Shown: piece after piece, positions 1-64,000 of the stretch
Layout of the letters: every line of letters begins with the position of its first letter
How positions within the stretch are numbered: position 1 is the stretch's first letter
Assembly (NCBI GenBank): GCA_030390025.1
Contig: CM059432.1
Span: forward strand, 60,204,001 to 60,268,000
Direction: 5' to 3'
DNA length: 64,000 nucleotides
From: Squalus acanthias
Taxonomy: Eukaryota
Program-made: the position numbers and the translations under genes
The notes under the pieces: generated by a model
Seen by the model: only the letters and a program-made list of their open reading frames with translations
Databases searched by the model: none
Told to the model about the DNA's origin: nothing

Positions 1-167
1 AGAGGAAGCTGGTGACAGAATGCATTTTCATCCCTTGCATTTACAATTCATGATTGACTGCAATAGCATATGTTGCTCATAGAGATTGACTTCTGATCAT
101 CTTCACAATAGGATGTGTCTGCTACCTCCAGACCTGATGTCTAACTCATGCCTTTACTCTCCCACAG

Positions 168-1164
168 GACCATCGAGAGCCTCCCTCCCCACTGTCCAGG
201 AGGAAGAGCCAGATGAATCCTCAGAGGAACCTGGAGCCTCTGAGGGAGCAGTGTCACCAGGACTCAGCGCACCCAGCACCAGCACAGATACGCACACCTC
301 GGGGGGGTCCTTCGCGACATACAGTAGTGTTGTCACCTGGTGTATCACAGATCACAAGTGAGCATCAGCAGATACTGGAGACAGCGACAGCAGTGGACAG
401 TCCTCGTCGGAGGTCGCAGGACTCTCCTAGCTCAGCTCATCTGCATGTAGATGCTGTCCCTCTGGGGCCATCCAGAAAGAGAGCGGTGCTGGAACTCCAG
501 GAACAAGTGCAGGAGTCTCTGACAGGGTTTGCATCCAGGGTAACTCCGAGTGTGGAGAGAATGGAGGAGTCCATCTCTAACATGAGCACTGCCTTTGTGG
601 AGGCAATGACGCATGAACGTGCCACTATGGAGAGGACATAAGTCGCCACACTCAACAGAGCATGGTGACTCTTCTAAATAGATGGTCTGCTATGGAGGAT
701 AGATGGGCATCTATTGAGGAGAGACACCAGAGGTACATGGACGTCCCCGTTATGAGGACTGTCAGTACTGAGATGGGTCCTCATGGCTCCACTGAGGTGC
801 AGCAGGTTGCTCTCCAGCCACTTGCTAGCAGTGAAGTGCAGGTGACCCATGAGAGGGATGTTGGTGGCAGACAACAAAGAAGTGTGGGCTCCTCTCCAAG
901 CGCTCACACGACCATGCCACTGCAGAGCCCTTGGTCAGAGCCCCAGGTTTCTCACCCACTGAGATGGCCGTATCAGCCCCTACAAAGCCGCAGGAAGAGC
1001 AGACTGTGGAGGAGCCCTCACAGGCTCCCAAACCCAGAGGACGCCCATCAAAGCTGTCTAAGCAGGCGCAGCACCAAAGTGAGCAAGGTGCCTCTACACC
1101 TGCTGAAGCCACAGGGGAAGCACCACGTAGGAGCACGCATAAGAAGAAGTTAAAGCACAAATAG
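168..1164 (+). pseudogene. Exon 3 of Harbinger Myb/SANT partner gene, frameshifted
   Basis: Acceptor TACTCTCCCACAG ends at 167. ORF pieces 86-361, 213-641, 662-1153 and 931-1164 each match parts of the continuous ORF 62276-63391. C-terminus has KPRGRPSK and a basic tail. Confidence 0.85.
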
Positions 1165-1439
1165 TCGCAAGGGTAGCCACTTGGGTGTTTTATAGCATTG
1201 TTAAATATCGAGTTTGTGATGCAATTAAACAAACGTGATGGCAAAGAGTTGAGGTTCTGGCCTATGTGTTCCGGGAAATGGAAGTTCAAGAGTGAGGGCT
1301 CAGGGCTAATTCCATTTATAATGATGGTGCGAGAGTGAGATGAAACCACCGTTTATTGGACAGATCATGCATGACGTTTTGAGAACGTCGGCCTTATATT
1401 CATCTCCATCTGCCAGCCACTTGTGTTTGAAGCGTAAGT

Positions 1440-3930
1440 TTACGCAAATCTGGCATGGATTAGTGCTTCCCTTGTCAAACGGCCAGCAATGTGGTCGAGT
1501 GCGGCTGCATTGGCCACATCCGGCCCTGCAACACGTGGCTCCCTGTCCTCCTCCTCATCCTCCTCCTCATGCTCCTCCTTGTCCTCCTCCTCGTCCTCCT
1601 CTTCTTCTTCCGAGGAGTGTGTGTGCTGAACCACTTGTTCGCCCGGCAGACCTAAGCCGCGCTGCTGTGCCATGTTGTGCAGGGCACAGCAGACCACGAT
1701 GATTCTGGACACCCTGGCTGGTGCATACTGCAGGGTTCCACCAGATCTGTCCAGGCATTGGAGGCGTATTTTGAGCAAGCCGATGGTTTGCGCGATGATG
1801 CTTCTGGTGGAAATGTGGCTCACATTGTAGTGCTCCTCAGCCTCGTTTGTTGGCCTCCTCATCGGTGTCATAAGCCACTTTTTCAGGGGATAGCCCTTGT
1901 CACCAAGTAGCCATCCGGAAAGTTGGTTTGGCGGATGGAAGAGCTGAGGCACAGTAGACTGGCGCAGGTTGAAGGAGTCATGGCAACTGCCAGGGTACTT
2001 AGCGCAAATATGCATGATGATCTTCCTGTGGTTACACACCAGCTGGACGTTCAGGGAGTGGAATGCCTTGCAGTTGACAAATACAGCTGGGTTGTGATAG
2101 GGGGCCCTAATGGCTACATGTGTGCAGTCTATGACACCCTGCACCATTGGCAAGCCTGCCATATTGGCAAAGCCAACCACACGCATGGTCAGACTTGGGC
2201 CATCCGTGGAGAAGTGGATGTAATTGTGCGCATTTGCAAAGAGGGCATTGGTGACCTGCGTGATGCAGGTGTGTGCGGCTGACTGGGAGATGTCGCTGAT
2301 GTCTGCAGCTGATCCCTGGAAGAAGCCCGAAGCAAAGAAGTTGAGTGTGGTGGTGACTTTGACAGCCACTGATAAGGAGTGTCCACATGCTCCTCTGGGC
2401 ACCAGGTGTTGGTGCAGCATTGTGCAGATGTCAGCGACTACATCTCTCGAAAGTCTCAGCCTCCTTTGGCACTGCTGCTCAGTCATGCTGAGGAAGCTGA
2501 TCCTCTACCTGTAAACCCTGTGTTGGGGGTATCTCCTGCAGCGAGGTGCAGCCCTGCGCTGATGCCCTCTGCTCGGTGCAGCATCAGGTGGGTGAGGAGG
2601 AGGTTGGCGTTCCTGGTGCTGGTGCTGCTGCTGCTGTTGTGGCTGGTTGTCTTCTTCTTCTTAGGCAGTCCCTCGGAACCGAGGATGACTTGCTTCCACA
2701 CTAAAAATGAGTTCTCAGGTGACTGATGAGTCCAATGCGGGACCTACAGTCTGTGTCACAGGTGTATGCAGATGGTGGTTGAAGGGGCAGGTGGGTGGGG
2801 TGCTTGGGTTGATGGGCACTCCTTCCACTGTTTGCGCTTGACTTCCGCTTGCTCCTGGCGAAGAGACTCGAGGTGTTCAGCGCCTTCCTGGATGATTCTC
2901 CTCCACTTTGTGCGGTCTTGGGCCAGGAATTCCCAGGTGTCGGTGGGGATGTTGCACTTTTTCAAGGAGGTTTTGAGGGTGTCCTTGAAGTGTTTCCTCT
3001 GCCCATCTGGGGCTCTCTTGCCGTGTCGGAGTTCCGCGTAAAGCACTTGTTTTGGGAGTCTCGTATCGCGCATGCGGACGATGTGGCCCATCCATCGGAG
3101 CTGATCGAGCGTGGTCAAAGCTTCGATGCTGGGGATGTTGGCCTGAGCGAGAACACTGACGTTGGTGCGTTTATCCTGCCAATGGATTTGCAGGATCTTG
3201 CGGAGGCAGCGTTGGTGGTACCTCTCCAGTGCTTTGAGCATACAGGAGGGCGGGTATCACTACTGCTCTGTAGACCATGAGTTTGGTGCTGGATTTGAAG
3301 TCCTGGTCTTCAAACACTCTCTTCCTCAGGCGACCAAAGGCTGCACTGGCACACTGAAGGCGGTGTTGGACTTCGTCATCGACGTCTGCCCTTGTTGACA
3401 GTAGGCTCCCGAGGTATGGAAAGTGGTCCACATTGTCCAAGGCCTCGTCTTCAATGACAGAGGATGGGACGACCTTGGATCTGGACTGGAGGTGACGGAG
3501 GTTGAACAGTTTCCCGTTTGTTCTGTAGATTAGCTCCACTCCAGCGGGGAGCTTACGGAGGGTGAGATGGAGCATTGCAGTCAGGAAGATCGAGAAGAGC
3601 GTTGGTGCGATGATACAGCCTTGTTTGACCCTGGTCCGTATGAATTGGGTCTGTGGTGGATCCGTTGGTCAGGATCACGGCTTGCATGTTGTCGTGAAGC
3701 AGGCGGAGGATGGTGACAAAAGTTTGAGGGCAGCCGAATTTGAGGAGGACACTCCATAATCCCTCATGGTTGACAGTGTCGAAGGCCTTTGTGAGGTCAA
3801 AGAAGGCCATGTACAGCGGTTGGTGCTGTTCCCTGCATTTCTCTGCTGGTGCTGCTGTTGTGGCTGGTTGTGGTGCTCCCACGGCTGCTCTTCCTCTGAA
3901 TCTGATGACCAGGATGAGAGGTTCCCATAC
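1440..3930 (-). pseudogene. Harbinger (HARBI1-like) DDE transposase, disabled; 348-aa open core at 1440-2486
   Basis: Motifs [43 protein letters not shown] and an acidic tail. Third catalytic E is A (IIAQTIG, codon 1791-1793). In-frame TAG just upstream of 2486, RTE insertion 2651-3849 in the N-terminal coding part, and a ~10-bp deletion near the start relative to the copy at ~63860. Confidence 0.9.
2651..3849 (-). mobile_element. RTE-clade (BovB-like) LINE, 5'-truncated, internally deleted
   Basis: Peptides FFDLTKAFDTV, FPYLGS, RWMGHIVRMRDTRLPKQVLYAEL; (AAG)n 3' tail. 22-bp TSD TGCTGCTGTTGTGGCTGGTTGT at 2629-2650 and 3850-3871. YADD region deleted relative to the 38.8-kb copy. Confidence 0.92.
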
Positions 3931-4468
3931 CATTGCTATAGATTTCAGTTGAGGCAAGAAGCTTGCAAACGCACAGTCAAAGTGGCCTGAGAATATTCCA
4001 ATCAGGTCACACTGCAGATGGCTGTCAGCTTGAACAGTCACAAGATCAGTAGAGTTGCAAAATCTTATCCCAAACCTCCAACAACAAAGTTGTGGCATTT
4101 GAATGTCAGCCATGTTGCAGGAGCACTTTTAAGCGGCTGCAGCAATTGACAACAAATCATGTCCTCGAGAAACCCGACTCATTGCAGCTGGCGTGTTTCT
4201 CAGACGACGGGAAACAGGAGCCAAAAGCACCAAAATCGGAATCGCATTTTAAAATAGGATTAGCAAGTCACTTAACAGGCTGTTAACTGCATTAACTGCC
4301 TTTCCCGCCATTTGGTGTCGGGTCAGTTCTGGAGCGGCTGACCCGACACTTACGAAATTAGCGTGGGGGCGGGTTGGAGGCGGGTTGGCAGCCAACCGTC
4401 AATTTTTCCGATTTTTGCTGCCGACCCGCCTCCAAACCCACCCTCTTAGGTCCATTAAAATCGAGCCT

Positions 4469-5283
4469 CTGGGGTCTGATACTCAGCTCAGGATCAGACA
4501 TGGTAACTTCAACAGTCTGGTTCAACCTGAGACAGTGGAGGTCATTTTGACCTAACCCACTTGGTGGGAAACTGATGGAGATGGTTCGGCTGTCTGTTTT
4601 ACACTCCGCCTGATTATACTTCCCATTGACTTTCTCCTGACGTTAATAGATATAAAATTGGGGCAGTGTGTAAAATGGGTGGCCAATCTGATCCCGTCAG
4701 TTACCCGCCAGGCAGGTTAGATTAAAATTGCCCCTAGTGGCCAGGAAAGGAAAGGAATCAGTGGCATGGTAGCGAGTTTGTGATGGCTTTGTTCTTCCCA
4801 AAGCTGTGCTACAGGAAGGTAATATTCATCCAAGACTAGGTTTTGGACAAGCAGTCTAACAACACAGAGGTAGTTGAGGGGCCAAAGGAAGTGGTAGAGA
4901 GGTAGACCTGAGTGTCATCAACATACATATGGAAGCTAACGTTGTGTCTGCTGAAGATGTTGCCAAAAAGCACATGTAAATGAGGAAGATGCTTTAGCTT
5001 CGTTCATATAGGTAGGAATGGAACCAGGCATGGGCAGTCTAATGAAGCTGGACAACGGCAATGAGGATGGTGTGGCTGACTGTGTCAAATGAAGTGGAGT
5101 CATCAAGGAGGATGAGGAATGATAATGCACCATGGTCACAGTCACAAAGAATGCCATTTGTGACTTTGGTTAGAGCCGTTTCAGCGCTGTAAGAAAAGTG
5201 GATGCCAGTTTGGAAGGTTACAAACATGGAGTTATGGTAGAGATGCGCATAGAGCTGGAAAGGGATGATACATTCAAAGATCT
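4469..5283 (-). mobile_element. Degraded L2-clade LINE RT fragment
   Basis: ORF 5039-5227 reads FQTGIHFSYSAETALTKVTNGIL...LILLDDSTSFDTVSHTIL, resembling the L2-type QSGF..HSTETAL..LLDLSAAFDT motif. Confidence 0.75.
4537..4734. mobile_element. Small palindromic Harbinger-type MITE inside the L2 fragment
   Basis: Imperfect TIRs GGAGGTCATTTTGACCTAACC / GGTTAGATTAAAATTGCCCC; CAG/TAG flanks. A right-half copy lies at about 5290-5354. Confidence 0.65.
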
Positions 5284-5390
5284 TCCCATCAAGGTCTGGT
5301 GGCTGATCTGACCCCGTAAGTTTCCCACAGGCGGGTTAGTTTAACATTGCCCCCTGATTTTAAATTGGCTGGTTATCTAAAGAGAGAAAA

Positions 5391-5812
5391 TGCTTCCATT
5401 TATGTTGCGCCTTTCACATCTTCAGGACATCTTAAAGTGCTTCACAGCCAATGAATTGCTTTTGAAGTGTAGCCGCATTTGTTTTGTAAGCAAACGATTT
5501 GTCCACAGCAAAGTCCCACAAATAGAAAATTAGGTAAATTAGGTTAGTCTGTTTCGGTGGGGTTGATTGAGGGAAAGGATGTTGGCCAGAACACTGGGTG
5601 AAGTCCCTGTTCTTATTTGAAAAGTGCCATGAGACCTTTTACATTCACCTGAACATGTAGATAGAGCCTCAGAGAATGTCTCATCTAAAAGACAGCATCT
5701 CCAACATTGCAGCATTCCTTCTGTACTACACTGAAGTGTCAGTCTAGATTATGTGCTCAAATCCTAGGACTTGAACCCACAACCTAATGACTCAGAGGTG
5801 AAAATGCTATCA
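5391..5812 (-). mobile_element. DeuSINE (SacSINE1/AmnSINE-like) SINE
   Basis: tRNA-like head (box B reverse GACTTGAACCC) and body homologous to five other copies in the window. Confidence 0.8.
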
Positions 5813-6037
5813 TATTAGCATTAGCATTTCGTACAGGTATTAAAACTTATTTGTGTTCAATGCAAGTTCCATAGTTACACACAAAACATGATCAGTTCTA
5901 TATGCATTTCAAAATGCAATTAGATTGTAATGTTTGGCTCAGCCTATTTTTCACAATCCTCATCTCAAAAAGGACAATCTTCCCTAGGTCACAGCTACCT
6001 TCTTAATTAGCACAAAGCAAACACCATCTGACAGAAC

Positions 6038-6946
6038 GGGGGGAGTTTTAGCCCCCAAAAAACAGGTGGATTGGGGTCTTGTGAGAAGTTAAAGTATTAA
6101 AAATCTGAATCCCGACCAGAACCCGCCTCCAAACCGCCCGCTTCTGATGCTAACGGAAGCGGGACATGGGCAGGTCGTCCATTTAAATATTATAATAAGG
6201 CTAGCGTGTCTCAGATTTAACTTCCATTTTAAATGTAACTGTAGCTGGTTGGGCTTTGCAGGCCCCGGAAAACACAACAGCTAATGAAAGGCGAGGACTG
6301 CTGGAGGTAATTGCCTTTACACTTACCTCCTGGATCCAGCATCCCTACCTAAACCACACCCCCCCCCACCCCGGTGATCGGAGAACCCCCCCACGAGGCC
6401 TCCAATCCCCCCATCAAGCCTTCCCCGCCCCATCCCCCCCCCACTCCGCCTCCCCTGCCCTGCTCTTCCTGGCCCTCCGATAATGCTCCGAAGCCCCCCA
6501 TCCCCGCTCCTCTGGCCCCCGATCTGCTGCTCAGGACCCCCCCCCGCTTTCCTCCGACCCCCGATCTGGCGCTCCGACTTCTGATTGTTCCCGAACCCCC
6601 ACCCCCCCAGTTCCTCTGGTCCTCTGATCAGTCCCAACTACACCTCTCCCTGCTCCTCCAGCCCTCCAATCGGTCCCGACCCCCATTCCCCTGCTCCTCG
6701 CGCGCTCCCCGTGCACCTCCAGACCTCCCGACCACCCCCGGCCCTTACGCGATCCCTCCCTCCCTCCTCTCTGCGGCCTAGTACCACAGGCCTAGCCACC
6801 TGCAGCCAGCCAGCCTCTCAATCTGGCTGGCTGCAGGTGGGAAACAGAGGTATCCAATGCAAATCAGGCCCTGCCATTCTTCCTGGTTTCCTGACCACTT
6901 CTGAGCCCCCCTGCTCCCAACCTGCCAAACTATTAAAATTCAGGCC
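6038..6946. mobile_element. Non-autonomous Harbinger-like element with C-rich core
   Basis: Termini GGGGGAGTTTTA / TAAAATTCAGGCC; ACCCGCC-type subterminal motifs; CCCCGATC-rich low-complexity centre 6350-6780. Confidence 0.6.
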
Positions 6947-6974
6947 AGCATTTCAGTTTGTTCTCCCAGGTGTG

Positions 6975-7381
6975 CTTTTTTTTTTGTATGTTTGCTCATC
7001 ATGGGTGAGTAATGACAGTTCTGGTCAGATTGCATGAGCTAGATACAGGGTAAATCTCCTCTGCTCTAACAGAGATCTGTAACCACAACTGCACAAGAGC
7101 ATCCCCATACTGCACCAAAATGACATTTCCATTTCCCACATTACCCATCCTTATGGCTTCTCGAAGGGAGATTGTCCAATTAGTGCCGAATTATATTCAG
7201 GCTTGTGCTGTGGACTTGTATCCATAGGGACATGGGTTGAGACAGCTCAAACTCATTTCTCTTAGGACCCTTAACAGCTGTCAGAGAGAGGAGACTTTCA
7301 TCCCACTAGATTGGGCTAGATTTGAACCTACGTCCCTTAGGTGTAAGGACAGTGTTCTAACCCACTGCATCAAGCAGTCCC
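6975..7381 (-). mobile_element. LF-SINE-like tRNA-derived SINE
   Basis: Minus strand reads GGGACTG...GGTTCAAATCTAGCCC...GAAAGTC...TCTGACAGCTGTT...GAAATGAGTT...GTCTCA...GTCCACAGCACAA...GGCACTAATTGG, collinear with the LF-SINE consensus as recalled; not aligned computationally. Confidence 0.7.
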
Positions 7382-8047
7382 TAAAAATACTGCTTTCTAT
7401 CTCAAAGCTCTGGTGTATGTTTTCTCAAAGAAGGGCAATACTGTTACAGCTCAAATTACTGCTGTGCTTTTCAGATTTAATACCTGTTTTGCACACTCAC
7501 AGACCTAGGACTATATTTTTCTTCATTCACTTATTTTAAAAAAAAAGTAGACATAAGACTAAAATAGCAAACACCGCTTTAAGTTCTTGTCAACTACAAA
7601 ATTAGCAAAATTAAAATACAGCGCCTAATGTGATATTTGGTGAAAAAGTTTGCTTCATGTTGTAATAGTAGTAGCTTGGAAACTCAAGACTAAATAATAC
7701 TGAAATGTGCAAGACACGCAACTGATGAATGCCAATATTTACAAGGCAAGTCATGAAATGGAAAACTTATATTAGTATATCAGCAAAAAAGTGAAGGAAC
7801 CTAGGTGGTTCAACTCAACTTTTTGAATGAATATGGAGTGGTATTGACAAAGGCAAAAGTACAGAATGCCACATCTCCAAATGCCCCCATATTCTGACAA
7901 AAGGACTAAGCATTGGGGTAAGAAGCCTGCATTGAAGAGGGATACAAACATACTTCCTAGCCCTAAATTTGCATGGGGAATATCCACATAACCTACTGAA
8001 CCATCTGGAGAAATAGACGGCATAAACAGCTGCTTAATTCATTTTTC

Positions 8048-8118
8048 TGGGATTTTCGCTGATCTCCCGCCAAAGTTACGGCAGGGGATCAGGAGAACCC
8101 CTGCAGAAATTCATGGCC
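8048..8118 (-). repeat. Fragment of small MITE family also at 55478-55610
   Basis: Reverse complement GAATTTC..GTTCTCCTGATC..TGCCGTAACTTTGGCGGGAGATCAGCGAAAATCCC matches about 55480-55545. Confidence 0.55.
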
Positions 8119-9029
8119 TCTGTATTTTGATGTTTCAGGTTTCACTTTATTTTTAGGAAGTTTTTGTTTTCTTGATTTTTAAAATCAAACTAATGCACTT
8201 ATGAGAACTCTGGTACGAATTTTGTGAGCTTTTTCCCATATTTTCAATGCTTTATCAGTTAAACCTGAAAACTGGAAACCTACTTTCACTTGAGTATCAG
8301 AAAACATGTAAGTAAAATGAACTATTTATTAATTTGTACAAAGGCCACCAAAACTAAAATCAAAACAGGGTTATAATTAGACATTCAACACTAGTTCAAT
8401 GTAATTTTCAACAAATTTAGTAGATATATTTCTATATACTTATTAACTCAATATTCAATTCACATATCAAGGGTGATTTGGTGATCCCATGCTCTCAGTG
8501 GGAATGCTACATTCATAGAGAGTGCAGGTCAGAGACACATATATATCAAATGTCAACCTTCACGCTGACATCACCATTTTGCAAATCCAGTCAGCATGTC
8601 AGGGCACCCCAAATTTCAGGGCAAATCCAGGACCCTCTCCTCCCAAGACCGGCCATTGTTATACAATTAAAATAAGGTCTGCAATCCCTGATTCTCCAAC
8701 TTACACTCCCTGCGAACACGGCTCACTGCTGGCAGTGCAGGATCACCGAATCACACCTATAGAGAATTTCAGATCTACTTGCTCAGACTTCCCTGTTTAT
8801 TATGGAAATAATTAAGATTCTTCAAAAGTTCACATATGTTACTTAGTTACAAATATAGAAGACAACTTTCAACTTCGGCAGAGGTGAAAAACTGGCATAT
8901 CAGCTGCCTGTTATACACCTCACCTGATTTTCCTTTCCATTCCCTCTACCACCATCGATTTGTTTAATCACTCTCATGCCTCTATCTTTGCTGTCCTTAT
9001 TCACATAAAAACTATTACTGTCTCCCACA

Positions 9030-9590
9030 TCTGCTGCGGACTGAGTTGACGACACTATCCTCTTCCAAAGCTTCTCCTCCATTATCTAATTTTGTGGGAC
9101 TTTTCTTGCGTGGCTCCATTTCTATCTATGCAAATGTAGCCAGTGCATCTCCAGCAATGGCTTCTCTCCCCTTCCCCACATCATGACCTCTTTGCTGGCT
9201 TTCCTCCACCTTCCATAAAATCCAACTTGTGCAAACCTCTGTCTTGTGAATCCTGATCTGCACTAAGTTCCGCTCGCGCATCATTCCTATCTACACTGAC
9301 CTACATTGGCTACCTGTCCTCCAAAGCATTATTTATTTTCATTTTTAAAGCCCTTCAGTGTCTCACCCCACCCTATCTCTGCAATCTCATCCGGACCTAT
9401 TTCCCTCTCGAACACTCTGTTTCCCTGACTTTGGTCTCTTATGCATCCCATTCTTCAGATCCTTCACTCCACCACTGGCAACAGAGTCTTTAGTTAGCTC
9501 GGTCTACTTTCTGAAATTCTCTTCCTAAACCTATCTGAGGTGACTTGGGATTTTTTTTGTGTTAAAGGCACTGTGTAAATGGTAGTTAGT
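9030..9590 (+). mobile_element. Degraded L2-like LINE fragments (RT piece and 3' end)
   Basis: Homologous (inverted) to 4940-5090 and (direct) to the L2-like 3' ends at 15352-15731 and 30140-30422. Confidence 0.6.
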
Positions 9591-9728
9591 AGGCAAGTTT
9601 TAATGCTACCTTTATATTTTTATTTCCCTTATAACTAACTTTGAAAACAAGGACATTTCTGTAAATAATATGGATAATGCAGTACTCAATTTAGTAGTAA
9701 TCCCTTACATGCTATAAGTGATTACTAG

Positions 9729-9950
9729 TGACATGAATCTTGTCATTCATGGGAAATGACTTATGACATAATACTGGGCGGCCTGCTGGTGGCGCTGTCC
9801 AGGGAGAGTATAAATACTCGGGCATGGGCCCAGCTTGCTCAGGACATTCTTTAACAGGAACTAGTGAAGGACAACTAGAACTCCATGTTGTAAAACAGTT
9901 GATTAAAGCTTTAACGCTTAGATCAAGAGCCTAGTAGTTTTCTTATGTCA
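9729..9950 (+). mobile_element. Solo LTR, 222 bp
   Basis: TG...CA ends with 6-bp inverted termini TGACAT/ATGTCA; perfect 5-bp TSD ACTAG (9724-9728, 9951-9955); TATAAA at about 9809 and ATTAAA at about 9902 in U3-R-U5 order. Confidence 0.85.
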
Positions 9951-10429
9951 ACTAGTATGTACTGCCAAATGTTAAATAAAATAATCTGAGATATATATGT
10001 GATTTTCCGTACTGGATGTATGCATTTATGTTTTCTTAAAAACATAAATGATTGTTTTTGCTTATCTTTCTGAAATTTGCTATGTTCATTGAGTGAAAAT
10101 ATGTCTACCATAAATATTATTCTGCTAATCTAGTTTTCTAAAATTTACTGTGCTTTATAAATCATGACATCACTGTCAGTTAATTAAAAGTGCATGTTTC
10201 ATAAGCGTGAAGCTTTATTTTGGAGAGAAGTCAAATCTTTACCACTAATGCTTAGAATTGTGTCTCACGCACCAGTTGATCTCAGAAACTGACAGGAAAA
10301 TCAACTAACAAAGAAAGTAACAAATATTCTGCCAACTTATGTTTTAACCACACAGAAATATTTGCTGAAGATAGAACTTGTAAACAATATTTAACTCTTT
10401 GAGGATTATTACACCAACATTTCCTATTA

Positions 10430-11296
10430 CAAAAGCAAAATACTGCGGATGCTGGAAATCTGAAATAAAAACAGAAAATGCTGGAAATACTCAGCAGGTC
10501 AGGCAGCATCTGTGGAGAGAGAAACAGAGTTAATGGGGCAGAAATTAGGCTCGCCACGGGTGAGTACGCACTATGTACTCACCCGTGGTCGGAACGAAAG
10601 TGCCGGTTTCTTGCATGCACTGTGCATGCGCGGGAAACCGGCACTTCCGTTCCCCTGAAGGAAGGGGTTCAGAGGTCGAACACGCACGCCGGAGGGCCAG
10701 CGCGTTCGCCTCGCACGTCGTTTTTTTTTACAGGTTCCTCCGTGAGGGTAAGCACGGAGAAGATACACTTTTAAAAAGGAGGCGCAAGGCCTTCTTTTAA
10801 CAAGGTAAGTGTTGATTTTATTAAAATGTAAACATTTTTTTCACAGATTTATCTTTTTTAATTACTTTAAAGAAAGGTAAGTTTAGTTTTAACCCTGTTA
10901 AAAAGTGTAATTAATTTTTTCAAAAATTTTAATTTTTGTTTAAAATAGTTAATTAATGTAATTTATAGTTATTTTAAAAATGTGATTTAAAAAAAAATGT
11001 ATTTGTAGTTTTAGGGATGTTTTGGGGCCGATCTGTATTCATAGATTTGACAGACATTAAGAGATGGTGCAAGGCAAAAGGAGATGGTAATGGGACAAGT
11101 TAAGAAACAAAAGATGGCTCTAGATGAAGAGTAAAAAATTTAAAAAAAAATAATAATTTTGGAGCGGAGAATTAAAGTGACAGGCGACCGGAAGCTCAGG
11201 GGTTACCCTTACAGACTGAATGGAGGTGTTCCGCAAAGCGGTCACCCAATCTGCATTTTGGTCTCCCCAATGTAGAGGAGACCGCATCGTGAGCAG
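10430..11296 (-). mobile_element. Penelope-like retroelement fragment (GIY-YIG remnant and terminus), interrupted by a MITE
   Basis: 11165-11296 (-) reads CSRCGLLYIGETK/CRLGDRFAEHL..SV/PELPVACHFNS with frameshifts. Terminus 10430-10534 recurs at 38478-38540 and 41111-41187. Confidence 0.8.
10535..11030. mobile_element. Harbinger-like MITE, right end not found
   Basis: Starts GGGGCAGAAATT; internal palindromes (CCACGGGTGAGTAC..GTACTCACCCGTGG; TGCCGGTTTC..GAAACCGGCA) and AT-rich core shared with 22025-22782. Confidence 0.65.
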
Positions 11297-11645
11297 ATTT
11301 CCTATTAGTTTATTCAAAGAATACTGTTAACGAAGAAATATCCAGCAATTCTCTACATTTCTTATGATGCAGTTGACCTTCAATAAAATTCCCTTGCCAC
11401 AACTATATTTCAGTTATAATGTTCCATTGTCACGGCTCTTGCTCCTCCTATGCAAATTCATACACTGTAGTAAACGCAAGAGTTTGAAAAACAAGAAGTT
11501 AGTTTTAATAGTCGTTAACTCTAATTACAGAAACAGCCTTTAATTCTGAAAAGCAAGTATGTGTTGATTAAAATGATCGTTGTTCATTATCTCTAATGCC
11601 TATTTCTGTACCAATGCTGCACACGTACAGGTTAACTATGTAAAA

Positions 11646-12110
11646 CGTGTCATCTTGCTCAGTTGGTAGCATTCTGAACTCTAATGTCAGAATGCTGTGG
11701 GTTCAAGCTCCACTCCAGGATTTGAGTACATATTCCAGGCAGACACTTCAATGCAGTACAGAGGGTGTGTTGCATTGTTGAAACTACCATCATTGAGATG
11801 AGATGTTAAATCAAGGCCCTGTTCAGGTGGATCTTTTATGATATAAAGGATCCCATAGCATTATTCAAAGAAGAGCAGAGAGCTTGCCTGGTATCCTGGC
11901 CTAAAATCTATCCCTCAACCAACACCACCAAAAACAAATTAACTGGTCATTTATCTCATTACTGTTTGTGGGACCTTCCTGTAGTCAAATTGGTTGTTGT
12001 TTTTGCCTGTAAAACAACAGTGACTACACTTCAAAAGTAATCCTTTGGCTATGAAACACTTTGGAATGAATTTAGGACATGAAAGATACTATATATAAAG
12101 TTTGTTCTTT
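11646..12110 (+). mobile_element. DeuSINE (SacSINE1-like) SINE
   Basis: Box A/B-like GCTCAGTTGGTAGCA...GGGTTCAAGCTCC head followed by the shared body. Confidence 0.82.
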
Positions 12111-12541
12111 ATATGTACTTCTTAAAGATAGAACTCAGCAAAATTACAGATAAAAAATAATATCAATTATACTATTATTTAAATATGTGCTATGTTGCCA
12201 TATATAGTCTTGATTTTGAAGTTGAGGATTTTAACAGAGTTAAGAACAGGAGAAGGTGAAAAGAAAAAAAAAATTATAGAGCCCATCTAGCTTGTTTTTC
12301 CCATTTATCCTGAAGTGGAGGTCCATGTGTTTCTATTGCCATCTTGTCCTACATCCAAGTCTATTTTCGTGTGCTTAGCAGCCTCCTAAGCCTCCTATAT
12401 GGCAGGCAAGAAGTCCATGCTCATTATGAGCCAGATGTGTGCACCCCGCCATATTGCTGAAGGCAAAAAAATCGGCATGCAGTTCCCACACCTGAAACAG
12501 GCCTTAGTCCTTTGCATGTGTATATAAGGGGCCTAACACCT

Positions 12542-14777
12542 CAGTTTTAGGTCCATTACTGTTTTCAATTTTTATAAACAACTTAGACTCGGGTGTAGGA
12601 GCAGCATTATAATGTCTGCAGATGATACAAAACTTGGCAAAGTAGTAGATAGTGATGAGAATAGTTATAGGCTTCAGGATGACATGACAGGATCGCGGAA
12701 TGGGCAGAAGCATGGCAGATGGAGTTCAATGTGGAGAAGTGTGAAGTGATGCTTTTTGGGGGGACTTGTATGGAAAGACAGTAGACTATAAATGGCACGA
12801 TTTTGAAAAGTGTAGATGAGCAGAGAGACCTTGTTGTACATATACACAAATCCTTAAAGGTGGTACGACAAGTTGATAAGATGGTTAAAAAAGCATATGA
12901 ATTACTTGGGTTCATAAATAGAGGAATAGAATATAAAAGCAAAGAGATCATGCTAGAACTTTATAAATCACTAGTTGGGCCTCAGCTGGAGTTCTGTGGA
13001 CAATTCTGGGCACCACACTTCAGAAAAAAAGATGTAAAGGCCTTAGAAAGGGTACAGAGGAGCTTTACCAGGATGTTACCAGGGATGAGGGACTTTAGTT
13101 ATGAGGAGAGGTTGGAAAGGTTAGGACTGTTCTACTTGGAACGGAGAAGGTTAAGAGGTAACCTAATAGAGGTTTTCAAGGTGATGAGAGGTTTTTATAG
13201 AGTAGATAGAGAAAAACTATTCCCTATGCCAGGTGGGTCAATAACCAGATGTCATAGATTGAAAATTATTGGCAAAAGATCGAGAAGGGAAATGAGGTGA
13301 TATTATTTCACTCAGACAGTTGTTGGGATCTCGAACGCTTTACCTGAAAAGATGGTGGAAGCTGTTCTAATAAATAATTTTAAAAGTGAGTTGGACAGGT
13401 GCTTGAGGATGAGAAACATACAGGGTTACGGACAAAAAGCGGGGATGTGGAACTAAGCACAACTGCTCTTTCTAAGAGCCAGCACAGACACAATGGGCCG
13501 AATAGCCTCCTTCTAGAATCATAGAATCGTTACAGCACAGAAGGAGGCCATTCAGCCCGTCGAGCCCGTGCCAGCTCTCTGCAAGAGCACTTCAGCAAGT
13601 CCCAATCCCCCGCCCTTTCTCCGTAGCCCTGCAATTTATTTTCTTTCAGGTACTTATCTAATTCCCTTTTGAAAGCCACGATTGAGTCTGCTTCCACCAA
13701 CCTTTCAGGCAGTGCATTCCAGATCATAACCACTCGCTGCGTAAAAAAGTTTTTCCTCATGTTGCCTTTGGACCTTCTGCCAATCACCTTAAATCTGTGT
13801 CCTCTGGTTCGCGACCCTTCCGCCAATGGGAACAGTTTCTCTCTATCTACTCTGTCTAGACCCCTCATGATTTTGAACACCTCTATCAAATCTCCTCTCA
13901 ATCTTCTCTGCTCTACGGAGAACAACCCCAGTTTCTCCAGTCTATCCATGTAACTGAAGTCCCTCATCCCTGGAACCATTCTTGTAAATCTTTTCTGCAC
14001 CCTCTCTGAAGCCTTCACATCCTTCTTAAAGTGTGGTGCCCAGAATTGGACACAATACTCCAGTTGTGGCCGAACCAGTGTTTTATAAAGGTTCATCATA
14101 ACTTCCTTGCTTTTGTACTCTATACCTCTATTTATAAAGCCTAGGATTCCATATTCTTTTTTAACCGCTTTCTCAACCTGTCCTGCCACCTTCAATGATT
14201 TGTGCACATATACCCCCAGGGCTCTCTGTTCATGCACCCTCTTTAGAATTGTATCCTTTAGTTTATATTGCCTCTCCTCATTCTTCCTACCAAAATGTAT
14301 CACTTCGCACTTTTCTGCGTTAAATTTCATCTGCCACGTGTCCGCCCATTCCACCAGCCTGTTTATGTCCTCTTGAAGTCTATCCCTATCCTCCTTACTG
14401 TTTACTATACGTACAAGTTTTGTGTCATCTGCAAATTTTGAAATTGTGCCCTGTACACCTAAGTCCAAATCATTAATATATATCAAGAAAAGCAGTGGTC
14501 CTAGTACCGACCCCTGGGGAACACCACTGTATACCTTCCTCCAGTCCGAAAAACAACCATTCACCACTACTCTCTGTTTCCTGTCACTTAGCCAATTTTG
14601 TATCCTTGCTGCCACTGTCCCTTTTATTCCATGGGCTTCAACTTTGCTGGCAAGCCTATTATGTGGCACTTTATCAAATGCCTTTTGGAAGTCCATGTAC
14701 ACATCAACCGCATTGCCCTCTTCAACCCTCTCTGTTACCTCAAGTGGTGTGCTGCAAGTTTCTATGCTTCTATGATT
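12542..14777 (+). mobile_element. 5'-truncated CR1 LINE split by a second CR1
   Basis: ORF2 C-terminal peptides (12803-13300). 3' UTR broken at 13513 (GCCTCCTTCT) and resumes at about 14748 (TGTGCTGCAAG..TTCTATGCTTCTATGATTCTA). TSD-like 12533-12541 / 14778-14786. Confidence 0.85.
13514..14745 (-). mobile_element. 5'-truncated CR1 LINE with uninterrupted RT ORF 13530-14702
   Basis: [32 protein letters not shown]; (ATTCTATG)n tail. Confidence 0.93.
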
Positions 14778-15351
14778 CTAACGCCTGTTTGTGGTCCCCA
14801 CTGCAAGAATGGTTTGTCCTGAGGCAACCGACTGCACTCAGGAAATCCAGGTCTACATCCAGCCTAATAGGTGGCCCTTAAAAGGACTTCCTGTTAGGCT
14901 GCAAGCAACAAGACACATTTTTAAAATATACTTATATGAATGCGTAGCCAGGAGGAGCAGGAGTGTTCCTCCTGACCTCACATTCAAAGAATGCGGGCCG
15001 CTGCTGCCCACCAGTCCCCTTCTCGATCGACTCTGCTACCTCCATGCCCCCCCCGATTGCTGCTGTTACCCTTCCAGATCGCTGCTGCTACCTCCCCCCT
15101 AATTGTTGCCACTACCTCCCCTCCGGCTACCAATACTTCCTTGCCCCCCCCATCCCTATCTCCAGACCCAGTCACTTGCCCCTCTTCCCGACCTGATCGC
15201 TCCCCTTCTCGGTCGACCCACTTCCTCACTTACCTGAGGGCTGCTACTTGCTAGCTCGATGGAAATGAGGCCTGAAGCCACTATCGGGGGCGCCTTGGGC
15301 CTATCCATTCAGGTGCATGGATTGATTCCTGCGCCCAAGTATCTAGGCCCC

Positions 15352-15731
15352 TGTGTTTAAATCTCTTTATGGCCTTGCCCCTCTCTATCTCTGTAATTAT
15401 TTCCAGCCCTACAACCCCCCCACCATCTGAACTCTCCATTTCTCTCACTTCAGCCTCTTATGCATCCCCCTCTTTTGTCCCACCATTGGTGGCTGTGCCT
15501 TCAGCAACCTAGGCCCTACACCCTGGAATTTTCTCCCCAAATACCTCCATCTCTTCACCTCCATCTCCTCCTTTAAGAACCTCTTTAAAACTCAGCTCTT
15601 TGACCACACTTTTGGTCACTCCTTCTTTGGTTCAGCACCCACTTTTTCTGAGTATGCTTCTGCGAAGGGCCTTGGTACATATTTCTACGTTAATAGTGCT
15701 ACATAAATGTAAGTTGTTGTTGTTATTGTTG
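15352..15731 (+). mobile_element. L2-like LINE 3' end
   Basis: GGCTGTGCCTTCAGC..CTGGAATT and (TTG)n tail; homologous to 30140-30422. Confidence 0.65.
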
Positions 15732-15907
15732 ATCCTCGCTATGTGTAATACCATGTGGCATTACTGGTTTCATAGTCAGCATGAACCAATGAGATCCAAC
15801 AACCAATTCCACAACAACACAGAAGGCAGCCATGATACTAACTGCTCTTGATCTTCCTATTTATTACGGTTTTCATTTTAAAAAAAATTGTATTCTCCCA
15901 ACCTTTT

Positions 15908-16798
15908 GGGGGAGAAATTCAGTATCGCCCCATTTGGGGCGCAATTATCGTCCGGGGGCAAAAATTAGCGCCTGGCGCTAATTATCGCCTCCGACTGCAA
16001 ACTTGGCTTTTATCGCCCCTGGAGGTGATTGGAGCGCTAAATCAGGTGCTACACACCTGTCTTAAGACGCAAAGGCCGAGGAGTGAGGCGCTACCTCAGA
16101 GCACTGGCGAAGCTCATGTGATGTCAGTCAGCAATGGAACACAGACACACTGGCGCCAGCCAGTTCTTAAAGGGGAGGGTCAATCTTGCTCTCCATCCAC
16201 ATCCTGCTCATTGCAGCCTTGAATCTCGGCCTGGAGAGACCTGTACATCAAACCTGTTGGAAAGAACAATGGAGAGGCCCAGGGAAAGAGCTCAGAGTGC
16301 AGCCCCATATTCTCTTCTAAATTGATGCAAGGAAGATCAAGTCAGAAAGAACCTGCAAAGTGCTGCTCAGTACCCAAAACTCCTCAACACAGCTTTGAAT
16401 ATCTCCTGCAGTCTCTCTCTCTTACGAGGAATGCGTGGTGCAAAAATTTCGCCAACAAAAAAAGGCAGGAAGCGGTCGCCTTTAAATAGCGCTCCCCCAG
16501 TCCCTTCCCGACTGCAAAACGCTCCCCTCAACCTGTCGTTGCTAGCGGCAGGCGGTAAGACAGGGGGCGCCATGCAATATCCGGTCCGGGGCGCTACTGG
16601 GGCATTGCACTCTCAACTGACGTCACGATCTGCCGGCGCAGGAGATCGTGGCGGTAGTGTTTAACGCCGCCGCAAAATGTCTAGTTAATTTCGTGAGCGG
16701 TGCAAACATTGCCGCGCACGGGCGCTAGTTGCTTTGTGCCCCATTAGCGCCCTCTTAAGGTGCTAACGGGAGGCGCAAACCAACTGAATTTTTCCCCC
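15908..16798. mobile_element. Harbinger MITE related to the 50404-54394 element (inverted)
   Basis: TIRs GGGGGAGAAATTCAG / CTGAATTTTTCCCCC; TSD TTT; both termini match the opposite termini of 50404-54394; TAGCGCC repeats. Confidence 0.9.
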
Positions 16799-17307
16799 TT
16801 TGCCTTTAATTTTAATTTTTAATTTTTTTCTCTCTTCATATTCAGCCCATCAACTGCCTCTTCAAACAGTAAGAGAAAGCCAGCATAGTACTTATTGTTA
16901 TGCAACTGAGACATTGCATGTGCAAATACTACCTGAAACTACCACAACAGCGGAACACCATGAGTACTGGAATGCGCCTTTCAATAAGCACAGGACAAAC
17001 TAGAAATAGTTTATGTGCATGTGCTGAAAACTGTGACGCTGTACTTGGGTCACCCAAAATTCACTTATGGCAAACCCTGCGTATCCATCCTGTGCAGGAT
17101 TGAGGAATTTCAGAGTGGTGCACCTTGCCGTTATGTCAGGGGCGATGAAGACTGAAGATTCTTTTTTTTAAAAGTGGTATTTTACTGTTGCAATTGATCT
17201 GCAGTCAATTGCTATTAGGAAACTAACATTGTGGACCCATTTTCCACCAGGATTATATCCTGGCAAAGTACATGGATACACTTTCCATTGAGGACAGAGA
17301 AGATTGA

Positions 17308-18610
17308 AGTGGCAAGATTTCTGGTGAGCACTAAAATCCCACTAGTCCTGCCTCTTTAACATACTCGGCGCAAATGCCAGCGCAGGTTACATCTCTGCAA
17401 GCAACTCGGCCGAGCGAAGACATCAATGTCAGGCCGCCTGCCTTGCAGGTAACTCCCATGAGGGGGGATTGCACTGAGCTACGGGGGTTAGTTTCGATTT
17501 CTGTGAAGTTGGAGGAGAACTCTTGCTCCTCCTAGCCCATCTTTTCCTGCAGAAGGAGTTGCAGAAAGTTAGTATTTCTTTGTTGTAAACTGCTGTTTAG
17601 CTGTGTGAGACTGCATCAACTAGAGCATGCTGTGAGAGAGAAGCAGCACATTTGTAGAAGGATGGGGTGGTGGTCTTGTGCAAGAGATTGGCTTCAGTGA
17701 GAAAAGGTGGAAACAATTAGCAGAGGAGAGAAAGGCCTTCCAGTTGTGACCAGGTGAACCCAGTGTGCTGTTTATGACTGTTGTGAGAGAATGAGCCGCA
17801 TGTGAGTGTCTGTTTGTTAAGTAAAGGATAGCTGCTGCCTTGACCTGCTGTGAATGGAAAAGAAGCATACAGAGTATGGAGGGAGAATAAAAACACATGC
17901 ATGGAGGGCTGGGGTGCTAAAAAACTGCTATGGAAAGGTATGGCTCATATAAATGGAGGCAGGAAGAGCTGCATCTTACCCTTGCTGTCCTGATCAAGTC
18001 ATTGAACCTCTTCCTGCACTGAACCCATGTGTATGGGGTAATGCTTCAGGCACACACCACCTCAGCAATCTCCTTCCAAGCCTGCTGCTGTGCTTGTTTT
18101 GGCACTTTCTTGCCATCTCTTGGAACAAGGACCTGCCTCTGCTCCTGTACCTGCAGCAGCCGTACCTCCTCCATGGTGTCACTGAATCTTGGGAGCTCTT
18201 GCTCTGCACATTCTGAATATGCTGCAAGCAAGTGGAGAAATAGCAGAACTTATTCTTCTCAGGGCCATTAAACTACAAAACGTACAATTCTCAGGGCCAC
18301 TGAGACAATAAGAATTGCTGATAAATTGATCTCAGTCAGCAGGCAGCAGTCTTGACAGGGTGACTTGACACCACTTTTTAAGAGTTGCATTCACCCATTA
18401 AATAGTGCTGGTGTTGTGCGGCAATCCTGCCTCCCAATTGGGTAGGCTGCCTTTCAGCGATCGCAACACCTGGTCAGCTCGCTAATGCCATGCAAATAAG
18501 GACCAGCCGTCAAAAATCGGCTGGGCCATCCGGCTATCTGATCAGGCGGCCAGAGCTACCACATCGCCCAACGGTCACCTCAAAACTGCTCCGAGGGAAA
18601 ATCTAACCCC
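17308..18610. mobile_element. Degenerate Harbinger derivative retaining the SANT exon
   Basis: 17980-18231 (-) reads PRFSD...AWKEIAEVV..WVQCRKRFNDLIRTAR|GTAAG; right end GAAAATCTAACCCC; left end approximate. Confidence 0.65.
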
Positions 18611-19229
18611 TTATCTTTTACTCATAACTGTGTGGCATTACATCAGGAGTTTCCTTTGTTACCATTCTCAGTATCCTTTCCAATGCCTCTACAGGCTGGC
18701 AATGTGGCGCTATTGTGCTGTGGGTGCTGGAGCCTTATATTGTTGGTGATGCACACAAAAGTGTTGGCCCTAAGTGTTGTGAGTTTACATATGATAAGGT
18801 CCTGAATCTTATTTAAGTTAGGGCAAAGTCCCATAAGGTGCTTGGAGTACCTGAGCAGTCCTTCGGATGCCCAGCCCCCATTTCAAACTGCCACTTCAGG
18901 AAGGTTCCTTCAACTGGGCTGCTTTTTTAATTGCTACCATTTCCTGATCCTTAATTTTCCTCCTATAATAATGGTTCTTTACTGCAGAATTTACTAACTA
19001 TTTGTCTGCTTGTCTGTTTTACTGCTTAGTCACAAAAGCATTTTAATCTACACAATCAGCTTCTTAATGCAGTACTCCATCAGCTAATTTAGACTGTTTA
19101 CCCTGGACTATTGCATACTGTACTGGCTATTCCTCTGGGCATGCTGGTTTTTTTGCAGGTTTTGGAGGAGAAAGATCAGAGGCGGCATGTCAGACAGATA
19201 CACTGGCACCTTCTGTGATTATTTAGGAT

Positions 19230-19900
19230 CCACCCTTATGTCGTCACCATCTGCACAGGACCAAACATTTGCATTTGGACATGCATGAAGACCCTTGGTG
19301 GCAGTCGCAGAACTGTGCACATTCTTGCAGCCACAGCTGGAAATCAATTGCACGACAAGGATTTTTTTTTTATTTATTCATTCACGGGATGTGGACATTG
19401 CTGGCAAGGCCAACATTTATTGCCCATCCCTAATTGCCCTTGAGAAGGTGGTGGTGAGCCGCCTTCTTGAACCACTGCAGTCTGTGTGGTAAATGTACTC
19501 CCACAGTGCTGTTAGGGAGGGAGTTCCAGGATTTTGACCCAGCGACAATGATGGAACAACAATATATTTCCAAGTCAGGATGGTGTGTGACTTGGAGGGT
19601 TCTGTCATTAGCTGTCAAAGCACCCAATGACTTGAACTTTGACTCCCCCAAGTCCTTTCAAGCAACAGCAGAGCAATTGCGTGCCAAATTTCCCAATCTA
19701 CATTGCGCAGTTGCATCATGCAGTTCATGTTCGATTCATCTATTTCCCCCGGAAAATAGGCAGCACCACAACCTTGTCCTGCAAAGGGACTTTGCCATGG
19801 AGCAGGCAGAGACAAGCAGCAGCAACCAATGGCAGAAGATGACCCCAACCAAGAGACAGAAGACATATATCTTCACAAAGAACCAAGGTCACTCAGCAGG
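19230..19900 (+). pseudogene. Old Harbinger transposase remnant
   Basis: VAELCTFLQPQLE ... LSLAVKAPNDLNF..SFQ matches VTELCHLLQPDLE..LSVPVKVTVALNF..GSFQ at 51.1 kb; split by the LINE tail 19362-19598. Confidence 0.6.
19362..19598 (-). mobile_element. 3' end of a CR1/L2-group LINE
   Basis: VAGSKSWNSLPNSTVG..LQWFKKAAHHHLLKGN* followed by an A-rich tail; a shorter copy lies at 27410-27485. Confidence 0.75.
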
Positions 19901-20560
19901 AGAATTCTAATAGACGACACATTCACTTAAGTGCCTGAAGCATTCAATGTGCAACTGTCACTCAATGTCTGCCTCATATTGTGGCCAAACAAATCATGGC
20001 CACCATTGCCCACAGCCTTACATCAGAACCCATAAATACAGCATTTCTCCCCAACTATGTTATTCTGCCTCATCCAAATGAAGTCTCATAACACATTATA
20101 GTTCTAATTATGCCAAATTTCATTCCCAAGCAATGTGTGGTGTAGATGCTTTCAGTGTGTTTTACCCGAGCGCTTCCCCTTTCTGAGATTGTATTGTGCA
20201 TTATTTCTACTTCTGAACTGTGTGCTCCATCCTCGTATTTCCCCAGTGGGAAGACAAAGTGAGGTGCCTAGGCCTAGGGAATGGAGTTGGTCCAGAATCT
20301 CCATGTGTTCCACTAAGGCACCACAAGAATTGATGTGGTGGCAGCCTGGGGTGTATAATCTTTAACATACGTGTAGTTGTTTGAATGGGTATTAATGGAT
20401 CTGGTGTCTCTGAGAATCATCTCCGTCATCCATGCTAGCTCCTGCAATTCTCTTAACATGGTCAGAGATCTGCATGGGAGCAGACGTCTGGGAAACAATG
20501 AAGCTGTTGAAGTTCAGCATTATCTGCTTCCCAACATGGTGAATCCAGACAAGACACACT

Positions 20561-21435
20561 GGCCGCGATTTTATCGGCACTGAGGGGGCTGGTTTGGAGG
20601 CGGGTGAAAGGTTAAAATTGTTTTGATTGACGGCGGGGTCCGATCCCGCCGTCAACCCGCCTCCAAACAATTTTCCTAAGTGTCGGGTCCCTGATTTGCG
20701 CATGGACCCGACACCTAGCGGCGGGAAGAGGATTAAAGCCAATTAACTGCCTGTTAACAGTAGTTAAGAGTAGTTGACAGGCAATATTTTAATTTTGCCG
20801 CTTCTGCCTCAGGCTTCCTGACATCCGGACACCACGCCAGGTAAATGTGGCGTGTTGTGAGTCTGCTGTAATGTTTCTGCATTGATGACAACTGCAGAAG
20901 TGGTGTGAAGGATTCAATGGTGCACTGGTGAGTCTCAGAGGTAAGAAAATGTTGGGAAAATCATTTTTAATGCATTTACACATTACTTTAGGTAACAAGT
21001 TTTGAAAACGATGTCTAGTGCCACCTCATTGGGAGAACCTCTCTCACCAGTGACAGATCGCTCCTGTCACCTCACCTGCAGCTGCCATCTGTTCCAGCCT
21101 ATGGAGGGAGTCACTGGAGAGACTGGGTGCAACAGCTCACCTTTGTACAGTGATTGTCAGTGTTTGCAGCACCTCAATGCTGTCAAACACTGAGAAATGA
21201 GCTGTGAAAAAAAAATTGTGCGTGGTCCCTTTAAGAAAACCGGCAGATGATGTGTCATCAAATGACGTCATCTGACCAACTTCCTCTTAATTGGCCGGCA
21301 AGCCCGCAGGGCGGGCTTAACAAGGTCAATCAACGTAAAATCACGTCCGTGGGCCGGATGCAGTTGGGGGCGGGACTGGAAGCCGGAAACCACCTGACCC
21401 GCTCCCAACCCGCATCCATTGACAAAATCTCGGCC
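20561..21435. mobile_element. Harbinger MITE
   Basis: TIRs GGCCGCGATTTTATC / GACAAAATCTCGGCC; perfect TSD ACT; internal homology to 38541-41095. Confidence 0.9.
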
Positions 21436-22024
21436 ACTGTTGTAGATTGGAGCCCAAGGTTAGTAGTGCCCCAGCCAAACCATTTGTAATGGAAACTATG
21501 CCTGATCTTATGGCCTCGGCCAAGGAGGGTGGTAGTCTCTACTACAGAAGGCATTGCGTGGCTAAGCTCTCCATGGTGATTTATACTTGGTCAGGCGGTC
21601 ATAAAGTACTGTACAGCTGCGGGTTGTGGACTCCTCTTCAGCTTCACCACCAACCATACAGGCTGCTTGGTAGATTATCAAATAACTCCATGAAGTACTG
21701 ATCTTGAGGTATTGAATTACATTTGTACATAGTCCCCGTGAGGGCCAGATCCCTAGGAAGTCGCTAATAAGCCTTTGAGCTGGCCCATCTGCTAGCAGGT
21801 TGAGCCTCAGCAATTCCACCCAGACTTGCTCCTCTTCATTTGTGCTCTGTACTTCACCAAGTGCTCTTTCCTGAAATGCAATAACTGGCTCCATCTCTCC
21901 CACCCCCATGGGTGAATTGGCAGGCTTTCTGTGTTTTCAATTTATCCTACTTTCTTGCCTGTTGCCTTGGGTGTGCCTCTCACTACTTTAACTATTCACA
22001 CATTTTTTGTTTGCTAAATATATT

Positions 22025-22782
22025 GGCCCATATTTTCCGATCGGCGGCTTCTTGCGTGCGGAGGCCTCCGATCTGGAAAAAATCTACGGACTTACCTGAG
22101 GGTTCCTGAGGTGCGTGTACTTCTGCTCCTGGGCCTCTCCAAACTCGAAATGTGCAGGGCTCACGTATCCCAGAGGCGCATGCGGTTCTCAAGCATCCTT
22201 GGGATCACATGGGCCATGGGGAGCCAACAGGAGAAGGGAATCTCCCTTCATACACTTGACAGAAAGACCTGTCAAATATATGAATGGAGATCACCCCAAA
22301 AACACAGTAGAACATTAAATACATTTTTAAAAAACCATCACATTTTTAAAATGAGGTGAAATTACAATGAATTAAATATTTTAAACAAAAATTTAATTTT
22401 TTGAAAAAAATAATTAAAGTTTTTTACAGGGCTAAAAATAAACTTACCTTTTTTAAAAGTATTTTTAAATTATAAATGAGTCAAAATAATTTTATTTTTA
22501 CTTTTTTCAACTCTTATCCTGGTAAAAGCAGGCCTTACGCTTTTACCAGGCGTAAGATTTCTAAGGGTTTTCTGCAGGCGGAGGTTCTCCAGAAAGCGGA
22601 ACTATCCGCCCGCAGAGGCCCTTCTCTAGGGCAGATGTCCGATCTGGCAAGAGCATTCTTGACAGATCGGAAATACCGGTTTTCAGCGCATGCGCTTCGC
22701 ATGCCTGAAACCGGCATTTCCGAGGTCCCTACGGGTGTGTACACAGCTCGTACACACCAGTAGGCATCGGAATATACGGCCC
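22025..22782. mobile_element. Harbinger MITE
   Basis: TIRs GGCCCATATTTTCCGAT / ATCGGAATATACGGCCC; TSD ATT; GCGCATGCG motifs; AT-rich core. Confidence 0.85.
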
Positions 22783-23155
22783 ATTTAATTTCTTGGTCCT
22801 GTCTATTTGCAACACAAAATTCCTGATTGGTCCCCTTGGAGGATAAGACCAGATTTCTGATTCGTCCCCTTGGTGGACAAGACACACCCAACAGTTTGTC
22901 TGGAATGTATAAGTTGATCCTGCCTGCTGAAGTAATTAAGATCTTTGCAATGTGTAATTTGATCCATTCATTGTGACAGCCAGGCTCCAGAGCTCTCAGT
23001 GCTAACACTACTGCTTTCAGAGAACAGACAGGGCTCACCCTCCCGGGTTAGGAGCACACACAGCGCTCACACAGTCGAATTCAGATAGGAAGGGGTGAGG
23101 CCATGGAGGGATTTTAACATATGGATGAGAATTTTAAAATCAAGGTGTTGGTGGA

Positions 23156-23316
23156 CAATGTTCCCTAATTTTGTTTGGGTGCGTGGTCCCTTTAATGGGC
23201 TGCCTGGCCCATTGAAAATTTTGCACATGCGCAAAATCTCCTATTCAAAAGCCGGTAAGTGGCCTGCATGGGACCTCCAGACAGCTGTGCGACCGTGCAG
23301 CTTAGTGGGAACGTTG
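23156..23316. mobile_element. hAT-type MITE inside an L2-like fragment (about 23085-23480)
   Basis: TIRs CAATGTTCCC / GGGAACGTTG; perfect 8-bp TSD TTGGTGGA. Confidence 0.88.
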
Positions 23317-23506
23317 TTGGTGGACCATGAGCCAATATAGGTCAACGAATACAGAGGTGATGGGTGAGTGGGACTTGCGGCATGTTAGGACTCATGCAAC
23401 AGAGTTTTGGATGTGCTCACGTTCATTGAGGGTGGAAGATGGGAGGCTGGCCAGGAGAACATTGGAATAGTCGAATCTGGCAAATAAGACATAAATGTAA
23501 TGTTAT

Positions 23507-26500
23507 CATAGAATCATAGAAATTTACAGCACAGAAGGAGGCCATTCAGCCCATCTTATCCATGCCGGCCGACAAAGAGCTATCCAGCCTAATCCCACTT
23601 TCCAGCACTTGGTCCGTATCCTTGTAGGTTACGGTACTTCAAGTGCATATCCAAGTACTTTTTAAATGTGATGAGAGTTTCTACCTCTACCACCCTTTCA
23701 GGCAGTGAGCTCCAGACACCCACCACCCTCTGGGGGGAAAAAATTCTCCTCAAATACCCTCTAAACCTCCAACCAATTACTTTAAATCCATGCCCCCTGG
23801 TTATCAACCCCTCTGCCAAGGGAAATATATCCTTCCTATCCACTCTATCTAGGCCCCTCATAATTTTATACACTTCAATAAGGTCTCCCCTCAGCCTCCT
23901 CTGTTCCAAAGAAAACAACCCCAGCCTATCCAATCTTTCCTCATAGCTAAAAATCCCCAGCCCAGGCAACATCCTCGTAAATCTCCTCTGCACCCTCTCT
24001 AGTGCAATCACATCCTTCCTGTGATGTGGTGACCAGAATTGCACGCAGTATTCTAGCTGCGGCCTAACTAGTGATTTATACAGTTCAAGCATAACCTCAC
24101 TGCTCTTATATTCTATGCCTCGGCTAATAAAGGCAAGTATCTCGTATGCCTTCTTAACCACCTTATCTACCTGTCCTGCTACCTTCAGGGATTTGTGGAC
24201 ATGCACTCCAAGGTCCCTCTGATCCTCTGCACTTCTCAGTGTCCTATCATTTATTGTGTGTTCCCTTGCCTTATTAGCCCACTCCAAATGCATTACCTCA
24301 CACTTTTCCAGATTGAATTCCATTTGCTACTGTTCTGCCCACCTGACCCGTCCATTGACATCTTCCTGCAGTCTACAGCTATCTTCTTCATTATCAACCA
24401 CACAGCCAATTTTTGTATCATCTGCAAACTTCTTAATCATACCTCCTACATTCAAGTCCAAATCATTGATATATACCACAAAAAGCAAAGGATCCAGTTC
24501 TGAGCCCTGCGGAACCCCACTGGAAACAGCCTTCCAGTCAGAAAAACACCCTTCGACCATGACCCTTTGTTTCCTGCCTCTGAGCCAATGTCGGATCCAA
24601 CTTGCCACTTTGCCTTGGATCCAATGGGCTTTTACTTTCGTGACCAATCTGCCATGCGGGACCTTATCAAAAGCCTTGCTAAAATCCATATACACTACAT
24701 CAAACACACTACCCTCATCGACCCTCCTTGTTACCTCCTCAAAAAATTCAATCAAGTTAGTCAGACACGACCTTTCCTTATCAAATCCATGCTGACTGTT
24801 CCTGATTAATCCGTGCCTTTATAAATGAAGATTTATCCTGTTCCTCAGAATTTTTTCCAATAATTTTCCTACCACCGAGGTTAGGCTGACTGGCCTGTAA
24901 TTGCTCGGTCTATCCCTTTCTCCCTTTTTAAACAATGGTATCACATTAGCAGTCCTCCAGCACCACACCTGTAGCCAGAGAGGATTGGAAAATGATGGTC
25001 AGAGCCTCTGCTATTTCCTCTCTTACTTCTCTTAACAGTCTCGGATACATTTCACCCAGGCCTGGGGATTTATCCACTTTCAAAGATGCTAAATCCCTTA
25101 ATACTTCCTCTTTCACTATGTTTATTTCATCTAATATTTCACACTCCTCCTCCCTGATTGAAATTTCTGCATCGTCCCTCTCTTTTGTGAAAACAAACGC
25201 AAAGTATTCATTAAGAACCATACCCATGTCATCCGCCACCACACACAGGTTACCTTTATGGTCCCTAATAGGCCCTACTCTTACTTTAGTTATCCTCTTG
25301 CTCTTAATGTATTTATAAAACATCTTTGGGTTTTCCTTGATTTTACTTGCCAATATTTTATCATGCCCTCTTTTTGCTTTCCTAATTACCTTTTTAATTT
25401 CACCCCTGCACTTTCTATATTCCTCTAGGGTTTCTGCAGTATTGAGCCCTTGGTATCTGTCATAAGCTTCCCTTTTTTTCTTTATCCTTCCCTGTATGCC
25501 CCTTGACATCCAGGGAGCTCTAGAATTGTTAGTCCCATCCTTTTTCTTTAAGGGAACATACTTGCTCTGAACCCTCACTATCTCCTCCTTGAATGCCTCC
25601 CACTGCTCTGACACTGATTTACCTTCAAGTTTCTATCTCCAGTCCACTTTGGCTAAATCACATCTCAGCTTAGTAAAATTAGCTTTTCCCCAATTGAGAA
25701 CTTTTATTCCTGGTCTATCCTTGTCCTTTTCTATAACTATGCTAAATCTAACTGAATTATGATCACTACCACCAATATGCTCTCCCACTGATACCCTTTC
25801 CACCTGCCCAGTTTCATTCCCTAAAACTAGGTCCAGAATTGCCCCCTCTCTTGTTGGGCTTGCTACGTACTGGCTAAAAAAGTTCTCCTGAATACATTTT
25901 AAGAATTCTGCTCCCTCTATACCTTTCACACTAATTTTATCCCAGTTAATATTAGGGAAGTTGAAATCCCCTTCTATTACTGCCCTATTTTTGCACGTCT
26001 CAGAAATTTGCCTACATATTTGCTCTTCTATCCCCCTCTGACTGTTTGGGGGTCTGTAGAACACTCCCAGCAGTGTGATTTCCCCTTTTTTGCTTTTCAG
26101 TTCAACCCATATGGCCTTGTTGGATGATCCTTGTAAGATATCATCCCTCCTCACAACTGTAATTGTTTCTTTAATCAATATTGCGACCCCCTCCTTTTGT
26201 ATCTCTATCTCGTCCGAAAACCCTGTAACCAGGAATGTTGAGCTGCCATTCCTGCCCTTCTTTCAGCCATGTCTCAGTAATAGCTATATCATACTCACAC
26301 GTGTCTATCTGTGCCCTCAGCTCATTTGCTTTATCCCCTAGACTCCTTGTGTTGAAGTATATGCCATTTAGCACTGCCAAACTCCCTTGTTGTCTATTTT
26401 CTAGCCTTTGTTTCCTCTGCCTTCCAAACTCGCATACTAATTTTCTGCCTTCCATTTCCAGCTTTGCTTCTCTCCCTTCTGAATCTACTCTCAGGTTCCC

Positions 26501-27222
26501 ATCCCCCTCCCAAGCTAGTTTAAACCCTCCCCAACAGCATTAGCAAACCCGCCCGCGAGGATATTGGCCCCGGTCCTGTTGAGGTGCAACCCATCCGGCT
26601 TGTATAGGTCCCACCTCCCCCAGAACTTGTCCCAATGTTCCAGGATTCTAAAACCCTCCCTCCTTCACCATCTCTCCAGCCACGCATTCATCTGCTCTAT
26701 CCTCCTATTCCTGTACTCACTAGCACATGGCACCGGGAGTAATTCGGAGATTACTACCTTTGAGGTCCTGCTTTTTAATCTCTTTCTTAGCTCCCTAAAA
26801 TCTGCCTGCAGGAACGCATCCCTCTTACTACCTATGTCGTTAGTACCGATATGGACCACGACCTCTGGCTGTTCACCCTCCCCCCTCAGAATGTCCTGCA
26901 GCTGCTCAGTGACATCCTTGACCCTGGCACCAGGGAGGCAACATACCATCCTAGAATCACGTCTGCAGCCGCAGAAATGCCTGTCTGTTCCCATAACTAT
27001 CGAATCCCCTATGACTATTGCTCTTCCACTCTTCTTCCTCCCCCCCACTGTGCAGCTGAGCCACCTGTGGTGCCATGGATTTCGCTCTGGCTGCACTCCC
27101 CAGAGGAGCCATCGCTCCCACCAGTATTCAGAGCTGAAAACCGGTTAGCGAGCAAGATGCCCTACCTGCCTGGTCCTCCTCTTCTGTCTGGCAGTCACCC
27201 ATTCACTCTCTGCCTGCACACT
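23507..27222 (-). mobile_element. Near full-length CR1 LINE (ORF1 SGNH esterase, ORF2 APE-RT), disabled
   Basis: ORF1 VIGDSIV..CLPGA..VVVHIGTND (26665-27096); endonuclease ITETWL, GDFN, SDHN; RT KAFDKVPH, FADD; multiple stops and frameshifts; CATAGAAT tail. Confidence 0.93.
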
Positions 27223-27252
27223 GTTATGCATGTTGTAGGACCAACACAGAAT

Positions 27253-27385
27253 CAATGTTCCCTCTAATTTTGTTTAGCAGCGTTCAAAATACCACGCATG
27301 CACAGTTTTGTATTGAAGAGCCAGCAAGCCGTCTGCATGGGTTCCTTGGAGTGCAGCGCAGCCACACAGCTTAAATGGAACATTG
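27253..27385. mobile_element. hAT-type MITE, same family as 23156-23316
   Basis: TIRs CAATGTTCC / GGAACATTG; perfect 8-bp TSD CACAGAAT. Confidence 0.88.
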
Positions 27386-27699
27386 CACAGAATACACTCT
27401 CATTTTTAAAAATTCATTTATTTATTGCCTATCCCTAGCTGCCCTTGACAGGGTGTTCGTGAGCTGCCTTCTTGACTCGCTGCGGGCTGGTGGCAGGGGG
27501 TGGGGGTGGTGGGGGGGGCGGAGGGGTGGCGGGGGGGGGGAGGAGAGGGAGAACGTAGTGCAGGTGTAAAGGGGGTGGGGGTGGAAGAACATGATCTAGG
27601 TTTAACAGAGGGTGGGAGAACGTGATCTATCTTTCCACCTGGATCACGTTCTTGCTTTCATTCCCCCCTTCCTTTAGACCTGGATCACATGCTCCCCCA

Positions 27700-29530
27700 T
27701 AAGTTTCTGACCTTCTCTCCCCGAGTTCCTGACCTACCCCCTACCGAGCTCCTGACCTTCTCCCCACTCCGAGTTCCTGACCTTCCCCCCCACTGAGCTC
27801 CTCTCTTTCCGAGCTCCTCTGCTCCCTCTTCCATCCCCTTTCCCCACTTCAATCCCCTCTCCTCTCTCCCCCCTTCGATCCCCTCTCTTCCCCCCTTTTG
27901 ATCGCCTCTCTTCTCTCCCCCCTTCGATCCCTTCTCCTCTCATAGAATCATAGAATGGTTACAGCACGGAAGAAAACCATTCGGCCCGTCAAGCCCGTGC
28001 CGACTCTCAGCTAGTCCCACTCCCCCGCCCTTTCCCCGTAACCCTGCAAATTTTTTTCCTTCAGATAATTATCCAACTCCCTTTTGAAAGATAAGATTGA
28101 GTCTGCCTCCACCACCCTTTCAGGCAGTGCATTCCAGATCTTAACCACTCACTGCGTAAGAAAGTTTTTCTTACGTCGCCTTTGGTTCTTATTCCAATCA
28201 CCTTAAATCTGTGTCCTCTGGTTCTCGACCCTTCTGCCAATGGGAACAGTTTCTCTCTATCAACTCTGTCCAGACCCCTCATGATTTTGAACAACTCTAT
28301 CAAATCTCCTCTCAATCTTCTCTGCTCCGAGGAGAACAACCCCAGCCTCTCCAGTCTATCAACTTAACTGAAGTCCCTCATTCCTGGAATCATTCTCGTA
28401 AATGTTTTCTGCACCTTCTCTAAGGCCTTCACATCCTTCCTAAAGTGTGGTGCCCAGAATTGGACACAGTACTCCAGTTGGGGCCAAACCAGTGGTTTAT
28501 AGAGGTTCATCATAATTTCCACACTTTTGTACTCTATACCTCTATTTATGAAGCCCAGGATCCCGTAAGCCTTTTTAACTGCTTTCTCAACCTGCCCTTC
28601 AGTGATTTGTGCACATATACCCCCAGGGCTCTCTGTTCATGCACCCCTTTTAGGATTGTACCATTTAGTTTATATGTCCTCTCCTCATTCTTTCTACCAA
28701 AATGTATCACTTCACACTTTTCTGCGTTAAATTTCATCTGCCACGTGTCTGCCCATTCCACCAGCCTGTTTATGTCTTCCTGAAGTCTATCACTCTCCTC
28801 CTAACTGTTCACTATACTTCCAAGTTTTGTGTCATCTGCAAATTTTGAAATTGTGCCCTGTACACTCACGTCCAAGTCATTAATATATATCAAGAAAAGC
28901 AGTGGTCCTAGAACCGACCCCTGGGGAACACCACCTTCCTCCAGTATGAAAAATAACCATTCACCACTACTCTCTGTTTCCTGTCACTTAACCAATTCTG
29001 TATCCATGCTGCTGCTGTCACTTTTATTCCATGGCCTTCAACTTTGCTGGCAAGCCTATTATGTGGCACTTTGTCGAACGCCTTTTGGAAATCCATATAC
29101 ACTACGTCAACCACATTACCCTCATCAACCCTCTCTGTTACCTCATCAAAAAACTCAATCAAGTTGGTTAAACACGATTTGCCTTTAACAAATCCGTGCT
29201 GGCTTTTCTTAATTAATCCACACCTATCCAAGTGACTGTTAATTTTGTCCCTGATTACTGTTTCTAAAAGCTTCCCCACTATCGAGGTTAAACTGACTGG
29301 CCTGTAGTTGCTGGGTTTATCTTTACACCCTTTTTTGAACAATGGTGTAACATTCCCCCCCTTCGATCCCTTCTCTTCTCTCTCTTTGATCCCCTTTCCT
29401 CTCCCCCTTCGATCCCCTCTCTTCCTCCCTTTTGCTTCCCTCTGCTCCCTCCCCCCCTTCGATACCCTCTCCTCCCTCTCCCTTTCAATCACCTCTCCTC
29501 TCCCCACCCCCCATCCGATCCCCTGACCTT
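27700..29530. repeat. CT-rich minisatellite (CCCCTTCGATCCCCTCTC-like units) split by a CR1
   Basis: Same units on both sides of the CR1 (27830-27940 and 29355-29520); probably the core of a non-autonomous DNA element (GCGCATGCG motifs at 29590-29630). Confidence 0.65.
27941..29354 (-). mobile_element. 5'-truncated CR1 LINE
   Basis: NYRPVSLTS, KAFDKVPH; same subfamily as 13514-14745; CATAGAAT tail. Confidence 0.92.
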
Positions 29531-30139
29531 CTCCGCACTGAGCCAAGGAAAGCGTGGCGGTGCAGGCCGCAACTGCCGCACCGTTGGGTACTGTGCATGT
29601 GCGACTGGATCGCATGCGCACGCACGCCCGTTTGGTACATAGTGGGAGTCCAAAATGCCGTGCAAATAATCACTCCATATTTTCATTAATAGTTCCTTCT
29701 ATTGTCTGACCTCTCCTTCCTCACTTGGTGCATTTAAATGGTAATGGGGCAGCTGGGCCCTTGTCCTCAAGGGATTTCCTTCCCATCCACCTGCCTTACC
29801 ACCACTTCCCGAAGCCACTATGGGGAAGGTGGGAATAGGCCCCAGAAAGCGGTAGTAATATCCCCGAGCAGACCATGTAGCTGTCTCTTTCCATTCCACC
29901 CTCAACACTTAGCTCTTGGAGAAGGCTTCAGTGGAACATCGATTCAATCCTTTTGGGCATTTCTGCCCCTTTAAGGGCCCTCAGCATCTCTTCTGCTGCT
30001 GCAGTGCTATCGGGATTATAATCTTTGCACTGGCAGCTTCCCGCTTGATAGTGGGAATCCCACCAAGATCCCCCTGTGCATTACTAATAACCCTCGAAAT
30101 GTGACAGGTTTGGGCCAACTGGAACACCACCTAAAAGAT

Positions 30140-30422
30140 AAGAATCCTGGCCATCTTTGACTCTGGCCTTTTGTGTATTTTACCCCTCCATTCACTCCAA
30201 CATTGGCTGCTGTGCCTTCAGCTGTCTAGGGCCTATGCTCTGGAATTCCCTCCCTAAAGTCCTTCACTTCTCCATCTCCTCAAAACCCACCTCTTTGCCT
30301 AAGCTTCTGTTCACTCCTTTTAATATCTCCATCTTTGTCTCAGCATTTATTTTTGTCCAATTCTGCATCTGTGAAGCGCTTTGCAACATTTTCTATAAGG
30401 TGCTATATAAATGCAAGTTTTT
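30140..30422 (+). mobile_element. L2-like LINE 3' end
   Basis: Homologous to 15352-15731; ends GGTGCTATATAAATGCAAGTT. Confidence 0.65.
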
Positions 30423-30537
30423 AGAGATTTGTTAGGAATGAGGAATCACCTTTAATACAGCACATAGCCTGGAATTATTGTCTACACTGCTGTTAGAATG
30501 TTTCTAATTTCTTCCTTTATAATAGGCTCAAATATTT

Positions 30538-30857
30538 ACAGAATCATAGAATGATTACAGCACAGAAGGCGGCCATTCGGCCCGTCGAGCCTGTGCCGGT
30601 TCTCTGCAAGAGCACTTCAGCTAGTCCCACTCCCCACCCTTTCCCCGTAGCCCTGAAAATTTTTCTCCTTCAGGTACTTATCCAATTCCCTTTTGAAAGC
30701 GACGATTGAGTCTGCCTCCACCACCCTTTCAGGCAGTGCATTCCAGATCCTAACCACTCGCTACGTAAAAAAGTTTTTCCTCATGTTGCCTTTGGTTCTT
30801 CTGCCAATCACCTTAAATCTGTGTCCTCTGGTTCTCAATCCTTCGTCCAATGGGAAG
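30538..30857 (-). mobile_element. CR1 3' fragment
   Basis: Near-identical to 13514-13830. Confidence 0.88.
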
Positions 30858-31064
30858 ATTAAATTTGAATTCTTATACTGCATTGACTCACATACAAACA
30901 CATTTTTAAAAACTAAATATCAATTTGCATTGGGGATGGGGCCTATATGCAAACTAATTCTTTTTCCGGGGTGGAGTGCTCAAGTTTGGCGTGCAGCTTA
31001 TATGGATGTTAATTCTGTAATCCCCATGCTCATGCTTCTTACTCTTTTTTAAAAATGTAGGTCT

Positions 31065-31412
31065 TGGACACATAATCTAGGCTGGCACTTTGGTGTACTG
31101 CACTATTGCAGGTGCCATTTTTCAGATGAGACGTTAAACCAAGGTCCTGATCCCTGTTCAGGTGGAGGCAAGAGATCCCATGCCACTATATGATGAAGAA
31201 CTGGTGAGTTTTGATGCCCTGGCCAACCAACACCATTAAAAAAGATTAACTGGTCATTATCTCGTTGCTGTTTGTGGCACCTTGCTGTGTGCACTTTGGC
31301 TGCTGTGTTTCCCTGCATAGCAATGATGAGTTCAAAAGTAATTTATTGGCTGTAAAGCACTTCTGCACATCCTGAGGACATGAAAGGTGCTAAATAAGCA
31401 CAAGTCCTTCTT
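31065..31412 (+). mobile_element. DeuSINE-like SINE, 5'-truncated
   Basis: GATGAGACGTTAAACCAAGG..GATCCCATG..TGTTTGTGG body shared with the other copies. Confidence 0.75.
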
Positions 31413-32541
31413 TACTACACCTTTAGATAACAAACTGTGAGAAATTCAGTCACAGCTCTCTACTTCTAAGCTTTAATTTCTTAAGCACCCTTGGGCACAT
31501 TCCATCTGGTCCTGGTTTCCTATTGATATTTAAGTACTCCAATTCATTAGATACTAATTTCTATATTCGCCATAAGCTTGGGTGTCCCTCCAACTCTTCC
31601 TACTTTTGGAAAAGACATGGCAACATTTTAGTAATAACTGTTTAAAAATAACATTTCTGCTTTATTGTTTCTGTCCTGTTATCTATAAAGCTACATTCTA
31701 TACAAGCACTGAATATATCTTATTCTGTGTAATAGATTTATTCTAATGTTTAGAGTTCTTATTTGATTTACAAAAAATACTGTCAGATTCTATGAACCTG
31801 ACAACTGATAGCAGGTTCACTGCTCATGGATGCCGGTCATTTAAGACTATAGCATATTGCCTAAGTGACTTAATACTGTAGCAGCAATAGTGAAAACTTT
31901 AGCATGCAACTGGCTTCCAGTCAGTAATTAAAGAATTTAGCCCAAGGATATAATAAAATGTGATACACTTGGTAAATAATTTTTTTTTCCAAAGTACAGT
32001 TCTTGTGTATAATTTATTTGTACAGCTTCTCAGTAATCAGAACGCATGCTACAGAAAAGGTACAATTGATTGCACTGCTAAATTTTCCTCTATGGATATT
32101 TTTATGGATCTTTGTTCATCTCACAAACAAACAAGGCATGAATACATCAAGCCAGAAACCATAAACAATAAAGAACTTGATCATATAAGTTTGCCACGGC
32201 CAGCAGTTTGTGGCTGATGCTGCCATTTGTCATAAGATAAATAACAATGTGATTGTTATTCGTCATCGAAAGAGCAAAACTGGTGTTTGGCTATCAACTT
32301 CTGGAAAGCAGACCAGGAAAAACAACTGAAAGAGCCTTTTAATGACATGTCTGAATAATAACTTAATGTTTTGCTTCACCTATAGTGGTAAATACATGTG
32401 GTCATAATATTAATATGCTGAAATACATTAATTGGTTCACATAATCATACCAAGCATATTTGTTACATAGGGCATCAGGGCTAAGGAGATCAGCTAATAA
32501 TCTGGACAGCAAGGGTAAAGAAAATTCTTAGAGACTGGAAT

Positions 32542-35500
32542 AAGAACATAAGAACATAAGAAATAAGAGCAGGAGTAGGCCATACGGCCCCTCGAGCCTG
32601 CTCCGCCATTCAATAAGATCATGGCTGATCATCGACCTCAACTCCACTTTCCCACCCGATCTCCATATCCCTTGATTCCCCTAGAGTTCAAAAATCTATC
32701 TATCTCAGCCTTGAATATACTCAAAGACTCAGCATTCACAGCCCTCTGAAGCAGAGAATTCCAAAAATTCACAACTCTCTGAGTGAAGAAATTCCTCCTC
32801 ATCTCAGTCTTAAATGGCCTACCCCTTATCCTGAGACTATGGCCCCGAGTTCTAGACACTCCAGCCAGGGGAAACAATCTCTCAGCATCTACCCTGTCAA
32901 TCCCCTTCAGAATCTTGTATGTTTCAATGAGATCTCATTCTTCTAAACTCTAGAGATTATAGGCCCATTCTACACAATCTCTGATCAAAGGACAGCCCTC
33001 TCATCCCAGGAATCAATCTAGTGAACCTTCGTTGCACCACCTCCAAGGCAAGTATATCCTCCCTTAGATATGATGCGGAGATGCCGGTGTTGGACTGGGG
33101 TGGACAAAAATTTTTCTCTCTTCGATAAGGAGACCAAAACTGTGCACAGTACTCCAGGTGTGGTCTCACCAAGGCCCTGTACAATTGTAGCAAGACTTCC
33201 TTACTCTTATACTCCAACCCCCTTGCAATAAAGGCCAACATGCCATTTGCCTTCCTTATTGCTTGCTGTACCTGCATGCTAGCTTTCTGTGTTTCTTGCA
33301 TGAGGGCACCCAAATCTCTCTGAACATCAACATTTGAAAGTTTCTCACCATTTAAAAAATATTCTGTTTTTCTATTCTTCCTACCAAAGTGAGTAACATC
33401 ACATTTCCCTACATTATACTCCATCTGCCACCTTACTGCCCACTCACTTAGTCTATCTATATCCCTTTGCAGACTCTTTGTGTTCTCCGCACAGCTTACT
33501 GTCCCACCTAGCTTTGTATCATCAGCAAACTTGGATACATTACATTCGGCCCCTTCATCTAGGTCATTAATATAGATTGTAAATAGCTGAGGCCCCAACA
33601 CTGATCCTTGCGGCACCCCACTAGTTGCCAATCTGAAAAAGATCTGTTTATCCCTACTCTCTGTTTTCTGTCCGTTAACCAATCCTCTATCCATGCTACT
33701 ATATTACCCCCAACCCCATGAGCCCTAATCTTGTGTAATAACCTTTTATGTGGCACCGTATCGAATGGCTTTTGGAATTCCAAATATACTGCATCCACTG
33801 GTTCCCCTTTATCTACGCTGCTAGTTACATCCTCAAAAAAGTCTAATAAATTTGTCAAACACGATTTCCCTTTCATAAAACCATGCTGACTCTGCCTAAT
33901 CATGTTATGATTTTCTAAGTGACTTGATACCACTTCCTTAACAATGGATTCCAGCATTTTCCCGATGACTGATGTCAGGCTAACTGGCCTGTAGTTCCCT
34001 GTTTTTTCTCTCCCTCCTTTCTTGAATAGCGGTGTTACATTTGCAACCTTCCAATCCGCTGTGACCATTCCAAAATCTAAGGAATTTTGGAAGATCAAAA
34101 CCAATGCATCCACTATCTCTTCAGCCACCTCTTTTAGAACACTAGGATGTAGGCCGTCAGGTCCAGGGGATTTGTCGGCTTTTAGTTCCATTAGTTTCTC
34201 TAGTATTTTTTCTCTACTGATATTAATTATGTTAAGTTCCTCACCCTCATTAGAGCCTTGGTTCCCCACCATTTTTTATATGCTTTTTGTGTCTTCTACT
34301 TTGAAGACAGATACAAAATAGTTGTTTAACGTTTCTGCCATTTCCTTATTCCCCATAATAATTTCTCCTGTCTCAGCCTCTAAGGGACCAACGTTTACTT
34401 TTGCTACTCTTTTCCTTTTTACAAACTTGTAGAAAATCTTACAATCTGCTTTTATATTTCTTGCTAGTTTTCTCTCATATTCTATTTTTCCCTTTTTATC
34501 CGTTTTTTGGTCAACCTTTGCTGGTTTCTGAAACTCTCCCAATCCTCAGGCTTAATATTATTCTTTGCAACATTATAAGCTTCTTCTTTCAATCTAATGC
34601 TATCCTTAACTTCTTTAGTTAGCCACGGTTGGATCACTTTTCCCATGGAGTTTTTGTTTCTCAATGGAATGTATTTTTGTTGAGATTTATGAAATATTTC
34701 TTTAAATGCTAGCTACTGCTTATCTGCTGCCATACCTTTTAATCTGTTTTTCCAATCTACCTTAGCCAACTCGCCCCTCATACCTATGTAATTGGCTTTA
34801 TTTAAGCTGAAGACTCTAGTTTCGGACTTAGGTAAGCCACTCTCAAAATTAATGTGAAATTCTATCATATTATGATCACTCTGCCCCAGAGGATCCTTTA
34901 CTATGATATTGCTAATTAACCCTGTCTCATTACACAATACAAGATCTAAAATAGCCTGTTCCCTGGTTGGTTCCATGACATATTGTTCTAGGAAACTGTC
35001 ATGAATGCATTCCATGAACTCGTCCTCCAGACTACCTTTGCCAATTTGATTTGTCCAGTCTATATGAAGATTAAAGTCCCCCAAGATTATTGCATTACCT
35101 CTGTTGCAAGCTCCTACTATTTCTTGATTAATATTCTGTCCAACGGTATAGCTACTGTTAGGGGGCCTATATACTACTCCTACGAATGTTTTCTGCCCCT
35201 TGTTATTCCTTATCTCCACCCATACTGATTCTACTTCCTGATCTCCAAGCTGAGATCCTTTCTCGCCACTCTCCTTATGTCATCCTTTATTATCAGGGCT
35301 ACTCCCCCCTCCTTTTCCATTCTGCCTGTCTTTTCGAAACGTCAAGTACCATGGAACATTTAGTTCCCAACCTTGGCCACCTTGCAACCATGTCTCTGTA
35401 ATGGCTATTAGATCAAACCCATTTATCTCTATTTGTGCCACTAGTTCTTCTATCTTGTTACAAATGCTTCATGCATTCAGATAAAGAGCCTTTAATTTAA

Positions 35501-36295
35501 TATTTTTTACCATTATTCCCTGCTTTGACCTTATTCTCTGCTGCACTGCTACCATTAAACTCTCTGTCCCTTCCTGTCACACTGCTTATTTTTACCCAAA
35601 TCGCTACACTGCTCTATTGCCATGACCTTTCTGTTTAGATTTCTAAATTTCACCTCACCTGACCTCTCCCCCCTTTTTTAGTTTAAAGCCCTATCTACAG
35701 CCCTAGTTATTCGATTTGCCAGGACGCTGGTCCCAGCCCGGTTTAAGTGGAGCCCGTCTCGATGGAACAACTTCCTCTTTCCCCAGTACTGGTGCCAGTG
35801 TCCCATGAATTGAAACCCCTTTTTCCCACACCACTCTTTGAGCCACGCATTTAACTCTCTGATCTGCTTGACCCTGTGCCAATTTGCGCATGGCTCTGGT
35901 AGTAATCCAGAGATTATTACCCTTGTGGTTCGGCTTATTAATTTAGACCCTAGCTCCTCAAACTCACTCAGCAGAATCTCATTCTTAGTTCTACCTATGT
36001 TGTTGGTTCCTACATGGACCACGACAATGGGATCCTCCCCTTCCCACTCCAAGTTCTTCTCCAGCCGCGAGAAGATATCCTTAACACTGGCAACACAGCC
36101 TTCGGGACTCTCTTTCGCGGCTGCAGAGAACAGTATCTATCCCCCTGACTATACTGTCCCCTACTACTACCACATTCCTTCCTTCTCTCCCCACTTGGAT
36201 GGCCCTCTGTACCACAGTGCTGTGGTCAGTTTGCCCATCCTCCCTGCAGTCCTTTTCCTCATCCACACAGGTAGAAAATACCTCGTACCTGTTGT
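32542..36295 (-). mobile_element. Near full-length CR1 LINE (second subfamily), disabled
   Basis: ORF1 VVGDSIV / VVVHVGTNN / DGLHLN; ORF2 endonuclease and RT motifs; (TTCTTATG)n tail. Confidence 0.93.
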
Positions 36296-37074
36296 ACATC
36301 TAAAGCACAGTTGTTTTAAAGAGAGAAATATGTTAAACAAGAACCATTAAAGTCTTTTACAATTGTCAAAGAGCAAGAGGTTCCAGTCATGCTTTTGGGT
36401 CTTTTCTACCCTTTTTTACTCTTGATTTTTTGGCTTTGGATCTTAAATCACTTTCTTAGATGAGTGCCAATTCCTAGAATTACAGAGAATATACAATACA
36501 GAAACAGACCATTCGGCCCAACCAGTCCATACTGGGGTTTATGCTCCAATCAAGCCTCCTCCCATCCTTCCTCATCTATCCCTATCAGCATAGCCCTCTA
36601 TTCCCTTCTCCCTCATATGCTTGTCTAGCTTCCTCTTAGCTGCATCTATACCATTCGCCTCAACTACTCCCTGTGGTAGAGAGTTTTACATTCCCACCAC
36701 TCTCTGGGTGAAGAAGTTTCTTCTGAATCCCCTATTTGAAATCTTATATTGATGGCTTCCAGTTTTGTTCTTCCCCACAAGTGGAAACACACACTGGCCT
36801 AGAAATTCGATGTTGCAGCGCCAGTCGTTAAGGCCGGTTTTGTAGAAAAAATGGCACCATCTCGCTACTGCCCGCTTCTAGCACGGACACGGCGTCCGCC
36901 ATTTTGGTAAGGGCCATAGCGCTGTCATTAAATAAGTAGATTGTGATGTCAATCGGCAGGCAATGCCTGATTTGACACCACGACTGCTAATTTGGACAAT
37001 CTCGCTCTCCACAATGTCGGGTCCTAAGTATGTACAGAAAAGCGTGTGCGAAGCAGCCCTACAGAGACGCTGCC

Positions 37075-38290
37075 ATCTAGAACATCTAGAAACCAAAAAT
37101 ATAATAATGAATAGTCAGCATAGATTTCAAAAGAGAAAGTCTTGCTTGACCAACCTTACTGAATTTTTTGAAGAGGTAACAGAGAGAGTAGACAATGGTA
37201 ATGCAGTAGATGTAATTTATCTGGATTTTCAAAAGGCCTTCGATAAGGTACCCCATAATAGACTGATGAACAAGGTCATAGAATGCGGAGTCAGGGGACA
37301 AGTAGCAGAATGGATTGCTGGCTGGCTTCAGGACAGAAAGCAGAGAGTAGGAGTAAAGGGTAGCTATTCACAGTGGCAGAAGTTGGGTAGTGGTGTTCCA
37401 CAAAGATCAGTGCTGGGACCACTGCTGTTCACAATTTACATTAACTATTTAGACTTTGGAATCAAAAATACAATTTCTAAATTCGCGGAGGACACCAAAT
37501 TGGGGGGGGATAGTCAATACTGAGGAGGACTGCATCAAATTACAGGAGGACATGAATAAACTTGCAGAATGGGCATATAATTGGCAAATGAAGTTCAACA
37601 CAGATAAATGTGAGGTATTACATTTTGGTAGGAAGACTAGGGAGGTCACTTATTACTTGGAGGGTGCGAGTCTAGGTGGGGTAGAGGAACAAAGGGATCT
37701 CGGAGTACAAATACACAAATCACTAAAAGTTGCGACACAGGTTAGCAAGGCCATAAAAAAAAGCAAACCAAGCACTAGGGTTTATTTCTAGAGGTATAGA
37801 ATTGAAAAGTAGGGAGCAGAGAAGATTTACAAGAATGATACCAGAAATGTGAGGGTATACATATCAGGAAAGGATGAACAGGCTGGGTCTCTTTTCTCTT
37901 GAAAAAAGAAGGCTGAGAGGTGACCTAATAGAGGTCTTTAAAATTATGAAATGTTTTGATAGAGTAGATACAGAGAGAGTGTTTCCACTTGTGGGGAAGA
38001 GCATAACTAGAGGCCATCAATATAAGATAATCACCAAGAAATCCAATAGGGAATTCAGAAGAAACTTCTTTACCCAAAAAGTGGTGAGAACGTGGAACTC
38101 ACTACCACAGGGAGTGGTTGAAGTGAATATTATAAATGCATTTAAGGGGAGGCTAGACAAGCATATGAGGAAAAAGGGAATAGAGGGTTATGCTGATAGA
38201 TTTAGATGAAGAAAGATGGGAGGGGGCTCGTGTGGAGCATAAATGCTGGCATGGACTGGTTGGGCCGAATGGCCTGTTTCTGTAATACTA
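37075..38290 (+). mobile_element. 5'-truncated CR1 LINE inside Harbinger
   Basis: KSCLTNL, KAFDKVPH, WNSLP; 3' UTR GGGCCGAATGGCCTGTTTCTG. Confidence 0.9.
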
Positions 38291-38540
38291 TGTCAGTGCA
38301 ACTTAAAGGGACACACACATCTTTCAGGTAAGTTTGGATTTCAACTTTTGGACTTTTAAAAATATCTTATTGAAATAGTGGTTTGCTGCAATAGATTTAA
38401 AAAGTTGTTAAAGTGTGCAGGGAGTGCTGCTGGATGCTTGCAAGGCTTTGGATGGTAAAGGAACACCACTGAGAAGACAGAAAATGCTGGAAATACTGAG
38501 CAAGTCAGGCAGCATCCGTGGAGAGAGAAACAGACTTAAC

Positions 38541-41095
38541 GGGGGCGATTTTCCCAGCCCTGGGGAGGCGGGTATGGAGGCGGGACTGCCGGGAAAATGG
38601 CAGAATCTGGGAGCGGGTACCAATCCCACCCACAACCCGCCTCCGTGCCATCTTCCCAGGAGGTGGGTACCCAACCCACGCTGGGTCCCGTCTCCTCGAG
38701 GCGGGAAGGGGATTAATGCCAATTAACTCTCTGTTAACAGGTAGATAGATTTAGATGAAGAAAGTAGTTAACACTACTGGCGCGAATTCATGAACTAATT
38801 TCTCTTATCTGGAAGGAGGAGAGCATGCCAGGGGATCTCAGAGACGCCGTAATTGTGACCATCTTCAAGAAAGGTGACAAGTCTGATTGCGGTAATTACA
38901 GAGGAGTTTCCCTGCTGTCTGCCACAGGGAAAGTCATCGCAAGAATCCCCCTCAATCGCCTTCTCCCAGTGGCTGAAGAGCTCCTCCCAGAGTCGCAATG
39001 TGGATTCTGCCCACTAAGGGGCACAATGGACATGATCTTCACCGCGCGCCAATTACAAGAGAAATGCAGGGAACAGCGCCAACCGCTGTACATGGCCTTC
39101 TTTGACCTCACAAAGGCCTTTGACACTGTCAACCATGAGGGATTATGACGTGTCCTCCTCAAATTCGGCTGCCCTCAAAAGTTTGTCACCATCCTATGCC
39201 TGCTTCACGATGACATGCAAGCCGTGATCCTGACCAACGGTTCCACCACAGACCCAATTCATCTACAGACCGGGGTCAAGCAAGGCTGTGTCACTGCACC
39301 AACGCTCTTCTCGATCTTCCTTGCTGCAGTGCTCCATCTCACCCTCAGTAAGCTCCCCGCTGGAGTGGAGCTAATTTACAGAACAAACGGGAAACTGTTC
39401 AACCTCCGTCGCCTCCAGTCCAGATCCAAGGTCGTCCCTTCCTCTGTCGTCGAATTACAGTATGCAGACGACGCTTGCGTCTGCGCACACTTGGAGGTCG
39501 AACTCCAAACCATCGTTAACACCTTCACCGAAGCATACGAGAGCATGGGCCTTACACTAAACATCCATAAGACAAAGATCTTCTACCAACCTGCCCCCGC
39601 CACACAGTACTGCCCCCCGATTATCAAAATCCATGACAAGGCCTTGGACAATGTGGACCACTTTCCATACCTCGGGAGCCTACTGTCAACAAGGACAGAC
39701 GTCGATGACGAAGTCCAACACCGCCTTCAGTGTGCCAGTGCAGCCTTCGGTCGCCTGAGGAAGAGAGTGCTTGAAGACCAGGACCTCAAACCCGGCACCA
39801 AGCTCATGGTCTACAGAGCAGTAGTAATACCCGCCCTCCTGTATGCCTCAGAGACATGGACCATGTACAGCAGGCACCTCAAAGCACTGGAGAGGTACCA
39901 CCAATGCTGCCTCTGCAAGATCCTGCAAATCCATTGGCAGGATAGGCGCACCAACGTCAGTGTTCTCGCTCAGGCCAACATCGAAGCTTTGACCACGCTC
40001 GATCAGCTCTGATGGATGGGTCACATCGTCCGCATGCCCGATACGAGACTCCCAAAACGAGTGCTCTACTCAGAGCCCCGACACAGCAAGAGAGCCCCAG
40101 GTGGGCAGAGGAAACGCTTCAAGGACACCCTCAAAGCCTCCTTGAAAAAGTGCAATATCCCCACCAGCACCTGGGAATCCCTGGCCCAAGACCGTACAAA
40201 GTGGAGGAGAAGCATCCGGGAAGGCGCCGAATACCTCGAGTCTCTTCGCCGAGAGCAAGCGGAAGCCAAGTGCAAACAGCGGAAGGAGCGCACGTCAACC
40301 CAAGCACCCCACCCACCCGCCCCTTCAACCACCGTCTGCCCCACCTGTGACAGAGACTGTAGGTCCTGCATTGGACTCATCAGTCACCTGATAACTCATT
40401 TTTAATGTGGAAGCAAGTCATCTTCAGTTCCGAGGGACTGCCTAAGAAGAAAAGTTAACAGGCAGTTTTTTGGCTAATCCCTATTTTGAGCCCTAAAGTG
40501 TGGGCTCCCTGACGGCTCTGAACCTCACCTGGGTCAGCGAGGCGAGCCGTGGGTCTGCGGGGGTCGGAGGGGCCAAAATGTCCGGAATGCAGGTGAGTGA
40601 TGAGTGCAAGTGTGGAGAGGTAAGTGTGTGAGGCGAGTCTAAGGTGTTTTAATAAGATTACTTACCTTTGCTTCTTCCTCCAGGCTCATCCCTTTAGGCT
40701 GCAGAGCTGCCTCATCTCACCGGCAGAGAAAGCAGAATGGCCGCGGCATTCTTAAAAGCAGCAGCCTTCTGCTTTCTGCTCAGGAACGCTTTCTAAGTGA
40801 GTCTTGAGTACAAGGACTCACCAAAGAACAGAGATTGTCAGTGTTTGACAGCTTCTCAAAGCTGTCGAACGATGACAATTCATCTGTCAAAAATTTTTGA
40901 CAGATGAAACGTCATACGCTGACGTTCTCTGTCACCGGCTTTCCCTTAATTGGCCGGCTAAGCCTGCTGGGCGGGCTTAACAAGGCCAATCAAGGGAAAA
41001 TAGCATGGGTTGGCCAGACGTCGATGGAGGCGAGACTAAAACCCGACAAGCAGCTTTCCTGCCTCCATCACGTTCCCATTGATAAAATCACCCCC
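38541..41095. mobile_element. Harbinger MITE carrying an RTE
   Basis: TIRs GGGGGCGATTTT / AAAATCACCCCC; perfect TSD AAC; homologous to 20561-21435. Confidence 0.9.
38774..40452 (+). mobile_element. RTE-clade (BovB-like) LINE, 5'-truncated
   Basis: GNYRGVSLLS, LPESQCGF, KAFDTV, GVKQGC, LQYADD, C-terminal CPTC..H...H zinc knuckle; AAG tail; TSD AGTTAACA at 38766-38773 / 40453-40460; two in-frame stops. Confidence 0.93.
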
Positions 41096-43579
41096 AACGT
41101 CTCAGATTGAGATGCTGCCTGACCTGCTGAGTATTTCCAGCATTTTCTGCTTTTATTTCACATTTCCAGCATCTGCAGTATTTTGCCTCTAAGAAGACCA
41201 CTTCCTCACAAACCTGAGGGGGGGCACATGAAGATGAAGCAGAGGCAGCAAAGGGGATAAGCTGCTTGCAGAGGGAAGGGGAAGAAGCAGAAGAGGAAGA
41301 CGCAGAAGAGGAGGAAGCGGAAGGAAGGATGCAGCCCAGACAGCCCCTTTCTGACCGGGATATCCAGGATGGAATCATCCGCCTGCGGTACCAATTCCCC
41401 TTTCAACATTTGTCCTACACCTTACCTTCCCTCTGTTATTGACCATCACAGCGTCCTCTTGGCCACAATGCTGAAATAAAAGCCACCACAAAGCAAACTT
41501 TCCAATCTAACTTTAGGCATTTATGCATCCAATACGACATCAAGAAATCAACTAATTACCCTTGTGCATTCCCTTAGTGACTGTCTTGTGTGTGCCTTTG
41601 CCTATCCTACTGATGTCATGCAGTGCTACCCCAGTGGTTGCAGCATGGCTGGTGGAAGGCTGCTGACTTTCAGTGGGGGACACGGCAGATGGCCTTGAAG
41701 GATGACCTCGAGGAGCTGGTGGTTGGGAGTGTGAAATCGAGTGACAGTGTTTCTTTTTCTTCTTCTTCTTCTTCACTCTCCTCTCCCTCTTCTTGGTCAA
41801 CCACTGGCTGGGCAGGCTGGATTTCTTGGGTGTGTGAAATGAGGAAGGTACAAGGGTAGAGCTCAGCCATGCCCCTGCCAAGAATGGCCAGCACTGTCTC
41901 CTCCAAAGGTGTGAGGTGAAGCAAGGAATGGGAGGTGTGCATTGTGTTTGGTAAAGATTGTTGGTAGGTGAGTGATGGCGGGAAGGCAGGGTTGTGCAAT
42001 GAGCAGTGTGTGAGGCTAATCGTGTAGTTGGTAGTAGGCGGCTTTAGAAGATGCAATCACTGACCTTGACCACTGGTCTGAGGTCAAGAAACTTCTTTGG
42101 GCACTGAAGCCAGGTCCTGGGGGCGACACTGCTGGCAGTGATGGCCTTGGTGATCTGGTCCCACATCCTTCTTTCTGGAGGGACTCCTATTCCCCCTGTG
42201 GTTAGAGGACCTCTAATGCAGTGTTGACCCCCTACACAAAGTTGACGTGCTGCGTGCGAGACCCTGGGTGCCCCTTCCCTGGCTTGTTGAGCCATTTGTG
42301 TTAGTGCTGAAACACGTTTACCATTTTTTTACATGCAGAAGGCAGTTCAGCTTTAAGAGCTGTAGACTGCTATTTTGGAATTATTATTATTTTTAATGGT
42401 TTTTTTTTAAGAGTGCAGTTGAGCTCTAAGGGCTAAAGACTGCCTATTTTTAGATGATTTTTATTTTTTCATTTTAGAAGGTAGTTCCCCTTTAAAGGGC
42501 TTGACACTGCTTTCTAAAGTGACAGGTTAACTTTAAGACAATGCTGCCTTGCTCAATGGACACTATGGCCATGCTACATTGGGCCTCCTGCTGAGACAAC
42601 CACTCGAATCAGCGTGTTACACAGTAGATTTTGCACTCCAATCATTTAAATTAGAAGGCAGCACCAAAATACCGGGTGGCTGTTAACCTTGACCTGCGGT
42701 GGCACCACCCATTTTCGGGCTTAATTGAATTTCTAGGCCTCTGTGTCTACTCTACCAAAATATTTCATAATTTTAAAGACCTCTATTAGGTCACCCCTCA
42801 GCCTTCTCTTTTCAAGAGAAAAGAGACTCAGCCTGTTCATCCTTTCCTGATAGGTATAACCTTGCAGTTCTGGTATCATTCTTTTGAATTTTTTTGCACC
42901 CTCTCCAGTGCCTCGATATCCTTTTTATAATATGGCGACCAGAACTACACACAGTACTCCAAGTGTGGTCTAACCAAGGTTTGATACAAGTTTAGCATAA
43001 CTTCTCTACTTTTCAATTCTATAATTCTCAATTGCCATGGTCTTTGAGAGTATTGTCACTAACCTCCCTTTCTAGGTAAAATGATCAGTAATGCGCCCAA
43101 AATAACGAACAGAAAACCCTGGTCTGTCAATTATTTTTAAGTTACTGGAATTATTCTTATGATGCCACATGATCTATTATATCAGACTTAATCTAGTTTT
43201 AACATAAACAATAAACAAATGAATTTGTAGTAATATATAATATTTATATATATTTATTGTAGAAATTTTGAAGGGAAAATACTAAAAGGTTGCAAATCTA
43301 AAGGCTACGCTGTATCTTTAAAAATATGCACAGAGCACTCCTCCCCTTGTCTCCTTGTGAGCTGTGGGAACTAACTAAAATCTATCTGCCCCTCAATAAA
43401 GATCTCTGTTTGTTCAATTCCATTCCAGTCAGAGGACTGTTGTACATTTGCTCCTTTTTATAGCTCTTGAGCTGTTTCCAGTACTCATTAGAAATTCAAA
43501 TAGCCAACCTAGACATTCACCACAGCATCATAAGTAAGTAGCACGGAGTCCAGTTCGATGGAGTACTGCTTCTACAGAA

Positions 43580-46500
43580 TACTAAACTCGGGAATTTGGT
43601 GAGTGAGGGAATTCGGTGAGGTTGGGGTAAGAGGTGCTGCTTGATACATAAAAAAATATAAACAACTAGGGTTAAATTAGAACTGTGGACTAAGATCTAA
43701 AGCATATAGCTAAATTTAATAAATTAAACAAGGTTAATTCCTAGAATAAAAACTATTAATAGACAATTGAGTATTTCAAAACTTGAAAACCTAATTAGTT
43801 AAATAAAATACAATAGAGATAGCAGAGTTGCAGCTGTAGCATGTGGGAGCTGGTGGACACCAGTGTGATCCAGGGCGACCACATCTGCAGTAAGTGTCTT
43901 CAGCTCGAGGAACTTTGGCTCAGAGTTGATGAGCTGGAGTCCGAGCTTCGGACACTGCGATACATCAGGGAGGGAGAAAGTTACCTGGACACTTTGTTCC
44001 AGGAGGCAGTCACACCCCTTAGGTTAAAAACTTCAGATTTGGTCTATGGTCAGGGACAGGAGGGTGTGACTACGAGAGAGGCAGGTATGGGGATCCAGAA
44101 GGTAGCATTGGAGGAGCCTCAGCCCTTGCACTTGTCCAACAGGTACGAGGTTCTTGCAGCCTGTGTGGACGAGAGCAGGGACTGCAGGGAGGATGAGCAA
44201 ACTGACCACAGCACCATGGTACAGAGGGCCATTCAAGTTGGGGGAGTAAAGAGGAATGTAGTAGTGGTAGGGGACGGTATAGTTAGGGGGATAGATACTG
44301 TTCTATGCAGCCGAGAGCGTGAGTCCCGAAGGCTGTGTTGCCTACCCGGGTGCCAGGGTTAAGGACATCTCCTCAGGGCTGGAGAGGAACTTGTAGTGGG
44401 AGGGGAAGGATCCAGTTGTCATGGTCCGCGTAGGTACCAATGATATAGGTAGAAAGAGTTTCTGCTGAGGGAGTATGAGCAGCTAGGGGCTAAATTAAAA
44501 AGCAGAACCACAAAGGTAATAACCTCTGGATTACTACCTGAGCCACCAGCAAATTGGCATAGGGTCAATAAGATTAGAGAGTTGAATGCATGGCTCAAGG
44601 ATTGGTGTGGGAGAAATGGGTTTTGATTCATGGGGCACTGACACCAGTACTGGGGAAAGAGGGAGCTGTTCCGTTGGGATGGGCTTCACTTGAACCACGC
44701 TGGGACCAGTGTCCTGGCGAATCAAATAACTAGGGCTGTAGATAGGGCTTTAAACTTAGTAGTGGGGGGAGGGTTCAGGTGAGGAGAAACTTAGAAAGTT
44801 AAAGAGAAAGGGCAAGGCAATAGTGCAGGGTAGCGATAGGGTTAATGATAACCAGAGTGTGACAGGAAGGGCAGAGCATACAAGCATAAGAGTGCACCAG
44901 CAAATCAGGTCAGAGTAGGGAAAAATGGTAAAAAGACAACTTTAAAGGCTCTTTATCTGAATGCACGTAGCATTCGTAACAAGATAGATGAATTGATGGA
45001 CTAAATAGAAATAAATGGGTATGATCTGATAGCCATTACAGAGACGTGGCTGCAAGGTGACCAAGGCTGGGAACTGAATATTCAGGGGTATTTGACATTT
45101 TGGAAGGATAGGCAAAAAGGTAAAGGAGGTGGGGTAGCTCTGTTAATAAAGGATGAGATCAGTACAGTAGTGAGAAATGATCTTGGCTCGCAAGGTCAAG
45201 ATGTAGAATCAGTTTGGGTGGAGATAAGAAATAATAAGGGAAATAAGTCACTGGTGGGAGTAGTCTATAGGCCCCCTAACACTGTGGGACAGAGTATAAA
45301 TCAAGAAATAATGGGGTCTTGTAAGAAAGGTACTGCAATAATCGTGGGCGATTTTAATCTACATATAGATTGGACAAATCAAATTGGCAAAGGTAGCCTT
45401 GAGGACGAGTTCATAGAGTGTATTCAGGACAGTTTCTTAGAACAATACATTGTGGAACCAACCAGGAAACAGGGTATTTTAGATCTGGTAATGTGTAATG
45501 AGACAGGATTAATTAATTATCTCATAGTAAAGGATCCGTCTTTCAGATGAGATGTTAAACCGAGGCCCTGTCTGCTCTCTCAGGTGGATGTAAAAGGTTC
45601 CATGGCACTATTTCGAAGAAGAGCAGGGGAGTTATCCCCAGTGTCCTGGCCAATACTTCCCCCTCAATCAACATAACAAAAACAGATTATCTGGTCATTT
45701 TCACATTGTTGTTTGTGGGAGCTTGCTGTGCGCAAATTGGCTGCCACGTTTCCCACATTACAACAGTGACTCCACTTCAACAGTACTTCATTGGCTGTAA
45801 AGTGCTTTGAGACATCAGGTCATTGTGAAAGGCTCTATATAAATGCAAGTCTCTCTTTCTTTCTAACCTCTAGGGAAGAGTGATCATAACATGATAAAAT
45901 TTCACATTCAGTTTGAGGGTGAGAAACTTGGATCTGAAAGTAGTGTCTTAAACTTAAATAAAGGCAATTACAAGGGTATGAAGACAGAGTTGGCTAAAGT
46001 GGACAGGGAAAATAGATTTAAAGGTAAGACGGTAGATAAGCAGTGGCAGACTTTTAAGGAGATATTTCAGAACTCTCAACAAAGATATATTCCAGCAAGA
46101 AAGAAAGACTCTATGAGAAGGATGAACCATCCGTGGCTAACTAAGGAAGTTAAGGAGGGCATCAAATTGAAAGAAAAGTCACAGAATGTTGCGAAGATTA
46201 GTGCTCGGCCAGAAGATTGGGAAATTTTTAGAAACTTGCAAAGGAAGACTAAAAAAAATTAAGAGGGAGAAAATAGATTATGAGAGTAAACTAGCAAGAA
46301 ATATAAAAACGGACAGTAAAAGCTTCTACAAGTATATAAAAAGGAAGAGAGTAGCTAAAGTAAACGTTGGTCCCTTAGAGGATGAGACTGGGGGATTAAT
46401 AATGGGAAACAAGGAAATGGCGAGACTTTGGAAAAATATTTTGTATCTGTCTTCACAGTAGAAGACACTAAAACCATCCCAATAATAGTGGAAAATCAAG

Positions 46501-47810
46501 GGGCAAAAGGGAGGGAGGAACTTAAAACAATCACTATCACTAGAGAAAATGTGCTAGGCAAACTAATGGGACTAAAGGCAGACAAGTCCCCTGGACCTGA
46601 TGGCCTGCATCCTAGGGTCTTAAAAGAAGTGGCTGCAGAGATAGTGGATGTGTTGGTTGTAATCTTCCAAAATTCCCTCGATTCTGGAACGGACCCAGCA
46701 GATTGGAAAACCGCAAATGTAACGCCCATATTCAAGAAAGGAGGGAGACAGAAAGCAGGAAACTATAGGCCAGTAAGCCTAACATCCGTCAGTGGGAAAA
46801 TGTTGGAATCCATTATTAAGGCTGTAGTAGCAGGACATTTAGAAAATCATAATACAATCAAGCAGAGTCAATATGGTTTTATGAAAGGGAAATCGTGTTT
46901 GACAAATTTATTAGAGTTCTTTGAGGATGTAACGAGCAGGGTGAATAAAGGGGAACCAGTAGATGTAGTGTATTTGGATTTCCAAAAGGCATTCGATAAG
47001 GTGCCACATAAAAGGTTACTGCACAAGTTAAGAGCTCATGGTGTTGGGGGTAATATATTAGCATGGATAGAGGATTGGCTAACTAACAGAAAACAGAGTC
47101 GGGATAAATGGGTCATTTTCCGGTTGGCAAACTATAACTAGTGGGATGCCACTCGGATCAGTGCTGGGGCCTCAACTATTTACAATCTATATTAATGCCT
47201 TGGATGAAGGGACCGAGTGTAACGTAGCCAAATTTGCTGACGATACAAAGATAGGTGGGAAAGCAAGTTGTGAGGAGGACACATCTGCAAAGGGATATAG
47301 ATAGGTTAAGTGAGTGGGCAAAAATTTGGCAGATGGAGTATAATGTGGAAAATGTGAGGTTATCCACTTTGGTAGGAAGAATAGAAAAGCAAAATATTAT
47401 TTAAATGGAGAGAGACTACAGAATGCACAGAGGGATCTGGGTATCCTCGTACATGAAACACAAAAAGTTAGCATGCAGGTACAGCAAGTAATTTGGAAGG
47501 CAAATGGAATGTTGGCCTTTATTGCAAGGGGGATGGAGTATAAACGTAGGGAAGTCTTGCTACAACTGTACAGGGCGTTGGTGAGACCACACCTAGAGTA
47601 CTGCAGACAGTTTTGATCTCCTTATTTCAGGAGGGATATACTTGCATTGGAGGCAATTCAGAGAAGGTTCACTAGGTTGATTTCTGAGAGGAAAGGGTTG
47701 TCTTATGAGGAAAGGTTGGGCCTATACTTATATAAGATTCTGAGTGGGCTTGACAGGGTAGATGCTGAGAGGATGTTTCCACTCATGGGGGAATCTAGAA
47801 CTAGGTGGCA
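43580..47810 (+). mobile_element. CR1 LINE with 5' UTR, ORF1 (Cys motif, coiled coil, esterase) and ORF2; 3' end lost
   Basis: ICSKCLQLEEL..VDELESELRTL, VVGDGIV; endonuclease and RT motifs at 45092-47859; many stops. Confidence 0.92.
45536..45866 (+). mobile_element. DeuSINE-like SINE, 5'-truncated, inserted in the CR1 endonuclease
   Basis: Interrupts GGATCC|TCTAGGGAAGAGTGATCAT (DPLGKSDH); SINE body and CTTT-rich tail. Confidence 0.85.
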
Positions 47811-47814
47811 TCCC

Positions 47815-49700
47815 TCTGAAACACCAGCAAGCCAGAATCTTCCTCACCCTTCACTGTAACATTAATCTCAAGCGATTCTGTTCATTCATTTAGTTTATGC
47901 CATCCTTTCTTGCAGATCCAATACAGCAAGGACTGAGGCAATGAAAAATGATCTCGAGGAAAATGATGATGAGGAGCAGAAGGAGGGAAGAAATTTAGAC
48001 TACGATAATGACTACGATATTAATGAAGAAGAAGATGAGGATGAGCAGGATCAGGCCATATGGAAGTCCCTGGAGTAAGAACTTGCCCCGTGTTCATCTG
48101 TCCCAATTCCTTCAATCTCACCTTGTGTGTCACTTTGTTTCTTACTCCCATGCACCAACTGAAACTTTCACCTGGGGCGAAGTAAATAGTGTAAGCAAGA
48201 ATGTGGCACCAGGTGATTCACAGAGTATGATGAAACCAGAGGAGTAGGATATGCCACCATCCCAACAGAGGCAGTGCAGAAAGCTGCCCTTGCTTTTGGA
48301 GTTGTGGGATCCAGATCTCATAGTTACTCGCCTGAAAAGGGTGTTTGAGGAACAACACACTTAGATGCAGGCTCTTATGTCAGTCTCCCAGGATGTGCGT
48401 TACCTGACCAGTATAACTCTGAAGAGTATATTCTTATTTGTGCTTTTGCTTCATTGGAGGCATCACTGGAGCATGTAGCAACTTCATTCGAGTCTGCTAA
48501 TGTTCCCCAACTGAGAAGTGGCCCAGAACCAATTGGTGCCTCCTCCTATTTCATGGAAGCATAGAGTGCAGCCTGGTGGCTGTGGGAGTCAGATTAGACA
48601 GAACCCTGGGTACCAGCTTTTAGACACCCAGGGCAGGGATGTGGGCTCCTGTCTTTCAGGATCTGATAGCTGCCATTAGTCCAGCTTACATGCTGAGCAG
48701 CAGACAAACAGTTCCAGGACCCAGTAGACTGGAGACAGTTGGAGTCAATCAGCATGAGGCTTTTGTTTCTCAGGGCAACTGCACATGACACAGAGCACCA
48801 CGCAAGTGGCAAACAGCCGGTTACACTAGGCTGTCTAGACAGACACTCAAGAGATGCAGCCTTTATTTAGCAAGTCCTCCCGGGACCAAACTGCCATGAG
48901 AGGAGGGCCACCTCAGTTCCATGAGACTCTTATGCCACAAGAGCAGCCAACCAACTCTCACAATACTGGCCCTCAGGTTGCACTTAAAATAGAAGGAAAG
49001 GCACATTTGTACACCATGGAGAAGTACAGTTTGAGGAAAGAGTAAGATGGCTAATGTTCATGTTTGAATTCCTTGTACTAAATGAGCAGGTGCATTTATT
49101 TTGTGCTCAGTTATTCATGGAGCTTACAAAAATTCTGAAAATTTAGCGGCGGGGGGGGGGGGGGGGTTACTGGAGAAGCTTGCAATGCTACTTGAATGCC
49201 ATCTATTGCACTCTACACTTCAGGGAACCCACTGCAACGTGATAAAACTGGATGGCCTTAGCATGGTGCTGCCCTGTTGTCATGCTGAACTGGATGATTT
49301 CCCTGCTCTTAAAAGTGGTGTCAGCGAAGTGATGAATGCATGCTTGGATATTACACTGGGTGATATTACACAGGTCTCCTGTGGCTGCTTGAAAAGAGCC
49401 AGTAACACAAAAATTGGGTGCCATGGTACCGTTTACAACCATGAGCAAAGTTGTCCAGGAAGATGATCTTGGCTGCAGGTCATAATGCAGATGCAAAGTT
49501 CGCCATTAGTCTCTTTGCTGAAATGCACTCTTGTCACACAGAGCTTCTCACTGTGATCCTCAAAAGATCTGCTTAGCCTATAAATTATTTTGGGAATGGG
49601 GTAATATATTGTGGGGTGCATTGTCCTCGAATCCGTTTCACTCTCCTTTTTTGCATTCTCTGCTGCTCCTTCCGCTCTAAAAAAACAAGAAAACAAGGGA
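47815..49700. mobile_element. Old Harbinger remnant (acidic partner-gene exon +, transposase N-terminus -)
   Basis: 49203-49496 (-) reads NFCVTGSFQAATGDLCNITQ..ACIH, the Harbinger N-terminal motif; convergent acidic segment at 47.9-49.0 kb; termini not found. Confidence 0.6.
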
Positions 49701-50887
49701 ATTCCCATTGGGAATCCCATTACTGCTACTCAGAAGATCTTACTTTGGGTGGGGGAAAAGAAATTCCCTGTGGTTTCATAAGCCCTCAGCGGGGCTGTCA
49801 GAGGTAAGGCCAGCTCTGTCCAGGGTAAAGGAAAGGAAGTGCTCCAAAAGCTCTCTTTTATTTCCAATAATTACTTTTAAAGCTTCTGCAGGCTACAAGG
49901 TATAAACTAAAGTACTACAGTATTGGCTGATATTTGCAACAGGTACACCCTTTTTTATTTTGTCATGAACTTATCTTGGTGTATTGGGAGCATACATCAT
50001 GGGTTTTGGATACTCCTACGCAGTTTCTCCTTATTTTAAAATATTATAATGAGTTTCCAGCAACATCGGCGTATACATTGCCTAAAGGTTCCAGACCGGA
50101 TCAGAAACGGCAGTATAGCCATTACGGGATGGAAACCGAGCATAAAGGGATCCATCCCAATTTGTAGGGCTCAGTGAGTCAAATAATATTACAGCACTAA
50201 AGAATCACGATCAATGGAGAGCATATTCGAGGCCACAGTGTTGAACTCACCAGCTAAAGCAATTGTAGAATTATTGAAAGTCTTAAAAGGCTAACAGAAA
50301 GGAATATGGGTTTACAGGCTACTCCTGGTAATTCAAGGTTGTTTTTTCTGAAAAAATATTCAATTTATCCCCCAAAAATTGATTAAGCAATTTAGTGCTT
50401 AAAGGGGGAGAAATTCACTACCTTAGCGCCTCCCGTTAGTGCCTCCGGGGGGCGCTAACGGGTTGCTACCGGCTTTGCGACCGAGCGCGACAATAGTACC
50501 GACACCCGCAAAATTGACGGGGAGGTTTGCGCCGGCGGTAACCACTAGCGCCACAATCTCCTGCGCTCGGAGATCGTGACGTCATCCGCTCCGGTAGCGC
50601 CCCGGCTGAGAAATTCACTCTCACCCCCTGCCTGAGCGCCTGCCGTTAGCAATGACAGGTAAAGGAGGCGGTATGCAGTCGGATAAGCGCTGGAGAAGCT
50701 CTATATAAAGGCGTCAACATCCGTTTTTTTTTTAGTCGGCAAAGAATGCTGCCTTGTCAGTTTGACATAGGCACACAGGCGTTTTGAGCGATTTCAGCGT
50801 TTTTCACTTGAAGGAGTCTTCTGTCTCAGCAAAATTATTCAGTTTCAGTTCGGTGAGATTTTAAAGTGCAACATTTCCATACTTTAA

Positions 50888-52050
50888 TGGGAGCTGTACT
50901 GGTACTGGACCTCGCACTCCGGCGTCAACGTCGGAGGCAGTGGAGGCAGAGAGAAAGATTGCCAAATGTGGCCAGAGGAAGGAAGACCAAGAGGGCTCTT
51001 AGCAGGAGGCCTTACCCTCCCAGGGTATTCTGGCAGCATTTCTCCTACATCAATTTCAGTGAGGAACAATGTCTTAGAAGGCTCCGCTTCACCAAGGATG
51101 TGGTCACAGAGCTCTGCCACCTCCTGCAGCCAGACCTCGAGCCTCACATCAGGAGCACCACGGCTCTCTCAGTGCCAGTCAAGGTCACCGTCGCCCTCAA
51201 TTTCTACACCAGTGGATCCTTCCAGTGTGCAACAGGAGACATATCTAATATATCGCAGTTCACCATCCATTGCTGCATCCGCGAGGTCACAGATGCCCTG
51301 TACTGAAGGAGAAGGGACTACATTTCCTTCCCCATGACCAGAGAGAAGCAACGCAAGTGTGCATGTGGCTTTGCCAAGATAGCGGGCTTCCCCATGGTGC
51401 AGGGCACCATTGACTGCACCCACATCGCTTTGCGGGCACCACATAACAATCCTGAGGTATTCCGAAACCGCAAAGGCTACCACTCACTTCATGTGCAGTT
51501 GGTGTGCGACCACACACAGCGAATCCTCACTGTCAATGCCCGCTATCATGGCAGCAGCCACGATGCCTTCATCCTGCACCAACTCTGTTCCAGCCACCAC
51601 ATGAAGCTTGCGGCTGGCTGCTGGGAGACAAGGGCTATCCGCTCTCCACCTGGTTCATGACTTCCCTCCGCAACCCCAACACTCGTGCCCAGCACTCATA
51701 CAATGAGAGCCATTCTGCCACCAGGAACATCATTGAGCAGACAATCGGAGTGCTCAAGCAACGGTTCCGCTGCCTTGACCGCTCGGGAGGAGCCCTCCTG
51801 TACTCGGCTGAGTGGGTGTCCCTTTTCGTCGTCGTCTGCTGCATGCTGCACAACTTGGCCATCATGAGGGCGCAGCCATTGCCACCAGGCACCACCTCAG
51901 AAGGAGGAAGAGGGAGACGAGGAGGATGAGGACGAGGAGGAGGAGGAGGATGAAAAGGAGCTCGAACAACAGCAACGGAGGAACTAGCCACTCCATCGGC
52001 CTTGTGTAAGGGCGGTCCGTGACCGCCTCATCAGACTTCAGTTCCAATGA
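50888..52050 (+). pseudogene. Harbinger DDE transposase
   Basis: [38 protein letters not shown]; all three acidic residues present, but stop at 51304-51306 and frameshifts at about 51580 and 51900. Confidence 0.92.
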
Positions 52051-52215
52051 TTTCGAGGACACTTCTCGGTTGCTCAGCCCATCCCCACCAATCCATCAAT
52101 TTCTCATTCCATGCCACACCCCAAAGCTGAAATGAGACACATCACCATTTCTGCAACATTGCAATAATAAATTTATCCAAAATCAGTAACCCCATATATA
52201 CAACAACAAAATGAA

Positions 52216-54055
52216 CTAATCACCCTTGTGCAAACCCTTACTTGCCCTCTTTACAGAGCCTTTTCGTAATCTGCAGCTCCTACGTAGTGTCCCCCCAATG
52301 GCTGCAGCAGGGATTGTGGAAGGCTGCTGAGTGTCGGTGCCAGAGACTACAGGCCCTCGACCAGCTCTGGGCCTGGAAGGCCTGGCTGTAGACTGCGACA
52401 CCTCAGGATGGGCGATGGCAGTCTGGGCTGGCTGGATGACAGGCAGCGACAACTGCAATGGCGGAGTGGCAGTGGTGGGATCAGGAATGCTGTCATCCTG
52501 AGAGAGGACAGCACATTCCTGCTTCACTGACTCACTGCCACTCCCCCGGGCCAGCACCTCAGCATCCCTACCAATCTGCTGGAGCACAGATTGCTGGCCT
52601 GCTGTGACACCGTGAGATCCCCAGTGGACTGTGGTGGACCCAGCCATGATGGCAGCAGTCAGAGCTTGCGTCGCATCAAGCTGAGACATCATGAGAGCAG
52701 TCTGAGATTCGATGCAACCAACCATTGTCTGCATTACAGCACTAAGACGTTGCGTCGCTTCCTCCTGTGCTGCAATGGAAGCTGCCACATCGCCCATGAC
52801 AAGTGTCATGAGGTCTGGATCCGCATGATCTCTCTGGGAGTCCACCATCCTCTGCAGAGTGGAAATGATGAGCTCCATGGCATGCGCAGAGCCTTGTGCA
52901 ATATTGGAGGGGTACTCCTCCACGCTACTTACCATTGCCGAGAGGCTCTCGGGCACCCTTGCCATTGCACCTATCATCTCGAAGTGCATGGCCATCACCC
53001 TTCTTGTGAACGCCTCCCCATCGAGGTCCTCATCTGAGTCCTGTGCAGCAGAACTCGCCCTCCGGGGAGCTGGCTCCCGAGCTACCCTTTCCCCCTGGCC
53101 TTGCTGCAGCCCGCTCGTCCCCGGTGCATCACCCAGTGCAGACCCCTCTACTAAACTTGCCTTTAAATATCGCATAGTGCCAGCGTCTGAGGTAGTGCCT
53201 GCGGGTGAGAGATGCAGTGATGCGGGTCTTTGCTCCTCTCCCTCTTCTCCTTCCTCACTCTCAGTGGGAGGCTCAGGGACAGGCTGGTCATCTGGTTGCT
53301 GATTCTCTGAAAGCACAAAGGCACAAGACTCGCGTTAAGGTGAGGGCAGTGGGGTAGGAGGGGAGCAAGGAATGCAGACAGTATAATGAGCTGAAAAGTG
53401 GGAAAGGCTTGTGGTGTGAGGGGGAAGTGGAATGAGAGAAGGAGAGGGGATGAACATACTGTTGTTGCCCCCCAAGGGGGTCGGCGTTGCCAACGACCAC
53501 GACGCCCACCACCTGATGCCCAATGAGTCACAGCACTCGCTCCTCCAGGTCTGAAAGCTGCTGGAGCTGCGCATCACCATCTTGGCCTGCAAGAGAAATG
53601 AATGTGTGTGAGTCAGAGTCCAGCTATGTGTTTGGGAGATATGCCTGCCGTAGTTGAATAGCTGTGATTGTAGGCAAGGCATGAGATGTGGATGTGAGTT
53701 TGAGTAGGTGCAGATGCTTGGTGGGTGAGTGGTGGGGGTGTGGTGGTTTGTGCAGTGTGTACAGACTGAGGTTCAGCTGCTGGTAAGCAGGACCTGTTGA
53801 AGCATGTACTCACCTTGACCACCCGAGTGAGGTCGTTGAATTTCTTCCAGCACTGTGTCAGGCTGTGTATGGCCACATTACTGGCCGAGAGCTCCTGGGC
53901 CACTTTCCTCCACATTGCCCTGAAGACCTGGGGCAATGGCCTCCTTCCAGTGTCCGGGAACAGCACTGCCCTCCTTCGCTCCACTCCCGCGACCAATGCC
54001 TCAATGCCTCATCCGTGAAACGACGAGCTCTCTCCCTGGGAGTGGGATCAGCCAT
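52216..54055 (-). pseudogene. Three-exon Myb/SANT partner gene (exons about 54055-53814, 53586-53460, 53306-52216)
   Basis: RARRFTDEAL..WRKVAQEL..QCWKKFNDLTRVVK|GTGAGT; canonical splice sites; exon 3 open for about 360 aa; exon 1 frameshifted and exon 2 degraded. Confidence 0.85.
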
Positions 54056-54499
54056 CACGATCAGGGGATTGAGTTCCTTGCAGGTCACTTTCACAGCCAG
54101 CAATGCTGATAATTAGGATCTGCACAATGACGTACCCTCCCCTTTTAGAGCTGGAAGGAGCCAGTGTGAAGGATCATTCCCGATTGCATTGTACCTGAAA
54201 TTCATTATCGATCTGCTGGTAGCACCCCTATAGCGCCCTACTGAGGTCATTAGCGCTTGATTTAGTGCTCCAGGTCTTTCCTGGTGCGCTAACAGCCAAT
54301 TTAGGAGACGCTCAGCATCCTTAGCGCCTAGCGCTACTTTTTCATCATTTCAAAAATTAGCATCCCAAATGGGGCGATACCGAATTTCTCCCCCATAATG
54401 TCTAATTAACAGATAATTCAAATTTAGCAACTTTGAATTAATTTAATTTCACACCATTGGCCACAGTGTCTCTCTCAAAAACAGGGAGGCAGGGCTGCT

Positions 54500-55660
54500 G
54501 TTTGAGGTACTTCGTACCCTGATATAATGTAGAAATAATAGGGCAGTAGCAATGAGATACTTCAACTATCCAGAGGTAGATTTGTGGAAGATATCTCCGA
54601 GGGTCTGAGTCAATAAATAATGTTATAGAATGAAAGATACAATAATGGGCGTGGCTCTAGGTAAAGCATTAGAGCAGATCAGCAACATGAAGGTAGCAGA
54701 AAAAATAGGAATAAGCAAGTACAACATAATTAGCTAAAATGAAGGATGAAAAAAATCAGTAAAAAACAAACTTGATTTGATTGGTGATGTGCAAGCTACA
54801 ATGGGATCAAAGATTTAGCCTGGATAAATGGGGCAGGGGTGGGGTGGTGCGGTGGGTGTATCTGGTAAAACAATGAAGCACAGTGGCAAATATTTAAGTT
54901 CTGATCATGGTACAACACATTCTAGCAATATTCCCATAAGGAATAAAAGGGCTGCATTTAAGGTCATGGTTCCTTGGATGAACAGTGAGATTAGCCTGAA
55001 AATAAAAGCTAAAAGAGCATATGACAAAGCTAAAACTAATGGCACAAAACAGTCTCGAGAGAAATACCAGACTCTATAAATAGAATTTAGGAAAAAGGAG
55101 TATGATAAAGAACTTGTAGCCACCATAAAGGGAAATAACAAAGATTTTTATAAATACATTAGGAAAATGAGAGTCATTAAGGAGGGGGTGGGGGCGCACT
55201 TGAAATGAGCATGTTTAGATTATTATTGCAGTAAAAGAAATGGCAGATATGCTTGATGAATATTTTCCTTCAGTATTTACAGAGGAGAGTGCAGGAAGCC
55301 TTCAAAAGCTATGGATGAGGAAGTAGGTATATGCATTAATAGGGAAACAGTTCTTAAGGAGCAGAGGGCACTGAAAACTGATAAATATCCAGGACTGGAT
55401 GGAATGCTGAGGGATGTTACGGCGGAAGTAACAGTGGGACTAATCATGATTTTTCAAAATTCATTACAAATAAGCACTGGGAATTTCCTCGCTAGTTCTC
55501 TTGATCACTTGCCATAACTTTGGTGGAAGATCGGCGGAAAACCCTTTATGCGTGTATCCAGCGTTTCTGCAGAAGTTACAGCAGCTGATCGAGAGAAATT
55601 CTTAGCAAGGATTTAAAGGAGTACAGCGTGGCAAATGTTACACCTCTGTCCAAAAATGGG
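54500..55660 (+). mobile_element. Highly degraded CR1 ORF2 remnant with a small MITE at 55478-55610
   Basis: PWMNSEI..IKAKRAY, FYKYI, LKTDKYPGLDG..IFQNSL, ANVTPL. Confidence 0.7.
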
Positions 55661-56633
55661 GATTATTCCATTACCAGGAAGTGCCGCTGATTCCTCTACT
55701 CCGACCAATCTGAAGGCTGCATTTGGATGAGTTGTCTTTCACTAATGATACGGTTAACACAAGGGGAGGATAGAGAGCATCGCCACAAGTGCATTCTTAC
55801 AGGCTCAGCTTGGAAAAACCAGGTAAAGTGGGCACGTTTAGAATGCATTTAAGAAGTCCACAAGAGTCCTGAAGTCATGGAGTCACCCTCGCATGGAATG
55901 CAGATTGGAGAACTGGACGTAAAGGTCAGCAAGCCAAATTAGCGGTTCTCCTAATTATCCAGCCATTGATTTTAATGGCTGGAAAGTTTGTGAACTTGTG
56001 AATTGGATCAGCTGACCGCCATACTAATTCTCTATACTCCGGGTGAGATCAGTTGAGCTGGCCTCCGCACCCAATTCTCTGGTCTGCGCTCCTTGTAAAT
56101 GGGTAGCGGAGTCTTGCAATTTTAGGTCTTAGGTGGTTTTAAATCATTACCTTTGCCTTTGTCCCTCTTTAAAATAGTCTTGTCATAGCAATAGGACAAA
56201 AGCAACATTGCTGGGATAACATTTATTGTACGATGACAGATAATTTATTGTATTGGTCTTTACATGACCTTATGTCAGTCTGAATAATGCAAGAAGTTTC
56301 TCACTTTAGCAGTGAAGGTGGTATTGATCAGATTGTTCCTAAATACTATGGGTAAGCAACTGGAGTTCCTTATCATCACCACAGGTGCATTTGTATTGAT
56401 TCTGAAGTAGATATTGAGGTTATATAGCATCCAGTAGACTAAAATCATTCTGCACCTGAATGTTTATTTGATGGAGGTACAAGTTATTTTGTATGCTTGG
56501 TTATGATGAAGATCTGTTGTTGTCTGTGGGTTAATCACTGCAGTCATGAGCTATAGTTTCAGGCAATAACCCAAATCATCTAACAATGAGCCTTATAAAC
56601 TGTCATTGTTTTCAAATGCCACCTCCAAAGGTG

Positions 56634-56900
56634 ACATAGAAACATAGAAACATAGAAGATAGGAGCAGGAGTAGGCCATTCGGCCCCTCGAGCCTGCTCC
56701 GCCATTTAATGAGATCATGGCTGATCATCCAAATTCAGTACCCTGTCCCTGCTTTCTCCCCATATCCCTTGATCCCTTTAGCCTTAAGAAATATATCTAA
56801 CTCCTTCTTGAATATATTTAATGAATTGGCCTCAACTGCCTTCTGTGGTAGAGAATTCCACAGGTTCACCACTCTCTGGGTGAAGAAATTCCTCCTCATG
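56634..56900 (-). mobile_element. CR1 3' fragment
   Basis: (CATAGAAA)n tail and GGAGCAGGAGTAGGCCATTCGGCCC 3' UTR. Confidence 0.85.
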
Positions 56901-57464
56901 ACTGGCTGAGGATGAAGAGGTGATGTAGTAATCGTTGAAACTGTACACTAACACATAGATGTCTTCTGCGTGCATTGCAGACTCCTTGCATGCTGATGCC
57001 TTTTTATTGACGCATGCGCCACAGGATTGACTGTTTTGCCCTAAATTGTCGGTGCTTCAATCTCCATATGTGTGTAGTTCATGATACCTGAGATAGTGGG
57101 AAGGGCAGCAATGGAGTAAAATAGTTACAGTCTATTTAACTGTTACTCCGCATCTCTGTGGAAATAGATTTAACTGCTACTCTTTCTGAACAATGCAGTA
57201 GTCACATCTGGAATATAGCTGGACAAGATTTTCTGGCTTATACCGGAAATAACTTCCAATAGGTTTAACTTACTCTTGGTGTGTATTAAACAAGAGTTGC
57301 TTTATTTCTCCCTTTTTCAAAGTGTACACACAATAATGGACAAGTTTATCCAGTGCATATTTTTGGAGATTGGCTTTTTTACAACTAATGCACAACTGAA
57401 CAGCAAATCAGGACACTCCTTTAATAAAGTGCTGAATCAGTTGTGAATCATCATACTGAATGAA

Positions 57465-57921
57465 CAAACATATATTTATATAGCACCCTCCATTGTCCCA
57501 GGACGTCCCAAAGCACTTCACAGCCAATGAAGATCGTTTGAAGTGTAGTCACTGTTGTTATGTAGGGAAATGCAGTAGCCAATTTGCATACAGCATGGTC
57601 CCACAAGCAGCAATGAGATAAATAATCGGATAATTAGTTTTTAGGGGTGCTGATTGAGAAATAAATGCTAGGACACTGGGAGAACACCCCTGCCCTTATT
57701 TAATAGTGTCATGAGATCTTTTATGGCGATGTGTGAGAGCAGACAGGGATTTAGTTTAACATGTCATCCAAAAGACGGCAGCTCTGACAGTGCATCACTC
57801 CCTGAGTACTGCAGTGAAGTGTCAGCCTGGATTATGTGTCTGGGATGGAATGTTTCTGGAATGGGGCTTGACCTCATGACCTTCTGACGAAGAGGCAAGA
57901 GTGCTACCACTGAGCCAAGGC
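57465..57921 (-). mobile_element. DeuSINE-like SINE
   Basis: Full-length homolog of 58590-59030. Confidence 0.82.
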
Positions 57922-58589
57922 ATTTACCAGCATGACTTTTGCCATGTGATGAAAGAGGACATCTATTACTTTTATGCAGCAGTGAACTGGAAACTGGCCA
58001 ATCCTAGTGACATCTTCTGTTGATACTTAGAAGGATCCCGTGGAGTTTAATGCAGTGTACCCCTCAACTACATCGCAATAAAGTTGAAAATACCATTCAA
58101 ATGTTATATTTGACTTCAGGTCTGGTTCCACCAGTGAAAATTTTTGTATTGTTGCAATGGTTGGTTCAGCAGAGAGCGCAAAGTGGATTTTTCCTCAAAA
58201 CTGGTTGAAGGCATACTTTTGTAAAAAAAAATCCCTTCCTTTCACAACCTGGATGATAACCCCTTAATGACTACTATGTTGTAAAACTATTTAACAGCTT
58301 GTGGATAGAAGAATTTACAAACCAAGCTAATAGCCTCCAACTTAATGAACAGATTGGGAAATAGCCAATTTAAAGAAATACTAGTAGATCTCCTATGATG
58401 CTGTTGATAGGTAATCCAGGAAATAGAGTGCAGTTTCTGATGCATACCACGGTCCTGCTGCAATCCAAATGCAACAGCACAGCAAATGTACTGAAATAAT
58501 ATATTACAGGACTGGCTTGAGGTAAAAAATATATTACCCATTGCGCTGTCAGAACTAAAGCAAAACAAAACTTTCTCTGCATTAAATAA

Positions 58590-59030
58590 AAGAAAGAAGT
58601 GCATTTATATAGCCCTTTCATGACCTTAGGACGTCCCAAAGCGCTTTACAGCTAATTAAGTACTTTTGAAGCGTAGTCACTGTTGTAGGAAACATGGCAG
58701 CCAATTTGCGCACAGTAAGGTCAGACAAATAGCAATGTGATAATGACTAGATAATGTGTTGTAACAATGTTGGTTTAGGGTTAAATATTGGCCAAAACAC
58801 TGTTCTTCTTTGAAATAGTACCATGGGATCTTTTACATCCATCTCAGAGGACAGACAGGGTCTCGGTTTAACGTCTCATCCAAAAGATGGCACCTCTGAC
58901 AGTGTAGCACACCATCCATACTGCACTGAAGTGTCAGCCTAGATTTTGTACTCAAGTCCCTGGAGTGGCACTTGAACCCACAACCTTCTGACTCAGAGGC
59001 CAGAGTGCTACTACTGAGCAACGGCTGACA
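58590..59030 (-). mobile_element. DeuSINE-like SINE
   Basis: tRNA head (GCTCAGTAGTAGCACTC..GGGTTCAAGTGCC on -) and shared body. Confidence 0.85.
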
Positions 59031-59218
59031 GTCAGCTAATTTAAAGGCTTCAGGGATACTGGGGGGAGGGGGGCTGGAAGAAAACGACAGTGCAGGTGGC
59101 CTAAAATGGATCATGAAGGGAGGCCTGGAAAATACCAGTAATGGAAATTAGGAAATTTGAGTGGAATGGGTGAAAAAAAAGATGGGGAATGGAGGGAGCC
59201 AAAACTGGATGTTCTGTT

Positions 59219-61209
59219 AAAACATAAGAACATAAGAAATAGGAGCAGGAGTAGGCCATTTGGCCCTTCGAGCCTGCTCCGCCATTCAATAAGATCATGG
59301 CTGATCTTCTACCTCATCTCCACTTTCCTGCACTATCCCCATATCCCTTGATTCCCTTAATATTCAAAAATCTATCGATCTCTGTCTTGAATATACTCAA
59401 CGACTGAGCCTCCACAGCCCTCTGGGGTAGAGAATTCCAAAGATTCACCACCCTCTGAGTGAAGAAATTTCTCCTCATCTCAGTCCTAAATGGCCGACCC
59501 CTTATTCTGAGACTGTGACCCCTGGTTCTAGACTCCCCAGCCAGGGGAAACATCCTTCCTGCATCTACCCTGTCAAGCCCTGTAAGAATTTTGTATGTTT
59601 CAATGAGATCACCTCTCATTCTTCTAAACTCCAGAGAATATAGGCCTAGTCTACTCAATCTCTCCTCACAGGACAATCCCCCCATCCCAGGATTCAGTCT
59701 GGTGAACCTTCGTTGCACTCCCACTATGGCAAGTATATCCTTCTTTAGGAAAGGAGACCAGAACTGTATACAATAATCCAGGTGTGGTCTCACCAGTGCC
59801 CTATACAATTGCAGTAAGAAGTCTTTACTTTTATACTCAAATTCTCTTGTAATGAAGGGCAACATACCACTTGTTTTCCTAATTGCTTGCTGTACCTGCA
59901 TGTTAACTTTCAGTGATTCGTGTACAAGGACATCCAGGTCCCTCTGAACACCAACATTTCCCAATCTCTCACCATTTAAAAAATACTCTGCTTTTCTATT
60001 TTTCCTACCAAAGTGGATAACTTTACATTTCTCCACATTATATTCCATTCTTGCCCACTTGCTTAGCCTGTCTATATCCCCTTGAAGCCTCCTTGCATCC
60101 TCCTCACAACTTACATTCCCACCCAGCTTTGTATCATCAGCAAACTTGGATATATTACATTTGGTCCCCTCATCCAAATCATTGATGTAGATTGTGAATA
60201 GCTGAGGCCCAAGCACTGATCCTTGTGGTACCCCGCTAGTTACAGCCTGCCAACCTGAAAATGACCCGTTTATTCCTACTCTCTGTTTTCTGTCCGTTAA
60301 CCAATCCACAATCTATGCTAGTATATTACCCCAATCCTATGAGCCCTAATTTTGTTTAATAACCTCTTGTATGGCACCTTATCGAATGCCTTCTGAAAAT
60401 CCAAATACACCACATCCACTGGTTCCCCCTTATCTATTCTACTAGTTACAATCTCAAAAACCTCTAACAGATTTGTCAAACATGATTTCCCTTTCATAAA
60501 TCCGTGTTGACCCTGCCCAATCCTATTATTATTTTCTAAGTGCCCTGTTACCACGTCCTTAATAATAGATTCTAGCATTTTCTCTACTACTGATGTCAGG
60601 CTAACTGGTCTGTAGTTCCCTGTTTTCTCTCTCCCTCCTTTCTTAAATAGTGGGGTTACATTTGCTACCTTCCAATCTGCGGGAACCATTCCAGAATCTA
60701 TGGAATTTTGGAAAATGACAACCAATGCATCCACTATCTCTATAGCCACCTCTTTCAAAACCCTAAGATGTAGGCCATCAGGTCCAGGGGATTTATCGGC
60801 TTTCATAGAAACACAGAAAAATAGGAGCAAGAGGAGGCCATTCGGCCCTTCGAGCCTGCTCCGCCATTCAATATGATCATGGCTGATCCTCTAACTCAAT
60901 ACCATATTCCCGCTCTCTCCCCATACCCCTTGACGCCTTTTGCGTCTAGAAATCTATCTCCTTCTTAAATATATTCAGTGACTTGGCCTCCACAGCCTTC
61001 TGTAGTAGAGAATTCCACAGGTTCACCACCCTCTGAGTGAAGAAATTTCTCCTCATCTCAGTCCTAAATGTCCTACCCCGTATCCTGAGACTGTACTATT
61101 TTTTTTTACTAATACTAATTTCTTTCAGTTCCTCATTCTCACTGGCGCCTTGGTTCTCCACTATTTCCGGGAAGTTTTTTGCATCTTCTTCCGTGAAGAC
61201 AGACACCAC
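59219..61209 (-). mobile_element. CR1 LINE, interrupted by a CR1 3' fragment (60804-61094) and by the Harbinger at 61210
   Basis: RT ORFs 59314-60309 and 60318-60830; 61095-61206 resumes homology with 34200-34315. Confidence 0.9.
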
Positions 61210-64000
61210 GGGCTCGATTTTAATTCCTGAGGCGGGTTGGAGTCGGGTTGCACGGCAGGCGGGTTCAGGAGCCGCTTCCGGCGGGAACAGCTGCAGAGTT
61301 GCGATTTTTATTTAAGTACCTTGTTAATTTCATGGAGGCGCACTGGCCGGTCCAATGAGTGGGATCGGGTCGGCTGGCCATCTCTGATGACTTCACAATA
61401 GCAGCTCCTTTTAAAGCTGCCTTTCAGCCTGAGCCTTTCCATTGTGGTTTCCTGCACTTCTGTTCACAGCTATGATTTCTTCCAGAGGCAAGGCAGCTCC
61501 TCGGTTTAATGAAGAGTCCCTCCAAGTTCTTGTCAATTCTGTCAGAGGGCGCAGGGAGATTCTCTTCCCTCCTGATGGCCGGAGGAAGCCTCCTCAGCAG
61601 ACCAAGGCATCCTGGCTGCGCATTGCTCAGGAGGTGAGCGCAAGGTGCATCTATACACGCTAATGGATCCAGTGCCGCAAAAGGTTTAATGATCTTGTGA
61701 GAACATCAAAAGTGAGTATCCTATCTCACTTGCCTTCACTCTGCTTCCCTTCTCTTCTCATCACCTGCACTCTGCTTTGGAAGCCTCCTCCTTCACATCC
61801 CACCTTACTCTTAGTTCCCTTGCACCCTTTCCTATCCATCTCTGTCTCTGCACTGAATCACTTCAGCATCCAGCCTATGCATCCTTTAGACTCGCTGTCA
61901 CTGTCATGCAGTGACAACAACTAACAATGCACAGGGAGCTACCTTCCTCTTCGCACCTTACCCCATCTTCGTCTCAAATCTTCTATGGTAGGGATTAATC
62001 ACACTCACTCCATCACTGTGGCTGAAACACCGCTTGTGTCCCTCCTTGCAGGAAAAGATAGCCCACAATAAGAGGGAGAGAGCAATGACTGGAGGAGGAA
62101 CAGCTTCCCTTGCAACATTGACCAGTGCTGAGGAGGCAGCGAACGAGATTGTTGGAGGTGGCGAGGACCTGGAAGTGGGTGATGGAGAGACGGGCACACT
62201 AGAGGAAGCTGGTGACATAATAGATTTTCATCCCTCTCAGAAAGCAATGCAATATGATGTTCATAGAAAATCACTTTGTATCATCTGCTCAAAAGGATGT
62301 GTCTGCTACATCAATATCAGATGTCTAATTCAAGCCTTTACTCTCCCACCGGATCATCGAGCGCCCCCCTCCCCACGATCCAGGACGAAGACCCGGACAT
62401 CTCCTCAGAGGAACCTGAAGACTCTGAGGGACCAGCATCACCAGGACTCAGTGCACCCAGCACCAGCGCAGCAACGCACACCTCGGTGGGGCCCTCGCGA
62501 GTTAGTGTAGTGTTGCCACCTGGTCTATCACAGCGCAAAAGTGAGACAGCGACAGCAGTGGAGGGTCCTCATCAGAGGTCGCAGGGCTCTCCTAGCTCTG
62601 CTGAGCTGCATGCAGACGCTGTGCCTCTGGGGCCATCCAGAAAAAGAGCGGTTCGTGAAATACAGGAACAAGTGCAGGTGTCTCTGGAAGAGTTTGCCTC
62701 CAGGGTTAGTGCGAGTGTGGAGAGAATGGAGGAGTCCATCTCTAACATCAGCACTGCCGTGGTGGTGGCAATGGCGCATGACTGCACCACCATGGATAGG
62801 ATGGCAATCTCCGTGGAAAGGATGGCTACCTCAGTGGAAAGGATGGCTATGGCCATGGAGGAAATAAGTCACCAGAGTCAGGAAAACATGGTGACTGTTC
62901 AGAATAGACTGACATCTCTGGAGGAGCGATGGGCAGCTATTAAGCAGAGAGACCAGAGCTTCATGGACGTCCTTTTGCGGAGGACTGCCAGTGCAGATAC
63001 GGGTCCTCATGGCCCCCCTGAAGTGCAGCAAGGTGCTCTCCTGCCACTTGCCAGCACTGAGGTGCGGCTGACCCATGAGAAGGATGTTGTTGGCAGGACA
63101 GAAGGAAGTGTGGGTTCCTCTCAAAGCACTCGCATGACAATGCCACTATGGAGCCCTCGGTCAGAGACCCACTTTGCAGAGACAACTGAGATGGCCGTTT
63201 CAGCCCCTGCACAGCCGCAGGAAGAGCAGACTGTTGAAGAGCCCTCCCAGGCTCCCAAACCCAGAGGACGCCCGCCAAAGGCGTCTAAGCAGGCGCAGCA
63301 TCCTAGTCAGCAAGGTGCCTCTACATCTGCTGAAGCCACAGGGGAAGCACCATGTAGAAGCACGCGTAAGAGAAAAAGTAAGCACCTATAGTCACAAGGG
63401 GACTTGGGTGATGTTTCTTTTTTTTCTGACTGTTGTTGGTATATTTTGTCATGTGTTAAAGAGAAATTATGGCAAACAGTTGATTGTGTGGCCTATGTGT
63501 TCTGGGAAGTGGCAAAAGTGCATTGAGGGTTCAGGGCGACTTACATTTGTAATGCTGATGGTAACAGTGATAGGAAATAAGAGACTATAGCAGAGATGAA
63601 GTATGATGTTGGACAAGTGCAATTACAGAGCCATATGGTGGCCACCTATGGTCGAAGAGTAAGCGTATGGTAGTGTGGCATGGCAGTGTGCATACCCTGG
63701 TTGATGGGCAGCAGTGAACTGGAGGGATGCTGCATTGGTCACAACAGGGCATGCAAGGCTCCCCTCGTCCTCGTCCTACTCCTCTTCCCAGGAAGATATG
63801 TGGTGAACCACGTGGCTTCTACTCCCCCGATTATGAGGACCAGGATGAGAGGGCATAAATGTTTCCCATCCCCTTGCTATAGATTTCAATTGAGGTAACA
63901 ATCTTGCAAGCGCACAGTCGAAGTGGCCTGAAATAATTCCATTCATGACACACTGCAGATGGGTGTCAGCTTGAACAGTCAGAAGATCAGTAGATGTGCA
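61210..64000. mobile_element. PIF/Harbinger family A copy 2, transposase core deleted (right end outside window)
   Basis: Left TIR GGGCTCGATTTTAAT; Myb gene (+); 63660-63812 matches 1430-1634 and 63812-64000 matches 3878-4058. Confidence 0.92.
61472..63391 (+). pseudogene. Three-exon Myb/SANT partner gene (61472-61711, 62052-62211, 62352-63391; 479 codons if repaired)
   Basis: APRFNEESL..SWLRIAQEV..R*WIQCRKRFNDLVRTSK|GTGAGT; exon 2 HNKRERAMTGGG; splice phases 0 and 1 join in frame. Lesions: TAA 61661-61663 and exon-3 acceptor CG instead of AG (AG in copy 1). Confidence 0.9.

Follow-up and report, generated by a model that had tools for sequence, protein, structure and literature searches.

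The PIF/Harbinger superfamily is marked by an extended target. According to Hancock et al. (2010; PMC2836001), this hallmark measures 9 bp in plants and 15 bp in vertebrates. For Harbinger3_DR of zebrafish the target AAACACCWGGTCTTT is cited in PMC3016246 and PMC2836001. Concerning the cleavage of the element, yeast assays led Gilbert et al. (2015; PMC4561436) to propose that staggered cuts at the TSDs release mPing. According to Liu et al. (2024; PMC11254759), the donor TTA/TAA arrives together with mPing at Cas9 breaks, and free transposition of mPing gives intact TSDs. Within the superfamily Han et al. (2015; PMC4482050) defined the PHIS groups NuwaI (CWG), Pangu (ANT), and PIF/Harbinger (TWA) by the composition of their TSDs. 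Outside of it, piggyBac carries its TSD (TTAA) as a 5' overhang and is excised seamlessly (PMC7351741).

The window analysed here, a stretch of 64,000 nt of the 3.7 Gb genome of Squalus acanthias, contains nine TIR-bounded elements whose ends read GGSSNNKAWWTT. These are PIF/Harbinger-type elements and their MITEs, and the flanks and triplets that the first-pass annotation had quoted for all nine sites match the window sequence. The family letters A to I are labels coined in the present analysis. The window starts with the right part of a family G element (1..4468, no strand assigned), which begins 982 bases before the window, has the TSD ATG/CTG and the right half-site GGGTCT at 4472–4477, and contains a LINE piece. 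On its minus strand a Harbinger-type transposase frame with a DDE_Tnp_4 match (PF13359, E 8.7e-33) extends over 1440..2504. The homologous family G element at the other end of the window (61210..64000, plus strand, TSD CAC/AGG) has its right end at 64397, outside the window. A truncated nonautonomous family H copy (10535..11053, plus strand) lies with the left flank AGAGTT-AAT within a very abundant host repeat and aligns with an intact copy over its first 522 bases only. Three MITEs are found on the plus strand, namely a family B copy of 891 bp (15908..16798, TSD TTT/TTT), a family A copy of 875 bp (20561..21435, TSD ACT/ACT, left half-site AGACAC), and a family C copy of 758 bp (22025..22782) with the TSD ATT/ATT, AWT being the triplet preferred by the family.

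The family D element (36796..42739, plus strand, TSD ACT/TCT) carries nested insertions, among them the family E element (38541..41095, plus strand, TSD AAC/AAC), which is situated in the same abundant host repeat as the copy at 10535 and contains a LINE piece. The left junction of the family D element is present in contigs of three sequencing runs from other organisms, and the insertion is therefore old; no empty allele was seen in the sequencing-run contigs, in which the results were swamped by repeats. The family F element (50404..54394, plus strand, 3991 bp, TSD AAA/ATA) has an autonomous-type layout. Its transposase core with DDE_Tnp_4 matches lies in two frames at 51307..51929 on the plus strand (E 2.3e-12 and 3e-17), and a probable Myb/SANT-like exon is found at 53613..54008 on the minus strand. 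In the Pfam search family F alone gave a Myb/SANT match, which was weak and below the cut-off (PF13837, E 0.015; PF13873, E 0.098). A PDB sequence search with the transposase returned zero relatives.

For genome-wide comparison the terminal 80 bases of eight window elements were used as flank-free queries and the best 30 loci each were taken, supplemented by 20 tiles of 10 kb and further genome stretches. This search yields best-matching copies only, and the sample is thus biased to copies near the window's own. Element ends were gathered by motif, clustered, and retained where their distal flanks were unrelated, whereas ends with similar flanks were collapsed. Excluded from the logos were 44 ends obtained via one query carrying 21 flank bases (which were also kept out of the discordance counts), 158 ends fetched by LINE-site patterns, and 34 ends with a TIR not starting with GG. 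Pooling and removal of duplicates left 459 junctions from the flank-free searches, which fall into eight families or end-groups. For the TSD counts, only copies within 15% of the median length were used; of these 197 copies, 39 were flank-selected and taken out, leaving 158 pairs.

In all eight groups the flanks at both element ends contain the half-site A-R-A-(S)-W-Y at positions -9 to -4. Read towards the element, it consists mostly of A at -9, a purine at -8, A at -7 (69–76%), A/T at -5, and C/T at -4. As both ends of each family give the same flank picture, the target is palindromic. When a matrix built without the family in question was applied to each of the 8 groups and compared with the group's own distal flank, p values between 2.4e-13 and 1.5e-47 were obtained, and 11 of the 15 half-sites in the window score above the 95th percentile of the window background. 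The flank motif in the eight groups is therefore real, and it is in register with the zebrafish Harbinger3_DR target. The spaced palindromic flank that the first-pass annotation had supposed to be common to these families is borne out in all 8 groups (p <= 2e-13 as rounded), and the logos contain the information outside the central 3 bp that was looked for, 2.1–4.7 bits per half-site across the families. Its literal AGACAC gives way to the degenerate consensus ARA(S)WY, the exact hexamer being present at 9 of 493 family-wise junctions. Nor does the site at 22025 fit poorly, as had been stated; its left flank scores 3.8, which is a good fit, and the flank taste of family C is A-A-A-N-A-T. The details vary between families: position -8 is G and position -4 is C in A, E, G, and I, whereas C and H have A and T there, respectively. 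Harbinger3_DR shares the 15-bp palindrome with its 3-bp centre, and on the present matrix its half-sites AAACAC and AAAGAC reach 5.7 and 5.4, the maximum being 5.8. The flank rule observed here is another instance of the known superfamily trait.

The centre follows a different logic in different families. In A, B/F, D, E, G, and I it contains 0.6–1.3 bits of information, is rich in A/T, and avoids G in the first and C in the last position; 16 distinct triplets occur among the 29 concordant TSD pairs of A/E/I and 16 among the 26 pairs of B/F. In family C (22025) and family H (10535) the centre reaches 3.3 and 2.2 bits, respectively, which is at least the half-site information, and AWT is found in 24 of 36 concordant pairs. 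A free centre, as had been claimed, thus applies roughly to the six former groups and fails for C and H. The claim that a TWA consensus is absent was correct, as TWA makes up 5 of the 91 concordant pairs. CWG, the centre of Harbinger3_DR, makes up none of the 91; here the centres are loose and A/T-rich or AWT, and the flanks are a degenerate preference.

These features bear on the classification of the elements. The broad traits of PIF/Harbinger are present, namely a DDE_Tnp_4 transposase in TIR elements (G and F), a 3-bp TSD, and an extended palindromic target. The copies of A, B, C, E, and H are noncoding, and their link to the superfamily consists of TIR type and target only. With the PHIS groups of Han et al. 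(2015) the elements share the DDE transposase, the 3-bp TSD, and TIRs starting with GG. The TIR starts with GGG at ends of B, E, F, G, H, and I and with GGC in A, D, and one end of C; GGG is the usual NuwaI trait. By their TSDs the elements belong neither to PIF/Harbinger in the sense of Han et al. (TWA) nor to NuwaI (CWG), as the counts given above show. C and H may come near the ANT centre of the Pangu type, 24 of their 36 concordant pairs being AWT; the other families do not. The six remaining groups fit none of the TSD groups, and very similar TIR types share flanks and differ in the centre rule. Grouping PHIS elements by the TSD triplet cuts across families with one flank code.

The mismatched TSDs AAA/ATA and ACT/TCT had been listed in the first-pass annotation without comment. 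As a class, such pairs are a more interesting signal than the flanks. Among the 158 full-length copies not chosen by flank, the 3-bp TSDs are identical in 91 and differ in 67, with 38.3 expected, and at least two mismatches are found in 29 pairs, with 5.7 expected; the expectation was derived from the divergence of each copy at internal A/T columns. Three of the 29 are slips in the terminal G/C run as judged by eye, and the excess of the 26 left has p 4e-10. Discordance shows no age trend (Spearman rho with divergence 0.04). In the youngest divergence bin 12 of 38 pairs are discordant against 3.9 expected, and in the three younger bins multi-base discordance is about 20-fold above expectation (22 against 1.1), compared with about fivefold overall. 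The oldest bin is without excess (21 discordant, 21.5 expected), the majority-based divergence overstating age there. C and H have 18 pairs that differ by one base and include an AWT triplet; in 12 of them AAT stands against ATT (p 3e-6). A requirement for identical TSDs in annotation would drop about 40% of the copies sampled.

At host repeats the triplet of the empty site is known, and the empty sites confirm the 3-bp length of the TSD. The LINE site at window positions 61184–61209 is a strong multi-family hot spot with about 1000 filled junctions per side and with elements of varied types and lengths; 1356 exact empty copies were counted with a pattern whose stringency differs from that of the filled counts. 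By eye, 90 of the first 100 empty copies have the centre AAA, and two are multi-base variants. The 10 non-AAA centres are nearly all transversions, two of them double, and some may have been left behind by the excision of copies carrying a foreign triplet. The triplet departs from AAA at 17 of 100 filled left junctions (seven with two or three changes). Right junctions, again counted by eye, depart from it in 14 of 100 (three multi-base), and a control triplet from those rows is changed in 7 of 100. At this site single-base changes are only roughly twice as frequent as in the controls, with 17 (left) and 14 (right) per 100 rows against 10 (empty sites) and 7 (control triplet). Multi-base replacements occur in 10 of 188 LINE junctions, whereas two changes are found in 18 of 2838 overlapping flank triplets (p 3e-6). 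Both junctions are available for 94 copies, of which 70 are unaltered, 16 have a change on the left only, seven on the right only, and one on both sides with the same triplet. This one-sidedness is not significant alone, with about 1.4 double cases expected and one seen. Thirty of 100 copies at the LINE site have no clean right junction in the DNA fetched.

The second host repeat (window 10515–10534 and 38521–38540) is represented by 46,507 exact empty copies and about 1300 Harbinger left ends at one triplet, AAC or AAT (AAY). Its empty sites were all sampled within the initial 8 Mb of a single contig and seem younger, and they are therefore a weak control. Among unselected H-type copies at this site, 27 (of 30 loci) have both junctions; in 10 of them one junction has a foreign triplet, in none do both, and two of the ten read AAC/ATT. 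The two sites are used differently by the element types, with 970 GATTTT-dominated and seven H-type (AWT) ends at the LINE site (centre AAA) against 954 and 350 ends, respectively, at the AAY site, although the search patterns were slightly different and the sites differ in their flanks too, so that the centre is one of several variables in this comparison. ATT accounts for 7 of 16 one-sided foreign triplets of the H-type and for none of 28 of the GATTTT-type, in a comparison that spans two host sites, that includes four H-type copies fetched because their left side was altered, and whose p of 0.001 was computed with six instead of seven H-type cases. The first base is changed in 3 of 16 H-type and 15 of 23 GATTTT-type cases (p 0.008). 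At one site the ATT contrast is weak (6 against 0 of 100 rows, p 0.03; one-sided pairs, p 0.26). A same-site family contrast with p 1e-4 was rejected as stated, since a host subfamily whose centre is CAT exaggerated it; this subfamily also accounts for part of the CAT/CAC excess at the AAY site. Both sides are altered, differently, in the host-site copies L199 and L513, and the nonhost triplets of L375, L500, L503, and L506 are concordant host variants. At host-repeat sites replacement is usually one-sided, with intact flanks and the same repeat continuing without change in length.

Taken together, we think it probable, though by no means assured, that these families combine a shared palindrome with a family-specific centre and that one TSD copy is often foreign because the old TSD is carried along as a 5' overhang. 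The step from the pattern to an overhang is one that we infer. A symmetric transpososome would read both half-sites of a shared 15-bp target, ARA(S)WY-nnn-RW(S)TYT, the centre of which is specific to the family. On excision the nontransferred strand would be cut three bases outside the TIR, and the excised element would carry its old TSD as a 3-base 5' overhang, which at the new site would face the three unpaired bases of the target. Usually the overhang would be trimmed and the gap filled from the target, giving a perfect TSD; at about 1/8 to 1/5 of the junctions it would be ligated and fixed wholly or partly, leaving a discordant TSD. The junctions with a replaced triplet number 24 plus one concordant case of 188 at the LINE site and 10 of 54 for the H-type, both counts including neutral background. 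In families with a fixed TSD the overhang would pair and leave no trace, whereas in those with a loose centre it would mismatch and thereby expose the carry-over. Such carry-over predicts confinement to three bases, independence of age, and family-typical triplets, all as seen. We lean with modest confidence towards the reading that in Harbingers with a loose centre one new junction routinely receives three bases from the site occupied before, so that a discordant TSD is a fossil of the donor locus. Against it stand the partial confounding of the family contrast by different host sites, the two multi-base variants per 100 empty LINE sites together with an oldest bin without excess, and the fact that recombination or deletion also makes discordant pairs, as at window 61210. 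The change from AAT to ATT is a single step, which weakens the family signature, and a donor locus was identified for no copy.

Under the same target rule the discordance could arise at integration if the 3-base gaps are filled with errors or without a template, an explanation that we regard as unlikely but worth keeping in mind. It fits the age independence, the confinement to three bases, partial changes such as ATC/AAC, and the doubly altered L199 and L513, and it accounts for some apparent 2-bp duplications. These make up 10 of the 29 multi-mismatch pairs (chance 18.5%, p 0.03), but 3 of the 10 are G/C-run slips, and with seven of 29 left and about five by chance a 2-bp-duplication class was not established. 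What error-prone fill-in does not predict are the middle-base swaps AAT/ATT in the AWT families (12/18) and the changes from AAC to ATT (L435, L461) as against first-base changes in the loose families; it explains everything but the family signature. Once inserted, an element might also acquire a junction from another copy, the route being gene conversion, recombination, or deletions made by the transposase between the many similar copies. This is improbable to us as a general cause, even though an imported triplet would be family-typical too, the element at 61210 has the junctions of two sites, many copies have no matching second junction, and unique-site flanks come without an empty-site comparison. 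Import should grow with age and disturb the flanks, in contrast to the rho of 0.04 and to host-repeat flanks that continue the same repeat at unchanged length. Later mutation and pre-existing host variants, with the known flank preference as the only real effect, form the least credible account, to which we assign very little weight. Single-base changes do occur in 7–10 of 100 controls, A/T exchanges make up a large share of the element substitutions, four of the copies carry the concordant host variants named above, and the old insertion at 36796 may have mutated. A multi-base excess of this size with intact host-site flanks is not accounted for in this manner, and the mutation-only reading of discordant TSDs is largely refuted.

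Several described systems are close to these elements. mPing, Ping, Pong, and maize PIF resemble the present case in the extended target (9 bp in plants) and, under the proposed mechanism, in the staggered cut and the TSD-derived overhangs; their centre is TWA, whereas here loose centres occur and natural insertions often show replacement on one side. piggyBac differs by its unrelated transposase family, its strict TTAA, and a hairpin intermediate, while the overhang signature seen here is indirect and genomic. Work by Li and coworkers from 2013 reportedly found that piggyBac causes mutations at noncanonical sites. In the titles and opening lines of abstracts of the openly accessible literature we found neither discordant Harbinger TSDs at natural insertions nor family-specific centres on a shared flank with quantified one-sided TSD replacement. 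If donor carry-over holds, natural insertions provide genomic evidence for a Harbinger cleavage geometry inferred so far from mPing assays, and precise excision of copies with a foreign triplet would leave point changes at the target. With the same modest confidence we take it that target choice is built from two separable modules, one for the flanks, conserved from zebrafish to Squalus acanthias, and one for the centre. Families with equal flanks and different centres make a natural pair for assigning flank and centre recognition to individual proteins, a question of relevance to Harbinger-based gene-delivery tools.

On its left the element at 61210 joins the LINE hot-spot site, with CAC as the triplet, whereas its right junction reads AGG followed by GTCTCC and the right flank does not continue the left host repeat. 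As the right junction comes from an unrelated site, the element is probably a recombinant or deletion product, and CAC was rejected as a donor triplet for the same reason. In a second copy, L050, the left and right ends likewise sit in different target sites, and both cases point to deletion or recombination between copies. Some further copies have unusual ends. In L039, L179, L185, L186, L267, and L276 the left junction reads xAT and the right one AT, as if one TIR-adjacent base were missing, and the host tail repeat points to a genuine loss of one base in L039 and L186. The family H copies L280 and L264 have longer duplicated flank segments instead of or beside a plain 3-bp TSD. The flanks of L069, a copy of 218 bp, are exact inverted copies of each other over at least 25 bases, which points to a fold-back or an assembly artefact.
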